Source: Rhodocyclaceae bacterium
GTDB lineage: Bacteria; Pseudomonadota; Gammaproteobacteria; Burkholderiales; Rhodocyclaceae
NCBI GenBank assembly: GCA_011391215.1
Contig: JAABQX010000016.1
Span: 12,201 to 76,200, forward strand
Length of the DNA stretch: 64,000 bases
Direction of reading: 5' to 3'
This document shows, in pieces, positions 1 through 64,000 of the stretch (within the stretch, counting starts at the first letter, position 1; each line of letters opens with the position of its first letter). The notes beneath the pieces are model-generated. The model saw nothing but the letters and a program-made list of their open reading frames with translations. It made no database searches and had not been told where the DNA came from. The position numbers and the translations under genes are program-made.

Positions 1-1409
1 GACAGTGCGGTCTGAAAAACCCGGGGCGACGGATTGCCCAGAATGCCGGGAGTGCGCTGGGCGGCTTCGATCAGCATCGCTTCCACCTGACGCCACGGGG
101 TATCGTAGCCGATGGTGACCGTGGTATCGACGACATAACCGCGTCCCTCCACAGCCCGCGAGTAATTCTTGGTGATGGCCCCGGTAATCAGCGAATTCGG
201 GATCGTCAACTCCTCGCCCAGCCCCGTGCGGATAGTAGTCGTGAATATGCCCATCCGGGTCACGGTCCCTTCGTGATCACTAATGCGGACAAACTCGCCG
301 AGTCGAATCGTCCGCGTGTAGGTCAAAATCAAACCGGCGGCTCCCTGCCCGACGATGCTCGAAGCGCCGAGCGATACCATCAGACCGAGCAGCACCGACA
401 TACCCCTGAACGCCTCGGTTTGTGCGCCTGGCAAATAAGGATAGGCCATGGCGATGGCGAACAACCAGATAAAAATATTGAACAGCCGGCGCGTCGTCGG
501 CAGCGTTTCGGGGCCGAGCCAGGTCAGTCCGGCATCCCCCTTGGACATGCGTTCCAGCAAGCGCCCCAGGAAGCCAACGCCGAAACGCGCCAACAAGAAG
601 ATCGCAAAGGCCACACCCAGCCCCGGCACCGCCCCGGTGATGCCACCAACCACGCTTTCCACCACACTCAGGAGATAGTCGTTGAGACGCTCGCCCCAGG
701 GGCGGGTATAAGGAAAGCGGGAAAGCATGAAACTGACCCATTCATAGGTCAGCAATGCAATGACCAGCCAGCGGAAAGCCTCCAGCATGCGGCGGATAAA
801 CGGGAGCAGGTGCTGCTCATCCAGAATCCGGGTTCCCCCGATCTTGAGGGCCTCGACCCGGCGCTCGGCCGCCTGCAGGAACAGCCTGGCGCCCCACGCG
901 CGCAGTTTGCTCACCACCCAGAGCAGCAAGACATAAACAACCGTCGCCAGCGCGGCTCCGGTCAGGGCTTTCAATAATGCCTCGAAGCTTCTGGCTTCTC
1001 GCGTCTCGGCAATGACTTGCTCAAGCCGCACGGCCGCTTGTTTGGCGACCTCTGCGGGGTTTTGTTCGGCCAGCGTATCGAGATCGGCATCCACAACCCC
1101 GAAGGCCAACCTGTCGTCGACCAGTACCAGTTGCCCTTCGGGATTACCCTTGACGGTCACCTTTAGTTCGCCGCCCTCGCGGAAGGCTTCCTTGATATTG
1201 TGGAGCGCCCTGGCAGCACGGACAGCAGGCGGCGCCCCCAGAAATTTGCCGCGAAAGACGAAAATTGTCCGGTTGAAAATCACCAGGGGAACCTCGTTGG
1301 CGTCCTGCGCGCCCTCTGCACCGGCGGCTGCAGTAGAGGCCGCCACGGCTGCTCCGTTGGCCAGTAGCGAAAAAAGGAAAACAACCAAGAGGTACCTGAA
1401 GCTTTTCAT
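1..1409 (-). CDS. MscS-family mechanosensitive channel with N-terminal periplasmic extension (3' end runs off window)
   Basis: Manual translation from ATG 1409: MKSFRYLLVVFLFSLL signal, TM helices, then MscS C-terminal motif VVDTTVTIGYDTPWRQVEAML; missing from the ORF track because it has no stop in the window. Confidence 0.85.
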   Translation of the reverse strand, partial: MKSFRYLLVVFLFSLLANGAAVAASTAAAGAEGAQDANEVPLVIFNRTIFVFRGKFLGAPPAVRAARALHNIKEAFREGGELKVTVKGNPEGQLVLVDDRLAFGVVDADLDTLAEQNPAEVAKQAAVRLEQVIAETREARSFEALLKALTGAALATVVYVLLLWVVSKLRAWGARLFLQAAERRVEALKIGGTRILDEQHLLPFIRRMLEAFRWLVIALLTYEWVSFMLSRFPYTRPWGERLNDYLLSVVESVVGGITGAVPGLGVAFAIFLLARFGVGFLGRLLERMSKGDAGLTWLGPETLPTTRRLFNIFIWLFAIAMAYPYLPGAQTEAFRGMSVLLGLMVSLGASSIVGQGAAGLILTYTRTIRLGEFVRISDHEGTVTRMGIFTTTIRTGLGEELTIPNSLITGAITKNYSRAVEGRGYVVDTTVTIGYDTPWRQVEAMLIEAAQRTPGILGNPSPRVFQTAL

Positions 1410-1647
1410 TCGAGACTCCGCATGAATTCGTTGTAGTGGCGATCCAACGCGCTGATTCTACTGTCCAGACGGCCACGGTAACTCGGTCCGCCCTTCTGGA
1501 CTTTGATTGTCTTGAATCGCAAAATGCATACCGTTACGCATTTTACGGAGACATGTATGCAAACAGTCAGCGCAACCACGTAACGATCTCACGGGCCTGC
1601 GCCTGGTTTGCGATTACTGACGCTCGCTGCGTAAAAGGCATTTTTAC

Positions 1648-1671
1648 GCCGTCCTGCCAACGCCGACTTTC
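1648..1671 (+). repeat. Dispersed 24-bp motif copy (intergenic)
   Basis: gccgtcctgccaacgccgactttc. Confidence 0.85.
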
Positions 1672-1703
1672 TTTCACCGATCCGACTCACCATCTCAAAC
1701 ACC

Positions 1704-2666
1704 ATGACTTCCGACTCCCTGCAAATTGCCATTAACCGCCAACGACAGATTCTGAAAGGCTGGCTTTCTTCGTCCCTGGGTAGCCTTGCCGAGGACTGTC
1801 GTCAGGCCTGGCCCGATCGCCTCGCAATCGAGGAACGGCTGTCGTCGGCCATGCTCGAATTGCCCTATTGCAAATACCTGTATGTGCTTGATGCGCACGC
1901 ACGACAGATCACCGCCAACCTGTCGCGCAACGGACCGCTGCCCGAGCAGATCGATCGCGACAGAAGCACGCGCCCCTACATGGCGGCGGCACTGGCCGGC
2001 GAGCCGTTCTCCCTCTCGGAAGCCTATCTGAGCCGCAATACGCGACGCCCGACACTCACTGCCGTACAGCACATCCATGATGCGCAGGGCAACTTGCTGG
2101 GATTGCTGGGGGCGGACTTTGACCTGCGCGAACTACCCGCGACCCAGGACCTGTACCGCCAACCGGAGCAATGGGTGCAGCTGAAAGGTGACCCAGCCAT
2201 CCGTTCCGGCCTCTTCCATCAAGCGCGCACAGACAGCCTGCTCGACGAACATATCGACACGGTGCTGGATCAGCTGACGGAATTGATGACGGTGCATGGC
2301 GTGTTTCACGGCAAGCTGCACTTTTCGAGTTCGCGCGCGACGCTGTGGCTGGTCAACGACCCCTACCGCTATCACCTGCTGAGCATCCAGGAACTCACCG
2401 ACCCCAATCTCTGCCTGGCTTATCCGCGTTGCCCCTACCCGGAAAAAGCGCTCGTGCCCGCCCAGCGCATCAAGGAAATCCTGCTCACCTTCAAGGCGCT
2501 GCGCCTGATGGACGAGACCCTGTATCTGCGCTCGGGCACGCTCAACATTTTTAACGGCCTGGTCGGGCTGACCTTTTCATGCGACGGATCGCACTACATG
2601 CCCTGGGACGAGTTTCTTACCAAGAATCTGGAATTCTGGCTGGGCACACCACCCAAACCACGCTGA
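1704..2666 (+). CDS. PDC/Cache sensor-domain-containing cytoplasmic protein
   Basis: 320 aa; Cache-like DRSTRPY..F.LSEAYLS...RPTLTAV; no TM or signal peptide. Confidence 0.65.
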   Translation: MTSDSLQIAINRQRQILKGWLSSSLGSLAEDCRQAWPDRLAIEERLSSAMLELPYCKYLYVLDAHARQITANLSRNGPLPEQIDRDRSTRPYMAAALAGEPFSLSEAYLSRNTRRPTLTAVQHIHDAQGNLLGLLGADFDLRELPATQDLYRQPEQWVQLKGDPAIRSGLFHQARTDSLLDEHIDTVLDQLTELMTVHGVFHGKLHFSSSRATLWLVNDPYRYHLLSIQELTDPNLCLAYPRCPYPEKALVPAQRIKEILLTFKALRLMDETLYLRSGTLNIFNGLVGLTFSCDGSHYMPWDEFLTKNLEFWLGTPPKPR

Positions 2667-2669
2667 CCC

Positions 2670-2693
2670 GCCGTTCCGCCAACGCCGACTTTT
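2670..2693 (+). repeat. Dispersed 24-bp motif copy between convergent genes
   Basis: gccgttccgccaacgccgactttt. Confidence 0.85.
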
Positions 2694-3591
2694 ATTCGGT
2701 CTTATCCCAGTAATCCGGGCGCCCGTAATTGTCCTTGAGCATGTCGATGAACAACCGCACCCGCAGCGGCAGGTTACGGCGTTGCGGAAACACGGCGTGA
2801 ATACCTACCGGCGGCGTCGCCAAATCATCAAGCACTGAGACCAGCCGCCCCCAGCGCAAGTCTTCACCAACCTCCCACAACGAGCGCCACGCCAGCCCCA
2901 TGCCGGCCAGCGCCCATTCGTGCAGCACTGCGCCGTCGTTGCAGACAAACCGCCCGGGCGGTTTGAAAAGGATTGCCTTGCCCCCTTGCTGGAAATCCCA
3001 GCCCGGCTGGGTAGAAAGCGCCAGACAATCATGGCCCGCCAAATCGTCGAGCGAGCGCGGTACGCCACGCTGCTGAAAATACCCAGGGCTGCCGACCACC
3101 ACGCGCTTCATCTCGCCCAGTCGCACCGCAACCAGGCTGGAGTCGACCAGCCCACCCAGGCGCACCGCACAATCGATGCCTTCCCCAACCAGATCGACCG
3201 TGCGATCTGCCAGATCAAGACTCGCGCTTACCTCCGGATGGCCGCGCAGGAATTCGCGCAACAGCGGTGCGACATGCTTGCGGCCGAAGCCAGCCGGTGC
3301 CGTCACCTTGAGATGCCCGCTGGCGCGTGCGCTGCCCAGCGAAAGCTGCGCTTCGGCGTTGGCGAGATCGGTGAGGATGCGCTGGCAGTCTTCGAGGAAA
3401 GCCTCGCCTTCCTGCGTCAAGGTCAGCTTGCGGGTCGTGCGCACCAGCAGACGCACGCCGAGACGATCTTCCAGCGCATCCAGCCGCCGGCCGATGATCG
3501 CCGGCGTCACGCCCTCTCCCGCCGCCGCCGCTGTCAGGCTACCCTTGTTAGCGACCTGAACGAAGGCTTCCAGTTCTTTCAGTTTGCTCAC
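2692..3591 (-). CDS. LysR-family transcriptional regulator, divergent from aceB
   Basis: N-terminal HTH (GSLTAAA...LEDRLGVRLLVRTTRKLTLT), LysR substrate domain. Confidence 0.95.
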   Translation of the reverse strand: MSKLKELEAFVQVANKGSLTAAAAGEGVTPAIIGRRLDALEDRLGVRLLVRTTRKLTLTQEGEAFLEDCQRILTDLANAEAQLSLGSARASGHLKVTAPAGFGRKHVAPLLREFLRGHPEVSASLDLADRTVDLVGEGIDCAVRLGGLVDSSLVAVRLGEMKRVVVGSPGYFQQRGVPRSLDDLAGHDCLALSTQPGWDFQQGGKAILFKPPGRFVCNDGAVLHEWALAGMGLAWRSLWEVGEDLRWGRLVSVLDDLATPPVGIHAVFPQRRNLPLRVRLFIDMLKDNYGRPDYWDKTE

Positions 3592-3726
3592 TCGCCTTCA
3601 ACCTTGTACTTTTTGTATCGAATGAATGGACGATATTGTGGCTTATCTTGCGCCATTGTGTCGAATACACTCGTATCTGCAATCATGTCATCTATAAGAC
3701 ACTTAACACAACTCTCGGAGAAAACC

Positions 3727-5325
<1,599 letters not shown>

Positions 5326-5328
5326 TCA

Positions 5329-5373
5329 GCCATCCCCGCCGCGCCGACGTAAAGTCGGCGCCGGCGGTACGGC
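5329..5373. terminator. Hairpin made of two inverted copies of the 24-bp motif between convergent aceB and icd-like genes
   Basis: gcgccgac-gtaaa-gtcggcgc stem extended by ccgcc/ggcgg; right arm taaagtcggcgccggcggtacggc. Confidence 0.7.
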
Positions 5374-5386
5374 GCCCTGACCCTGT

Positions 5387-6424
5387 TTAGCCCTGCTTGA
5401 TCCGCTGCACCAGTGCCGCCGTAAATTCCTGGGTGCCGGCCTTGCCACCGAGGTCGCCGGTGCGCACGTTGTCGATATTCAAGGTCGCGTCGATGGCCTT
5501 GCGCAGTTGGCCGGCCTTGTCGGCCAGACCGACGTGATCCAGCATCATGGCGGCTGCCAGCATCAAGGCGATCGGGTTGGCAATGCCCTTGCCCGCGATG
5601 TCCGGCGCGGAACCATGCACAGCCTCGAAGATGGCGGCATGTTCGCCGATGTTGGCACCCGGCGCCATGCCGAGACCACCCACCAGTCCCGCGATTTCGT
5701 CCGAAAGAATGTCGCCGAACAGGTTGGTCGTCACCAGCACGTCGAACTGCCACGGGTTCATGATCAATTTCATGGCGCAGGCGTCTACGATGATTTCATC
5801 GAGGATGAACTTGTCTTTGTACTCGGCGGCGTAGATCTCGCGCGCCGTCTCGAGGAAGATGCCCGTCAGCGCTTTCATGATGTTGGCCTTGTGCACCACG
5901 GTGACTTTCTTGCGGCCTTTGCGGATCACATAGTCGAAGGCGAAACGGCAGATGCGCCGGCAACCCTGGCGCGTGTTGATACCCGTGCTCATACCCACCG
6001 CATGCGGATCGCCGTCGATCGGGATGAAGTGCTCGTAGCCCATGTAGAGGCCTTCGTTGTTCTCGCGCACCATCACTAGGTCGATGTTGTCGAAACGGCC
6101 GCCGGGAATCAGGGTCTTGGCCGGCCGCAGGTTGGCGTAAAGCTTGAACTCCTCGCGCAGGCGCACGTTCGACGAGCGGTAGCCGCCACCGATGGGGGTT
6201 TCCAGCGGGCCTTTGAGCGCCAGTTGCGTCTTGCGGATGCTATCCAGGCAGGCTTGCGGCAGCGGGTCGCCGCACGCTGTAACACCCGCCGCGCCCGCAA
6301 CCTGTCGGTCCCAGACGAAGGGTACTGCCAGCGCATCAAGGGCCATCAGGGTCGCTTCAGTAATTTCCGGACCGATACCATCGCCGGGGATCAGGGTTGC
6401 CGGAATATTTTTCAAGTCAGACAT
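5387..6424 (-). CDS. Isocitrate/isopropylmalate dehydrogenase family (probable NAD-dependent isocitrate dehydrogenase)
   Basis: IPGDGIGPEI, SSNVRLR, VHKANIMK, NLFGDILSD, FEAVHGSAPDIAG. Confidence 0.9.
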   Translation of the reverse strand: MSDLKNIPATLIPGDGIGPEITEATLMALDALAVPFVWDRQVAGAAGVTACGDPLPQACLDSIRKTQLALKGPLETPIGGGYRSSNVRLREEFKLYANLRPAKTLIPGGRFDNIDLVMVRENNEGLYMGYEHFIPIDGDPHAVGMSTGINTRQGCRRICRFAFDYVIRKGRKKVTVVHKANIMKALTGIFLETAREIYAAEYKDKFILDEIIVDACAMKLIMNPWQFDVLVTTNLFGDILSDEIAGLVGGLGMAPGANIGEHAAIFEAVHGSAPDIAGKGIANPIALMLAAAMMLDHVGLADKAGQLRKAIDATLNIDNVRTGDLGGKAGTQEFTAALVQRIKQG

Positions 6425-6665
6425 GAGTTATCCGTTTCTGTGCGAGGACTCTCCGCTGTTACGCAGGCCAGCGGCAATGCCGTTAATCGTCAGATGCAAG
6501 CCGTGCTGCACGCGTTCATCCGTATCGCCAGCAGGATGAAGCCGCAACCATTCGACTGGCAGGAAGTTTAACAAATTAATGCACGGAAAGAAAATTTTAA
6601 TGAGGCGGGACGGCGTAGTCGGCCCGCCGCAACATGGGGACGGCGCTGCGCGCGGCAGCACTTAC

Positions 6666-7655
6666 TCAGCCTGGTTGCGTTTGTCCTGCCGACTCAGGCG
6701 TTTCCTCAACCAGCCGGGCAATGTCAGCCAGACTGACGAGCCGCTCAACACCCGGCAAGTTTCCGGAAAAGCGGCTGACACCCATACCGCCGATCCAAAG
6801 GCGGACGTGTGCGGGCAACAAGGCGCGCAGCTCGCTGACCACCGGCACCAGTTGGCGCGCCCGGAAAGCCAGCGAAAACGACAAGGCGACGACCTGCACG
6901 TCGTGCGCAATGGCGGCGGCGGCGATGTCATGTAGCGGCGTCTGGGCGCCAAGGGAAACGGCGCTGATACCGCGCAGGGTAAGCAAGGCCTCCACCATCA
7001 GCACGCCGATGAGATGCTGCTCGCCGGGCACCGTGGTCAGCAGGACGCGGGGACGCCGGGTCCCGGGCGGCAGGTTGTTGATCGATTGACGCAACAGGGC
7101 CTTGACCTGCTCGGTGTAGAGATGCTCTTCGAAGATCTGCAGCTTGCCGCCCGCCCAGGCATTGCCGATCATGGCGTTGAGGCGGGGCAGGATTTCAATG
7201 ACGAATTGTTCGAGACCGATGCGCGCCATTTGTTGGGACAACAAGGAGCGAAAAGCCGCCGCATCGTGACTGCGCAGCGCATCGAGCTCTGCACTGTGCG
7301 GCAAGGGATCTGCTGTTTGGTCGCGGGCGGATTTTGCGGCGACTGCGGAATGGCCACCATGGTTACCCTGGCCACCCTGGCTACCACTGAGCACCAGCAG
7401 GTCTTCATCTGTCGCGAGGACAATTTTGCCGGGACGGTGGCCGTTGTCCAGCAGCCGCTTCATCAGGCGCAGGCGGGCGATCTGCTCGCGCGGATACATC
7501 CGGTCGCCGCGGGCATCGCGCACCGGCCGGGGAAACCCATAACGCCGCTCCCACACGCGCAAGGTATCTTTGCCTACACCGGTCTCCCGCTCCGCGACTG
7601 CAATACTGACCATTTGGCCGCCATTGACGCTGGGTGCGCTCTCAGTCGAGGTCAT
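6666..7655 (-). CDS. MerR-family regulator with cobalamin-binding domain (CarH/LitR-type photoreceptor); start uncertain
   Basis: MerR HTH (TLRVWERRYGFPRPVR), W-x9-EH (WAGGKLQIFEEHL) and PGEQHLIG B12-binding motifs. Confidence 0.85.
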   Translation of the reverse strand: MTSTESAPSVNGGQMVSIAVAERETGVGKDTLRVWERRYGFPRPVRDARGDRMYPREQIARLRLMKRLLDNGHRPGKIVLATDEDLLVLSGSQGGQGNHGGHSAVAAKSARDQTADPLPHSAELDALRSHDAAAFRSLLSQQMARIGLEQFVIEILPRLNAMIGNAWAGGKLQIFEEHLYTEQVKALLRQSINNLPPGTRRPRVLLTTVPGEQHLIGVLMVEALLTLRGISAVSLGAQTPLHDIAAAAIAHDVQVVALSFSLAFRARQLVPVVSELRALLPAHVRLWIGGMGVSRFSGNLPGVERLVSLADIARLVEETPESAGQTQPG

Positions 7656-7750
7656 TTTGTTCAGGACAGTAGTTGGACAAACCAGAATGCTATGCGAAAA
7701 AATGGGCACTGTCGTGCCCATTTGTTAATTGACCTTCCAACATGAACAGG

Positions 7751-7888
7751 TCAGCCCTCATCAATGCCTTCCGTAACGGGGTTGTTGATGAACTGGTGCA
7801 AGCGGCTGCCAGGGACATTGGATTCAAGAATCTCGATATTCATTTCTTCGGCCATTTTCATGAAGTCTGGTGAGTAGGGTACGAACAT
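7751..7888 (-). CDS. Small hypothetical protein (45 aa) upstream of the CarH-like gene
   Basis: AGGAG RBS 6 nt before ATG; MFVPYSPDFMKMAEEMNIEILESNVPGSRLHQFINNPVTEGIDEG. Confidence 0.5.
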   Translation of the reverse strand: MFVPYSPDFMKMAEEMNIEILESNVPGSRLHQFINNPVTEGIDEG

Positions 7889-8058
7889 GATGATCTCCTA
7901 AGGGTTGAGGTTTGTCTATCAGGGTGCTTCTGTTCGACTGCTGATTGGATTATATTTGTCCAAGACAGAATGTCAACAAAAATTTGAAAATATTTTTTTG
8001 CACCTCGTTATATAAGGAAGTTTTGGCCAACAGATAGACATTCCTCCAGTCTTTGACC

Positions 8059-8098
8059 TAGACAATTTCTTGACAAGTTGGAATTTTGAACATATCTT
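8059..8098 (+). promoter_or_regulatory. Sigma70 promoter with overlapping CarH-type operator repeats
   Basis: TTGACA(8070)-17 nt-TATCTT(8093); TAGACA/TTGACA spaced 11 bp; TTGTCCAAGACA occurs twice in this intergenic region. Confidence 0.55.
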
Positions 8099-8139
8099 GT
8101 AGTCAAGTATTTTTGTCCAAGACATAAGGAGGCTTAACA

Positions 8140-8700
8140 ATGATTTCTATCATCAAGCGTTGGCTGGGGCTGGCTGGAGTTCTCGGCGCAGGCGTCGTGC
8201 AGGCCGCCGTTACAGGTCAATGCCCGCCATTGCTCGATCACACCTTTGACAAGCTGCAGGACGGCAAGCCGATGCCGCTTTGCCAATACAGCGGCAATGT
8301 CTTGCTGGTGGTCAATACCGCCAGTTTCTGTGGCTTCACCTCGCAATACGACGGCCTGGAAAAGCTCTACGCCCAACTTAAGGAGCGCGGCCTGGTGGTG
8401 ATCGGCTTTCCGTCCAACGATTTTGGCGCGCAGGAACCAGGGACAGAAAAGGAAATCGCCGACTTCTGCCGGCTCACCTATGGCGTCGAGTTTCCGATGG
8501 TTGGCAAAACCGTGGTCAAGGGCAAGCAGGCCAACGCCTTCTATAAACGGCTGGGCGAAATCACCGGCAGCACACCGAAGTGGAACTTCCACAAGTATCT
8601 GATCAATCGCGACGGCAGCCAGGTGATCGCTTTCGGCAGCATGACCGCGCCGGACGACAAGGAACTGCTGGCAAAGATCGAACAATTTCTCAAGCCATGA
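8140..8700 (+). CDS. Glutathione peroxidase family, secreted
   Basis: VVNTASFCGFTSQY, GFPSNDFG.QEPG, PKWNFHKYLI; N-terminal signal peptide. Confidence 0.92.
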   Translation: MISIIKRWLGLAGVLGAGVVQAAVTGQCPPLLDHTFDKLQDGKPMPLCQYSGNVLLVVNTASFCGFTSQYDGLEKLYAQLKERGLVVIGFPSNDFGAQEPGTEKEIADFCRLTYGVEFPMVGKTVVKGKQANAFYKRLGEITGSTPKWNFHKYLINRDGSQVIAFGSMTAPDDKELLAKIEQFLKP

Positions 8701-10019
8701 AAGAGACCGCCACCATGCAACGTAAACAACGCATCGCTGTCGTCGGGGCTGGCATTTCCGGCCTTGCGACTGCCTGGCTACTGAACACCAGACATGACGT
8801 CACGCTCTTCGAGGCTGGGGCCTACCTCGGTGGCCACACCAACACCATCGACGTGACCCTCGACGGCAAGACCCACCCGGTCGACACCGGCTTCCTCGTT
8901 TTCAACGAGAAAACCTACCCGAATCTGATCGCGATGTTTTCACTGCTGGGCGTGGCAAGCGTCGAAACGGAAATGTCCTTCGCGGTCAGCCTGGAAAACC
9001 CCAATCTCGAGTGGGCGGGCAGCAACCTGGCGACTGTCTTCGGTCAGAAACGCAACCTCGTGCGCCGCCCGTTCTGGCGCATGCTCTCCGACATCCTGCG
9101 CTTCAATCGCGACAGCGCCGCGTGGATCACCACTCATCCTGGCGAGCGGGGCAGCCTGCGCGATTTCCTGCTCGACGGCCGTTATTCGAATGAGTTTTCG
9201 GACTGGTACCTGCTGCCGATGGCCGCCGCCATCTGGTCCTGCCCGACCGGCCAGATGCTCGACATGCCACTCGCCACTTTCGTGCGCTTCTGCCAGAACC
9301 ATGGCCTGCTGCAGGTCTTCGACCGGCCGCTGTGGCGCACGGTGAAAGGCGGCGCGCGCACCTACGTGCAAAAACTGGCCGCCCAGCTCGATGACATCCG
9401 GCTGGCCTGCCCGGTGGTCAGCATCACCCGGGATGCGCAAGGGCTGACGCTGCTGCATGCGGAGGGTGCGGAACGCTTCGACCAGGTGGTGATGGCCTGC
9501 CACAGCGACCAGGCGCTGAAAATTCTTGGCGCGACCGCCAGCCACGGCCAGCGCGAGGTGTTGTCGGCCATCCGCTACCAGCCGAATCGCGCCGTTCTGC
9601 ACACCGATCCGGCACTGCTGCCGCGCAACCGCAAGCTCTGGTCGGCCTGGAACTATTTCGCCGGCAGCGGCACGCCGGGCGAGCAGCCGGTCGGCGTCTC
9701 ATACCTCATCAACCGCCTGCAACCCCTGCCCTTCCAGACCCCTGTCAGCGTCACCCTCAATCCGGCGCGTGATCCCGATCCCGCCAAGGTAATTGCCGAG
9801 TTTGACTACGACCACCCGATCTTCGACGCTGCCGCGATTGCCGCCCAGCAGGATCTCTCCGGCGTGCAAGGCGAAGGCGGCATCTGGCTGGCCGGCGCCT
9901 GGGGCAGCTACGGCTTCCATGAAGACGGCCTGAAGTCAGCGCTGCGGGTCGCCAATGGCCTGGGCGTGCAGGCTCCCTGGCAAGGCGCGTCCGCTGCTAT
10001 TGCGCGCGCAGCCGCCTGA
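8697..10019 (+). CDS. FAD-dependent oxidoreductase (UfaD/RSP_1091-like)
   Basis: VVGAGISGL, GGHTNT, VDTGFLVFN, GFHEDGL; precedes DUF1365 and cfa. Confidence 0.85.
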   Translation: MKETATMQRKQRIAVVGAGISGLATAWLLNTRHDVTLFEAGAYLGGHTNTIDVTLDGKTHPVDTGFLVFNEKTYPNLIAMFSLLGVASVETEMSFAVSLENPNLEWAGSNLATVFGQKRNLVRRPFWRMLSDILRFNRDSAAWITTHPGERGSLRDFLLDGRYSNEFSDWYLLPMAAAIWSCPTGQMLDMPLATFVRFCQNHGLLQVFDRPLWRTVKGGARTYVQKLAAQLDDIRLACPVVSITRDAQGLTLLHAEGAERFDQVVMACHSDQALKILGATASHGQREVLSAIRYQPNRAVLHTDPALLPRNRKLWSAWNYFAGSGTPGEQPVGVSYLINRLQPLPFQTPVSVTLNPARDPDPAKVIAEFDYDHPIFDAAAIAAQQDLSGVQGEGGIWLAGAWGSYGFHEDGLKSALRVANGLGVQAPWQGASAAIARAAA

Positions 10020-10022
10020 AGC

Positions 10023-10817
10023 ATGCTCACCGCTCCCCGCCTGCTTGTCGGCCATGTCATGCACCGGCGCCTCCGCCCTGCCGTGAATGCCTTCGTCTAT
10101 CCGGTGTTCTACGTGCAGCTGCCGTTGCGCACTGTGGCGGCGGCAGAGTGCGGCATCTTTTCGGTGGATCGCTGGAATCTGCTGAGCTTCCAAAGCCGTG
10201 ACCATGGCCCACGCGACGGCTCGCCGCTGCTGCCCTGGATGCAACACCTGTTGCGCACACACGGCCTGCCCGACGACGGTGAAATCGTGCTGCAGACCTT
10301 CCCGCGCGTGCTCGGCTTCGTCTTCAATCCCGTCAGTTTCTGGTTTTGCCATGACCGGAGCGGCGCGTTGATCGCCGTGCTGGCCGAGGTCAACAATACT
10401 TTCGGCGGCACCCACAGTTACCTGCTGCACAACCCCGCCGGCGCCCCGCTCGTGGATGGCCTGGAATTGCAGGCGGGCAAGGTGTTCCATGTTTCGCCGT
10501 TTTGCAACGTCGAAGGTGATTACCGCTTCCGCTTCCAGCGTGAGACCGGCACGCAGGTCGCCCATATCGACTATTACGACCAGGGCCGTGCGGAAGAGCC
10601 CGTTCTGCTGACGGCAATCTCCGGCAAGCCGCAGCCCTGGACGGCGGGCGCGTTGTGGCTGGCCTTCCTGCGCATGCCGCTGCTGACGTTTGGCGTCATC
10701 GCGCGCATTCACTGGCAAGCACTCAAACTCTGGCTGAAAAAAGTGCCCTTCCATGGCATGCACCCCTCCCTCCCCTACCCACCCGCCCCCCAATCCCGAC
10801 AGGAGCCGACACGATGA
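10023..10817 (+). CDS. DUF1365 protein (UfaO/RSP_1090-like)
   Basis: GHVMHRRLRP, PRVLGFVFNPVSFW, AEVNNTFG, KVFHVSPF, IHWQALKLW. Confidence 0.9.
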   Translation: MLTAPRLLVGHVMHRRLRPAVNAFVYPVFYVQLPLRTVAAAECGIFSVDRWNLLSFQSRDHGPRDGSPLLPWMQHLLRTHGLPDDGEIVLQTFPRVLGFVFNPVSFWFCHDRSGALIAVLAEVNNTFGGTHSYLLHNPAGAPLVDGLELQAGKVFHVSPFCNVEGDYRFRFQRETGTQVAHIDYYDQGRAEEPVLLTAISGKPQPWTAGALWLAFLRMPLLTFGVIARIHWQALKLWLKKVPFHGMHPSLPYPPAPQSRQEPTR

Positions 10818-12007
10818 ACAACACTCTGACCCTCCGCCATGGCGAACCGCTGCGCCGCGATACTCGCACGGTCTTCTCGATGCTCGAAAAGTTGCAGGGC
10901 GGCATGCTGGATGTACGCCTGCCCGACGGTTCGAACACACTGTTCGGCGACGGCGTTCCGGGTGTGACGCTGCAGGTGCATGACGAGGCCATGTTCGGCC
11001 ACGTGCTGGCGCGCGGCGACATCGGCCTGGCCGAAGCCTATCTCGACGGACTCTGGGATGCGCCGGACCTGACCGGGTTCCTCACACTGTTGGCGCGCAA
11101 CCGTGAGGCTTTGCAAAAGGCCGTCTATGGCGCCTGGCACAAGCTGCTGGCCGCGCGAATTCGTCATTATTTGAACCATAACAGCAAGGCCGGCAGCCAG
11201 CGCAACATCATGGCCCACTATGATCTGGGCAACGATTTCTACCGCTTGTGGCTTGATCCGGGCATGAGCTATTCGGCCGCAATCTTCACCCGGGGGAATC
11301 AATCACTGGAACTTGCCCAGTATGCCAAGTACCGGCGCATCCTCGATCGGCTGCAGGCAGCACCCGGCGCGCGCGTGCTCGAAATCGGTTGCGGCTGGGG
11401 TACTTTTGCCGAAGTGGCGGAACGTGCCGGATTGCACGTCACCGGTCTGACCCTGTCGCCCGCCCAGCTGGAATGGGCGCAACGCCGTGCCGCCAGCGCC
11501 GACTTGCGCCTGCAGGACTATCGCGACCTCGCTGAGCGCTTCGACCATGTCGTCTCCATCGAGATGTTCGAAGCCGTCGGCGAACGCTGGTGGCCAACCT
11601 ATTTTGCTGCCGTAGCGCAAGCCCTGCAGCCGGGCGGGCGCGCAGTGGTCCAGAGCATCACCATCCGCGACGACCTGTTCGCCGATTACCGCAAGGGCAC
11701 CGACTTCATCCAGCAATACATCTTTCCCGGCGGGATGTTGCCGTCGCGCAGCGCATTCCGCCGGCAGGCCGAACGCCAGGGCTTGGTCGTGCAGGATGAA
11801 TTCGCCTTCGGTCTCGACTATGCCCGCACGCTGGCCCACTGGCGCGAGTCCTTCGAGGCGGCCTGGCCGCAGATCGCCGCGCTCGGCTTTGACGAGACCT
11901 TCCGCCGTCTCTGGCGCTTTTATCTGAGCTATTGCGAGGCCGGCTTCCTGGCCGGCAACATCGATGTCGTGCAGTTCGAGCTCGCGCATCGGCCGCCAAC
12001 AAACTAA
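10814..12007 (+). CDS. cfa: Cyclopropane-fatty-acyl-phospholipid synthase family methyltransferase
   Basis: NIMAHYDLGNDFY, LEIGCGWG, SIEMFEAVG, FIQQYIFPGG, YLSYCEAGF. Confidence 0.9.
   Translation: MNNTLTLRHGEPLRRDTRTVFSMLEKLQGGMLDVRLPDGSNTLFGDGVPGVTLQVHDEAMFGHVLARGDIGLAEAYLDGLWDAPDLTGFLTLLARNREALQKAVYGAWHKLLAARIRHYLNHNSKAGSQRNIMAHYDLGNDFYRLWLDPGMSYSAAIFTRGNQSLELAQYAKYRRILDRLQAAPGARVLEIGCGWGTFAEVAERAGLHVTGLTLSPAQLEWAQRRAASADLRLQDYRDLAERFDHVVSIEMFEAVGERWWPTYFAAVAQALQPGGRAVVQSITIRDDLFADYRKGTDFIQQYIFPGGMLPSRSAFRRQAERQGLVVQDEFAFGLDYARTLAHWRESFEAAWPQIAALGFDETFRRLWRFYLSYCEAGFLAGNIDVVQFELAHRPPTN
11484..11507 (+). repeat. Dispersed 24-bp motif copy inside cfa
   Basis: gccgtgccgccagcgccgacttgc (RAASADL). 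Confidence 0.65.
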
Positions 12008-13237
12008 ATGGCAGCTCTGCCAAGCTCGCGCGTCATTGCCTACGGCCTACTCGGCCTGCCGCTCGCCTTCGCGGCGTTGCCGGTGTATGTCCATGTGCCA
12101 CGATTCTACGCCGAGGTCGCCGGTATGGAGCTTGCCCTACTCGGGGCGATCCTGCTCGGCGCGCGTTTGCTCGACGCCGGCATCGATCCGTGGCTCGGCT
12201 GGCTCGCCGACCGCGTACGGCGCCCGACCATGGTGGCGCTGGCCCTGCTGCCGTTCGCGTTCGGCTTCGTCGCCCTACTCAATCCGCCGCAAACGCATGC
12301 AGCCTTCTGGCTGCTCGGTGCGCTGGCACTAACCACCCTTGGCTATTCAGCCGCCTCGATCGCCTACCAGGCCTGGGGCGCCGATGTGGGCAGCGATCCG
12401 GCCCAGCGCACGCGCCTGACGGCCGCCCGCGAAGGCTTCGGTCTGGTCGGCGTGTTGCTCGCTGCAGCCCTGCCAAGCCTGCTGGCGGCGAGCATGACGG
12501 AAGGCATCGCCCGACTGGCTTGGTTGTTGCCGCCGCTGTTACTGGTAGCGGCCGTCATCACGTTTGCAAAAGTCGGCGCTGGCGGGATGGCACTGCGCAG
12601 CGAACCGCTCTGGCCCAGCCTGCGTGCGGTCTTCGCCCAGCAGGCCTTCCGCCGGCTGCTGGCCGTATTCGTCGCCAACGGCATCGCCGCCGCGCTGCCG
12701 GCGACGCTGTTCCTGTTCTTCGTTGCCGACGTGCTGCAGGCGGAAGCCTACAGCGGCGCACTACTGGCGCTGTATTTCATTGCCGGCGCCGCCTCGCTGC
12801 CCCTCTGGGTCGTGCTGGCCAACCGCTACGGCCGGGTGTCGGCCTGGCTGCTGGCGATGATCCTCGCCATCCTGACCTTCGCCGGCGCCAGCCAGCTCGG
12901 GGCCGGCGACACCACGGCCTTCGCAGTGATCTGCATTGCCTCGGGACTGGCACTTGGCGCCGACCTTGCCTTGCCGGCGGCCATTGCCGCCGACCTGGGA
13001 GAACGGCAAGGGCAGGCCGGCGTCTGCTTCGGCGTCTGGAACTTCGTCGCCAAGCTCAACCTCGCGCTGGCCGCCGGGCTGGCGCTGCCGCTGCTCGCCG
13101 CGCTCGGTTACTCGCCAGGCCAGCAGACGGCACTGCCCGCGCTGAGTTTTGCCTATGCCCTGCTGCCCCTGTTGTTCAAGGGCTTGGCCGCCGCGCTGCT
13201 CTGGCGCTGGCGGCACTCTCTGGAGATCGACCGATGA
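12008..13237 (+). CDS. MFS transporter (GPH/MelB-like)
   Basis: ~12 hydrophobic segments; ARLLDAGIDPWLGWLADR. Confidence 0.88.
   Translation: MAALPSSRVIAYGLLGLPLAFAALPVYVHVPRFYAEVAGMELALLGAILLGARLLDAGIDPWLGWLADRVRRPTMVALALLPFAFGFVALLNPPQTHAAFWLLGALALTTLGYSAASIAYQAWGADVGSDPAQRTRLTAAREGFGLVGVLLAAALPSLLAASMTEGIARLAWLLPPLLLVAAVITFAKVGAGGMALRSEPLWPSLRAVFAQQAFRRLLAVFVANGIAAALPATLFLFFVADVLQAEAYSGALLALYFIAGAASLPLWVVLANRYGRVSAWLLAMILAILTFAGASQLGAGDTTAFAVICIASGLALGADLALPAAIAADLGERQGQAGVCFGVWNFVAKLNLALAAGLALPLLAALGYSPGQQTALPALSFAYALLPLLFKGLAAALLWRWRHSLEIDR
12568..12591 (-). repeat. Dispersed 24-bp motif copy inside the MFS gene
   Basis: aaaagtcggcgctggcgggatggc (KVGAGGMA). Confidence 0.85.
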
Positions 13238-13758
13238 AAACCTTGCTGATTGCTGCTGCCTTGACCGCCGGACTGAGCGGGTGCTCCTCCAACGGCGTCG
13301 AACAGTACCGCGCCGAAAAACCGGCACTGAAACTCGAGCAATACCTGAATGGCCAGCTGGATGGCTGGGGCATCTTCCAGGGACGTTCCGGCGAGGTCAA
13401 GAAACGCTTCCATGTCCTCATCGACGCCCAATGGAACGGCGACACCGGGGTACTGGATGAAAGCTTCACCTGGTCGGATGGCACGACATCCAAGCGCATC
13501 TGGACCTTGAAGAAGCAGCCCGATGGCCGTTACATCGGCACCGCCGACGACGTGGTCGGTGAGGCGATCGGCGAAGTCGCCGGTAACGCCCTGCGCTGGC
13601 GCTATGTGATGGCGTTGCCGGTCGATGGCAAGACCTATCACGTCGACTTCGACGACTGGATGTTCCAGATGGACGACCGGGTCATGCTCAACCGTTCCTA
13701 CATGTCCAAGTGGGGCTTCTCGCTCGGCGAGGTGACGCTGAGCTTCGTCAAACGATAA
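13234..13758 (+). CDS. DUF3833 family lipoprotein
   Basis: Lipobox LSGC; GTADDVVGEA.G...GNALRWRY, FDDWM. Confidence 0.85.
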   Translation: MKTLLIAAALTAGLSGCSSNGVEQYRAEKPALKLEQYLNGQLDGWGIFQGRSGEVKKRFHVLIDAQWNGDTGVLDESFTWSDGTTSKRIWTLKKQPDGRYIGTADDVVGEAIGEVAGNALRWRYVMALPVDGKTYHVDFDDWMFQMDDRVMLNRSYMSKWGFSLGEVTLSFVKR

Positions 13759-14513
13759 TGAATCCGCGCATTGGCGACTGGCGTGGCAAACGCGTCTGGC
13801 TGGTCGGCGCCTCGACCGGCATTGGCGCAGCCGTGGCGCAGGCACTCGCCAGCCGGGGCGCACGCCTCGCGCTATCGGCGCGCAACGCGGGAAAACTCGC
13901 GTCACTGGGGATTGTCGATGCGCTGATCCTGCCCTGCGACGTCACCGATACCGCAAGCATTGCCGCAGCGCATAAGCACCTGATAACTGCCTGGCATGGC
14001 GTCGATCTGGTCGTCTATCTGGCGGGCGATTACGTGCCAATGCTGGCCGACGACTTCGACCTGCAGAAAGCCGAGCAGGTCGTCGCCGTCAATTTCAACG
14101 GCGCGATGAAACTTGCCGCTAGCATACTACCTGACCTGCAGCCGGGCCAAGGCATCGCCTTCGTCGCCAGCGTGGCCGGTTATCGCGGCCTGCCCAAGGC
14201 GCTGGCCTACGGGCCGGGAAAGGCTGCGCTGATCCACTTCGCCGAATGTCTGCACCTCGAGCTGGCCCCGCGCGGCATCGGCGTATGGCTCATCAACCCC
14301 GGCTTTGTGGCCACGCGACTGACGGCGAAAAACGACTTCGAAATGCCGGCGCTTATCACCCCCGCACAGGCGGCGCAGGAAATCATGGCCGGATTCGCCT
14401 CGGGAAAATTCGAGATCCACTTTCCCAAGCGCTTCACGCGCATCATGAAGCTGCTGGCCCACCTGCCCTATGCGTGGTCATTTCCCCTGATCCGCCGCTT
14501 TACCGGAGCCTGA
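13758..14513 (+). CDS. SDR-family oxidoreductase
   Basis: GASTGIG, ASVAGYRGLP, YGPGK, NPGFVAT. Confidence 0.92.
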   Translation: MNPRIGDWRGKRVWLVGASTGIGAAVAQALASRGARLALSARNAGKLASLGIVDALILPCDVTDTASIAAAHKHLITAWHGVDLVVYLAGDYVPMLADDFDLQKAEQVVAVNFNGAMKLAASILPDLQPGQGIAFVASVAGYRGLPKALAYGPGKAALIHFAECLHLELAPRGIGVWLINPGFVATRLTAKNDFEMPALITPAQAAQEIMAGFASGKFEIHFPKRFTRIMKLLAHLPYAWSFPLIRRFTGA

Positions 14514-14514
14514 A

Positions 14515-14937
14515 ATGAAACTGGATGCCCTGATCGACTTCTATCAAACCTTCACGCCGGAAAGCGTCGCCCGCTTCGACGCGTTCTATGCCGATAACGT
14601 CTGGTTCAAGGACCCGTTCAACGAGGTGCGTGGCCTGCCGGCCATCCAGCGCATTTTCACGCACATGTTCAGCCAGGTCGCCGAGCCGCGTTTCGTCATC
14701 ACCGAGCAAGTCGTTGATGCCGGCGGCGCCATGCTGGTCTGGGAGTTTTACTTTCGGGTGCACCGTTGGGGCCGCGCCGAGGCGATGATCCTGCGCGGCG
14801 TGTCACATCTCAAATTCGATGACGCCGGCAAAGTGATGTTCCATCGCGACTACTGGGATACCGCCGAAGAGCTCTACATGAAGCTGCCGGTTCTTGGGAC
14901 GCTGATGCGCAGCTTGCGGAAGGCATTTGCCGCGTAA
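14515..14937 (+). CDS. SnoaL-like/NTF2-family protein
   Basis: FKDPFNEVRG, HRDYWD. Confidence 0.88.
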   Translation: MKLDALIDFYQTFTPESVARFDAFYADNVWFKDPFNEVRGLPAIQRIFTHMFSQVAEPRFVITEQVVDAGGAMLVWEFYFRVHRWGRAEAMILRGVSHLKFDDAGKVMFHRDYWDTAEELYMKLPVLGTLMRSLRKAFAA

Positions 14938-14959
14938 AAGTCGGCGGTGGCGGGACGGC
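14936..14959 (-). repeat. Dispersed 24-bp motif copy overlapping stop codon; left island boundary
   Basis: aaaagtcggcggtggcgggacggc. Confidence 0.85.
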
Positions 14960-15000
14960 GACAGCCGACCCTGAAGAGCCAGTCAGGTTTATCCATCCAA

Positions 15001-15209
15001 CGTCGCCAGTGCAGCGGTGACTGCCATTCTGATTTCATGACGTGAGAATAGTGTTTCGCCGATGTCATCATCGACCCAAGACGTTTTAAATGGCCGGTCC
15101 ACTCCGGATTGCTGCCTCTTGACCGTCGCTGAGTGGAGATTGCCGCCCTTGAGCAGGTGCGATTGCTTGTCAAAATGCCTACTCACACTTCCGACCCACT
15201 CCAGACATT
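15001..15209. repeat. Cluster of degenerate ~28-bp junction repeats
   Basis: Units at 15001-15028(-), 15089-15116(+), 15182-15209(-), all starting AATG. Confidence 0.55.
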
Positions 15210-15305
15210 TATGACATTCACATTTTTGCTGACACCACCCACTGCAGGCTAATTAGCCGATGCGTTTGAAGCCTTCAGCTTGCTCTTGCAGCAGCGCCAG
15301 TTCCC

Positions 15306-16016
15306 TCAGTCGCTCCCGACTGGTCTGGCGCCCGGCCGGGGGCCGGGCCAGTCGCGCAGCAGGCCATTCACCAACAGGTAGAGGAGCGCGGTGTTGAGCA
15401 GGTGCCAGAGGAAGTGGGTACCCAGGGGCCACGCGCCGCACAGGGCCATGTCCATGCTGCGGATGAGCAGGGAGACCAGGAACAGCCCCGCCGCCCAGGC
15501 ATGGTGGTGCCAGGCGGGATGACGCCGGGAGTCCAGCCAGAGGGCCAGCGATGCCAACGCCGCCCAAGTGGGCAGGTAGAGCGCCGACCCGTTCAGGAAA
15601 TCCGCCGGCACGGTTGCCAGCACGGCCGCGTTCAGCCCAAGGAAGGCGAGGAAAAACACCGCCGTCAGAACGGGGGAGGCCTGCAGTACGCGCGCCAGGG
15701 TCACCAGCAGGAAGACGCAGACGAAGACGGCGATCGGCAGTACGTCCGCCAGCATGGCCCAACGCTGGGCGTAAAGGTGCCACAGGCCACTGCCGACACC
15801 GATGCTGGCCAGCAGCAGGATCAGCAGCAAACGGTCCAAACGCCGGCAAGGGTGGCCGGCATGAAGCCGAAAATAGCGGCGCAGCAGCAGGCCGGCGGCG
15901 ATCAGAAAGGCAGCGTTGCTGACCAGATTGAAGGGCTCGGACCACAGCTCCGGTCCGGTGCGTTCGCAGTAGATGTCGAGGAACATAGAGGCAACGTCCA
16001 TCCCATCGTCTATCAA
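15306..16016 (-). CDS. Ceramidase-domain (CREST superfamily) membrane protein; start uncertain
   Basis: YCER...WSEPFN..SN, GSGLWH, GTHFLWHLLN; ~7 TM. Confidence 0.8.
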   Translation of the reverse strand: MIDDGMDVASMFLDIYCERTGPELWSEPFNLVSNAAFLIAAGLLLRRYFRLHAGHPCRRLDRLLLILLLASIGVGSGLWHLYAQRWAMLADVLPIAVFVCVFLLVTLARVLQASPVLTAVFFLAFLGLNAAVLATVPADFLNGSALYLPTWAALASLALWLDSRRHPAWHHHAWAAGLFLVSLLIRSMDMALCGAWPLGTHFLWHLLNTALLYLLVNGLLRDWPGPRPGARPVGSD

Positions 16017-16269
16017 TGCTCCGGGATTCTACCCCACGGTCCGCTCCCGTCCGGGGCGTCGTCAAGGCCGCGGACGTGTTGGAAAATGTCCGCTTTCCTG
16101 ACCACCCCGAAGAGTGCCAAGGATAGGAATTTCAATGCCATTTCATAACGGCCATGAGTGGACATTACCGGCGTAAAGTACAAGGTTAACAATGAACCTT
16201 TGCGCGCCGTATAGGCTTTACGCCAAAAGCCATTTAGTACACCCTTAAAAATTCCTATACCCTTCCAAA

Positions 16270-17022
16270 ATGCTGAATGTCGATGATGCACTTCGCCAAC
16301 TCGATGAAATCGTGGCTGGTACACCGCATGTCACAGACTACCTCGCTCACCGGGAGCGCCATCGTAGCGATGTCCTGCGTGTGCTCAATGCAGCAGATAA
16401 GGGTCTAGTACTTGAAATAGGTTCTATGCCATGCCATGGGACAGCCCTCCTCACACTTTGCGGAGTACCGGTCGTCGGTGTCGATATAGCCCCAGAACGC
16501 GCACAGTCATTGATTGATAAGTTGTCGCTTGACGTCCACCGCTGCAACATCGAGCGCGAGCAATTACCATTTAAAGATGAGTGTGTAGGTACGGTGCTAT
16601 TCGCCGAGACGTTTGAGCACCTACGGGTTGATCCTCTTTTTGTCCTGTCAGAGATTCACCGAGTCATGGCTTCCGACGGTCGCCTATTATTGACGACACC
16701 CAATCTCTACTCCGCACAAAATATTGTGCGGTTTCTAGCCGGCCGCGGAATTACTGATGGCCTGACCGAATTCTCGAAGCTGCGTAGGCTCGGCCATATG
16801 GGGCACGTGCGCGAATATTCACACAACGAAGTACGGCGTTTTTTGGAGGCAAGTGGGTTCGCTGTCGAGCATGTTGATTTCGCACACTACAATTTCAGAG
16901 GAAAGCGTGGCTTACTCGCACGGCTTATTTTCGCCTTGCTGCCGCGATGCTTTCAATCCTTTCAGGTTGTCATAGCTCGCAAGTCCGGACCGGGACAACG
17001 ACTCTTGCCGCTGCCAACATAA
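16270..17022 (+). CDS. Class I SAM-dependent methyltransferase (lower GC)
   Basis: VLEIGS, VGVDI, ETFEHL, LLLTTPN, HVREYS. Confidence 0.8.
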   Translation: MLNVDDALRQLDEIVAGTPHVTDYLAHRERHRSDVLRVLNAADKGLVLEIGSMPCHGTALLTLCGVPVVGVDIAPERAQSLIDKLSLDVHRCNIEREQLPFKDECVGTVLFAETFEHLRVDPLFVLSEIHRVMASDGRLLLTTPNLYSAQNIVRFLAGRGITDGLTEFSKLRRLGHMGHVREYSHNEVRRFLEASGFAVEHVDFAHYNFRGKRGLLARLIFALLPRCFQSFQVVIARKSGPGQRLLPLPT

Positions 17023-17245
17023 CCAAAACTCTTAATCGCCCGAATTGAGGTTTAGCCGGAACGCGTGAAAAGCTGTTAGTCCGCAATCAGTCGAGACTGT
17101 GTGAAAAGCACACAAAGATAAATGATATTTGCATCGTGCCCCATAGAATGCTCTACAACCGATCTTTTCGGCCTCGGCAATGGTCAGAGCACCCATGAGA
17201 AAGCTGATATTTTGAGTTTTCACACATCCTCAGTCTTAAGCTGAG

Positions 17246-17441
17246 CTTCGGCAGTGCAGCGGGTGCTGCAGTTGACGGCTACGAATTGGCGAGGCTGCTA
17301 GCGGCTGCTTACTGAGTCCACCTGCCGATCCAGCGGGTAGGATGTGATTAAGATGGCGGTCGGGACTCGGCCACTTGCAGTCATTCAAGGCACGCAAAAC
17401 GCTGCGACTTGAACGACAGGTAACGTATCTCAAACCTGCCG
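17246..17441. repeat. Cluster of degenerate ~28-bp junction repeats
   Basis: Units at 17246-17273(-), 17300-17327(+), 17358-17385(-), 17412-17441(+). Confidence 0.55.
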
Positions 17442-17557
17442 CTCGGCCCTGTATTTGGCCTGCCTGCTCATTGACCAATGCCACTATGAAATACATACCG
17501 CCCATTAGCTGCTGATTCTGTAGCACGGCTCACAAGTTCGAACGAATGCCATGTGAA

Positions 17558-18553
17558 TCAGTGTCGCAGTTCATCGAACTTGCATCGTAAAGTATCCGAC
17601 GGAAGCTCACCGAAGCATTCCTTGTACGCGCGCGAAAATTCACCGAAGTGCCAGAATCCCCAGTTCAGCGCCTCGGTGGAAACCGTCGTTGATCCCTGAG
17701 ATCCTGCCAAAAGCGCTTTGCGCACCCGATGCAGCCTGAGCCGGATCAGATAGGCCACGGGCGTAATTCCCATGATTCCCTTGAATGCATTTTCCAGGGT
17801 GCGTTCACTTGCTGCCGCAACTTTGCACAAATCGGTTACCTGGAGATGATCGCCAACATGCGCCAGGGCGTGCTCCTCGACGGTCTTGACCATGCGGCTG
17901 TAAGCCTGCCGTTTGCGCTCGCTGCGGGTGACATCGACGTCCTGGGCTTCACGCAGCGCGGTGATAAGCGTTTCAAAGAGCTCGACCTGGGCGGCCATCC
18001 GGACTTCCGGCCGCTCATTGAACAAGGCCGGCTGGCGTGCGGCGGTATCGACCAGCCGCTTCCCCCAGTCGAAAAACTGGCCAACCTTCTCAGCGCTTGC
18101 TTTCAGCGTTTCCACACCGTGCGGCAAACGGAAATCGCCCACACTGTGGCGGGCGAGCAAGTGCTCCATGAAAATCTGTGGCCGGAGCATGACGGTGATG
18201 CTTTGCCATCCGGGTTCGGTCACAAATCGTACTTCCGCTCCCGGCTCTACTGCCAGCATCAACCCCGCGCAGATCGGAAGCCCATTCACCGTCCCTCGCA
18301 CCTGCGGGCCAAATACTACATAGGCGAGGAGTTCTTCGCGCGCGCTCGTGCTGGACCTGACCCGTTGGTTGACTGAATGAAACATGACCGCAGTCGTCTC
18401 CAGACGGACGATGACGCGGCGTGCCCGCAGTGGCGTCGACGCCAGCAGCACCGCATCTTGCTCGATCAACTCGATGCTGGCGTTGGCGATCGTTGGGTCC
18501 GTAAACTCGACGACGTCGACAGCAGGACGGGCAATGATTTCAGGTGCTTTCAT
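17558..18553 (-). CDS. AraC-family regulator (EutR-like)
   Basis: C-terminal double HTH: SERTLENAF...YL..LRL...WGFWHFGEFSRAYKECFGELPSDTL. Confidence 0.92.
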   Translation of the reverse strand: MKAPEIIARPAVDVVEFTDPTIANASIELIEQDAVLLASTPLRARRVIVRLETTAVMFHSVNQRVRSSTSAREELLAYVVFGPQVRGTVNGLPICAGLMLAVEPGAEVRFVTEPGWQSITVMLRPQIFMEHLLARHSVGDFRLPHGVETLKASAEKVGQFFDWGKRLVDTAARQPALFNERPEVRMAAQVELFETLITALREAQDVDVTRSERKRQAYSRMVKTVEEHALAHVGDHLQVTDLCKVAAASERTLENAFKGIMGITPVAYLIRLRLHRVRKALLAGSQGSTTVSTEALNWGFWHFGEFSRAYKECFGELPSDTLRCKFDELRH

Positions 18554-18787
18554 GATTTAGTATTTTTTACGATTTTTGCGGAATTCCGATAGACGCACCA
18601 ACAGCCCCGGTTGAAACTGAGCCCCGACAGCAAACGGTGCAAACAGCTTGAGCATAGTTGGCATGGCGGGCGGGCGCAACAGCGGTCCGGGCCGAATAGC
18701 GGACGCAGGCGCCGACTATAGACGACGCAGGACCAACATCGAACGGTTTTCGGGGCGCTTCCCGAGTGGTCAACTAAGGACCAGTTT

Positions 18788-19765
18788 ATGCGAATGCAGC
18801 AAGTAAGCGACAATTGCTTTGCGGTTCTCAACGACAAGAACCGGGTGTGCGATGCGAACTCGGGACTCATCAACCTGGGCGGTGGCGTGGTGATCGACAC
18901 CCAGTCGGACCTGCCACACGCGCGCCGGATGATCGAACTCTTCGGGAAGGTATGGCCGCACATGCCGAAGCGGATCGTCAATACGCATGAAGACGGTGAC
19001 CACGTTTGGGGCAACCAGCTCTTCAAGGGTGCCGAAATAATCGCCCATCGGACGGTACTGGAGCGAATGCCGCACGTCGCCGACCCGAGCGAGACCCAGA
19101 AGCTGCTGGCGGGGGCTGATCGTTTTCTCTCGCGCTTGCTGCTCAAAGCCATTCATCCCGGCGCGCTGGCCATTGCCAGGCAGTTACAGCAGGACTACGA
19201 CTTCAGCGGGATAAATCTGGTTCTGCCGACGACCGTGTTCGATGAACGACACGTGCTGGATCTGGATGGCACGGAAGTCCAGTTGATCTACGTCGGGCCG
19301 TGCCATCAGGTCGGTGACACCATCGTGTACCTGCCGAAGGAGCGGGTGCTGTTCGCCGGCGACGTGATCTTCCGCGAATGCACGCCCATGGGATGGACCG
19401 GCAGCTACGAGAAATGGCTCAAGATTCTCGATCTCATCATCGCCCTCGATCCCGAGGTCATCGTTCCCGGGCATGGACCGGTCTGCGGGCTCGAAGGGGC
19501 GATGGAGATGAAGGCCTACCTCGACTACGTGCGCGAGGAATCGAGCAGCTTCTTTGCGCGCGGGATGAGCGCGCTCGACGCGGCCAAGCGCATCGACCTG
19601 GGCCCGTACAGCGCGTGGAACGCACCGGCGCGCGTCTACCTCAACGTCGAACGCGCTTACCGCGAGTTTCGTCACGAAGTCGAAGACCAACCCTGGGATA
19701 CGGCCAAAAGCTTCGACCAGATCTACAAGGTCGCCAAGTCCAGAGGCATACGGGTGGAGTTCTGA
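18788..19765 (+). CDS. Metallo-beta-lactamase-fold hydrolase (cyclase-like)
   Basis: VVIDT, NTHEDGDHVWGN, LFAGD, IVPGHG. Confidence 0.85.
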   Translation: MRMQQVSDNCFAVLNDKNRVCDANSGLINLGGGVVIDTQSDLPHARRMIELFGKVWPHMPKRIVNTHEDGDHVWGNQLFKGAEIIAHRTVLERMPHVADPSETQKLLAGADRFLSRLLLKAIHPGALAIARQLQQDYDFSGINLVLPTTVFDERHVLDLDGTEVQLIYVGPCHQVGDTIVYLPKERVLFAGDVIFRECTPMGWTGSYEKWLKILDLIIALDPEVIVPGHGPVCGLEGAMEMKAYLDYVREESSSFFARGMSALDAAKRIDLGPYSAWNAPARVYLNVERAYREFRHEVEDQPWDTAKSFDQIYKVAKSRGIRVEF

Positions 19766-19798
19766 GTCATGGGCAATGTCAAAGGAGGAGATACGACA

Positions 19799-20602
19799 AT
19801 GATGAAGTGCATATGCTGCCTGGCCTTTGCCGCGCTGCCGTTCCACCTGGCGCTTGCGCAGGAAGAAGATCAGGAGGCGGAGTTGGCGAAGAAGTTGTCG
19901 AATCCCGTGGCCGCAATGATCAGCGTGCCGGTGCAGTACAACCACGACGACTACGGTGGCCGCAACGACGGCGCGTCGGTCGATACGCTCGTTCTGCAAC
20001 CGGTGATCCCGTTTTCGCTGAACGACGACTGGAACCTGATCACGCGCACCATCGTCCCGTTTGCCGATGCGCACGATTTTCCTCTCGCGGCCCTCAATTC
20101 GTCGGGACTCTCGGACATTACCGCCAGCCAGTTCTTCTCGCCAAAATCGCCGACAGCGGATGGGCTCATCTGGGGCGTCGGGCCGGTCGAGCTACTGCCG
20201 ACGGCGGCCGACGATGCCCTCGGTCGCGGCAAATGGGGGCTCGGGCCGACGGCCGTGGTGTTGAAGCAAACAGGGCCGTGGACGGTCGGCTTCCTCGGCA
20301 GCCACATCTGGTCCGTGGCCGGTGATGACAAGCGCGACGACCTCAGCGTCACCTCGCTGCAACCCTTCTTCAGCTACACGACCGCGACGCACACAACCAT
20401 CGGTGCGTTCACGGAAAGCACTTACGACTGGCGAAACCGGCAGTGGTCGGTGCCGCTGATCGTGCAGGCCGGGCAAATGTTCAAGATCGGCTCGCAGATC
20501 GGCCAGCTCGCCATCGCCGGCAAGTACTGGGCGGAGGCGCCCGTCGACGGCCCCAGCGGTTGGGGCGTGCGCATCCAGCTCACGCTCCTCTTTCCAAAGT
20601 AG
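19799..20602 (+). CDS. Outer-membrane beta-barrel/transporter ('neuromedin U'-annotated family)
   Basis: Signal peptide, LAKKLSNPVA, LQPVIPF, WGLGPT, C-terminal LTLLFPK; AGGAGG RBS. Confidence 0.7.
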   Translation: MMKCICCLAFAALPFHLALAQEEDQEAELAKKLSNPVAAMISVPVQYNHDDYGGRNDGASVDTLVLQPVIPFSLNDDWNLITRTIVPFADAHDFPLAALNSSGLSDITASQFFSPKSPTADGLIWGVGPVELLPTAADDALGRGKWGLGPTAVVLKQTGPWTVGFLGSHIWSVAGDDKRDDLSVTSLQPFFSYTTATHTTIGAFTESTYDWRNRQWSVPLIVQAGQMFKIGSQIGQLAIAGKYWAEAPVDGPSGWGVRIQLTLLFPK

Positions 20603-20674
20603 AGCCGATGTCGACATTGCTTTCCGTCCGGCGATGACCGGTACACCCATTTCCCAGGTTTCCAAGGAGTAAGC

Positions 20675-22471
20675 ATGAATAAACTACCCCTCACCTTGAC
20701 AGCCAGCCTGCTTGCGGCACTGTTCTCGGTCCCCGTGGTCGCACAGAACACGGCGCCGGCACCGGCAAAACGGCCGAATATCGTCGTCATTCTCGCCGAT
20801 GACATGGGCTTTTCAGACTTGGGATCGTTCGGCAGCGAGATCAAGACGCCGAACCTCGATTCGCTGGCCAACGACGGCGTGCGCTTTACCAATTTCTACA
20901 CGCACGCGAGCAGTTCGCCGACGCGATCGATGCTGCTCACCGGCGTCGATACGCACTTGAACGGCCTGGGCAACATGGACGAGTGGACGGCGCCCAACCA
21001 GTGGGGGCTGGACGGCTACGAAGGCTATCTCAACAACCGCGTGGCCACCGTGCCGCAGCTGCTCAAGAATTCCGGCTATCACACCTATATGGTCGGCAAG
21101 TGGCACATGGGTAAGACGCCCGAACAGATCCCGGCGGCGCGCGGCTTCGAGCGCGACTTTTCCTTGCTCGACGGCGCTGGCAGCTACTGGGACATGACCA
21201 ATTTCACCGCCGCCTCGCCCAAATCGGTATTCACCGAGGACGGTCGCTACCTGACCGAGCTGCCCAAGGATTACTACGCGACTGAGACCTACACCGACAA
21301 GATGATCGGCTTCATCGACGCCAACCACGGCGACGGCAAGCCCTTCTTCGCCTACGTCTCGCATCAGGCTCCGCACGACCCCTATCATCTGCCGCCGGAA
21401 TGGCGTAGTCGCCACGTCGGCGAATACGACAAGGGCTGGGACGCGGTGCGCCAGGAGCGGCTCAAACGACAGATCGAACTGGGCATCATGCCCAAGGACA
21501 CCAAGCTCGCCGAGCGCATGTGGTTCCTGCCCGACCCGATCACCCTGGCGCCGGCGACGCGCGCCATCCTCGGCCAGAAGATGGAGCTCTACGCCGGAAT
21601 GGTCGAGAACCTCGACTCGCACGTCGGTCGGCTGATCGATCACCTCAAGAAAATCGGCGAGTACGAGAACACGATCTTCCTGGTCTTCGGCGACAACGGC
21701 GCCGAGGGCAACGACCTCTTCAAGATGATCGCCGGCACCCCGGGGACGCGCGACTTCTTGTTTGGCGCGATCAACTGGTCGCAGACCGATCCCAAGGCCT
21801 GGGGCGATCCGGGATCGTACGTCGCCTACGGCCCGATGTGGGCCCAGGTTTCGATGACGCCGTTCAGCCAGTACAAGGGCTGGCTCGCCGAAGGCGGCAT
21901 CCGCAACGGACTGATCGTCAGCGGACCCAACGTCAAGCGGCAGAAGGGCAGCATCAACGACGGGCTGATGCACGTCGCCGACATCATGCCGACGTTGCTC
22001 GACGTCGCCGGCGCGAGCTATCCGAAGACGATCGACGGGCGCGAACTGCCGGCGCTGATCGGCACGTCATGGAGCAAGATGCTCGCCGGCCAGGCCGAAT
22101 CGCCGCGCAGCGAGCAGGACTACCTGGGTTGGGAAGTCTTCGGCAACCGCGCGGTGCGCCAGGGCGACTGGAAGCTGCGCTGGCAATACGAGCCGCTCGG
22201 CAAGGGCGACTGGGAGCTCTTCAACGTCACCGCCGATCCGGCCGAGCGCCATGACCTCGCCGCCAAGAACCCCGAAAAGCTGCGCGCCATGCTTGCGCTG
22301 TGGGACAGCTACGTTAAGACGAACAACGTGATCCTGCCCAGCCGGTCCGCATTCGAGGTACTCAAGGACCAGTTACCGCCGCGTGTCCCGGACGACCCAG
22401 GCTACCCGCCGCTGGTCTACAAGCGCCAGTTCGTTCCCCCCAAGGACATGACCGCAGCGCCCAAACCGTAG
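20675..22471 (+). CDS. Arylsulfatase, Ser-type
   Basis: PNIVVILADDMG, SSPTRSMLLTG (S-x-P-x-R), GKWHMG, GDNG; signal peptide. Confidence 0.93.
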   Translation: MNKLPLTLTASLLAALFSVPVVAQNTAPAPAKRPNIVVILADDMGFSDLGSFGSEIKTPNLDSLANDGVRFTNFYTHASSSPTRSMLLTGVDTHLNGLGNMDEWTAPNQWGLDGYEGYLNNRVATVPQLLKNSGYHTYMVGKWHMGKTPEQIPAARGFERDFSLLDGAGSYWDMTNFTAASPKSVFTEDGRYLTELPKDYYATETYTDKMIGFIDANHGDGKPFFAYVSHQAPHDPYHLPPEWRSRHVGEYDKGWDAVRQERLKRQIELGIMPKDTKLAERMWFLPDPITLAPATRAILGQKMELYAGMVENLDSHVGRLIDHLKKIGEYENTIFLVFGDNGAEGNDLFKMIAGTPGTRDFLFGAINWSQTDPKAWGDPGSYVAYGPMWAQVSMTPFSQYKGWLAEGGIRNGLIVSGPNVKRQKGSINDGLMHVADIMPTLLDVAGASYPKTIDGRELPALIGTSWSKMLAGQAESPRSEQDYLGWEVFGNRAVRQGDWKLRWQYEPLGKGDWELFNVTADPAERHDLAAKNPEKLRAMLALWDSYVKTNNVILPSRSAFEVLKDQLPPRVPDDPGYPPLVYKRQFVPPKDMTAAPKP

Positions 22472-22509
22472 CCATCGCCGTTTTCGAAAATCAACCAGGA
22501 CCATATCTC

Positions 22510-23511
22510 ATGAAAAACAACGAAACTTCAAAGCGCTTTCCCTGTTTGCGGGTGGCCACCGGCACGCTGTTCGCAATTGGCCTGCTCTGCGCGTCGCAAG
22601 CTCAGGCTCAGGTCCCTGGCCGTTTCTACTGGAAGACCTTGTCGGACAGCAGCGCCGTTCCGCTGATCGTCGAATCGATCAGCGGCAACACCAATCCCTT
22701 CGATCCTTCGCATCTGGTGACCGCCGGCGGGAGCTTCGACGCGACGATGGCGCTCGGCGGTTATGCGCAGACTTTTACCCTGATGGATCGCGCGGCGATG
22801 GCTGCGGTCATCCTGCCGATGGGGCGTCTCTCGGGCGAAGCACGATCGCGAAGCGGCACGTCGATCAATCAATCGTCGAACGGGTTTGGCGATCCGATGC
22901 TCGAGTTCAACATCAACGTCATCGGCCCCAAGGCGCAGAAAAACATTCCCGATGCGCTGCGTTATGAACCGGGGTTTTCTCTCGACTTGCTCGCCGACCT
23001 GGCGTTGCCGATCGGTCAATATGACAGCAACCAGGCGCTCAACCTCGGCCAGAACCGCTGGTATGGGCGCGTCGGCGCGCCAATGATCATGCAACTTGGT
23101 TTGTGGGTACCGGGCCGGCGAACGACGCTCGAATTGCTGCCTGCCGCGTGGATCTTCGGCGAGAACAACAACTATGTCGGGCAGACGCTCAAGACCGACC
23201 CCTTGTTCCAACTCGACGCCCACCTGACGCGCGACTTCACCGAGAATATCTGGGGCGCGCTCGACGGCTCCTGGTACTCGGGCGGCAAGGCCACGATCAA
23301 TAGCGTCGCGGGGACCAAGCGCAATGACGTCGCCTTCGGCCTCACGCTCGGCTACAAGGTCAACAACAATATGAACCTCACCGTCGGTTATAAATCGACG
23401 GTCAACGACAGTGCACCCGGCGATATGCGGATGGATAGTTTCATGGCTACACTAGTGTTCGGCTGGCATCCGCTGATCGAAGGATCGCGGCGGCTGGCTG
23501 GCGACAAGTAG
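22510..23511 (+). CDS. Outer-membrane transporter (phenol-degradation MetA-pathway barrel family)
   Basis: Signal peptide, GFGDP, PIGQYD..ALNLGQNRW, amphipathic beta strands. Confidence 0.7.
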   Translation: MKNNETSKRFPCLRVATGTLFAIGLLCASQAQAQVPGRFYWKTLSDSSAVPLIVESISGNTNPFDPSHLVTAGGSFDATMALGGYAQTFTLMDRAAMAAVILPMGRLSGEARSRSGTSINQSSNGFGDPMLEFNINVIGPKAQKNIPDALRYEPGFSLDLLADLALPIGQYDSNQALNLGQNRWYGRVGAPMIMQLGLWVPGRRTTLELLPAAWIFGENNNYVGQTLKTDPLFQLDAHLTRDFTENIWGALDGSWYSGGKATINSVAGTKRNDVAFGLTLGYKVNNNMNLTVGYKSTVNDSAPGDMRMDSFMATLVFGWHPLIEGSRRLAGDK

Positions 23512-23552
23512 GACGACAAGCGTTGTGTTCCTCGGATAACCAGGAGAAATCG

Positions 23553-23909
23553 ATGACTCATTTAATCAAATTCGCCGTGTTGAGCTTCGCCTTGGCCGCT
23601 TCGTCGGCCCATGCGGTGGTCTATTGCAAGAGCGTCGGCGTCCCGAAAGGCTGTGTCGCGGCACCGGCTGCGCGCGTTGCGGCACCGGGTGTCGGCGCCC
23701 CCGGCGTTGGCGTCGTCGATCCCGGGATCAACCAGCCGGGAGCGGCCGGCAATGTTGGTGCCGCGCGCGTTGGCGTCGGCGCCCCCGGTGTCGGCGTCGT
23801 CGATCCAGGGATCAACCAACCGGGAGCGGCCGGCAATATCGGCGCATCTGGTGTCGCCAACACACCGGCCAATCGCGGCGGCCCGGTGGATCGTGCCGGT
23901 CGGCGTTGA
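23553..23909 (+). CDS. Secreted Gly/Ala/Pro-rich protein with a 28-aa tandem repeat
   Basis: AGGAG RBS, signal peptide, YC...GC, two copies of GVGAPGVGVVDPGINQPGAAGN. Confidence 0.7.
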   Translation: MTHLIKFAVLSFALAASSAHAVVYCKSVGVPKGCVAAPAARVAAPGVGAPGVGVVDPGINQPGAAGNVGAARVGVGAPGVGVVDPGINQPGAAGNIGASGVANTPANRGGPVDRAGRR

Positions 23910-24088
23910 TCGACTTAACGCGTCGATAGGCTGGATCAACAGCAGGACTCAATCCGAATTTTTTCCAGCCGACGAGTGCGTCGATGTCGGCGAGGACGCC
24001 TCGCTCAAGAAGGCGACATCCGATTGACGATTGCCATGAGGGGGCGAGTGTTTCAAACTTAGCCCCCTTACCACCGGACCCGACCTCG

Positions 24089-25345
24089 ATGACTGAAATA
24101 ACCGCAGGGCCCGAGCTAAAATTGCCCGAACTGGGAAGCGGTGATTTCTATCGTTTCCACACGATGATCAAGCCCGCCGGCGCGCAGTGCAATCTCGATT
24201 GCGCCTACTGCTTCTACCTGCACAAGGAAGATCTTCTGCACCAGCCGCAATCGCCGCGCATGAGCGATTCGGTACTCGAATCGCACATCCGCCAGTACAT
24301 CGAGGCGCAGGGCGGTAGCGAGGTCGTTTTTTCCTGGCAGGGCGGCGAGCCGACGCTGATGGGGCTCGATTTCTTCCGGCGCGTCGTCGAGCTTCAGAAG
24401 AAGCACCAGAAGCCCGGTCAGCGCATCGAAAACGATCTGCAGACCAATGGCATTCTGCTCAACGACGCGTGGTGCGCCTTCCTGGCCGAGCACAATTTCC
24501 TGATCGGCCTGTCGATCGACGGCCCCGCCGAGCTGCACGACCGTTACCGCTACAGCAAGGGTAACAAGCCCACGTTTGCTCGGGTCATGGCGGCAGTCAA
24601 ACTTCTTCACCAGCACCATGTCGTATTCAGTGTTCTGTGCGTGGTCAATCGCAGCAATGCACGGCGGCCGATCGACGTCTACCGCTTCCTGCGCGACGAG
24701 GTCCGTCCGCGCACGATTCAGTTCATCCCGGGCCTGGAACCGGTCGAGTTCCGCTTCGTCGCCCCAGGGCATTGGGATTGGGAAAAGCTGCCAGTGGTCG
24801 GCACGCCAGCGGCCAGACCGGGCAACCCGGATTCTGTAGTCGCCGACTGGTCGGTGGACCCGGACGACTGGGGCTACTTCCTGACCCGCGTCTGGGACGA
24901 ATGGTTCAAGCGCGACTACGGACGCGTTTTTGTCGACCAGTTCGAAAACGTCATCTCGCAGATGTTCGGTCATGGTGCCCAGAAATGTGTCAGTGGCCGA
25001 ATCTGCGGCAAGGCCCTGGCGATTGAGTACAACGGCGATCTGTATAGCTGCGATCACTTCGTTTATCCGGAATACAAGCTGGGCAATATCCGCGAAGTGC
25101 ATGAAGGCGACCTGGTGTTTTCCGAACTTCAGAAAAAGTTCGCCTATGCCAAGAGCGAGACACTGCCGCAATACTGCAAATCCTGCGCCTATCTGGAGTT
25201 GTGCTGGGGCGAGTGTCCGAAGAACCGCTTCGTCAAAACGCCGGATGGCGAGAAGGGCTTGAACTACCTTTGCCCCGGACTGAAAAAGTTCTATGCCAAA
25301 GCGACGTCCGAGCGCGTTGAACTGACGAAGAGACTGGCACTTTGA
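24089..25345 (+). CDS. Anaerobic sulfatase maturase (radical SAM/SPASM, AtsB/anSME)
   Basis: CNLDCAYCFY, WQGGEPTL, LQTNG, YSCDHFV, C-terminal SPASM cysteines. Confidence 0.93.
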   Translation: MTEITAGPELKLPELGSGDFYRFHTMIKPAGAQCNLDCAYCFYLHKEDLLHQPQSPRMSDSVLESHIRQYIEAQGGSEVVFSWQGGEPTLMGLDFFRRVVELQKKHQKPGQRIENDLQTNGILLNDAWCAFLAEHNFLIGLSIDGPAELHDRYRYSKGNKPTFARVMAAVKLLHQHHVVFSVLCVVNRSNARRPIDVYRFLRDEVRPRTIQFIPGLEPVEFRFVAPGHWDWEKLPVVGTPAARPGNPDSVVADWSVDPDDWGYFLTRVWDEWFKRDYGRVFVDQFENVISQMFGHGAQKCVSGRICGKALAIEYNGDLYSCDHFVYPEYKLGNIREVHEGDLVFSELQKKFAYAKSETLPQYCKSCAYLELCWGECPKNRFVKTPDGEKGLNYLCPGLKKFYAKATSERVELTKRLAL

Positions 25346-25519
25346 ACTCCATGTCGGACGGAAAGAAGCGCGAAACCATTTTTGGGCGATAGCCTTCGCC
25401 GTTTCGCCATTAGTGCGGACGCTTGGCATGTGGCCTACGGCACGCAATACACGCGCAATGCCCAGGCCAAGCTTAACGCTGGCATAGGCCGAGGAGCCGC
25501 AGTTCGATACCGGGATATG

Positions 25520-25641
25520 AACGACGGCTCAGCTCAGTTACCTGCCATAGAACGTACCTGGAGCCGAATGACCGGATTGGGTCGGCTGCCGTCATGCGAC
25601 CACGTTGAAGTTGAACGACAGCAAACTGAGCGCACCAGCCG
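25520..25641 (+). repeat. Cluster of degenerate ~28-bp junction repeats, 47-bp start-to-start spacing
   Basis: Units at 25520-25547, 25567-25594, 25614-25641. Confidence 0.55.
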
Positions 25642-25739
25642 GTGGGTATGCCGCATTCAGCAGACAGCACCCAGTCTTGAACGGCCCGATAGTTTCAAGG
25701 GGCGAGTGGCTTCCGCTGGCCGTTTACCTCCCATAACAG

Positions 25740-25763
25740 AAAAGTCGGCGCTGGCAGGACGGC
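25740..25763 (-). repeat. Dispersed 24-bp motif, consensus copy; right island boundary
   Basis: aaaagtcggcgctggcaggacggc. Confidence 0.9.
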
Positions 25764-25828
25764 ATGTCCCGCATGGAGCGCGCTACCCGCCTTATCATGG
25801 GCGATGTTTTGATCCGGGAGTCGCTTCA

Positions 25829-26182
25829 ATGCTCGCTGCCATCACCTTACTGCTGCTGTTTCAACTCGCCGGCGAGGCCATCGCACTGTTTTTATCCCTG
25901 CCCGTACCCGGTCCGGTCATCGGCATGGGCCTGCTGTTTGCCGCGCTGGCCTGGCGTGGCGGACCGCCGCCCGAGTTGCGCGACACCGCACAGAATCTGC
26001 TGCAGCACCTCTCGCTGCTGTTCGTCCCCGCCGGTGTCGGCGTGATGCTGCACCTGCAGCGCATGGCCGACGAATGGCTGCCCATCGTAAGCTCGTTGGT
26101 CGCCAGCACCTTCATCACCATCGCCGTCACCGCGCTAGTGCTGCGGATATTGCATCGCCACGCGCCGGAGCAAAGGCCATGA
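25829..26182 (+). CDS. CidA/LrgA family protein
   Basis: LPVPGPVIGM, LSLLFVPAGVG. Confidence 0.9.
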   Translation: MLAAITLLLLFQLAGEAIALFLSLPVPGPVIGMGLLFAALAWRGGPPPELRDTAQNLLQHLSLLFVPAGVGVMLHLQRMADEWLPIVSSLVASTFITIAVTALVLRILHRHAPEQRP

Positions 26183-26910
26183 CCCCACGTTTGAATGAAA
26201 TCTGGGTTTACCTTTCCGCCTCGCCGCTGCTCGGCCTCACCCTCACGCTCCTCGCCTATCAGGGCGCCGTGTGGATCAGCAAGCGCTGCAACGGCCACCC
26301 GCTGGCCAATCCGGTACTGCTTGCCGTCGCCGCACTGGTGACCTTGCTGTGGGCCACCGGCACACCGTACCGCACTTATTTCGACGGCGCCCAGTTCGTG
26401 CATTTCCTCCTCGGCCCCGCCACCGTGGCGCTGGCCATTCCGCTCTACGCGCAGCTCGGCCGTCTCAAGCGCATGGCCGGGCCGCTGCTGATCGCCCTGC
26501 TGGCTGGTTCGCTGACCGCCGCGTTCTCCGCCGTGCTCATCGGCAAGTTGCTCGGCGCCAGCGATGCCACGCTGTTCTCCCTGGCGCCAAAATCCGTCAC
26601 CACGCCGATCGCCATGGGCATCGCCGAACGCCTCGGCGGCCTGCCTTCGCTGACTGCCGTACTGGTCATCCTCACCGGCATCCTCGGCGCCGTCGGCGCA
26701 CAGTGGCTGTACGCGCTGATGAAGTGCAACGACCCGGCGATCCGCGGCTTCGCCCTCGGCGTGGCGTCACACGGCATCGGCACCGCGCGCGCCTTCCAGA
26801 TCAGCGAACAGACCGGCGCTTTCGCCGCGCTGGCGATGGGCTTGAACGGCCTGCTCACGGCCGCGCTATTGCCCTGGTTGATGCCAGCGCTAATGCGCTG
26901 GCTGGGTTGA
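26179..26910 (+). CDS. LrgB family protein
   Basis: LLGPATVALAIPLY, PKSVTTPIAM, SHGIGTARA. Confidence 0.93.
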   Translation: MTPRLNEIWVYLSASPLLGLTLTLLAYQGAVWISKRCNGHPLANPVLLAVAALVTLLWATGTPYRTYFDGAQFVHFLLGPATVALAIPLYAQLGRLKRMAGPLLIALLAGSLTAAFSAVLIGKLLGASDATLFSLAPKSVTTPIAMGIAERLGGLPSLTAVLVILTGILGAVGAQWLYALMKCNDPAIRGFALGVASHGIGTARAFQISEQTGAFAALAMGLNGLLTAALLPWLMPALMRWLG

Positions 26911-26917
26911 AGCCACA

Positions 26918-26941
26918 AAAAGTCGGCGTCGGCAGGACGGC
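26918..26941 (-). repeat. Dispersed 24-bp motif copy after lrgB stop
   Basis: aaaagtcggcgtcggcaggacggc. Confidence 0.85.
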
Positions 26942-26987
26942 AGGATGGTGACATTTCTATATCAGCCATTTCTGATACTTTCAAAGT

Positions 26988-27001
26988 TTGATCTGTATCA
27001 A
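26988..27001 (+). promoter_or_regulatory. FNR/DNR box (perfect) upstream of the octaheme cytochrome
   Basis: TTGAT-CTGT-ATCAA; CAGAAT -10 at 27024 fits class II (-41.5) geometry. Confidence 0.8.
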
Positions 27002-27151
27002 TTTTTAAAAAATTAACATTGTTCAGAATGCGCCCACAAAGACCATTTATAGCCTTTATAGCCCATGGTCGATGTCGAAGGTGCTGGCGGGTATCCGTTG
27101 CAGTTCGCAACTGAAAATTGGCAAGTTCAACATGTCTCAAGGGGGAGCAAG

Positions 27152-28654
27152 ATGCGGCATATTTTCAAGTTATTGATTTCATTGGCTGCGACCTTATTCG
27201 CATTCAATGCCTGGGCCGCAGATAGCAAGCTGCCCGTCAGATCAGCGGAGGAAAAAGCCATCGGCCAGGCCTGTATCAAGTGCCACGCTGATGAATCGCC
27301 CGGCATTGTCGGCGAGTGGAAGAAGAGCCGCCACAATGGCAAGCAATATGTCGTTGATTGTTATAGCTGCCACCAGGCCAAGGAAGGCGAGAAGTGGGCC
27401 TACAAGCATGAAAAGCACAATGGCAAGGATATTTTCATCACCACCATCCCGACGCCGAAAAACTGCGCAGTTTGCCACAAGGAAGAAGTCGCCCAGCAGC
27501 AACCCTCTCACCATGCCAAGGCAGGCCAGATTCTCGGTTCGCTCGACAACATCATGGGTGAAGTGATTGGCGGCCCCGAAGCCGTGAATGCCGGTTGTCG
27601 CCAATGCCATGGCGGCGATATCGTGCTGGATCATCGCGGCAAGCCGACCATGGAAACCTGGCCGAATACCGGCATCGGGCGCGGCAATCCGGATGGCTCG
27701 CTGGGTTCCTGCTCGGCCTGTCATGCGCGCCATCGCTTCTCGTCGGCCCAGGCGCGCACGCCGGATACCTGCGGCAAGTGCCACCTTGGCCCGGATCATC
27801 CGCAGATGGAGGTTTATAACGAATCCAAGCACGGCATCCTGTATCGCGCCCATGTGGATGAGATGAACCTCAAATCCAAGAAGTGGGTTGCCGGCGTCGA
27901 CTACTCTGCCGCACCGACCTGCGCCACCTGCCACATGAGTGCGACGCGCAAGCAAAAAACCACTCACGACGTTGGCGAGCGCATCTCCTGGACGCTGCGT
28001 CCGCCCATCTCGCAAAAGCTCAACATGATCCGTCTGGAAAGTGGTGACGAGTACGATCTGCCGGAAGGCAATCCGATCCCGAAAGTGGGTGACATCGACA
28101 ATTCGCCAAAGGGCAAGGGTGCCAAGGTCAAGGAAGTGCTGACGTGGGAAGACCGTCGCGGCAAGATGAAGAATGTCTGCTACGCCTGCCACGCCTCCGA
28201 CCAGGTCAAGGGCCACTACAAGCAGTTTGACGACGTCGTGAATCTCTACAACGAAAAGTTCGCCAAGCCGATTGCCGCTGCCATGAAGGATCTGGTGGCT
28301 CAGGGCTACATCACCGCCGCACCGTTCGACGACAAGATCGAGTGGACCTGGTGGGAAATCTGGCACCACGAAGGTCGTCGCGCTCGTCATGGCGCCTCCA
28401 TGATGGGTCCGGACTACACCTGGTGGCATGGCATCTATGAAGTCGCCCAACACACCTACTTCAAGTGGATTCCGGAACTCAAGGAAGCCGTGCGCAAGAA
28501 GGATGGCAATGAAGACGCCGCCAAGGCGATCCTCGAGAAGCACTTCAAGCCGATCCAGGGCCATGACTGGTACTTCAGTGGCATCAGCAAGGAATCGATC
28601 GAGAAAACCCGTGCAGCTTTCGAAGAGCGCTACGGCAAGGGTTCCATGAAGTAA
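27152..28654 (+). CDS. Octaheme hydroxylamine-oxidoreductase-family cytochrome c (epsilon-Hao-like, probably reductive)
   Basis: Signal peptide; 8 CxxCH (CIKCH, CYSCH, CAVCH, CRQCH, CSACH, CGKCH, CATCH, CYACH); GPDHPQ; WHHEGRRARHGASMMGPDYTWWHG. Confidence 0.85.
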   Translation: MRHIFKLLISLAATLFAFNAWAADSKLPVRSAEEKAIGQACIKCHADESPGIVGEWKKSRHNGKQYVVDCYSCHQAKEGEKWAYKHEKHNGKDIFITTIPTPKNCAVCHKEEVAQQQPSHHAKAGQILGSLDNIMGEVIGGPEAVNAGCRQCHGGDIVLDHRGKPTMETWPNTGIGRGNPDGSLGSCSACHARHRFSSAQARTPDTCGKCHLGPDHPQMEVYNESKHGILYRAHVDEMNLKSKKWVAGVDYSAAPTCATCHMSATRKQKTTHDVGERISWTLRPPISQKLNMIRLESGDEYDLPEGNPIPKVGDIDNSPKGKGAKVKEVLTWEDRRGKMKNVCYACHASDQVKGHYKQFDDVVNLYNEKFAKPIAAAMKDLVAQGYITAAPFDDKIEWTWWEIWHHEGRRARHGASMMGPDYTWWHGIYEVAQHTYFKWIPELKEAVRKKDGNEDAAKAILEKHFKPIQGHDWYFSGISKESIEKTRAAFEERYGKGSMK

Positions 28655-28671
28655 TTATCGGCACTACCAGG

Positions 28672-28706
28672 ACGGCTCTCCCCCTCACGGGAGGGCCGTT
28701 TTTTTT
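28672..28706 (+). terminator. Intrinsic terminator
   Basis: acggctctccc-cctcac-gggagggccgt + T run. Confidence 0.75.
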
Positions 28707-28723
28707 AAAGGAGTATCGTTTTT

Positions 28724-29287
28724 ATGAAAATACAAAACTGCTTGCGCCCGGCTTTGACTCTTTTCGCGGCATTCTGCGTGACCGTCGGCGCTCAGGCTGC
28801 TGGTGCAGCTACGGCTACCGCGATCGAACAGGGCAACCGCCTCTGGGAAGAGAACAAACTCGAAGAGGCGCAGAAACGCTTTGAAGAAGCCGTCAAGGCC
28901 GACCCCAAGTCGATCGATGCCCTCATGAAACTCGCCGGCATCCAGATGACGCGCCTGAACTATTCTGCTGCAAACTTGACCTACCGCGACGTGTTGGCCA
29001 TCGATTCAAAGTACGCCAAGGCCTGGATGGGCATGGGTATGTGCTATCTGCATAGTGGTTCGAGGGAAATGGCACGGTCCGCCTTCGAGGAAGCCCTGCG
29101 TGCCGAGCCAAGCCGCAAGGAGCAACTCGCGCCGGTATTGGCCGAACTCGACACCAAGATCGAAGCCAAACGTGCGCAGACGTCGGCCGACATGGCTGCC
29201 GGGATGCCCGCAGATAGTAATCACAAGGGTAAAACTGCTGCACCGACGACGAAATCATCAGGACAACCAGCACAACCCACTAAATAA
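28724..29287 (+). CDS. Secreted tetratricopeptide-repeat protein
   Basis: Signal peptide; TPR-like helices (EAQKRFEEAVKADP, AWMGMGMCY, ARSAFEEALRAEP). Confidence 0.8.
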   Translation: MKIQNCLRPALTLFAAFCVTVGAQAAGAATATAIEQGNRLWEENKLEEAQKRFEEAVKADPKSIDALMKLAGIQMTRLNYSAANLTYRDVLAIDSKYAKAWMGMGMCYLHSGSREMARSAFEEALRAEPSRKEQLAPVLAELDTKIEAKRAQTSADMAAGMPADSNHKGKTAAPTTKSSGQPAQPTK

Positions 29288-29400
29288 TAAGGGGAATTAT
29301 TTTATTGTCGTGCAGCTTAAAAACCTGACACGACTTCCCTGCTAAGTGCATTAGCAATTGTTAATAAAGGACTTTTTCGCGAATTACCATCAATTCTCGC

Positions 29401-29414
29401 TTGATCAGGACCAA
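29401..29414 (+). promoter_or_regulatory. FNR-like box (one mismatch) upstream of the nirT-like gene
   Basis: TTGAT-CAGG-ACCAA. Confidence 0.45.
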
Positions 29415-29625
29415 ACTGCCTGCAATAATTGTTTCACTTTTAATCCGTATCAAGAACGTGGATTACATAACAGCTATAGCAGGAGGTCTTGACGAGTGCT
29501 CAACCCGGTTTTTTCGGGTTTGATGGCCGCTGCAGTCACTCATGAGACCTTGGTTATTTCGTTAAATGCGCTTGTTTGTGCCGGTGCCGCGTGCGCTTGA
29601 TTGAATCCAAGGAGAAGAACGAAAA

Positions 29626-30216
29626 ATGCTTGATTCCCAAAATAAAAAAGATAAGTCGATACTCTGGCGCATGATTCTTGTCGGCGTATTGGGTGGCATC
29701 ATCATCTGGGGCGGCCTGAATACCGGCATGGAATACACCAACCGCACGGAGTTCTGTACCTCCTGCCACGAAATGACCATTCCCTTAGAGGAATTCAAGA
29801 AGACAATCCATTACAAAAACCGCAGCGGCACGACCGTGCAGTGTGCCGATTGTCATATTGCCAGCAGCAAGCACCCCTCCGACTACATGTTCAAGTCGTT
29901 CCAGAAGCTGATGGCTGCCCGGGATGTCATCGGTCACATCACCGGCATCATCGACACGCCGGAAAAATACGAGGAACAGCGGCTAACCATGGCCAAGCGG
30001 GTCTGGGAACGCATGAAGGAACGCGATTCCAAGGAATGCCGCAACTGCCACGACTTCAAGACGATGGACCCGGAAAAGCAGAAGGATCGTTCCGTGGTCA
30101 AGCACGAAGGCGCACAGGAAGACGGCAAGACCTGTATCGACTGCCACAAGGGCATTGCACACAAGCCGGTGCACCAGTTGCTCGAGCAGGAACAGGCCGC
30201 CAAGACAGAAGGCTGA
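29626..30216 (+). CDS. NapC/NirT-family membrane-anchored tetraheme quinol dehydrogenase
   Basis: N-terminal TM; FCTSCHEM, CADCH, CRNCH, CIDCHKGIAH. Confidence 0.93.
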   Translation: MLDSQNKKDKSILWRMILVGVLGGIIIWGGLNTGMEYTNRTEFCTSCHEMTIPLEEFKKTIHYKNRSGTTVQCADCHIASSKHPSDYMFKSFQKLMAARDVIGHITGIIDTPEKYEEQRLTMAKRVWERMKERDSKECRNCHDFKTMDPEKQKDRSVVKHEGAQEDGKTCIDCHKGIAHKPVHQLLEQEQAAKTEG

Positions 30217-30264
30217 CACGACAATATTTTTAGTAATAAATCCGTTAATTTCAGGAGTTGATCG

Positions 30265-31179
30265 ATGAAAAGAATTGCTTTGGCTGTAATGGGTGCAATG
30301 AGTGCAATGGTTGCCGGAAGTGCGTTAGCCGCTGCTCCCGACTGGAGCAAGGTCACCGAGCGCAAGGTCAAGCTGTTTTACCCCGGCCAATCCGGCATGG
30401 AGTGGATCATGAACAAGGCGGATCACTCCGCCGTGCCGGATATCGTCGACAAGAAGCGTGCGTGTGCCAAGTGTCATGAAGGTGATGCCGACGAGATCGG
30501 TGACAAGATTGTTGCCGGCAAGCCAGTTGGCAGTTCCAAGACCGTTCTGGAGCCGAAGCCGCCAGCCGGCAAGGTAGGCTGGATACCCGCCACCTTCAAG
30601 GCCGCCCATGATGGCGAAAAGCTCTACGTACGTTTTGAATGGGTGCCGCCGAAGAACGGCGACGTGAAGATGGACAAAAAGAATGAAGTCAAAGTGACCA
30701 TGATGTTCGATGGGGGTGGCACGGTCGAAGGCGCTGATCTGAATGGCTGCTGGAACACCTGCCACAACGACCTGCGCTCCATGAAGGATGCCAAGGACGA
30801 CAAGAAAACCAAATACACCAAGGGTGGCAGCCTGGACGGCGGCAAGTTCATGGACCTGATCCAGTATCGCAGCGGCAAGGGCGAGAAGCCGGTCGACGGC
30901 TATGTCACCGACAAGCGTTACATGGAAGGCGGCAAGGGTCTGGTCAAGGCCGAAGGCGTCAAAGAGGGCAACAAGTGGGTTGTCACCTTCGAGCGTGCGC
31001 TGGCCGGCGGCGGCAAGGGTGACCATGCGATCACCACTGACAAGATCTACAACTTCGGTTTCGCCATCCACGAGGACTTCACCGAAGCGCGTTACCACTA
31101 TGTCTCGCTGGGCTACCAGTTCGGTCTCGACAAAACCGTGGAAGGTGTGAAGTATTACTACAACGTCACCAAGCAGTAA
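30265..31179 (+). CDS. NirB-like diheme cytochrome c552 (ethylbenzene-dehydrogenase-related domain)
   Basis: Signal peptide; APDWSKV...LFYPGQ; CAKCH and CWNTCH (Cx3CH); NFGFAIH. Confidence 0.7.
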   Translation: MKRIALAVMGAMSAMVAGSALAAAPDWSKVTERKVKLFYPGQSGMEWIMNKADHSAVPDIVDKKRACAKCHEGDADEIGDKIVAGKPVGSSKTVLEPKPPAGKVGWIPATFKAAHDGEKLYVRFEWVPPKNGDVKMDKKNEVKVTMMFDGGGTVEGADLNGCWNTCHNDLRSMKDAKDDKKTKYTKGGSLDGGKFMDLIQYRSGKGEKPVDGYVTDKRYMEGGKGLVKAEGVKEGNKWVVTFERALAGGGKGDHAITTDKIYNFGFAIHEDFTEARYHYVSLGYQFGLDKTVEGVKYYYNVTKQ

Positions 31180-31231
31180 TAAGGGGAAGAAGTATCCGTA
31201 AGTTTGTATTCATCTACAGGAGGAGAGAACG

Positions 31232-31810
31232 ATGAAGAAAAAATGGAGTGGTTTAGCACTGGCAGCAGGCGCTCTGGCGTTTTCGGCGACGGCGTTTGCC
31301 GCACCGCCCAGTGCCGAGATGCTGGCCAATGCGTGTGCCGGCTGTCATGGCACCAATGGTGGCAGTGCCGGCGACACCATGCCGAGCCTGGCCAGTCAGT
31401 CCGCGTCATCCATCGTCGAGTCGATGCTCAAGTTCAAGAGTGGCGAGCGCTCGTCGACCATCATGGGACGTCTGGCGAAGGGTTACAGCGACGAGCAGAT
31501 CAAGGCGATGGGCGGCTTCTTTGCCAAGCAGAAGCTCCATGTCACCCAGCAGGTCACAGACAAGGCCAAGGTTGCCCAAGCCACGAAGATTCAGGAGAAA
31601 TCCTGCGGTCGCTGCCACCTTGATGAAGGCAAAGATGGTAAGGATGACACCCCGGTGATGGCCAGTCAGTGGCTGCCGTATCTGCAGATTCAAATGGATC
31701 TGTACACTTCAGGACACCGCAAGATGCCGGACAAGATGGCGGAGAAGGTCAAGGAGTTGTCCAAGCAGGATCTGGACGCGCTCATGCACTTCTATGCAGC
31801 CCAGAAATAA
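31232..31810 (+). CDS. fccA: Flavocytochrome c diheme subunit
   Basis: CAGCHGTNG, STIMGRLAKGYS, CGRCH; directly upstream of fccB. Confidence 0.82.
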   Translation: MKKKWSGLALAAGALAFSATAFAAPPSAEMLANACAGCHGTNGGSAGDTMPSLASQSASSIVESMLKFKSGERSSTIMGRLAKGYSDEQIKAMGGFFAKQKLHVTQQVTDKAKVAQATKIQEKSCGRCHLDEGKDGKDDTPVMASQWLPYLQIQMDLYTSGHRKMPDKMAEKVKELSKQDLDALMHFYAAQK

Positions 31811-31825
31811 GGGAGGACAACACAT

Positions 31826-33103
31826 ATGACACTAGATCGCAGAAGTTTTCTCAAGCTGCTCGCTGCAGGCGCCGGCGCTGCCGGCCTGCCGATGATCGGC
31901 CGCGCCGCCGAAATCATGCCCAAGAAGGGACGTCGCGTCATCGTCATCGGCGGTGGTTATGGTGGCTCCATCGCCGCCAAATACATTCGCATGATGGACA
32001 AGACCATCGAAGTCGTCCTGATCGAAAAGAACAAGCAGTATATTTCCTGCCCGTTCAGCAACCATCTGCTCGCCGGCTACATCAAGGATCTGTCGTCGCT
32101 GACGATCGGTTACGACAAACTGGCCGCCAATCACGGCATCACCATGGTGTATGACGAAGTCACCGCCATTGACCCGGCCGCCAAGACCGTCACGACCAAG
32201 GGTGGCAACATTGCCTATGACAAGCTCGTCGTTTCGCCCGGCGTCGATTTCCGCACCGAGGAAATCGAAGGCTATGACGCCAAGACAGAAGAACTGATGC
32301 CGCACGCCTGGAAGGCCGGTCCCCAGACCATCCTGCTGCGCAAGCAACTCGAGGCGATGCAGGACGGCGGCACCGTTGTCCTGACCGCTCCGCTGGCTCC
32401 GTTCCGCTGCCCGCCCGGGCCTTATGAGCGCGTCGCCATGGTCGCTGACTACCTCAAGAAGAACAAGCCGAAGTCGAAGGTCATCCTGCTCGATGCCAAC
32501 CCCGATATCGTTTCCAAGCCCACGTTGTTCAGGAAAGGCTGGGAGATGTACCCGGGCCTGATCGAATACCGCAAGGCTGCCAAGGTTACAGCGGTGAACA
32601 ACCAGGCCATGTCGGTCATGGTCGAAGGCATCGACGAGGTCAAGGGCGATGTCATCAGCGTCGTTCCGGCACAGCGTGCCACGGCGCTCATGGCGGGTGC
32701 CGGCCTGATCGGCGAAGACAAAAAGTGGTGCCCGGTCAACGCCACCACCTTCGAATCGACCCTGCACAAGGACGTCTACGTCGTCGGTGATTCCAGCAGT
32801 GCCGGCGCCATGCCCAAGTCGGGTTACTCGGCGAACTCGGAAGCCAAGGTCTGCGCCACCAACATCGTCGCCGCGATGAACGGCAAGGAACAGGTCGAAA
32901 TGTCCGGCATCAACACCTGCTACAGCTTCCTGTCCCATGACGAAGCCATCAGCGTGGCGGGCATCTATACGGTCAAGGAAGGCAAGATCGTCGGTGTGCC
33001 GAACTCCGGTGGCATTTCCAAGCTCGACTACTCGGATGCCAAACTGGAAGCGAAATATGCCAACAGCTGGCTGAAGAACATCCTCACCGAAATGTCGACC
33101 TGA
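31826..33103 (+). CDS. fccB: Flavocytochrome c sulfide dehydrogenase flavoprotein subunit
   Basis: Tat signal DRRSFLK; GGGYGG; SCPFSN; RCPPGPYER; MPKSG; NTCYS. Confidence 0.9.
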   Translation: MTLDRRSFLKLLAAGAGAAGLPMIGRAAEIMPKKGRRVIVIGGGYGGSIAAKYIRMMDKTIEVVLIEKNKQYISCPFSNHLLAGYIKDLSSLTIGYDKLAANHGITMVYDEVTAIDPAAKTVTTKGGNIAYDKLVVSPGVDFRTEEIEGYDAKTEELMPHAWKAGPQTILLRKQLEAMQDGGTVVLTAPLAPFRCPPGPYERVAMVADYLKKNKPKSKVILLDANPDIVSKPTLFRKGWEMYPGLIEYRKAAKVTAVNNQAMSVMVEGIDEVKGDVISVVPAQRATALMAGAGLIGEDKKWCPVNATTFESTLHKDVYVVGDSSSAGAMPKSGYSANSEAKVCATNIVAAMNGKEQVEMSGINTCYSFLSHDEAISVAGIYTVKEGKIVGVPNSGGISKLDYSDAKLEAKYANSWLKNILTEMST

Positions 33104-33123
33104 TCGACTTAGTTCATGCAGTC

Positions 33124-33158
33124 AAAAAAGAACCCCGCTTCGGCGGGGTTCTTTTTTT
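33124..33158. terminator. Bidirectional intrinsic terminator
   Basis: aaaaaagaaccccgc-ttcg-gcggggttcttttttt. Confidence 0.9.
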
Positions 33159-33180
33159 ACGCCTTTTCCATCAAGCAGGG

Positions 33181-33204
33181 AAAAGTCGGCTCTGGCAGTA
33201 CGGC
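33181..33204 (-). repeat. Dispersed 24-bp motif copy between fccB and dut
   Basis: aaaagtcggctctggcagtacggc. Confidence 0.85.
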
Positions 33205-33225
33205 GTGGCGTGCCTGATTTATCGC

Positions 33226-33687
33226 TTATGCCTTCCCGGTGCTGCCAAAACCGCCGGCACCGCGATGGCTTTCATCGAATTGTTCGACGACATTGAAGGC
33301 AACCTGCAACACCGGTACGACCACCAACTGCGCGATACGGTCGAGCGGGTTAAGCAGGAAGACTTCGTGGCCACGATTCCACAAGGAAACAAAAATCTCG
33401 CCCTGGTAGTCTGAATCGATCAGTCCGACCAGATTGCCCAGCACGATGCCATGTTTGTGACCTAATCCTGAGCGCGGCAGAATCATTGCCGCCAATCCGG
33501 GATCGGCCAGATGGATCGCGATGCCGGCCGGAATCAGCATCGACTCACCCGGATGCACACGCACCGGCGCCTCGATACAGGCGCGCAAATCCATCCCTGC
33601 TGCGCCGGGCGATCCGTAATGCGGTGCCGCTTCCCCACGATTGTCCTTGAGGCGCTGATCAAGGATGCGCACGTCGATTTTATGCAT
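33226..33687 (-). CDS. dut: dUTP diphosphatase
   Basis: [34 protein letters not shown]. Confidence 0.97.
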
Positions 33688-33694
33688 GCCTCAG

Positions 33695-34888
33695 TTACCT
33701 CCCAATCATCTTCGAAATATGCTGCACGATGGCACGCGCAACGTCCAGTTTGTCGCCGGGTGGCAGGGGATGCGCACCCGCATCATCAAACAGCGTGACA
33801 ACATTGGCGTCGCCGCCCAGTCCGTCCTGCACCAGATTACCGACCACCAGCGGCAGGTGTTTGGCCCGCCGCTTGCCTTCGGCGTATTCGGCCAGATTCT
33901 GACTTTCCGCCGCAAAACCGACGCAAAAAGGTGCATTCGAGCCCCCCGCCACCTCGGCCAGAATGTCGGGGTTCGCCACCAGTTCGAGCGTCAGCGTTGT
34001 CGCACCTTTCTTGATCTTGTGTTCCATCGCTGCGGCCGGGCGAAAATCCGCCACTGCGGCGACAGCGATAAAAATGTTGGCCGGCAAAGCAGCCAGCACC
34101 GCCTCACGCATCTGCAAGGCGCTCTGCACGTCGATGCGCGTCACACCTGACGGCGTTGGTAGGGCGATGGGGCCACAGATCGCCGTCACGCCAGCGCCGA
34201 CTTCTGCACAGGCGCGCGCCAGCGCAAAGCCCATCTTTCCAGAGCTGCTGTTGGTCAGCCCGCGCACCGGGTCGAGCGCTTCGAAAGTCGGCCCGACGGT
34301 CAGCAATACCCGCTTGCCCGCGAGTAATTTAGGCTGGAAGAAAGCCATCAGTGCATCGAGTATCTCGGCAGGTTCGAGCATGCGTCCTTCGCCCACCTCT
34401 CCGCAAGCTTGCGCACCACTTGCAGGACCGAGCACGCTGACGCCATCGGCCTCGAGTTGTGCGACATTGCGCGCGGTGGCCGGATGTTCCCACATCTGGC
34501 GGTTCATGGCCGGGGCAACCAGCAAGGGGCAATCGCGCGCCAGACAGAGCGTCGAGAGCAGATCGTCAGCAAAGCCATGCACCAGCTTGGCGATGAAATC
34601 GGCGGTCGCCGGCGCGACCAGCACCGCATCCGCACCGCGTTCACCATGGGTCAGATCTATATGTGCCATGCCACCAGCAAAACGCTCATCCCAGAGCGAG
34701 GTGGCCACGGGATGTCCCGACAGTGCCTGAAAGGTCGCGGCGCCGACAAAGCGGCTACCCGCCTCCGTCAGCACCACGTCGACGGTGGCACCCGCCTTCA
34801 CCAGCAACCGTACCAGCTCTGCCGCCTTGTAGGCCGCCACGCCGCCGGTGACACCGAGCACGATGCGCTTGCCTTGCAGTGGGTTCAT
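33695..34888 (-). CDS. coaBC: Phosphopantothenoylcysteine decarboxylase/ligase
   Basis: GVTGGVAAYK, APAMN, ACGEVGEGRM, NSSSGKMG, AAVADF, VGFAAES. Confidence 0.97.
   Translation of the reverse strand: MNPLQGKRIVLGVTGGVAAYKAAELVRLLVKAGATVDVVLTEAGSRFVGAATFQALSGHPVATSLWDERFAGGMAHIDLTHGERGADAVLVAPATADFIAKLVHGFADDLLSTLCLARDCPLLVAPAMNRQMWEHPATARNVAQLEADGVSVLGPASGAQACGEVGEGRMLEPAEILDALMAFFQPKLLAGKRVLLTVGPTFEALDPVRGLTNSSSGKMGFALARACAEVGAGVTAICGPIALPTPSGVTRIDVQSALQMREAVLAALPANIFIAVAAVADFRPAAAMEHKIKKGATTLTLELVANPDILAEVAGGSNAPFCVGFAAESQNLAEYAEGKRRAKHLPLVVGNLVQDGLGGDANVVTLFDDAGAHPLPPGDKLDVARAIVQHISKMIGR
34182..34205 (+). repeat. Dispersed 24-bp motif copy inside coaBC
   Basis: gccgtcacgccagcgccgacttct (EVGAGVTA on the coding strand). 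Confidence 0.75.
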
Positions 34889-34929
34889 GACAGATAGAAT
34901 GTGGCTTTCGGAACAAGGGATTCTAACCC

Positions 34930-35610
34930 ATGGCGATCACCGACTGGCCCGACGATCAGCGCCCGCGCGAGCGGCTTTTGGCGCTCGGCCCGGGCGCGTT
35001 ATCCGACGCCGAATTGCTGGCGATTTTCCTGCGTGTCGGCATCACGGGTATGAGCGCGGTCGACCTGGCGCGCGCCCTGCTCGCCCATTTCGACAACCGC
35101 CTCGCCCGCCTGGCAGCCGCCACGCCACAGGAACTCACCGCCGTGAAGGGCATCGGCCCGGCCAAGGCAGCGCAACTCGTCGCAACGCTGGAACTCGCAC
35201 GGCGCGGCCTACACGAGGAACTGCGCCAGCGTGCCACCTTGAATGCCCCCCAGGCGGTACTCGACTGGCTGCGGCTGCGGCTCGGCACGCTGCCACATGA
35301 AGTGTTCATCGCCTTGTGGCTCGACGCACAAAACCGCCTGATCGCCGATACGGAGTTGTTTCGCGGCACCCTCACCCAGACTAGCGTCTATCCGCGTGAA
35401 GTCGTCAAGCAGGCGCTGGCACAAAATGCTGCCGCCGTCATCTTTGCCCACAACCACCCGAGCGGTATTACCGAAGCTTCGCACGCCGACGAACTGCTCA
35501 CCCGCACCCTCAAGCAGGCGCTCGCCCTAGTCGATGTACGGCTGGTCGATCATTTCATCGTGGCAGGCAATGCACCGCCTTTGTCGTTTGCCGAACGCGG
35601 CCTGCTGTAA
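34930..35610 (+). CDS. radC: RadC family JAB/MPN protein
   Basis: [34 protein letters not shown]. Confidence 0.95.
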
Positions 35611-35640
35611 AAAATCCCTTAAAACAAAATCCCTTAAAAC
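35611..35640 (+). repeat. Perfect 15-bp tandem duplication upstream of the rpmB promoter
   Basis: aaaatcccttaaaac x2. Confidence 0.85.
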
Positions 35641-35642
35641 AC

Positions 35643-35671
35643 TTGCTTGTAGGCGCCACGCTCAGTAGAAT
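35643..35671 (+). promoter_or_regulatory. Sigma70 promoter for rpmB-rpmG
   Basis: TTGCTT-17 nt-TAGAAT. Confidence 0.55.
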
Positions 35672-35706
35672 GCTCGGCTTTCCGTAACGGATTAACTGGA
35701 GTTAAC

Positions 35707-35943
35707 ATGTCCCGCGTCTGCCAAGTGACGGGCAAGGCCCCGATGGTTGGGAACCACGTTTCCCACGCCAATAATAAAACCAAGCGTCGCTATCTGCCTA
35801 ACTTGCACGCCCGCAAGTTCTGGGTCGAAACCGAAAATCGTTGGGTGCGCCTGCGTGTTTCCAACGCCGGCCTGCGCACCATTGACAAGAAAGGCATCGA
35901 CGTCGTTCTCGCCGAGTTGCGCGAACGCGGCGAAGCCGTTTAA
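35707..35943 (+). CDS. rpmB: 50S ribosomal protein L28
   Basis: [24 protein letters not shown]. Confidence 0.98.
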
Positions 35944-35957
35944 GGAGGTAACATCAC

Positions 35958-36128
35958 ATGGCCAGCAAAGGCGGACGTGAAAAAATCAAGCTCGAGTCCA
36001 CTGCCGGAACCGGGCACTTTTACACCACCAACAAGAACAAGCGCACCACGCCGGAAAAGCTCGAGTTCATGAAATATGACCCGAAGGCGCGCAAGCACGT
36101 GCTCTACAAAGAAATCAAGCTGAAGTAA
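35958..36128 (+). CDS. rpmG: 50S ribosomal protein L33
   Basis: Manual translation [56 protein letters not shown]; AGGAGG RBS. Confidence 0.97.
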
Positions 36129-36150
36129 GTTCGGCTTTTTTCTGTATTGG

Positions 36151-36185
36151 AAACGCCAGCAAGGCAAGCGCCTGCTGGCGTTTTT
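36151..36185 (+). terminator. Intrinsic terminator after rpmG
   Basis: aaacgccagca...tgctggcgttttt. Confidence 0.75.
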
Positions 36186-36220
36186 ATTTGGTCTTGACAC
36201 TGTGTTTTGTTTGATCGGGA

Positions 36221-36376
36221 AGAAAAAAGAAGCGGTGCAGATTGCCGTTAAAACCGCATCTGGACCTGAGGGAAGGTATCCCAGATTGCGGATGAAGGAA
36301 TCCTTCAAGAATCGCCAAGATCAGGGGGGACATGGCGTTCTATCTGTAGCAATCTATTGTTAAGCACCGCTTCTTG
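36221..36376 (-). ncRNA. Candidate structured sRNA (~155 nt), sigma54-dependent
   Basis: 12-bp closing stem 36227-38/36364-75, further stems, U-tract at the 3' end, no ORF, starts ~12 nt after a -24/-12-like element. Confidence 0.5.
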
Positions 36377-36386
36377 CAATACCTAT

Positions 36387-36402
36387 ATCAAGAGCCGTGC
36401 CA
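36387..36402 (-). promoter_or_regulatory. Sigma54 (-24/-12)-like promoter
   Basis: TGGCAC-GGCTC-TTGAT (GA instead of GC at -12); upstream palindrome AATGCCA-CTC-TGGCATT (36498) and AATGCCACTTTGACAT (36530). Confidence 0.55.
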
Positions 36403-36551
36403 GCTACCATGCGATTTAAATATCCTCTTATAAACAGTTAGATACCCGCTTATAAACAACATGATATGCCATTGCATCACCAAGAGGCCAGAATATTAAT
36501 GCCACTCTGGCATTTTTAAGATGACAGATAATGCCACTTTGACATAGTCAG

Positions 36552-37898
36552 TCAGCGTAAATTACGCAGCTTGCGATAGAGCGTACGCTCGCTGATCCCC
36601 AACTCTGCCGCCAAAGCCTTGCGGTTGCCTTGATGCCGCACCAGGCGTTCGCGGAGCGCATTGACCGCAAGTTCCGACAGCGTGGGTGACGCGCCACCGG
36701 TCGGATACGCATTTGATGCCGTCCCGCCTGCGCCAACTTCCTGCGGAGCGCCCCACTGAATCGCCTCTTGAACTTCGATAGACAGATCTACGGGCTGGAT
36801 CGTGTCACCATCGCACAGCAACGTCGCCCGCTCCAGCACATTACGCAGCTCGCGCACGTTGCCGGGGTAACCGTAGTTCATCAGGCAGGCCATTGCTTCA
36901 GGGCTGATGTGCAGTTGGCGATTCGGCGCAACACGCGACAGCAAGGCTTCCGCCAGTAGCGGCACATCCGAACTGCGCTCGCGCAAGGCCGGCAGAACGA
37001 TCGGGAAGGTATTCAGGCGATAATACAAATCCTGACGGAAACGTCCGTCCTGCACCATCGCCCGCAGATTACGGTGGGTGGCCGAGATCAGGCGGATGTC
37101 GGCCTTGAGAAACTCGCTGGCACCGACCCGCCGGAAGGCGCCCGTTTCCAGCAAGCGCAACAACTTCACTTGCATCCCCAACGGAATATCGCCCAACTCA
37201 TCGAGAAACAGCGTGCCCCCGGAAGCCGCCTCGACCAAGCCGATGCGCCGCGCCGCAGCTCCGGTAAATGAGCCCTTTTCGTGGCCGAACAGCTCGCTCT
37301 CAAACAGGGTTTCCGTGAGACCGGAACAATCGACTGCGACAAACGGCTGCTCGGCACGCCGGCTGGCATCGTGGATCGCCTTTGCCACCAGCTCCTTGCC
37401 GGAACCCGACTCGCCTTGCAGCATTACTGTCGCATCAGAGGGCGCCACGCGCGACATCAGTTCGAGCATGCGGCGAAACGCCGGCGCACGCCCTACCAGC
37501 GCGCGTGCATCAGGCAGGCCATGCGAGACCCCCAGCGGTTCCATCTTCTCGATGAAATAAGCAACCTTGCCATCCCCGCCACACACCGGCGCAAGCTCGA
37601 TATTCACGTAAGCCTCGCCCTCCCGCGTATGGTGAAGATGCAATATCCGCTCGCGCTGCCCTGAAGCGAGGCTTTGCTTGAGCGGACAGGTTTCACCCGC
37701 CAGATCGCAAGGTTTGCTGTAATGGTGGGATACCGCATAACAGGTCTGTCCCACGACTGCCTGACCGCTGCCATAGATATGCCGGTAGGCCTTGTTGGCT
37801 GCGAGAATGTAATAGTTCGTATCGCACAGAATATGCGGTTCGGGCAAGGTATCGAGATAAGAAACCAACTCGGCGAGGGGTTGCATTGCCGTTGCCAT
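36552..37898 (-). CDS. Sigma54-dependent enhancer-binding protein, FisR-like (candidate sulfane-sulfur sensor)
   Basis: GESGSGKE, ESELFGHEKGSFTGA, Fis HTH; N-terminal C-x10-C-x6-C (CYAVSHHYSKPCDLAGETC). Confidence 0.85.
   Translation of the reverse strand: MATAMQPLAELVSYLDTLPEPHILCDTNYYILAANKAYRHIYGSGQAVVGQTCYAVSHHYSKPCDLAGETCPLKQSLASGQRERILHLHHTREGEAYVNIELAPVCGGDGKVAYFIEKMEPLGVSHGLPDARALVGRAPAFRRMLELMSRVAPSDATVMLQGESGSGKELVAKAIHDASRRAEQPFVAVDCSGLTETLFESELFGHEKGSFTGAAARRIGLVEAASGGTLFLDELGDIPLGMQVKLLRLLETGAFRRVGASEFLKADIRLISATHRNLRAMVQDGRFRQDLYYRLNTFPIVLPALRERSSDVPLLAEALLSRVAPNRQLHISPEAMACLMNYGYPGNVRELRNVLERATLLCDGDTIQPVDLSIEVQEAIQWGAPQEVGAGGTASNAYPTGGASPTLSELAVNALRERLVRHQGNRKALAAELGISERTLYRKLRNLR
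36718..36741 (+). repeat. Degenerate 24-bp motif copy in the EBP linker
   Basis: gccgtcccgcctgcgccaacttcc (EVGAGGTA). Confidence 0.6.
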
Positions 37899-38052
37899 AA
37901 GCCATACCTGTCAGTAGTTTTGTCGCAATTATGCCACCTAAGGCAGAGTCACATCAAAATTCATGGATCAACCGCCGGCTATTCATGGGTTGGAGCGCAT
38001 ATTGCTTTAGCGTTTCCTTATAATCCCGACATTCCCAGCCACAGGACATTGC

Positions 38053-39030
38053 ATGAACGCACCCAGCCCCACAGACAAACCGCAGCAAAAACTCGAGCAC
38101 TTTCCGATTTCCTTTTTCGCCACCGTGATGGGTACTTCCGGCCTCGCCATCGCCTGGAAAAAGGCCCATCACGTCCTCGGCATGCCGGTGGAAATCGGCA
38201 TCGCACTGCAATGGTGGGCGCTCGGACTGTTCGCTGCGCTATCGTTCGTCTATCTGGCGAAGATCGTCAAACATTGGGGTGCGGTCAAGCACGAATTCGC
38301 CCATCCGGTCCGCCTCAACTTCTTTCCGGCTTCATCGATTTCCCTGCTGCTGCTCGCGGTGGCCTTTACCGAGACCCTGCCCGGCTTCGCCTTTGCCTTC
38401 TGGTCAATCGGCGCCGCATTGCATCTGGGCTTCACGCTCACGGTCATGAGCAGCTGGATCCACCACACCCGCTACGACATCAAACACGCCAGCCCGGCCT
38501 GGTTCATTCCCGTGGTCGGCAACATCATCGTGCCGGTAGCCGGCGTCAGCTTCGCCCCGGCCGAAATTTCCTGGTTCTTCTTCAGCATCGGCCTGGTCTT
38601 CTGGCTGGTATTGATGACCATCGTCATGTACCGGCTGTTCTTCCATGAGCCGTTGCCCGAGCGCCTGACACCGACGCTGTTCATCCTCATTGCGCCGCCG
38701 GCCGTCGGCTTCATTGCCTGGGTGAAGCTCAATGGCGGCGAAATCGACGCCTTCGCGCGCATCCTCTACCATGTCGCGCTCTTCCTCACCCTGCTGCTAG
38801 CGAGCAACGCGCTACGCTTCTTCCGCGTCCGCTTTTTCCTGTCGGCCTGGGCCTACTCCTTCCCGCTCGCCGCCATCACCATCGCCACGCTTGTCATGGC
38901 CGAAAAAGGTGGTGGCCTCTTCGTACCCTTGTCATGGCTGTTGATGACGGTATTGACCATCGTGCTGACGATGCTGACGGTGCGCACCGCGCAAGGCATC
39001 GCGCGCGGCGAAATCTGCGTGCCGGAATAA
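38053..39030 (+). CDS. SLAC1/TDT (TehA-like) anion channel
   Basis: FFATVMGTSGL, HPVRLNFF, PAWFIPVVGN, WAYSFPLAA; ~10 TM. Confidence 0.9.
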   Translation: MNAPSPTDKPQQKLEHFPISFFATVMGTSGLAIAWKKAHHVLGMPVEIGIALQWWALGLFAALSFVYLAKIVKHWGAVKHEFAHPVRLNFFPASSISLLLLAVAFTETLPGFAFAFWSIGAALHLGFTLTVMSSWIHHTRYDIKHASPAWFIPVVGNIIVPVAGVSFAPAEISWFFFSIGLVFWLVLMTIVMYRLFFHEPLPERLTPTLFILIAPPAVGFIAWVKLNGGEIDAFARILYHVALFLTLLLASNALRFFRVRFFLSAWAYSFPLAAITIATLVMAEKGGGLFVPLSWLLMTVLTIVLTMLTVRTAQGIARGEICVPE

Positions 39031-39032
39031 GC

Positions 39033-39056
39033 GCCGTCCCGCCAGTGCCGACTTTT
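39033..39056 (+). repeat. Dispersed 24-bp motif copy between convergent genes (weak second copy at 39061-39083)
   Basis: gccgtcccgccagtgccgactttt. Confidence 0.88.
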
Positions 39057-39082
39057 GGCGGCGCTCCACACCAACCGACTTT

Positions 39083-40360
39083 CTACGCGAGCATCCGCAC
39101 TATGCGTTGCGGGTAGGGAATCTCGATCCCTTCCGCCTTGAATGATTTCCAGATCGCCATCAGGATGTCCGACTTGATCTGCATCGAACCATCTTCGGGG
39201 TCAGCGATCCAGAAACCGGTCTCCAGGTTGATGCCTGACTCGGCAAAGGCGATCACAAAACTCTTGGGCGGCGGATCGGCCAGCACACGTGCTTGGACGC
39301 GCGCCGCATCCACGAGGATCGCCAACGCCCGCTCCAGATCGGTACCGTAGGCTACCTGCACCTGCACGGCGAGCCGCACCCGTGGATCGCTGAGGGTTTC
39401 GTTGGTGATCACCGAACCCACCAGAATTTCGTTGGGCACGATGGACTCGACGCCCGACTGTTCGCGCAGCAGGGTATAGCGCGTGGTAATGCGCGTGACA
39501 ACGCCGCGCTTTGCCTGGACCTCGATGAGATTGCCGATGCGAATGGAGCGGTCGAGCAGGATGATGAAGCCGGAAACGTAGTTCGCCGCGATCTTCTGTA
39601 ATCCAAAGCCGAGGCCGACGCCAAGTGCGCCACCAAAGACCGAGAGTGTCGTGAGATCGATGCCGACGAGCGGCAGTCCGATCAATACCGCCAGCAGGAT
39701 CAGCAGCACACGCGTCAAGCGCGAGAGCACCAGACGCAGGTTGGCGTCCATCCCTTGCGCGTTCATCAGCCGCACTTCGACGGCAGTGCCGAGCCACAGG
39801 GCCACCAGCACTGTGACGAATACCGCCCCGATGCCTTGCAGGATCAGCCAGAGGTTGAGCTTTTCCTTGCCATGGGTAAACTTGACCTGCTCGAGGAGAT
39901 CGATCAGTTCGGGCAGCAGGCCGAGGAGGTAAAGCGCGACCAGGCTCCACACCAGCAGCGCCAGCGTCCGTTCGAAACTGGCCAGCCACGGCGCGCTGGC
40001 AGAGAAACTCTGGCGCACCACCAGCATCACGGCGCGGATCACCGCCAACGAACTCAGCAAGGGGATGGCGAGCGACAGCAGATTGACATGATGCCAATGC
40101 GCCAGCAGGGGTCGGGCGGCCAGAACGAGTACCAGCATCACCACCGGCAGCCCGAGCCGCCGCAGCCCGCGTTTGCCGAAAGCCCGGGCGCTGCTCTCCG
40201 TCACGGAGCGGGAAGAAAAATGCTTGCCGATAAAATGACTGGCCAGCCAGGCGAGACCAAAGCACAGGCCCAGCACGGCCATTTGCCACAGGACATCGGG
40301 CTGCTGCAAATCCTGCCAGAAATCGATCAACAGCCCTCCGAGCGGATTGCCGGTAGTCAT
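39083..40360 (-). CDS. MscS-family mechanosensitive channel
   Basis: GALGVGLGFGLQKIAANYVSGFIILLDR, IVPNE, GIEIPYPQR. Confidence 0.92.
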   Translation of the reverse strand: MTTGNPLGGLLIDFWQDLQQPDVLWQMAVLGLCFGLAWLASHFIGKHFSSRSVTESSARAFGKRGLRRLGLPVVMLVLVLAARPLLAHWHHVNLLSLAIPLLSSLAVIRAVMLVVRQSFSASAPWLASFERTLALLVWSLVALYLLGLLPELIDLLEQVKFTHGKEKLNLWLILQGIGAVFVTVLVALWLGTAVEVRLMNAQGMDANLRLVLSRLTRVLLILLAVLIGLPLVGIDLTTLSVFGGALGVGLGFGLQKIAANYVSGFIILLDRSIRIGNLIEVQAKRGVVTRITTRYTLLREQSGVESIVPNEILVGSVITNETLSDPRVRLAVQVQVAYGTDLERALAILVDAARVQARVLADPPPKSFVIAFAESGINLETGFWIADPEDGSMQIKSDILMAIWKSFKAEGIEIPYPQRIVRMLA

Positions 40361-40908
40361 TCCGCTTCCGCCGCATCGTAAGGCAACGCCTCGTCGTGAT
40401 GGCGCTGCCAGTTTTTCAGGTAGGCGCGCGCAAGTTTCGGGTTGCCGCGCAGGATCAGCAAGTTCTCTGCATTGCGCGCCTGCGCCGCAAAACTGAAGTT
40501 GTAACTGCCGGTGATGACCACGGGATGTCTCCCCTCCACATCGATGATCAGGATTTTATTGTGCGCGGCGGCATAGCGGGTCTCCAGGCGCACAGGGATA
40601 CCGGCCTCGTGGAGTTTCGGTACCAGCGAGTTTTCATTTTTGACCATCATTTCGCGATCGGCCAGCAACGCCACCCCGACACCGCGCTCGTGGGCCGCTG
40701 TGATAGCCCGGGCAATATTGCGACTGGTGACAAGATAAGCCTGCACATGAAGGCTCTGGCGCGCATGGTCAATCTCGCGAATCAACGCACCCTCGGCATC
40801 ATCCCACGGCGAGAACAGCACCTCGACCGTGCCGCTGGCGGGCAATTCGGCGGCCAGCCCGGGCGCGGATGCCAGCGCCAGTGTGCAAATCAGCCACCCT
40901 CCCCTCAT
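40357..40908 (-). CDS. Phospholipase D-family (Nuc-like) secreted protein
   Basis: Signal peptide; single HKD motif HNKILIID..VITGSYNF..NAEN. Confidence 0.88.
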   Translation of the reverse strand: MRGGWLICTLALASAPGLAAELPASGTVEVLFSPWDDAEGALIREIDHARQSLHVQAYLVTSRNIARAITAAHERGVGVALLADREMMVKNENSLVPKLHEAGIPVRLETRYAAAHNKILIIDVEGRHPVVITGSYNFSFAAQARNAENLLILRGNPKLARAYLKNWQRHHDEALPYDAAEAE

Positions 40909-42170
40909 GCCGTACGTTCCAGCACGGCGGCGTAGAAGCCGTCGGTACCATACATGTGCGGGGCGAGTTGCAAGTCAGGGCCGGGCAAATCGAGCGCGAT
41001 ACCCTGCGCTGCCAAAATTTCACCAGCATTGCGGCGCTCGAACTGCGGATGTGCGGCGAGAAAGGCATCGACAATGCCGCCGTTTTCTTCGGGCAGGAAA
41101 CTGCACGTCGCATACACCAGCCGCCCGCCGGGTTTCAGCAATTTGGCAGCAGCAGCAAGGATGTTGGCCTGCTTCACCATCAGTTCGGCGACGCTTGCGG
41201 GCGTCTGTCGCCACTTGAGATCGGGATTGCGCCGCAGCGTACCCAGTCCGGAACAGGGCGCATCGACCAGCACGCGATCGCACTTGCCGGCCAGCCGCTT
41301 GATGCGCTGGTCGTTCTCGTGGGCGATGGCCGCCGGGTGCACATTCGAGAGACCGGAACGCGCCAGCCGCGGCTTGAGGCGGATCAGACGTTTTTCCGAA
41401 ACATCGAAGGCATACAAACGTCCCGTCGAACGCATCAACGCGCCCAACAACAAGGTCTTGCCACCCGCGCCGGCACAAAAATCGACAACCATCTCGCCGC
41501 GCTTGGGCGCCAGCAGATAACCGATCAACTGGCTGCCCTCATCCTGCACCTCGACGTCGCCGGAAAGGAACAGCGGATGCTTCGAGAGCGCCGGCCGACC
41601 CACCAGCCGGATGCCTTCGGGCGCCAGCGGACAGGCCGTCGCGCCATAACCTATTTTTTCCAGCTGCACCAGCACGTCGGCACGGTTCGCTTTCAGCACA
41701 TTGACGCGCAGGTCAAGCGGCGCGGGTTGATTCAGGGCCCGCGCGAACATCAGCAGATTCGCCTCTTCCGGGATCAGCGCGGTCAGCCGCTCCACCAGCC
41801 AGTCGGGCAGATCGGCCTGTTCGGCGAGGCTCAACGCGCGTTCCGGCTGCGCCTTGCGCTCCGCCAGCCACGCCGCGTCCTGTTTCGAAATCGCTCCCTC
41901 GATCGAACGATAGTTCAGACCGAACTCGCGCAGCAGCGCCGCCAGAACCAGTTGGCGCGGCGTGGCATCCGGACCGCACCAGGCGCCCAGCGAACGCTTT
42001 TTGCGCAGCACGGCATACGCCACTTCGGCGATGAAGGCCCGTTCGCGCGGACCCGATCGGTGCGTATTGAGAAACGATGAAAGCGCCATGTCGGCAGGCT
42101 GATTCAGCCGCAGAAGTTCGTGGGTGGCAGCGATGGCCTGGTCGAGGAGGATGCGGGTAAAGGGGCTCAT
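40905..42170 (-). CDS. RsmB/NOP-family RNA methyltransferase
   Basis: VQDEGSQ, DFCAGAGGKT, VLVDAPCSG, LVYATCS. Confidence 0.92.
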   Translation of the reverse strand: MSPFTRILLDQAIAATHELLRLNQPADMALSSFLNTHRSGPRERAFIAEVAYAVLRKKRSLGAWCGPDATPRQLVLAALLREFGLNYRSIEGAISKQDAAWLAERKAQPERALSLAEQADLPDWLVERLTALIPEEANLLMFARALNQPAPLDLRVNVLKANRADVLVQLEKIGYGATACPLAPEGIRLVGRPALSKHPLFLSGDVEVQDEGSQLIGYLLAPKRGEMVVDFCAGAGGKTLLLGALMRSTGRLYAFDVSEKRLIRLKPRLARSGLSNVHPAAIAHENDQRIKRLAGKCDRVLVDAPCSGLGTLRRNPDLKWRQTPASVAELMVKQANILAAAAKLLKPGGRLVYATCSFLPEENGGIVDAFLAAHPQFERRNAGEILAAQGIALDLPGPDLQLAPHMYGTDGFYAAVLERTA

Positions 42171-43156
42171 TCGGGTTTTTCCAGTGTGATCGTCGTGGCG
42201 ATCTGATCGAAAACTTCGCCTTTGCGGTCGCGGTGGCGAATCTTGAGGGGCAGGCGGGTCACGGTGTCGAGCCAGATTTCGGTGGAATCCTCGTTCAACC
42301 GGCCGGCAATCTTGAGGTGGCGCACCTCGCGCTCACCCAAAGGGGAGTCAAGCTTCAGCGTCTCGCCGACCACAACGACGAATTTTGACACTTTGCGCCC
42401 CGTCTTCACAGATATCGTGAATTCAGGCACATCGAACGAGGCCGCGCCCAGCTGGTAGAAAAGTGAAAGCAGATCCTGCGTCGGCAAGGTCGCGTCTTGC
42501 GGGGCATCGAAACGAAACTCGCTCTTCGGCTTGCCATCGCGCTCCGTCCTGAATTCCTGTGGCTGCAAGCCGTTTGCGGTAAACGCCCCGCGACTGGTCT
42601 GCGTGACCTGCACCGGCCGGAACAAAGCCGCCAGGCCGATCGTTTCGGCCACCGCATGCAGTTCGTAGCTCTGCTCATCATGCGTCCAGCGATGTTCGCC
42701 CTGCCCGACGATGAGGCCGCCATCGCCGCGCGTCACCTGAAAGACGATGCGGCCGTTTTTCGGCCAGAGATTGGCGTAAGCAAAAGTCGGCGCTGGCAGG
42801 ACGGCAGCAGCAGCCGGTTCAGGGGCCGCAGCTGAGGGTGAGGGTGATTCCGGGACGAATGCCGGCGCTGTTTCCGCTACCGGCATGGAATCTGTCACAG
42901 CAACGGGCATAGCCGGTGTCGCTGGCGGCGGTGGTCGCGGCTTGGGGACGGGCTTGGGGACGGGCTTGGGCAAAAGTTTGGGCGGCGCTTTGGGTTGCGT
43001 CTGCACCGGGACCACCAGCGTTGCGTCGAGCATTTCCTGAGGTTCCTCGTCCTCCAGCAGGGGCAGGCGCCAGCCCGGCACGGTCAGCACAGCCAGATGC
43101 AGCAGCAGCGAAAACCCCAGGGCCAGCCGGAACGGCCGGCGCACCGTGACATTCAT
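42167..43156 (-). CDS. DUF3108-domain protein with Pro-rich linker
   Basis: N-terminal TM SLLLHL, PKPVPKP repeats, QDLLSLFYQL, EIWL...LPLKIR; sits between purN and rsmB-like gene. Confidence 0.7.
   Translation of the reverse strand: MNVTVRRPFRLALGFSLLLHLAVLTVPGWRLPLLEDEEPQEMLDATLVVPVQTQPKAPPKLLPKPVPKPVPKPRPPPPATPAMPVAVTDSMPVAETAPAFVPESPSPSAAAPEPAAAAVLPAPTFAYANLWPKNGRIVFQVTRGDGGLIVGQGEHRWTHDEQSYELHAVAETIGLAALFRPVQVTQTSRGAFTANGLQPQEFRTERDGKPKSEFRFDAPQDATLPTQDLLSLFYQLGAASFDVPEFTISVKTGRKVSKFVVVVGETLKLDSPLGEREVRHLKIAGRLNEDSTEIWLDTVTRLPLKIRHRDRKGEVFDQIATTITLEKPE
42782..42805 (-). repeat. Dispersed 24-bp motif, consensus copy inside the DUF3108 gene
   Basis: aaaagtcggcgctggcaggacggc (AVLPAPTF). 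Confidence 0.9.
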
Positions 43157-43791
43157 TCGCGCGCCGGCACCCGCAAGGCCAGCGTCGCGGGCGTGGCATC
43201 CCCCGCCCAGACAACCCGGCCCGCTTTCAGCCGACAGCGGCCTTCGAGAATGCCGCGCGCCGCCTGCGGATAAATAATGTGCTCCTGCGCCAGCACGCGC
43301 GCCGCCAGCGCAGCGGCGCTATCGCCCGGCAGCACCGGCACCGCCGCCTGCACGATGATCGGCCCGCAATCCAGGGTTGGCGTGACGAAATGCACCGTGC
43401 AGCCATGCACGCGCACGCCGCTCTGCAACGCCGCCTCATGGGTATGCAGGCCGGGGAAAGCCGGCAGCAGGGAAGGATGAATATTTACGAGCCGTCCCGT
43501 GTAACGCTGCACAAATGGCTCGGTAAGCACGCGCATGAAACCCGCCAGGAAGATCAACTCGGCGCCGCTCTGTTCGATAGCCCTCGCCAGTGCAGTGTCG
43601 AACGCCTCGCGTGAGGCAAAACCCTTGTGATCGACGACGGCAGTGGGCACCCCCCGCTGCGCTGCCCAAGCCAGACCGGCGGCATCCGGACGATTGCTGA
43701 TGACGGCAGCACAACGGCCCGGCAGGCGGGCATCGATCAGCGCCTGCATGTTACTGCCGCGACCGGAGATGAGGATGGCGTAGTTTGACAT
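43153..43791 (-). CDS. purN: Phosphoribosylglycinamide formyltransferase
   Basis: LISGRGSN, LAGFMR, NIHPSLLP, HGCTVHFV. Confidence 0.96.
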   Translation of the reverse strand: MSNYAILISGRGSNMQALIDARLPGRCAAVISNRPDAAGLAWAAQRGVPTAVVDHKGFASREAFDTALARAIEQSGAELIFLAGFMRVLTEPFVQRYTGRLVNIHPSLLPAFPGLHTHEAALQSGVRVHGCTVHFVTPTLDCGPIIVQAAVPVLPGDSAAALAARVLAQEHIIYPQAARGILEGRCRLKAGRVVWAGDATPATLALRVPARE

Positions 43792-44477
43792 TAGATGGGC
43801 AGGAAAACGGCGTAGGCAATATTCTGGACGATCTTGACGACGGTACGATTCGTCTTGTCGGCGACGGTGGACGTCAGCAAATCGAGGTTGCCGATCAGGC
43901 GGCCGAACTCGCGTTCGAAGCTGAGATTCTGCAGCGGCGACATCTCGTTGGAAAACAGGATGGGCGCGCCCGCCGGAATATCCCCTTCGGGTTGCGTGCG
44001 GTGCGCATCCGCCAGCTTCCACGCGGCGATTTCGACATTGCGCGCGGCGTTGTAAAGTTTCTGTGCATCCAGGTCATCGAGGACAAAGAACTCGTTCTTG
44101 CCCTCGAATGCATCGTTAATCATCGTGTCCAGCCCGCCGATAAACGCGGCCACCCGGTCATGGGGGTAATCCTCACGCAATGCGGCAAGGATCGCGGCGG
44201 TACCGCGCAGCCCATCGGGTTCCGGCGGATAGGCAAACCTGGCCGGGTCGGCGAGCTTGGCCAAGGCCGCCGCCAGGCTGGCGTGGCGGCCTTTCTTCCA
44301 TTCGCGCGGGTTACGCTTGTAGAGTTTTTCGGCGAGGCGTAGCAGGCTGGCATTCACTTCGCGCCGGTGCAGGTCGGCGTTGCGGTCGATGTCGGTCTTG
44401 ACAAACTGCCCGGGGCTAGTCACGCAACCCGTCAGCGGCAATGTCAGCAACGCAAACAGGCAGGTACGACGCTTCAT
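43791..44477 (-). CDS. Hypothetical lipoprotein
   Basis: Lipobox LTGC; KLYKRNPREW, NLSFER; coupled with neighbours. Confidence 0.75.
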   Translation of the reverse strand: MKRRTCLFALLTLPLTGCVTSPGQFVKTDIDRNADLHRREVNASLLRLAEKLYKRNPREWKKGRHASLAAALAKLADPARFAYPPEPDGLRGTAAILAALREDYPHDRVAAFIGGLDTMINDAFEGKNEFFVLDDLDAQKLYNAARNVEIAAWKLADAHRTQPEGDIPAGAPILFSNEMSPLQNLSFEREFGRLIGNLDLLTSTVADKTNRTVVKIVQNIAYAVFLPI

Positions 44478-45154
44478 GGGTCATTACTGGCTGCACTTGC
44501 CACGTTGGCCCGGCGCTGACGCATCCAGCCGATCAGCATGGGCAGGACAGAAACCACAACGATGCCGATAATGAAGAACGAAAGATTGCTTTTGACAAAG
44601 GGCAGGTTGCCGAACCAGTACCCCGCCAGCGTCAGCGAAAACACCCAGAGGACGGCGCCCAAAAAATCGAAGACAAAATAGCGGGGGTAGGTCATGCGCG
44701 CCACGCCGGCAACGAAGGGGGCGAACGTGCGGACGAGCGGCACGAAGCGCGCCATCGTCATCGTCAGCGGGCCGTTGCGTTCGTAGAAGGCATGCGTCTT
44801 GTCGTAGGCGGCGCGATTGAAGAAGCGCGAACCTTCGCCCCAGCGCAGGATATGGCTACCCACCCAGCGCCCGATGCCGTAATTGACGTTGTCGCCCAGC
44901 ACGGCGGCACTAAGCAGGACGGCGATCAGCACGCGGATATCCATGCCGCCGCCGCCGATTCCTTCAGCCGCCAGTGCGCCGGCAACGAAGAGCAAGGAAT
45001 CGCCGGGAAGGAAGGGCGTCACGACAAGCCCCGTCTCGCAAAAAACGATGGCAAACAGGATCGCGTAGATCCACATGCCGTACTCGGCCACCAGCAACGC
45101 CAGATGCTTGTCGAGGTGGAGAATAATGTCGATGAATTGGGCAAGGAGTTCCAT
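44474..45154 (-). CDS. dedA: DedA family membrane protein
   Basis: FCETGLVVTPFLPGDSLLF, ARFVPLVRTFAPFVAG. Confidence 0.92.
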   Translation of the reverse strand: MELLAQFIDIILHLDKHLALLVAEYGMWIYAILFAIVFCETGLVVTPFLPGDSLLFVAGALAAEGIGGGGMDIRVLIAVLLSAAVLGDNVNYGIGRWVGSHILRWGEGSRFFNRAAYDKTHAFYERNGPLTMTMARFVPLVRTFAPFVAGVARMTYPRYFVFDFLGAVLWVFSLTLAGYWFGNLPFVKSNLSFFIIGIVVVSVLPMLIGWMRQRRANVASAASNDP

Positions 45155-45193
45155 GGCGGCGGAGTTTACCCCACCACTTATAATCCCGACCCC

Positions 45194-46966
45194 ATGCCGC
45201 GCATTCTTCCCCTTCCCGACCTCCTGATCAGCCAGATCGCCGCCGGCGAGGTCGTCGAGCGTCCGGCGTCCGTCCTCAAGGAGCTCATCGAAAACAGCCT
45301 GGATGCCGGCGCGACGAAAATCGACGTGCAGATCGAGGAAGGCGGCGTCAAGCTGATCCGCGTCGCCGACAACGGCAGCGGCATGCCGCGCGACGATCTG
45401 CCGCTGGCACTGGCGCGCCACGCCACCAGCAAGATCGCCACCCTGGACGATCTCGAGCGTGTTGCCAGCTACGGCTTTCGTGGCGAGGCGCTGGCCTCCA
45501 TCGCCGCCGTGGCGCGCGTTTCCATCACCAGTCGCACAGCCGATGCACCACATGCCTGGAAGCTCGATGCTGGAATGGCGGACAGCACGCCGGCAGCGCT
45601 GGCGGAGGGCACGGTGATCGTCGTCGCCGACCTCTACTTCAACACGCCGGCACGCCGCAAGTTCCTCAAAACCACCGGCACCGAATATGCCCATTGCGAC
45701 GACGTACTGACGCGCATGGCTCAGGCGCGACCGGATGTCAGCTTCACGCTGGCGCACAACGGCCAGGTCAAGCGCCGCCTGCTCGCGCCGTCCCGCGAGG
45801 GCCGTCCTGCTAGCGCCGACTTTTCGCGCCGCGCCCACGAGCTGCTCGGCGACGAGTTCCTCACTCATGCACGCAATGTCATGGCCGAGGCCGGCCCGCT
45901 CAGATTGTCCGGCTTCGCCGCCCTGCCCGCCTACGCCAAATCATCACGCACGGAGCAGTATTTCTACGTCAATGGCCGCTTCGTGCGCGACAAGCTGCTC
46001 GTGCATGCGGCGCGCGAGGCCTACGCCGACGTACTCCATGGCGCGCATCATCCGGCCTACGTGCTGTTCCTCGAACTCGATCCGGCGACGGTGGATGTCA
46101 ACGTGCATCCGGCCAAGACGGAGGTACGTTTTCGCGATGCGCGCGGCGTGCATCAGTTCGTCTTCCATGCCCTGCAGCGCACGCTGGCCGAGCCGCTGGC
46201 GGCTACACGCACTGAGACAAGTACCGTCCCGCCAGTGCCGACTTTTTCATGGCCACAGCAAAGCTTCGCCGTACGCGAACCCGATGCCACCGCCTATCTC
46301 GATTTTGCGCGGCAAGCCTTCTCTGCACCTGCCGTAACCCATGCGGGGCATTTCATCTCGCCGGCACCGACTTTTAGCTCGGGTGATGCCCCGCTCGGCT
46401 ACGCCCTCGCCCAACTCCACGGCATCTACATCCTGGCCCAGAACGCGCAAGGCCTGGTACTGGTAGACATGCATGCCGCGCACGAACGCATCCTCTACGA
46501 ACGGCTCAAGAACGCTGTCGATGCCCGCCCCTCGGTGCAGCCACTCCTTGTGCCCCTGCTGTTCTCGGCTAGCCCCGGCGAAATCGCCAGTGCCGAAAGC
46601 CATGCCGACACTCTGGCCGCGCTCGGTTTCGAAATTGCGCCCGCCGGCCCGCAGCAGCTTGCAGTGCGCGCCGTGCCCGCGCTGCTAGGCGGCGGCAATA
46701 TCGAGAACCTGGCGCGTGCTCTGCTCGCCGAGCTGGCCGACCACCCTGCCAGCCGCGTACTGGAAACCCATCGCAACGAACTACTCGGCACCATGGCCTG
46801 CCACGGCGCCGTGCGGGCGCACCGCAGCCTTAGCATTCCCGAGATGAACGCACTGTTACGCGACATGGAAACCACCGAACGCGCCGACCAATGCAACCAC
46901 GGCCGACCGACCTGGGTGCAGTTATCCATCACTGATCTGGATCGTTTGTTCCTGCGCGGCAGATGA
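45194..46966 (+). CDS. mutL: DNA mismatch repair endonuclease MutL
   Basis: [49 protein letters not shown]. Confidence 0.97.
45801..45824 (+). repeat. Dispersed 24-bp motif copy in mutL
   Basis: gccgtcctgctagcgccgactttt (RPASADF); partial gccgtcccgc at 45787. Confidence 0.88.
46223..46246 (+). repeat. Dispersed 24-bp motif copy in the mutL linker
   Basis: accgtcccgccagtgccgactttt (TVPPVPTF). Confidence 0.85.
46352..46375 (+). repeat. Degenerate 24-bp motif copy in the mutL linker
   Basis: ttcatctcgccggcaccgactttt (FISPAPTF). Confidence 0.6.
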
Positions 46967-47946
46967 CCACAGCCTTACCTCCCGCGCTCTGCCTGATCGG
47001 CCCCACCGCCAGCGGCAAGACCGACCTGGCGCTCGCCATCGTGCAGCGCTTTCCCGTCGAAATCATCAGCCTCGACTCGGCGCAGGTGTTCATCGGCATG
47101 GATATCGGTACGGCCAAGCCGGACAGGGAAACCTTGGCGCGTTTTCCCCACCACCTCATCGACCTGATCACGCCGGAAGAGCGCTACTCGGCCGCCCAGT
47201 TTCGCACCGATGCGCTCAGGACAATGGCGGAGATCACCGCACGTGGAAAGACGCCACTGCTGGTCGGTGGCACCATGCTCTATTTCAAGGCGCTCATCGA
47301 AGGCCTCGCCGAGCTGCCGCCGGCCGACCCCGCCATGCGCGCGCTCATCGACGCCGAGGCTGCCGCCCGTGGCTGGCCGACTCTGCATGCCGAACTGGCG
47401 TTGCTCGACCCCGTGACGGCCGCACGGCTGGCGCCCACCGATGCCCAGCGTATCCAGCGTGCGCTTGAAGTGTTACGGCTCACTGGCAGCCCGCTCGGCG
47501 ACTTCTGGCAGCGCCAACCGGAGGCAGCGCTGCCTTACCAGATGCTGAACATCGCGCTCGCCGCGCCTGAAAGAAAACTCCTGCACGAGCGCATTGCGCA
47601 ACGCTTTCGCAGCATGCTCGCCACCGGATTGGTGGATGAAGTTGCGCATCTGCGCTTGAAATATCAACTTACCGCCGACCTGCCCGCCATGCGCTGTGTG
47701 GGCTACCGGCAAGTTTGGGAGATGTTGGAAGGCATGCTGCCAGCCGTCGAATTGGCCGATCGCGGCATCTTCGCCACCCGGCAATTCGCCAAGCGCCAAC
47801 TCACCTGGCTGCGCGCCTTGCGTGAATCCGGCGCAGTCGATATTGAATTTGATTTGGCGGAATCGGCGACTGCTGCGAAAATATTGCAATTGATTGACGC
47901 ACATCTGACCTCTACGCCACAGGCACAGCCAGAATCCCGGGCATGA
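46963..47946 (+). CDS. miaA: tRNA dimethylallyltransferase
   Basis: [38 protein letters not shown]. Confidence 0.97.
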
Positions 47947-48680
47947 CCAACCAGACCATCACCGCAGAAGAGTACGAGAAGTTCACTTCCACCAACCGGC
48001 GCGAGATCCTGTTTTACCTGCATCAACTGATTAACGACGGCGAGCGGATCAGTCTCGTCTTCAACGAAGGCCAGGACGCCCTGCTGACGGTGCTGCTCGA
48101 GGTGAACGATGACAGCAATCAATTGATTTTCGATTGGGGCGGCAGCGAAGAAACCAATCGCAAGTTGCTGCACAGCGAACGCAATTTCTTTGTCTGCGCA
48201 CCGCATGGCGTCGCCAACAAGTTCATGACCGGCAAGGTCCATCAAATCACTCACAAAAAACGTCCGGCCTTCACCACGCATATACCAGCGCAATACACGC
48301 GACTGCAGCGCCGCGAATTCTTTCGGCTGGTGTTGCCGATGACCCGGCGCCCGACTTGTACCCTGGCCATGGCAGACGGCGCGACCATGCAACTCTCCAT
48401 CATCGATATCAGTATCGGTGGCGTCGCGGCAGAGCTACCCGGTGGCAAGCTGCCGTTCGACATTGGCCGGACACTGCCGCACGCGCACATCGATCTCAAA
48501 GGTGTGGGCATGCTCGATGTCGATCTGGAAGTGCGCAACAGCTGCGAAGTACAACGCGGCGGCAAGGTTTCTGGCCGCATCGGCTGCCGCTTCGTCAAGC
48601 TCAGCCATGCGATGGAGAATCACCTCCAGCGCTTCATTACCGACGTGCAGCGCGAGGAACGCGCCCGGCTGGGCAGCTAA
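47943..48680 (+). CDS. ycgR: Flagellar brake protein (YcgR/PilZ)
   Basis: [15 protein letters not shown]. Confidence 0.8.
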
Positions 48681-48704
48681 AAAAGTCGGCGCTGGCGGTA
48701 CGGC
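48681..48704 (-). repeat. Dispersed 24-bp motif copy filling the ycgR/purM convergent gap
   Basis: aaaagtcggcgctggcggtacggc. Confidence 0.9.
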
Positions 48705-48707
48705 GCT

Positions 48708-49751
48708 TCAGCGAATGACGGTCTGTTCCTGACCCGCCTGCCGCGCCTCAATGCGGCCCAGCATGTACACCGTTTCGCCCGTCGCGGTCAGCAATTCCGT
48801 TGCCTTCGCCCCATCCGCCTGCGCCAAGACCACCACCATGCCGATACCGCAGTTGAAAACGCGGTGCATTTCTTCGTCGGCGACATTGCCTTCCGCCTGC
48901 AGCCACTGGAACAGCGGCGGCAGCGTCCAGGCCGACTTGTCAAGCACGGCAGTCACCTTGTCGGGCAGCACGCGCGGCACGTTGCCGGTAATGCCGCCAC
49001 CGGTAATGTGCGCCATGCCTTTCACCGTCACGGACTCCATGAGCTTGAGCATCGACTTGACGTAGATGCGCGTCGGCGCAATCAGCGCATCGGCGAACGG
49101 ACGGCCATGGAAATCGGCTGCCAGATCAGGCTTGGCGCGCTCGACGATGCGGCGGATCAGGGAGTAACCGTTGGAATGCGCACCGGAGGATGCCAACCCC
49201 AGCACCACATCACCCGGGACGATGGACTTGCCGTCAATGATTTTCGATTTCTCGACCGCGCCGACGGCGAAGCCTGCCAGGTCGTACTCACCGGCCGGAT
49301 ACATGTCGGGCATTTCGGCGGTTTCACCCCCGATCAGCGCGCAACCGGACAGTTCGCAACCCTTGGCGATACCTTCGATCACCGTCGCCGCCGTGCCTAT
49401 ATCGAGCTTCCCGCAGGCAAAATAATCCAGGAAAAACAGGGGTTCGGCACCCTGCACGAGGATGTCATTCACGCTCATCGCCACCAGATCCTGTCCCACG
49501 GTGTCGTGGCGGTTCAGCTGGAAGGCCAGCTTTAGTTTGGTGCCCACGCCATCCGTACCAGAAACCAGCACCGGCTCGCGATATTTTTTCGAGATTTCGA
49601 ACAAGGCGCCGAAACCACCAATGCCGCCCAGCACTTCAGGGCGCATGGTGCGCTTGGCGGCAGGTTTGATGCGCTCGACCAGCGCGTCGCCGGCATCAAT
49701 ATCGACACCCGCATCACGGTAAGTCATGGAAGAAGATGAAGGTGTGTTCAT
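48708..49751 (-). CDS. purM: Phosphoribosylformylglycinamidine cyclo-ligase
   Basis: [37 protein letters not shown]. Confidence 0.97.
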
Positions 49752-49849
49752 AGTCAAAACCCGGCCGAAGATGAGGATTTGCGGCGATAATTACGAAAAA
49801 TAAGCGCACTGCGCCGTATTCAGAGGCGCGAATTTTACCGGAATTACCC

Positions 49850-50557
49850 TTGCCTACCCCCTTGACTCAACTGCTGCTCGACCTTCAGCCTGCCCAGGCG
49901 CCCAGCCTCGACAACTTTATCGCCGGCGACAACCAGGAACTGCTGGTTCGACTGCGCGCCCTCGCCGAACCAGGCTGTTTCGACATGATTTACCTCTGGG
50001 GACCGGACGGTAACGGCAAAAGCCACCTGCTGACAGCGACCGCCAATCTTGTGCTACGACGCCGCCCGGCGCTGCTGCTGACCAACCCGTCCGCCACCGA
50101 CCTTTCCGCGCCCCCGGGCGGACTGTTGATCGTCGATGAGGTCGATACGCTTGACGATGCTGCGCAGATTGCCCTGTTTCGCATTTTCAACACCGCGCGA
50201 CTGCTCGGTCTGGGCCTCCTGCTGGCCGGGCGCAAGCCGCCGCTCAAACTCAAGCTGCGCGAGGATCTGCGCACGCGCATCGGCCAGGCGCTGATCTACG
50301 AAGTCAAGACCTTGAACGATGAACAGAAGGCGACGGCCTTGCGCCGTCACGCGCTGGAACGTGGCTTCCGTGTCGATGACGGGCTGGTGCGTTACCTGCT
50401 CAGTCATGGCCGGCGCGACCTGCCCTCGCTGATGGCCGTGCTTGACCACCTCGACCGCGCCACGCTGGAGCGCCAACGCCCCGCAACCTTGCCGCTACTC
50501 AAGGAAGCCCTGCAACTCCAACTCGTCCCGACAGAAAATGAACCTGGCCCTATTTGA
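49850..50557 (+). CDS. hda: DnaA regulatory inactivator Hda
   Basis: QLLLDL, LDNFIAG, GKSHLL, DLRTR; divergent from purM. Confidence 0.88.
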   Translation: MPTPLTQLLLDLQPAQAPSLDNFIAGDNQELLVRLRALAEPGCFDMIYLWGPDGNGKSHLLTATANLVLRRRPALLLTNPSATDLSAPPGGLLIVDEVDTLDDAAQIALFRIFNTARLLGLGLLLAGRKPPLKLKLREDLRTRIGQALIYEVKTLNDEQKATALRRHALERGFRVDDGLVRYLLSHGRRDLPSLMAVLDHLDRATLERQRPATLPLLKEALQLQLVPTENEPGPI

Positions 50558-51224
50558 TCTCGACAACACCCTGCTCGCTGGCGATTCCGACTTCGAGTGG
50601 GCGCAATACCTCATCGCCAAAGGCGTGCTCGACCGCGAGGTGCATGAGGCAAAAAACCAGGCCTTCTACGATGCTTACAAGGCCGGCACTCTGGACATTC
50701 ATGCCTTCCTTGAATTCCAGCTCGCGCCCTTGGCGCGCCACGCACGCGCCGAGCTCGATGTCTGGCACCGCGAATTCATGGAAACGCACATTCGGCCCGT
50801 GATCGGCACGGCAGCACGCACGCTGGTCGAGCGCCACCTGTCCGCCGGTGATCTTTGCGCCATCGTCACGGCGACCAACAGTTTCGTCACCGGACCGATC
50901 TGCCGCGAGTTCGGCATTTCCCACCTCATCGCCACCATTCCCGCGCATGAGGGCGGCCACTTCACCGGCGCACCGCGCGGCCTGCCGGCGTTCCGCGAAG
51001 GCAAGATCACCCGTGTCGAGGCCTGGCTCGAATCGCTCGGCCTGTGGTGGGGCAGCTTTGAGCAAAGCAGTTTTTACAGCGATTCCCTCAACGACCTGCC
51101 TTTACTGGCCAAGGTCAGCCATCCGATCGCCGTCGATCCCGACGACACCCTGCGCGCTCATGCCAGCCAACACGGCTGGCCGATCCTCAGCCTTCGGGTA
51201 TATGATGCTTCCGCCCAAAAATAA
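50538..51224 (+). CDS. HAD-family hydrolase (subfamily IB)
   Basis: FDLDNTL, TAT, YSDSLND. Confidence 0.92.
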   Translation: MNLALFDLDNTLLAGDSDFEWAQYLIAKGVLDREVHEAKNQAFYDAYKAGTLDIHAFLEFQLAPLARHARAELDVWHREFMETHIRPVIGTAARTLVERHLSAGDLCAIVTATNSFVTGPICREFGISHLIATIPAHEGGHFTGAPRGLPAFREGKITRVEAWLESLGLWWGSFEQSSFYSDSLNDLPLLAKVSHPIAVDPDDTLRAHASQHGWPILSLRVYDASAQK

Positions 51225-51238
51225 ATGACAATAACCGC

Positions 51239-52597
51239 ATGATCCGCAAGCTGCTGCGCCGCGTCTTCAAACGCGGCGAACCCACCCCCCATAAAGTTGA
51301 AACCATCGGCCCCGACCAGCATGGCATCCGCGTCGAAGGCGTCTCGCCTGGTGCGCGCCGCACCTGCATCACCTTGCAGGAGGCGGGGCACCGTGCCTTC
51401 GTGGTCGGCGGTGCGGTACGCGACCTGATCGCCGGCATCACGCCCAAGGATTACGACATCGCCACCGATGCCACGCCCGATCAGGTGCGCCATCTGTTTC
51501 GCCGTTCCCGCATCATCGGCCGGCGCTTCCAGATCGTGCATGTCATGCAGGGCGCCGAGACGCTGGAAGTTTCGACCTTCCGTGCCGCGCACGACGAGGA
51601 CACGCTGAAGGACGAGCACGGCCGTGTGTTGCGCGACAACGTCTGGGGCAACATGGAAGAAGATGCGGCGCGGCGCGATTTCACCGTCAATGCACTCTAT
51701 TACGACCCGAGCAATGGCAAGATATTCGACTACCACCACGGTGTGCGCGACCTGCAACGCAAGACGCTGCGCATGATCGGTGACCCGCGTGCGCGCTATC
51801 GCGAAGACCCCGTGCGCATGCTGCGTGCCGTGCGTCTCGCGGCCAAGCTCGACCTACGTCTCGACCCGCTGGTGCAAGCACCGATCCGCGAGATGGCCGA
51901 ATTGATCGACAACGTGCCGGCGGCGCGCCTCTTCGACGAAATGCTCAAGCTGCTGTTTTCCGGTCACGCGGTCGAATGCGTCCGACGCTTGCGCGAAGAC
52001 GGCCTGCACCACGGCCTGCTACCGCTGCTCGACGTCATTCTCGAGCAACCCCTGGGCGAAAAATTCGTCATGCTGGCGCTGGCGGATACGGACAAACGCA
52101 TCCAGGCCGGCAAGCGCACCTCGCCGGGCTTCCTGTTCGCTACCTTGCTGTGGCACGAAGTGCTGGCCAACTGGGAAACGCGCAAGAAGAACGGGGAGAC
52201 GCCCATCCCCGCGCTGCATGCCGCGATGGACGAAGTGCTCGACACGCAGGGCGAAAAACTAGCCATCACGCGGCGTATCGCCGGCGATATCAAGGACATC
52301 TGGCTGCTGCAGCCGCGTTTCGAAAAACGCAGCGGCCGCGCCCCTTTCCGCCTCGTCGAACAGCAGCGCTTCCGCGCCGCCTGGGACTTCCTGCACCTGC
52401 GCGCACAAAGTGGCGAAGCGCCACAGGAACTCTCCGACTGGTGGCTGGCCTTTCAGGAAGCCGGCAACGCTGAACGCGAAGAAATGCTCAAGCCCGACAC
52501 GACACCGAAAAAACGTCGCCGCAGTCGCGGCAGCCGGGGAGGCAAAGCCGGCGAAGAGGCTGCCGCCGTCCCGCCAGCGCCGACTTTTACGGACTGA
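51239..52597 (+). CDS. pcnB: Poly(A) polymerase
   Basis: VGGAVRD, DYDIAT, IIGRRF, RRDFTVNAL, EDPVRMLRA. Confidence 0.95.
   Translation: MIRKLLRRVFKRGEPTPHKVETIGPDQHGIRVEGVSPGARRTCITLQEAGHRAFVVGGAVRDLIAGITPKDYDIATDATPDQVRHLFRRSRIIGRRFQIVHVMQGAETLEVSTFRAAHDEDTLKDEHGRVLRDNVWGNMEEDAARRDFTVNALYYDPSNGKIFDYHHGVRDLQRKTLRMIGDPRARYREDPVRMLRAVRLAAKLDLRLDPLVQAPIREMAELIDNVPAARLFDEMLKLLFSGHAVECVRRLREDGLHHGLLPLLDVILEQPLGEKFVMLALADTDKRIQAGKRTSPGFLFATLLWHEVLANWETRKKNGETPIPALHAAMDEVLDTQGEKLAITRRIAGDIKDIWLLQPRFEKRSGRAPFRLVEQQRFRAAWDFLHLRAQSGEAPQELSDWWLAFQEAGNAEREEMLKPDTTPKKRRRSRGSRGGKAGEEAAAVPPAPTFTD
52565..52588 (+). repeat. Dispersed 24-bp motif copy at the pcnB 3' end
   Basis: gccgtcccgccagcgccgactttt (AVPPAPTF). 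Confidence 0.9.
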
Positions 52598-52616
52598 GCA
52601 GAACTCATCCTACCGC

Positions 52617-53120
52617 ATGGCCATGTTGGCTCCCGTCACCGCCTATGTCGCGCTAGGCGCCAACCTCGGCGACCCGGTAGAGACAGTGCGCGCGGCTATC
52701 GAGGCTTTACGGGAAATCGCTGGGGCAAATCTCATCGCCGTTTCATCGCTGTATCGAACCGCGCCGGTGGGCTTGCGCGACCAACCCGACTTCATCAATG
52801 CTGTCGCCGCACTTGATGTTGATGGAGCCGTCCTGCCGGCGCCGACTTTTCTCGCCAGGCTGTTTGACATCGAGGCCGCCTTTGGTCGCGTCCGTAGTGT
52901 CAAGAATGCGCCACGCACGCTGGATCTCGATTTGCTGCTGTTCGGTACCGAGCGCTCCGCGACATCGAGCCTGACGCTGCCGCATCCGCGCATGGCCGAA
53001 CGTGCCTTCGTTCTCGCACCACTCGCCGAAATCGCACCGGAACTCGCCATTCCCGGCTGGGGTCTGCTCACCGACCTGCTGGGCAAGGTCTCCCGGCAGC
53101 GCATTGAAAGGTTGCCGTAA
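52617..53120 (+). CDS. folK: 2-amino-4-hydroxy-6-hydroxymethyldihydropteridine diphosphokinase
   Basis: ALGANLG, QPDFINAV, PRTLDLDLL, LPHPRM.ERAFVL. Confidence 0.95.
   Translation: MAMLAPVTAYVALGANLGDPVETVRAAIEALREIAGANLIAVSSLYRTAPVGLRDQPDFINAVAALDVDGAVLPAPTFLARLFDIEAAFGRVRSVKNAPRTLDLDLLLFGTERSATSSLTLPHPRMAERAFVLAPLAEIAPELAIPGWGLLTDLLGKVSRQRIERLP
52827..52850 (+). repeat. Dispersed 24-bp motif copy inside folK
   Basis: gccgtcctgccggcgccgactttt (AVLPAPTF). Confidence 0.9.
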
Positions 53121-53173
53121 GCAGAGCCGGTGTATCCTAATCTTCCCGGCAAACACCATTCGTACTTTGTACC

Positions 53174-53989
53174 ATGACTTATCTGGCCTCCAACAAGCCG
53201 ATCACGCTGCCCGAACTTGCGCGCATGAAGCACGAGGGCGAAAAGATTGCCATGCTGACCGGTTACGACGCCAGCTTCGCCGCGCTCGAAGATCGTTGTG
53301 GCGTCGATGTGATCCTCGTCGGCGACTCGCTCGGCAACGTGCTGCAGGGTAAGACCTCGACGCTGCCGGTGACGATGGAGCACATGGTCTATCACACCGA
53401 GTGCGTCGGCCACATGGCGCAGCGGGCGATGTGCCTCGCCGACATGCCCTTCGGCGCCTACCACGAGTCGAAAGAGCAGGCGATCCGCAATGCCGGACGA
53501 TTGCTGGCGGCTGGCGCCGAGATGGTCAAGCTCGAAGGCGGCGCGGTAATGGCCGAGACGGTGCATTTTCTGGTCGAACGCGGCGTGCCGGTCTGCGCCC
53601 ACATCGGCCTCACTCCGCAGTCGGTGCATGCACTCGGCGGTTATCGGGTTCAAGGCCGCGATGAAGCCGGCGCGGCGCGCATGAAAGCCGATGCGCGCGC
53701 CCTCGAAGAGGCCGGTGCGGCAATGATGGTGCTGGAAATGGTGCCGGCGCCACTCGCTGCCGAGATCACCCGCGAACTCAAGGTCTGCGCCACCATCGGC
53801 ATCGGCGCCGGCAAGGAATGTAACGGCCAGGTGCTGGTACTGCACGACATGCTGGGCATCTATCCGGGCAAGAAGGGCCGCTTCGTCAGGGATTTCATGG
53901 CGACCGCGCAAAGCATCGAGGGCGCTGTGCAGGCCTACGTCGCGGCCGTCAAGGACGGTTCGTTCCCTGCCCCGGAGCATTGCTACTGA
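53174..53989 (+). CDS. panB: 3-methyl-2-oxobutanoate hydroxymethyltransferase
   Basis: LVGDSLG, ADMPF, VKLEGG, HIGLTPQ. Confidence 0.97.
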
Positions 53990-54834
53990 TGCAGATCCAT
54001 CACACCATCGCTGCCATCCGGAAGGCGCTTGCCGAAGTTCGCCACAATACCGGGCGGATCGTTTTCGTACCGACCATGGGCAATCTTCACGAGGGTCACA
54101 TCGCCCTGATGCGCCAGGCGCGTCACCATGGTGATTGCGTCGTCGCCTCGATCTTCGTCAATCGCCTGCAATTCCGGCCGGGCGAGGACTTCGAGAAGTA
54201 TCCGCGCACCTTTGCGGCAGATTGCGAAAAGCTCGTTGCCGCTGGCGTCGACTACTTGTTCGCGCCCAGCGAAGAAGAGCTTTATCCGGAACCGCAACGT
54301 TACGTCATCGAACCGCCGGTCGATCACGCCAACATTCTTGAAGGCGAATTCCGTCCGGGACATTTTCGTGGTGTCGCCACGGTGGTGATGAAACTGTTTG
54401 CCATCGTTCAGCCACAAGCAGCCCTGTTCGGCAAGAAGGATTTCCAGCAGTTCATGGTGCTCTCGGCGATGGTGCGCGAGTTCGCCTTGGCCGTCGATGT
54501 CATTCCCGGTGAGACGGTCCGCGCTGCCGACGGACTGGCGTTGTCTTCGCGCAACGGCTTTTTGTCATCCGTTGAACGCGCCGAGGCGCCCCGCCTGCAT
54601 CGCCTACTCAGCCAGATCGTGACTGCCGTGCGCACAGGCAATCATGACTACACCAGCCTCACAGCGGCGGCAGAGGCCGAACTGCAGGCCAGCGGCTGGC
54701 TGCCAGATTATGTTGCGGTGCGGCGAAAGTTCGATTTACAATCGCCAGCGGCGCAGGAACCGGCAGACACACTCGTTGTCCTCGCCGCAGCGCGCTTGGG
54801 TAGTACCCGCCTCATCGATAATCTGGAAGTCTAA
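53989..54834 (+). CDS. panC: Pantoate--beta-alanine ligase
   Basis: [37 protein letters not shown]. Confidence 0.97.
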
Positions 54835-54874
54835 AACAATACCTTTCAACCCCAACCAGCAACGGAGAGCGTCC

Positions 54875-55258
54875 ATGCAACGCACCATGTTGAAGTCAAA
54901 ACTGCACCGCGTTACCGTCACCCAGGCCGAACTCCACTATGAGGGTTCCTGTGCCATCGACGAACACCTGATGGATGCTGCCGACATTCGCGAGTACCAG
55001 CAGATCGAACTCTACAACGTCACCAACGGTGAACGTTTCAGCACCTACGCCATCCGCGCAGAACGCGGTTCCGGTACGATTTCCATCAATGGCGCCGCTG
55101 CCCGCAAGGCTGCCGCCGGAGATCTGCTGATTATCTGCACCTATGCCGCCTTCAGCGAAATCGAACTGGCCAAGCACGCGCCCGAGCTAATCTATGTCGA
55201 CGCGAAGAACCGCATCACGCATCGTAGCCAGGGCATACCGATTCAGGCTGCAGCCTAA
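54875..55258 (+). CDS. panD: Aspartate 1-decarboxylase
   Basis: [24 protein letters not shown]. Confidence 0.97.
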
Positions 55259-55349
55259 GTAAAAGCCTGTTGCGCAACGTGCTTGCCGCCAAAGCCCTTT
55301 TTTCTGCTAGGATTTCGACCTCAAATTCGCCCGCCAAAAGAGAAACCCC

Positions 55350-55676
55350 ATGACCCAACATATCCAATACGTCACCGACAGCAGCTTCAAGAGCGACGTT
55401 CTGGAATCCGCCGTCCCTGTTCTGGTCGATTACTGGGCCGAATGGTGCGGCCCCTGCAAGATGATTGCCCCGATCCTCGACGAAGTTGCCAAAGATTATG
55501 GCGGCCGCCTCAAGGTTGCCAAGCTGAATATCGACGAGAACCCCAAGACTCCCGGTGAGTATGGCATTCGCGGCATTCCGACGCTGATCCTGTTCAAGGG
55601 CGGCAACGTTGAAGCCACCAAGGTCGGCGCACTCTCCAAGTCACAATTGACCGCCTTTATTGACAGCAACCTCTGA
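55350..55676 (+). CDS. trxA: Thioredoxin
   Basis: WCGPCK; upstream of rho. Confidence 0.97.
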
Positions 55677-55745
55677 TCCCTTTACATTCCGTCTGAGATC
55701 TCGCCCTTCGGGATTTCAAGCGCGGGGCGACTGATACACTTCCGC

Positions 55746-55775
55746 CCCGCTGCAATACCCCCCGCTGCAATACCC
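55746..55775 (+). repeat. 15-bp tandem duplication in the C-rich rho leader
   Basis: cccgctgcaataccc x2. Confidence 0.8.
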
Positions 55776-55833
55776 CCTCCGCATCACCCTTCTCTCCCGG
55801 CGCCCTTTGTTTGCGCCTCCCCGGGCTTAAGCC

Positions 55834-57093
<1,260 letters not shown>

Positions 57094-57197
57094 CAGTTCA
57101 TTATCGTCAGATCGGTTGATATTTTTATTGTTTTTCAGGATAATGCTTGGCTTTCCGCACTACCGAAGCGGGCATTTCCGGATTTAAGGACAAGAAC

Positions 57198-57419
57198 ATG
57201 AAAGAAGGCATCCACCCGAAGTACAACGAGATCGAGGTAACTTGCAGCTGCGGCAACAAGTTCCAGACCCGCTCGACCAACAGCAAGCCGTTGCATATCG
57301 AAGTTTGTTCGGCCTGCCACCCGTTCTATACCGGCAAGCAGAAGATCGTCGACACGGCCGGCCGCGTCGAGCGCTTCCGCCAGAAATACAAGCGTCCCGC
57401 CGCTGCCGCTACTGCCTGA
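57198..57419 (+). CDS. rpmE: 50S ribosomal protein L31 (Zn-binding type)
   Basis: [23 protein letters not shown]. Confidence 0.97.
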
Positions 57420-57468
57420 CCGGATAGGGAAGTAATGCACAGGGGCGGCAGAGGCCGCCAACTGTCAT

Positions 57469-57490
57469 AAGGCAGCTTCGGCTGCCTTTT
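57469..57490 (+). terminator. Intrinsic terminator after rpmE
   Basis: aaggcagc-ttcg-gctgcctttt. Confidence 0.85.
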
Positions 57491-57508
57491 CTTTTTCCGC
57501 TACCTGCC

Positions 57509-59086
57509 ATGATTTACGGCTCATACCAGGACAACTCGCCGCGCTTGCCCACGCTTGCGCTGTTTTTGCTGGCGGGCGTTTATCTGCTGGCGGGCATCAC
57601 CGGCCATGATCCATGGAAGAACGAGGATGCCGTGCATATCGGCATCGCTCACGATTTTCTGGCCCACGGCAACTGGTTCTTCCCGCGCGTCGCCGGCGAA
57701 CCCTGGCCCCACACCGCTCCCTTGTATCACTGGGTCGCAGCACTCCTGGGCTACCTCCTGGGTGGCCTGCTCGAGTTTCACAATGCCGCGCGCCTGGCCA
57801 CCGCGTTGTTCGGCGCCTTGTTTTTCATCTCACTGGCGGGCGCGGCCCGTGCGTTCTTCGGCGCAACAGCCGGACGCTCTGCACCCCTGCTGGCAATGGG
57901 AACACTTGGACTGTTGTTGCCGATCCACGATGCCCAACCGGCCATCGCCGGGCTCGCTTTCGCCGCGCTGGCCTATTGGGGCGGCGGACTGATCCTACTA
58001 GGAAAAGCGCATGGTGCGCTGTTGCTCGGCGTCGGCCTCGGCCTGGCTTTTCCCGCCCACGGCCTGGTCGGCCTGCTCATGGCCAGCGCCGTCCTGCCGG
58101 CGCCGATTTTTCGGCGTGACTGGAAGAGCCTGGGACTGGCGCTCGCCATCGCCCTCCCCCTGATAGCCGCCTGGCCGCTCCTGGTGGCCAGCCGCTCGCC
58201 GGGATTGTTGGCAGAATGGTGGCAAAACGAGATCGCCGAAGCCACGATCACGCGCGGCCTTCCGGATGTACGCCACATCGAGCAACTGATCTGGGCCGCA
58301 TGGCCGGTCTTGCCGTTGGCGGTCCTGGGTTTCTGGACGTACCGTCACCGGGTAAACAAACTGGCACTGCCATTGCTCGGCGCCGTCCTCACGCTGCTGT
58401 GGTATCTCACCGGATCGTCGCGCGCCCTGGGAGTTCTACCCCTGTTGCTGCCGCTCACCCTGATCGCCACGGCGGGCATCGAGCACATGCGCCGAGGCGC
58501 AGCGAATGCCTTCGATTGGTTCGGCGTCATCACCTTCACTTTCTTCTCCGGGCTGCTCTGGCTCGGCGCCAGCGCCCAGGCGTTCGGTTGGCCGCCGACG
58601 ATTGCCAATAACTTCAGGAAACTGGCGCCGGGACACGAACTGCACTACCCGGCCATCGCCCTGATATTTGCCGCCCTGCTCTCTGTCGCCTGGGTACTGT
58701 CCTGGCGTTTGCCGCGCGCTACCTGGCGTGCCAGCCTGCACTGGGCAGCCGGCACAACGCTGATGTGGGTGCTGGCGGCAATTCTCTTGCTACCCTGGTT
58801 CGACCATGCCAAGTCGTACCGCCCGGTCGTGCAGTCATTGAGCGCAGCCCTGCCCCCGGACGTCAACTGCATCGAACGCAGCAAACTCAATTCCGGGCAA
58901 CTTGCCGCGCTCGACTATTTTTCCGGCATCCGCACCCGGCCGGCAGCACCGGGAAGGAAATGCGCTTTTCGTCTCACTGAGGACGATAAAAACCGGAAAC
59001 CCCCGGTCGGCTGGACCGAACGCTGGCGAGGCCATCGCCCCGGCGACCGCGACGTGCGCTGGTATCTCGACCAGCGCAACGAATAA
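57509..59086 (+). CDS. ArnT-like membrane glycosyltransferase
   Basis: GHDPWKNEDA, PLYHW, many TM, RRGAANAFDWF, KSYR. Confidence 0.75.
   Translation: MIYGSYQDNSPRLPTLALFLLAGVYLLAGITGHDPWKNEDAVHIGIAHDFLAHGNWFFPRVAGEPWPHTAPLYHWVAALLGYLLGGLLEFHNAARLATALFGALFFISLAGAARAFFGATAGRSAPLLAMGTLGLLLPIHDAQPAIAGLAFAALAYWGGGLILLGKAHGALLLGVGLGLAFPAHGLVGLLMASAVLPAPIFRRDWKSLGLALAIALPLIAAWPLLVASRSPGLLAEWWQNEIAEATITRGLPDVRHIEQLIWAAWPVLPLAVLGFWTYRHRVNKLALPLLGAVLTLLWYLTGSSRALGVLPLLLPLTLIATAGIEHMRRGAANAFDWFGVITFTFFSGLLWLGASAQAFGWPPTIANNFRKLAPGHELHYPAIALIFAALLSVAWVLSWRLPRATWRASLHWAAGTTLMWVLAAILLLPWFDHAKSYRPVVQSLSAALPPDVNCIERSKLNSGQLAALDYFSGIRTRPAAPGRKCAFRLTEDDKNRKPPVGWTERWRGHRPGDRDVRWYLDQRNE
58088..58111 (+). repeat. 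Dispersed 24-bp motif copy inside the ArnT-like gene
   Basis: gccgtcctgccggcgccgattttt (AVLPAPIF). Confidence 0.82.
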
Positions 59087-59092
59087 ACCGGG

Positions 59093-59638
59093 TTAAACCT
59101 TCAGGAAGTTTGCTCTGTAGTACTTGAGTTCCTCGATGGACTCGTAGATATCGGCGAGGGCTTCGTGCTTGCCACCTTTCTTCACGCCCTTGGCAATCTC
59201 CGGCGTCCAGCGCTTGCACAGTTCCTTCAGCGTCGAGACATCGAGGTTGCGATAGTGAAAGTAGGTCTCGAGTTTCGGCATATAGCGCGCCATGAAGCGC
59301 CGGTCCTGGCAGATCGAATTGCCGCACATCGGCGACTTGCCGTTTGGCACATAACGTTTGAGGAAGTCGAGCGCCTGCGCTTCGACCTCAGCCTCCAGCA
59401 AGACCGATGACTTGACCTTGTCAATCAGACCTGACTTGCCGTGGGTCTTCTTGTTCCAGTCGTCCATGCCATCCAGCACGCTGTCGGGCTGATGCACCGC
59501 CCAGACCGCGCTCTCGGCGATGACTTCAAGCTGTGAATTGGTAATCACCATTGCCAGTTCGATGATGCGATCACGATCCGGCTCGAGTCCCGTCATTTCC
59601 ATGTCGAGCCAGACCAGGGCGGTTTGATCTTGTGCCAT
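59093..59638 (-). CDS. orn: Oligoribonuclease
   Basis: [34 protein letters not shown]. Confidence 0.97.
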
Positions 59639-59706
59639 ATAATCCTCATGAATTCCAAGCAGTTAGTTAGCTTGCATTCTGGCACATTTCCCCCATTCTT
59701 AACTCC

Positions 59707-60951
59707 ATGGCTTCGTTCTTCTCCCTTGCATTTCTGGCGATGCTCGCCTTGACCACCGCCTTGCGTGCATGGCTGGCGTGGCGCCAATTGCGCTATGTCA
59801 GCGCCCACCGCGCGACCGTACCCGCAGAATTCACCGAGCGCATCGAGCTTGCCGACCATCAAAAGGCTGCGGACTACACCATCGCCAAAGTACGTCTCGC
59901 TCTCGTCGAATTGGCCACCGATGTCGTGCTCCTGCTGATCTTTACCTTCGGCGGTCTGCTCGCCGGTTTCGACCAGTTCTGGCGCGAGGTGTTCGCCGGC
60001 CCGGGTTACGCCCACGGTCTGGCACTATTCGCCAGCGTCGGCGTTACCGGTTTCATCGTCGGCCTGCCGTTCTCGCTATATCGAACCTTTTCGCTCGAGG
60101 CTCGTTTCGGTTTCAACAAGATGACCCCGGCGTTGTACCTCGCCGATCTCGCCAAGCAATTGCTGCTGACAGTGATGATCGGCGCGCCCCTGTTGCTGGC
60201 CGTATTGTGGTTGATGGGTGCGATGGGCGAACAGTGGTGGTTTTACGTCTGGGCCACCTGGCTCGGCTTCAACCTGCTGGTGCTGCTGCTTTACCCGACC
60301 TTTATCGCGCCACTCTTCAACAAATTTACCCCGCTGGCCGATGGCGAGATGAAGACACACATCGAGGCCTTGCTGGCGCGCTGCGGATTTTCCAGCTCCG
60401 GTCTGTTCGTCATGGACGGCTCAAAACGCTCTGCGCATGGCAATGCCTATTTCACCGGCTTCGGCCGTGCCAAGCGCATCGTTTTCTTCGACACCCTGCT
60501 CGACAAACTCGCTCCCGGTGAAGTTGAAGCGGTGCTGGCCCATGAACTCGGGCACTTCAAACATCGCCATGTCTGGAAGCGCATTGGCGTGATGGCGGCA
60601 CTGTCGCTCGCCCTGCTCTGGCTGCTCGGGCAGTTGATCGATCAGCCGTGGTTCTACGCGGGATTGAATGTTGAAACTGGCAGCACAGCCATGGCCCTGA
60701 TCCTGTTTTCACTGGTGCTGCCGGTTTTCGCTTTCCCCTTCGGGCCGCTGATGTCCTGGCTGTCGCGCCGCCACGAATTCGAGGCCGATGCCTATGCCGC
60801 CCAGCAGGCCAGTGGTAGTGCGTTGATTACCGCACTGGTCAAGCTCTACCGCGAGAATGCGGCGACGCTGACGCCCGACCCGCTGCACTCACTGTTCTAC
60901 GATTCGCACCCACCCGCCAGCCAGCGCATTGCCCATCTCAAGTCCGCCTGA
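59707..60951 (+). CDS. M48 (Ste24-like) metallopeptidase
   Basis: DGSKRS.HGNAYFTG, AHELGH, EFEAD, SHPP. Confidence 0.93.
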   Translation: MASFFSLAFLAMLALTTALRAWLAWRQLRYVSAHRATVPAEFTERIELADHQKAADYTIAKVRLALVELATDVVLLLIFTFGGLLAGFDQFWREVFAGPGYAHGLALFASVGVTGFIVGLPFSLYRTFSLEARFGFNKMTPALYLADLAKQLLLTVMIGAPLLLAVLWLMGAMGEQWWFYVWATWLGFNLLVLLLYPTFIAPLFNKFTPLADGEMKTHIEALLARCGFSSSGLFVMDGSKRSAHGNAYFTGFGRAKRIVFFDTLLDKLAPGEVEAVLAHELGHFKHRHVWKRIGVMAALSLALLWLLGQLIDQPWFYAGLNVETGSTAMALILFSLVLPVFAFPFGPLMSWLSRRHEFEADAYAAQQASGSALITALVKLYRENAATLTPDPLHSLFYDSHPPASQRIAHLKSA

Positions 60952-60963
60952 AAGGAGTCACGC

Positions 60964-61275
60964 ATGAACGTCCGCACATTCACACTCTCCAGCGCATTTC
61001 TCGCCGTCCTGGCAGCGCCGACTTTTGCCGCCGACAAAGTCGACGTCAATGCCGGCAAGACCCTGCATGACCAGCAGTGCAAGGCTTGTCATGTGCAACG
61101 CTGGGGCGGCGACGGCAGCGCCGTGTATACCCGTCCGGACCGCAAGATCAAGGATGCCAAAGCCCTGGGCCAACGCGTCGCCATGTGCAGCACGCAAACC
61201 AGCGCCAAGTTTTTCCCGGAGGACGAAGCCAACGTCTCGGCCTACTTGGCGCAGCAGTTCTACAAGTTCAAGTGA
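60964..61275 (+). CDS. Small monoheme cytochrome c
   Basis: Signal peptide, CKACH, YTRPDRK. Confidence 0.85.
   Translation: MNVRTFTLSSAFLAVLAAPTFAADKVDVNAGKTLHDQQCKACHVQRWGGDGSAVYTRPDRKIKDAKALGQRVAMCSTQTSAKFFPEDEANVSAYLAQQFYKFK
61003..61026 (+). repeat. Dispersed 24-bp motif copy in a signal-peptide coding region
   Basis: gccgtcctggcagcgccgactttt (AVLAAPTF). Confidence 0.88.
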
Positions 61276-61276
61276 C

Positions 61277-61561
61277 ATGAGCGCGCTCTCCCCCTCCGAC
61301 ATTGCGGATCGACTCACCCGTCTGGATGGCTGGACGCTGGAGGGCAATTGCATCAGCAAAACCTACCGTTTTGCCAACTATCATGAAACGCTGGCCTTTG
61401 TGAATGCAGGCGCCTGGGTTTCCCATCGCACCGATCATCATCCAGATCTTGAAGTTGGTTACAACCGTTGTCGTGTCAGCTACAGCACGCACGATGCCGG
61501 CGGCCTGACAAACAAGGATTTCGATTGTGCAGCGCGCCTTGACGCGCTGTTTGCGCTTTGA
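61277..61561 (+). CDS. phhB: Pterin-4a-carbinolamine dehydratase
   Basis: DHHPDL, STHDAGGLT.KDF..AA. Confidence 0.9.
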   Translation: MSALSPSDIADRLTRLDGWTLEGNCISKTYRFANYHETLAFVNAGAWVSHRTDHHPDLEVGYNRCRVSYSTHDAGGLTNKDFDCAARLDALFAL

Positions 61562-62448
61562 GTACGGCAGACAACAGCGGAACCATCACGGCCGCCTTCG
61601 GCCGGCATTACGAAGTCACCCTCGCCGACGGCAAGCTCGTCAATGGCATCCCGAAAGGCAAGAAAAGCCCCTTTGCCTGCGGTGATCATGTCACGCTGGG
61701 ACCGCTTCACGACAGCGAAGCGCAAATCCTCAGTCATGATCTGCGCAGCAGCCTGCTGTATCGTAGCGATCGGTGGAAACAGAAACTGATCGCTGCCAAT
61801 GCCACTCAGGTCGTGCTGGTCGTCGCCACCGAACCCGGCTTCTCTGACGAGTTGATCTCGCGTGCCACGGTTGCCGCACTGCACGAACACATGCGCGTGG
61901 TCATCGTGCTCAACAAGGCCGATCTCACCACCAGCTTGACAGCAGCGCGCGCGCAACTCGCGCCCTTTGCCGCCATGGGCATTCCCGTTGTCGAAGTCAG
62001 CGCTCTTGAGGATGCCAGCCCGCTGCTACCCTGGCTGGCTGGCCAGATTTCGGTGCTGGTCGGGCAAAGCGGCATGGGGAAATCCACCCTCACCAACGCC
62101 CTGATTCCGGACGCCGGCGCCGCCACGCGTGAAATCTCCACTGCGCTCGATTCCGGCAAACACACGACCACCCATGCCAGGATGTACGGCCTGCCCGGCG
62201 GCGGAAAAGTGATCGACTCGCCCGGCTTGCAGGAATTCGGCCTCGCCCACCTGACGCGCGGCGAAATCGAACTCGGTTTTGCGGAATTCGCCGCGCATCT
62301 CGGTCGCTGCCGTTTTCGCGATTGCCGACACGAAAACGAGCCCGACTGCGCCATCAAGGTGGCCATCGCGAATGGCGCCATCGATGCACGCCGGCTGACA
62401 CATTTCATCACCATTGCCAACGAGGGCGACCGGGCAAAATCGTTCTGA
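61558..62448 (+). CDS. rsgA: Ribosome small subunit-dependent GTPase A
   Basis: NKAD, GQSGMGKS, GKHTTT, DSPG, CRFRDCRH..EPDC. Confidence 0.95.
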   Translation: MSTADNSGTITAAFGRHYEVTLADGKLVNGIPKGKKSPFACGDHVTLGPLHDSEAQILSHDLRSSLLYRSDRWKQKLIAANATQVVLVVATEPGFSDELISRATVAALHEHMRVVIVLNKADLTTSLTAARAQLAPFAAMGIPVVEVSALEDASPLLPWLAGQISVLVGQSGMGKSTLTNALIPDAGAATREISTALDSGKHTTTHARMYGLPGGGKVIDSPGLQEFGLAHLTRGEIELGFAEFAAHLGRCRFRDCRHENEPDCAIKVAIANGAIDARRLTHFITIANEGDRAKSF

Positions 62449-63542
62449 TGCCGCACCTGTTTGTCGATATTTCTGCGCACGGTTTCGGACATCTGGCCCA
62501 GGTCGCACCGGTGCTAAACCGGCTCGCCGAATTGCTACCAGAATTGCGCATCACCCTGCGCAGCGGCCTGCCTTCCACAAAGTTGAAACAACGCATTCAG
62601 GCACCCTTTCAACACATCGCGTCGGCCAGCGATTTTGGCTACATGATGATCGATGCGCTGAGCATCGATCGCCCTGCCACCGCCGCTGCCTATCGCGCCG
62701 CCCACGCCAATTTTGCCGGGCGCGTCGCCGCAGAAACTGCGCTCCTGCAGCGCCTGGCCGTGGATGGAGTATTTACCGATGTCAGCTACCTGCCGCTCGC
62801 CGCAGCAGCGTCAGCCGGAATGCCTGCCGTGGCGCTATGCTCGCTCAACTGGGCCGACCTGTTTGCCCACTACTTCGGCCACGAGGAGTGGGCATCACCC
62901 ATCCATGCCGAGATGCTGGCCGCCTACCGCACCGCCACGTTCCTGCGTACCACGCCGGGCATGCCCATGCCGGCACTCGACAAGTTGGTAACGATCGGCC
63001 CGCTCGCCGAACGTGGTCGCGAACGCCGTTGCGAGCTACGCGAAAAAGTCGGCGTTGGCAGGACGGCAACGCTGGTGGTGATAGCGCTCGGCGGCATCCC
63101 GGCGCGCCTGCCGGTCGAGACCTGGCCGGTGCTGGCAGACACGCACTGGCTCGTCCCGGCCGCCTGGAATGTCCAGCGCATCGATATGAGCAGCATCGAA
63201 GCGTTCGACTGGCCCTTCGTCGACTTGCTGCGTTCGGTCGACGCCGTCGTCACCAAGCCGGGCTATGGCACCTTCACCGAAGCGGCCTGCAACGGGACCG
63301 CCGTGCTCTACCAGCGGCGCGACGACTGGCCCGAGCAGGACTGCCTGATCGACTGGCTGCAAATCCATGCCCGCTGCACGCAGGTCACGGCAACGGATCT
63401 GGCGCGCGGCAATCTCGGTGCAGCGCTGGATAATTGCCTGCAAGCCGCCGTACCGCCAGTCCCACGGGGATTTCCTTCGGTCACGCCGACTTTTGACGGC
63501 AGCGAGACTGCGGCACGCTACCTCGCGAAAATCCTGAGTTGA
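62448..63542 (+). CDS. GT-B-fold glycosyltransferase-like hypothetical protein
   Basis: ISAHGFGH, D.VVTKPGYGTF.EA, R.DWPEQ. Confidence 0.7.
   Translation: MPHLFVDISAHGFGHLAQVAPVLNRLAELLPELRITLRSGLPSTKLKQRIQAPFQHIASASDFGYMMIDALSIDRPATAAAYRAAHANFAGRVAAETALLQRLAVDGVFTDVSYLPLAAAASAGMPAVALCSLNWADLFAHYFGHEEWASPIHAEMLAAYRTATFLRTTPGMPMPALDKLVTIGPLAERGRERRCELREKVGVGRTATLVVIALGGIPARLPVETWPVLADTHWLVPAAWNVQRIDMSSIEAFDWPFVDLLRSVDAVVTKPGYGTFTEAACNGTAVLYQRRDDWPEQDCLIDWLQIHARCTQVTATDLARGNLGAALDNCLQAAVPPVPRGFPSVTPTFDGSETAARYLAKILS
63044..63067 (-). repeat. Dispersed 24-bp motif copy inside the GT-like gene
   Basis: aaaagtcggcgttggcaggacggc (KVGVGRTA). Confidence 0.88.
63447..63494 (+). repeat. 24-bp motif copy split by a 24-nt in-frame insertion
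   Basis: gccgtaccgccagt [cccacggggatttccttcggtcac] gccgactttt. Confidence 0.7.
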
Positions 63543-63545
63543 TTT

Positions 63546-64000
63546 TCAGTGTTTCATCTTGCTGTGGTCCATGTCCTTCATGTCGTCCACCGGCATCCCG
63601 ATCATCGACTTCTTCACCGGCGCCTCGATGGTTTTCGTACCGCCATCGGAGAACTTCAGGGTAATGGCAACCTTGTCGCCATCCTTGAGCGGGGCCTTCA
63701 TGTCGATCAGCATGACGTGGTAGCCGCCAGGTTTCATGACCGCTTCGCCCTTCGCGGGCAGCGCAATTTCCTTGACCTGGCGCATGCGCATCACACCGTT
63801 GTCGTTGATGTGGTTGTGCAGTTCGGTGGTGTTGGCGGCAGGGCTATCCGCCTTGACGATCTGAATATCCTTGTCGCTGGTGTTTTTGACGACCATGAAG
63901 GCGGCGGTGACCTTGGCACCCGGCGGCGCCATGCGCACATAGGGATCAACCACGCTGATCTGGTCGGCGAGACCGGCAGCGAAGACCGGGGTGACCAGAC
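63546..64000 (-). CDS. Periplasmic copper chaperone PCu(A)C (5' end off window)
   Basis: TELHNH...VMRM, PGGYHVML, Met/His-rich tail. Confidence 0.9.
   Translation of the reverse strand, partial: LVTPVFAAGLADQISVVDPYVRMAPPGAKVTAAFMVVKNTSDKDIQIVKADSPAANTTELHNHINDNGVMRMRQVKEIALPAKGEAVMKPGGYHVMLIDMKAPLKDGDKVAITLKFSDGGTKTIEAPVKKSMIGMPVDDMKDMDHSKMKH

Follow-up and report, generated by a model that had tools for sequence, protein, structure and literature searches.

A dispersed 25-base word in a Rhodocyclaceae genome and its relatives: a putative self-DNA signal

A 25-base word, with the consensus YGCCGTCYYGCCAGCGCCGACTTTT in the matrix built from its copies, is dispersed through a Rhodocyclaceae assembly of 2,330,469 bases. 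A scan with this matrix gave 590 matches of at least 16 bits, and a single fifth-order Markov genome of equal size gave none; as in the DUS of Neisseriaceae and the USS of Pasteurellaceae, the copies number in the hundreds, genome-wide and far above chance. Judged from its sequence and distribution, we consider the word to be, on balance, probably a DUS/USS-like self-DNA signal with a putative role in biased uptake and recombination. The first-pass annotation of the region had proposed a self-signal for transformation. Its abundance, non-polarity, depletion in foreign DNA and dialects all agree with that proposal, but the terminator use, the carrier-specific ComP-like receptor and the kinship with DUS are not supported. 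No earlier description of the word was found in the literature searched.

The word and its copies in the window

The edges of the word are sharp at 25 bases, and the flanks carry no information. It is asymmetric and bipartite, with conservation of the double-stranded DNA type, and is not a short palindrome such as HIP1. The motif recognized at first pass is real, but its length had been taken as 24 bp; a pyrimidine precedes GCCGT, and positions 7 and 8 are both C/T. No hairpin of the REP stem-loop kind was found in the word (z-scores of -0.26 to 1.07 for five strands), and Rfam gave no match in the window, the whole 64-kb stretch of DNA analysed, at gathering thresholds.

All 23 copies first reported for the window are real. 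Matrix matches of 21.7-42.9 bits, with coordinates and strands as reported, account for 22 of the 23 starts. The remaining copy, at 63447, is genuine but not plain: the 5′ 14 bases are followed by a 24-base insert and then by the 3′ end, which finishes at 63494. The division into nine intergenic and 14 coding copies is reproduced by the gene calls, which place eight between genes, one over a stop codon and 14 within CDSs. The copies are as follows.

1647..1671, +, plain copy, intergenic (35.1 bits)
2669..2693, +, plain copy, 3 bp past a stop codon (35.1 bits)
5350..5374, -, plain copy, convergent genes on either side (32.1 bits)
11483..11507, +, within CDS 10814-12007 (CMAS methyltransferase), peptide RRAASADL
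12568..12592, -, within CDS 12008-13237, peptide KVGAGGMA
14936..14960, -, across the stop codon of 14515-14937
25740..25764, -, plain copy, intergenic (41.4 bits)
26918..26942, -, plain copy, 7 bp past a stop codon
33181..33205, -, plain copy, convergent genes on either side
34181..34205, +, within coaBC, peptide EVGAGVTA, no gap against four relatives
36717..36741, +, weak copy within a sigma-54 activator gene (21.7 bits)
39032..39056, +, plain copy, convergent genes on either side
42782..42806, -, within a DUF3108 gene, peptide AVLPAPTF
45800..45824, +, within mutL, partial duplicate of the 5′ block just before
46222..46246, +, within the mutL linker; the aligned site in G052 carries the dialect of G052
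46330..46375, +, long form A within mutL, 21-base in-frame insert after GCCGT of the word
48681..48705, -, plain copy filling a 27-bp gap, convergent genes
52564..52588, +, perfect copy near the pcnB 3′ end, peptide AVPPAPTF (42.9 bits)
52826..52850, +, within the HPPK (folK) gene
58087..58111, +, within CDS 57509-59086, no gap against G002 and G005
61002..61026, +, within the leader of CDS 60964-61275
63044..63068, -, within CDS 62448-63542, peptide KVGVGRTA
63446..63494, +, long form B, in which a 24-base in-frame insert separates the two parts of the word; the aligned G002 site is the plain word

Distribution and origin of the sites

The word occurs on both strands without replichore polarity and is evenly spaced, as are DUS and USS. 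The absence of strict strand polarity suspected at first pass is confirmed by 229 leading and 261 lagging copies (p=0.16), whereas KOPS gave 166/65 in the same test; a replichore strand bias of the KOPS/Chi type is thus not seen. In the complete genome G005, the 96 plus-strand matches among those listed fall 48/48 into the two halves by hand count, and the word is neither confined to the half-way region of the terminus nor excluded from it. Only 19 of 499 neighbour gaps are shorter than 500 bp, where 84 were expected and none of 1000 draws gave fewer than 60, and the coefficient of variation of the spacing is 0.78 against 1.01±0.04 in random draws, which is repulsive rather than clustered. The consulted part of PMC7811141 lists even spacing among the outcomes to be expected of uptake drive.

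Coding sequences hold 58% of the sites, and the word is enriched between genes. The coding sites are biased in reading frame (128/87/67/49/8/4), and such permissive sites, reached by substitution, are also typical of DUS/USS. Across codon-score octiles, density drops from 2.3-2.6 sites per 10 kb to 0.63, a depletion in codon-optimal DNA. The expected depletion in foreign DNA was likewise observed: 32 kb of windows in the bins of lowest GC (0.52 or less) contain no site, and the two small replicons of G005 contain none in 160 of 252 kb, compared with 17 in 80 kb of chromosome. The word resembles DUS/USS in being depleted where DNA is foreign, mobile or under high constraint. Searches of PLSDB and INPHARED with the word returned chance-level matches only. 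The use in terminators suggested at first pass was not borne out, with no inverted pair under 100 bp in G000 and a few inverted copies only in the tandem arrays of G005; frequent inverted-pair terminators are a feature of DUS/USS according to the portion consulted of 10.1101/2025.10.24.684340. An enrichment in repair and competence genes was considered and dropped. Only mutL and comEC carry three copies, two genes against 3.0 expected by chance, and they are therefore not counted as evidence; comEC of 15 other carriers has about one clear copy each, at partly shared sites.

The copies extend beyond the window, as a genome-wide signature should, and across the clade: 23 of the 24 congeners and about a dozen related genera carry the word densely, and none of the 389 genomes from the order's other families does. 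Sulfuritalea and Sulfurisoma are among the names of carrier records. The skeleton YGSCGT-N10-YYGACTT is kept across lineages and the spelling differs by lineage, in the manner of DUS/USS dialects around a kept core. One and the same site in the linker of Tex (loci L383-L408 are Tex-like) carries different dialects in different lineages. The lineage tree is a single-gene Tex tree, in which seven of 23 inner branches are open. The word has apparently been lost in several lineages with genomes of normal size. Non-carriers nest with carriers: G076, G159 and G218 with G266, G329 and G358 with G052 and G201, G352 with G126, and G011 with g1. One motif-less relative retains a decayed copy, and no replacement word was found in the 970, 43 and 43 kb examined of the motif-less G011, G076 and G148.

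Alignment with the motif-less congener G011 suggests that the word mostly overwrites codons by substitution, without gaps. Among 81 internal CDS sites, 49 align gap-free, 17 with gaps of 1-3 residues, five with 4-6 and ten with at least seven; amino-acid identity is 35% inside the sites and 70% in control windows. Moreover, the columns of the word are nearly independent, with 343 haplotypes among 578 sites compared with 361±7 after column shuffling. Of the 590 sites, about 45 are longer composites that have inserts in common. In G000, form A numbers about 17 and form C about 14, and of the 14 matches to the form B insert, 12 lie inside a word; G005 carries 54-bp tandem arrays of the word, inverted copies included. 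Because the same inserts recur at unlinked sites, sequence has been copied between sites.

Candidate readers and competing explanations

The putative reader would be a protein of the natural-transformation pathway that recognizes the word on double-stranded DNA and binds at two blocks, YGSCGT and YYGACTT, separated by ten bases or about one helical turn. Fragments bearing the word would enter and recombine preferentially. Better matches would be re-imported more often, and point mutations towards the word would spread site by site, a molecular drive, whether or not repair also gains from it. A single site may be enough for a fragment of about a kilobase or longer, and we propose that close neighbours are rare for this reason; the exclusion distance is roughly 1 kb. 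An altered reader would cause all sites to be re-spelled, and loss of the reader would leave them to decay. The composites with shared inserts are not a product of point mutation alone and therefore speak against this preferred reading.

Against uptake also stand the failure to find a receptor, or ComEA in most carriers, and the lack of inverted-pair terminators. comEC was matched in 80 of 80 genomes, dprA in five of five, and pilQ and comM in four of five; the latter two are missing only from G000 (76% complete), where their neighbours are missing too. Minor-pilin genes were found in carriers. The competence genes are equally intact in non-carriers and so do not discriminate. ComEA exceeds the family cut-off in four of 40 genomes (two carriers and two non-carriers), and a ComEA query found none in five carriers. 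A carrier-specific ComP-like receptor, as envisaged at first pass, is not supported by a profile search: 71 of 75 genomes have PF16732 pilins, whether or not they carry the word, and the clusters of these genes show no correspondence with the motif. The minor-pilin clusters vary and are not basic, the cluster type of carrier G201 recurs in non-carrier G011, and the pilin inventory comprises the same kinds of genes in five genomes (four carriers and G011); no pilin was found to track the presence or dialect of the word. A hint of divergent PilQ in non-carriers, from four genomes, was gone in 80, where PilQ divergence does not follow the motif. No TALE-like repeat protein was found in G000, and no convincing candidate receptor among basic exported small proteins. 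A gene-loss screen against G011, covering 970 kb of its approximately 2.3 Mb, gave 64 single-gene candidates and four longer runs; by eye, none resembled a DNA receptor, and a reader gene may still have been lost elsewhere in the genome. No report of transformation in the carrier clade was found in the literature searched.

The failure to find a receptor or ComEA would also be explained if the word were the site of a cytoplasmic chromosome-organizing or DNA-processing protein, evenly spaced by selection. This could be a HIP1-like nucleoid role or a loading site for SMC, a topoisomerase or a repair factor. The strong even spacing and the bipartite, dsDNA-type conservation suit such a protein, and a structural role has been proposed for HIP1 in the part of PMC5861425 consulted. 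We nevertheless regard this explanation as unlikely. The word is non-polar and neither favours nor avoids the terminus, in contrast to matS, SBS, parS and KOPS; it is absent from the 160 kb scanned of the two small replicons, several lineages whose genomes are of normal size have apparently lost it, and selection on one of several hundred sites would have to outweigh heavy amino-acid change. Were the reader cytoplasmic, a 25-base site overwriting hundreds of protein segments would have no counterpart in the literature searched. Alternatively, the bias may lie at another step of DNA exchange, a recombination loader in the recipient or packaging or nicking in the donor, and no surface receptor would be needed for the same drive to arise. 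This would account for all distribution statistics, for the lack of a motif-tracking pilin and for the inserts common to unlinked sites, which are expected if sites are recombinogenic. However, an HK97-type capsid gene (PF05065) occurs in only one of five complete carriers, against a gene-transfer agent. The middle of the word (GCTGGCGG on the other strand), which we take to resemble Chi, differs between dialects, and the word is non-polar. We consider a bias at another step quite improbable.

The composite forms A, B and C in G000, the tandem arrays in G005 and the gaps of at least seven residues at ten of 81 CDS sites might be the traces of a REP/REPIN/MITE-like repeat, mobile now or in the past, that a transposase or nuclease dispersed, and a RAYT-like gene below the NF047646 cut-off is present in G000 and G129. 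For the plain word, this origin is largely refuted by the missing hairpin, the gap-free majority of CDS sites, the near-independent columns and the repulsive spacing, and we hold it to be highly improbable overall. PF01797 occurs in two of five genomes, with other end repeats, and has no match in the complete G005 and G002; the RAYT-like genes have at their flanks an inverted repeat of their own, distinct from the word. The absence of a RAYT/IS link, on which the first-pass proposal depended, was upheld by these two complete carriers, in which no Y1/RAYT transposase was found.

Relation to known systems

To our knowledge, uptake-signal systems have so far been described in only two other bacterial families. 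We tentatively suggest that the word may belong to a third, independently evolved self-DNA recognition system, with a two-block word and a non-ComP/non-ComN reader working without ComEA, whose specificity has drifted or been lost several times, with hundreds of coding sites rewritten each time. If true, this would be the third uptake-signal case, in environmental (free-living) bacteria, and would indicate a novel protein that reads a specific DNA sequence. The dialects and apparent losses within one clade would be natural replicates that bear on whether uptake sequences come from selection for repair or from drive alone.

REP/REPIN elements with RAYT are also short, numerous and enriched between genes, and the word has minority composite and tandem forms; unlike them, it has no hairpin, lies largely in CDSs, is mostly born by substitution, is not clustered and lacks a Y1 transposase in two complete carriers. 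Cyanobacterial HIP1 (GCGATCGC) is similarly hyper-abundant, conserved in and between genes and non-randomly spaced (PMC5861425, consulted in part), but is an 8-base palindrome, whereas the word is asymmetric, bipartite and 25 bases long.

The Neisseriaceae DUS shares with the word its dialects by lineage, its conserved permissive sites in core genes and its absence from recently acquired DNA, as described in the portions consulted of PMC2397512 and PMC3630211; the DUS properties reported in the former match both the distribution and the dialects of the word. The DUS is 10-12 bases long, and its receptor is ComP (PF16732), whereas here the PF16732 pilin is found throughout the family without tracking the word. 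The shared GCCGTC, from which kinship with DUS had been surmised, is not taken as homology, given that position 6 varies within and between lineages. Compared with the Pasteurellaceae USS, the word differs in sequence, is GC-rich with approximately 20 constrained positions, averages about one per 4 kb of chromosome against one per 1 kb, and lacks inverted-pair terminators; USS has a predicted receptor, PpdA/ComN, and none was found for the word. The likeness to USS is nevertheless broad: according to the consulted parts of PMC7811141 and 10.1101/2025.06.16.659825, USS is long, asymmetric and multi-block, lies evenly spaced on both strands, prefers certain coding frames, is depleted in foreign and constrained DNA, and has dialects.

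Sequence and placement of the word

The consensus of the word is YGCCGTCYYGCCAGCGCCGACTTTT, and in the position matrix from G000, the source genome, the outside flanks fall straight to background information. At a threshold of at least 16 bits, under which a distinct trough is seen, the converged matrix finds 590 sites in G000 (2,330,469 bases in 102 contigs, 76% complete) and 0 in a fifth-order Markov genome. The excess over chance holds genome-wide, and fragments of the word head the 10- to 24-mer counts. All 23 positions listed in that annotation are real, although only 22 are plain copies; the copy at 63446-63494 is interrupted by a 24-base insert. An Rfam search of the window gave 0 matches, and five strands folded no better than shuffled sequence.

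According to our own gene calls (2,254 genes, 89% coding), 343 sites lie in CDSs, 199 are intergenic and 48 fall on a gene edge, mostly a stop codon. Density is highest in convergent intergenic DNA (50 in 37 kb), followed by tandem (104 in 124 kb) and divergent (37 in 67 kb) intergenic DNA, and is lowest in CDSs (343 in 2,081 kb). Because sense (158) and antisense (185) copies are nearly equal in CDSs, an RNA or peptide signal is ruled out; the reading frames are skewed in favour of KVGAGGTA, AVPPAPTF and RRPASADF. In the octile with the highest codon optimality, word density is lower by a factor of about four. The longest word-free stretches include a ribosomal-protein operon and DNA resembling an island, both labelled by eye. 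GC skew was used to orient 83 contigs, on which 229 leading and 261 lagging sites agree with the earlier claim of no strict strand polarity; KOPS gave 166 vs 65 on the same contigs. Only 19 of 499 neighbour gaps are shorter than 500 bp, compared with 84 expected under a null keeping contig and genic class. Of the only 3 neighbour pairs within 100 bp, 0 are inverted, which does not bear out terminator use of the kind known for DUS and USS.

Window ORFs without a Pfam match
62448-63542: 364 residues, with two word copies inside; missing from the syntenic place in G011, a word-less congener
43791-44477: 228 residues

Range, dialects and origin of the sites

The word occurs in 23 of 24 congeners (109-687 copies each). 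The exception, G011, has no such copies; the 970 kb of it examined held 1 site and no replacement word that we could find. By hand count, 34 of 350 family genomes have at least 100 matches to the G000 spelling, and the carriers belong to Rhodocyclaceae, including Sulfuritalea and Sulfurisoma. Among 80 hand-chosen genomes, a looser skeleton lifts 21 to at least 100 matches, with 6/8 in genus-level group g29, 6/7 in g103, 3/3 in g96, G067 and G065 among the additions. In the other families of the order, 389 genomes were scanned and 0 are dense in the word (maximum 16 matches). Four genomes outside the family (G505, G038, G690 and G672) have a handful of perfect words grouped on single contigs, in two dialects in G505; these may mark transferred or mis-binned DNA. 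Across dialects, the form YGSCGT, ten bases and YYGACTT is retained.

Dialects, read from sampled DNA of carriers
g29: CGCCGT-SYY-GYNGRGA-CTGACTTT
g103: CGGCGT...CTGACTTTG
G119: ...CCGACTTGC
G096: ...TCGACTTT

In a Tex-like gene, 13 of the 16 carriers shown have, by eye, a site in the C-terminal linker, spelled according to each carrier's own dialect. The non-carrier G076 has a decayed site (PPVGAGGTP) at the same linker, also by eye, and no site was seen in this way in six further non-carriers. In a single-gene Tex tree, weakly supported away from the pair in question, carriers are intermixed with non-carriers and G076 is sister to the carrier G266 (98/97). This interleaving suggests that the word is an ancestral trait with later losses.

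When 81 internal CDS sites (6 terminal sites excluded) were aligned with G011 orthologues, 49 were gap-free, compared with 2,138 of 2,235 control windows; therefore, the sites favour indel-tolerant places. Ten are opposite gaps of at least 7 residues, several at protein ends. Identity to the orthologues is 35% at sites and 70% in control windows. This pattern agrees with multi-genome alignments, and the haplotype diversity of sites is near the value for independent columns.

Composite forms, a minority of about 45 sites
Form A: word with 21 more bases after GCCGT
Form B: word with 24 more bases
Form C: word with an upstream module
G005, a complete carrier: 54-base tandem arrays

The window's forms A and B are in frame. 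Relatives have the word there in its plain form, so the inserts joined sites that were already present, through some templated process. The two inserts lie head to head as one element at G000:C37:30383-30445, and insert B is also found within a different GC-rich repeat at G000:C33:5626; there is a hint that both are small mobile hairpin modules.

Competence machinery and the search for a reader

A comEC match is present in 80/80 genomes (78 above the cut-off), dprA in 5/5, comM in 4/5 and pilQ in 4/5, and all four are equally common in non-carriers. In G000, pilQ, comM and the minor-pilin cluster are missing; because their housekeeping neighbours are also absent, this fits assembly gaps. Searches of five carriers, four with complete genomes, found no ComEA, which is a real difficulty for a standard uptake pathway. 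A carrier-specific ComP-like receptor found no support, as no pilin tracks the word among the genomes compared. Neither PilQ type nor ComEA tracks it in these genomes, and a gene-loss screen against 970 kb of G011 yielded no reader.

Several observations were made at these loci. PilQ occurs as a canonical type and as one that has diverged strongly (over the N-terminal half, 32-37% identical to G052 PilQ), a split independent of the word that involves L419 (G148), L420 (G076) and genomes of g18, g101, g96 and g53. The major-pilin locus encodes a 59-residue pilin in G242 (L185:1405-1584) and G129 (L186:1405-1584), resembling the short pilins of conductive pili, and one of 136 residues in G002. 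At G000:C40:10265-14274, cyclase-like, metallo-hydrolase-like and cyclic-nucleotide-binding genes (by eye), absent from G011, adjoin a PilB-like ATPase and an HD-GYP gene; the pilA that follows the HD-GYP gene in five relatives is absent in G000.

Competing readings and known uptake signals

Because the word is two-block, non-polar, unstructured and re-spelt in place by lineage, we infer that a trans-acting reader of duplex DNA would recognise it. Biased re-import with homologous recombination would then improve hundreds of sites one base at a time, at a cost in protein sequence; this model, described for USS and DUS in PMC7811141 and PMC2397512, would best explain such improvement, the even spacing and the sparing of plasmid-like replicons. 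In G005, 160 kb examined of the 252 kb that make up two small replicons of lower GC content contained 0 sites, and a chromosome sample has 17 in 80 kb. On this analysis, we consider it somewhat probable that the word is a DNA uptake signal. A cytoplasmic chromosome site is an unlikely reading, and a bias acting at a different exchange step is more doubtful still.

That the word is a mobile repeat is very improbable. The complete carriers G005 and G002 lack a PF01797 match; PF01797 was found in 2/5 genomes, and both genes are under the RAYT cut-off with end repeats that differ from the word. These RAYT-like Y1 transposase genes, L213 (G000:C57:9390-10106) and L214 (G129), score under the NF047646 cut-off and are edged by GGGGACAGACCACGG inverted ends that are triplicated on one side in G000. 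A PF05065 capsid occurs in 1/5 complete carriers. Exact words occur in 114 IMG/VR stretches, and 80 of these hold 139 sites in 614 kb, in stretches chosen by word presence that pool phage and host-flank DNA. One stretch, IMGVR_UViG_3300009945_000063 (L261:3000-4357), has five copies, four at a 316-bp period, in cassette-like units each enclosed by GCCTAAC...GTTAGGC ends, which we take to resemble integron attC sites.

Known properties of Chi, matS, SBS, parS, attC and conjugation genes serve as background for these comparisons. A full-text literature search, including five sequence pieces and covering material other than subscription papers and bioRxiv supplements, showed, among the matches listed, neither a paper that describes this word nor one that deals with uptake sequences of Rhodocyclaceae. 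The comparison also draws on 10.1101/2025.10.24.684340 for inverted-pair terminators, 10.1101/2025.06.16.659825 for USS and PMC5861425 for HIP1. We regard the word as an unproven candidate member of the uptake sequences, one that behaves like the DUS of Neisseriaceae and the USS of Pasteurellaceae in every distribution test except terminator use.
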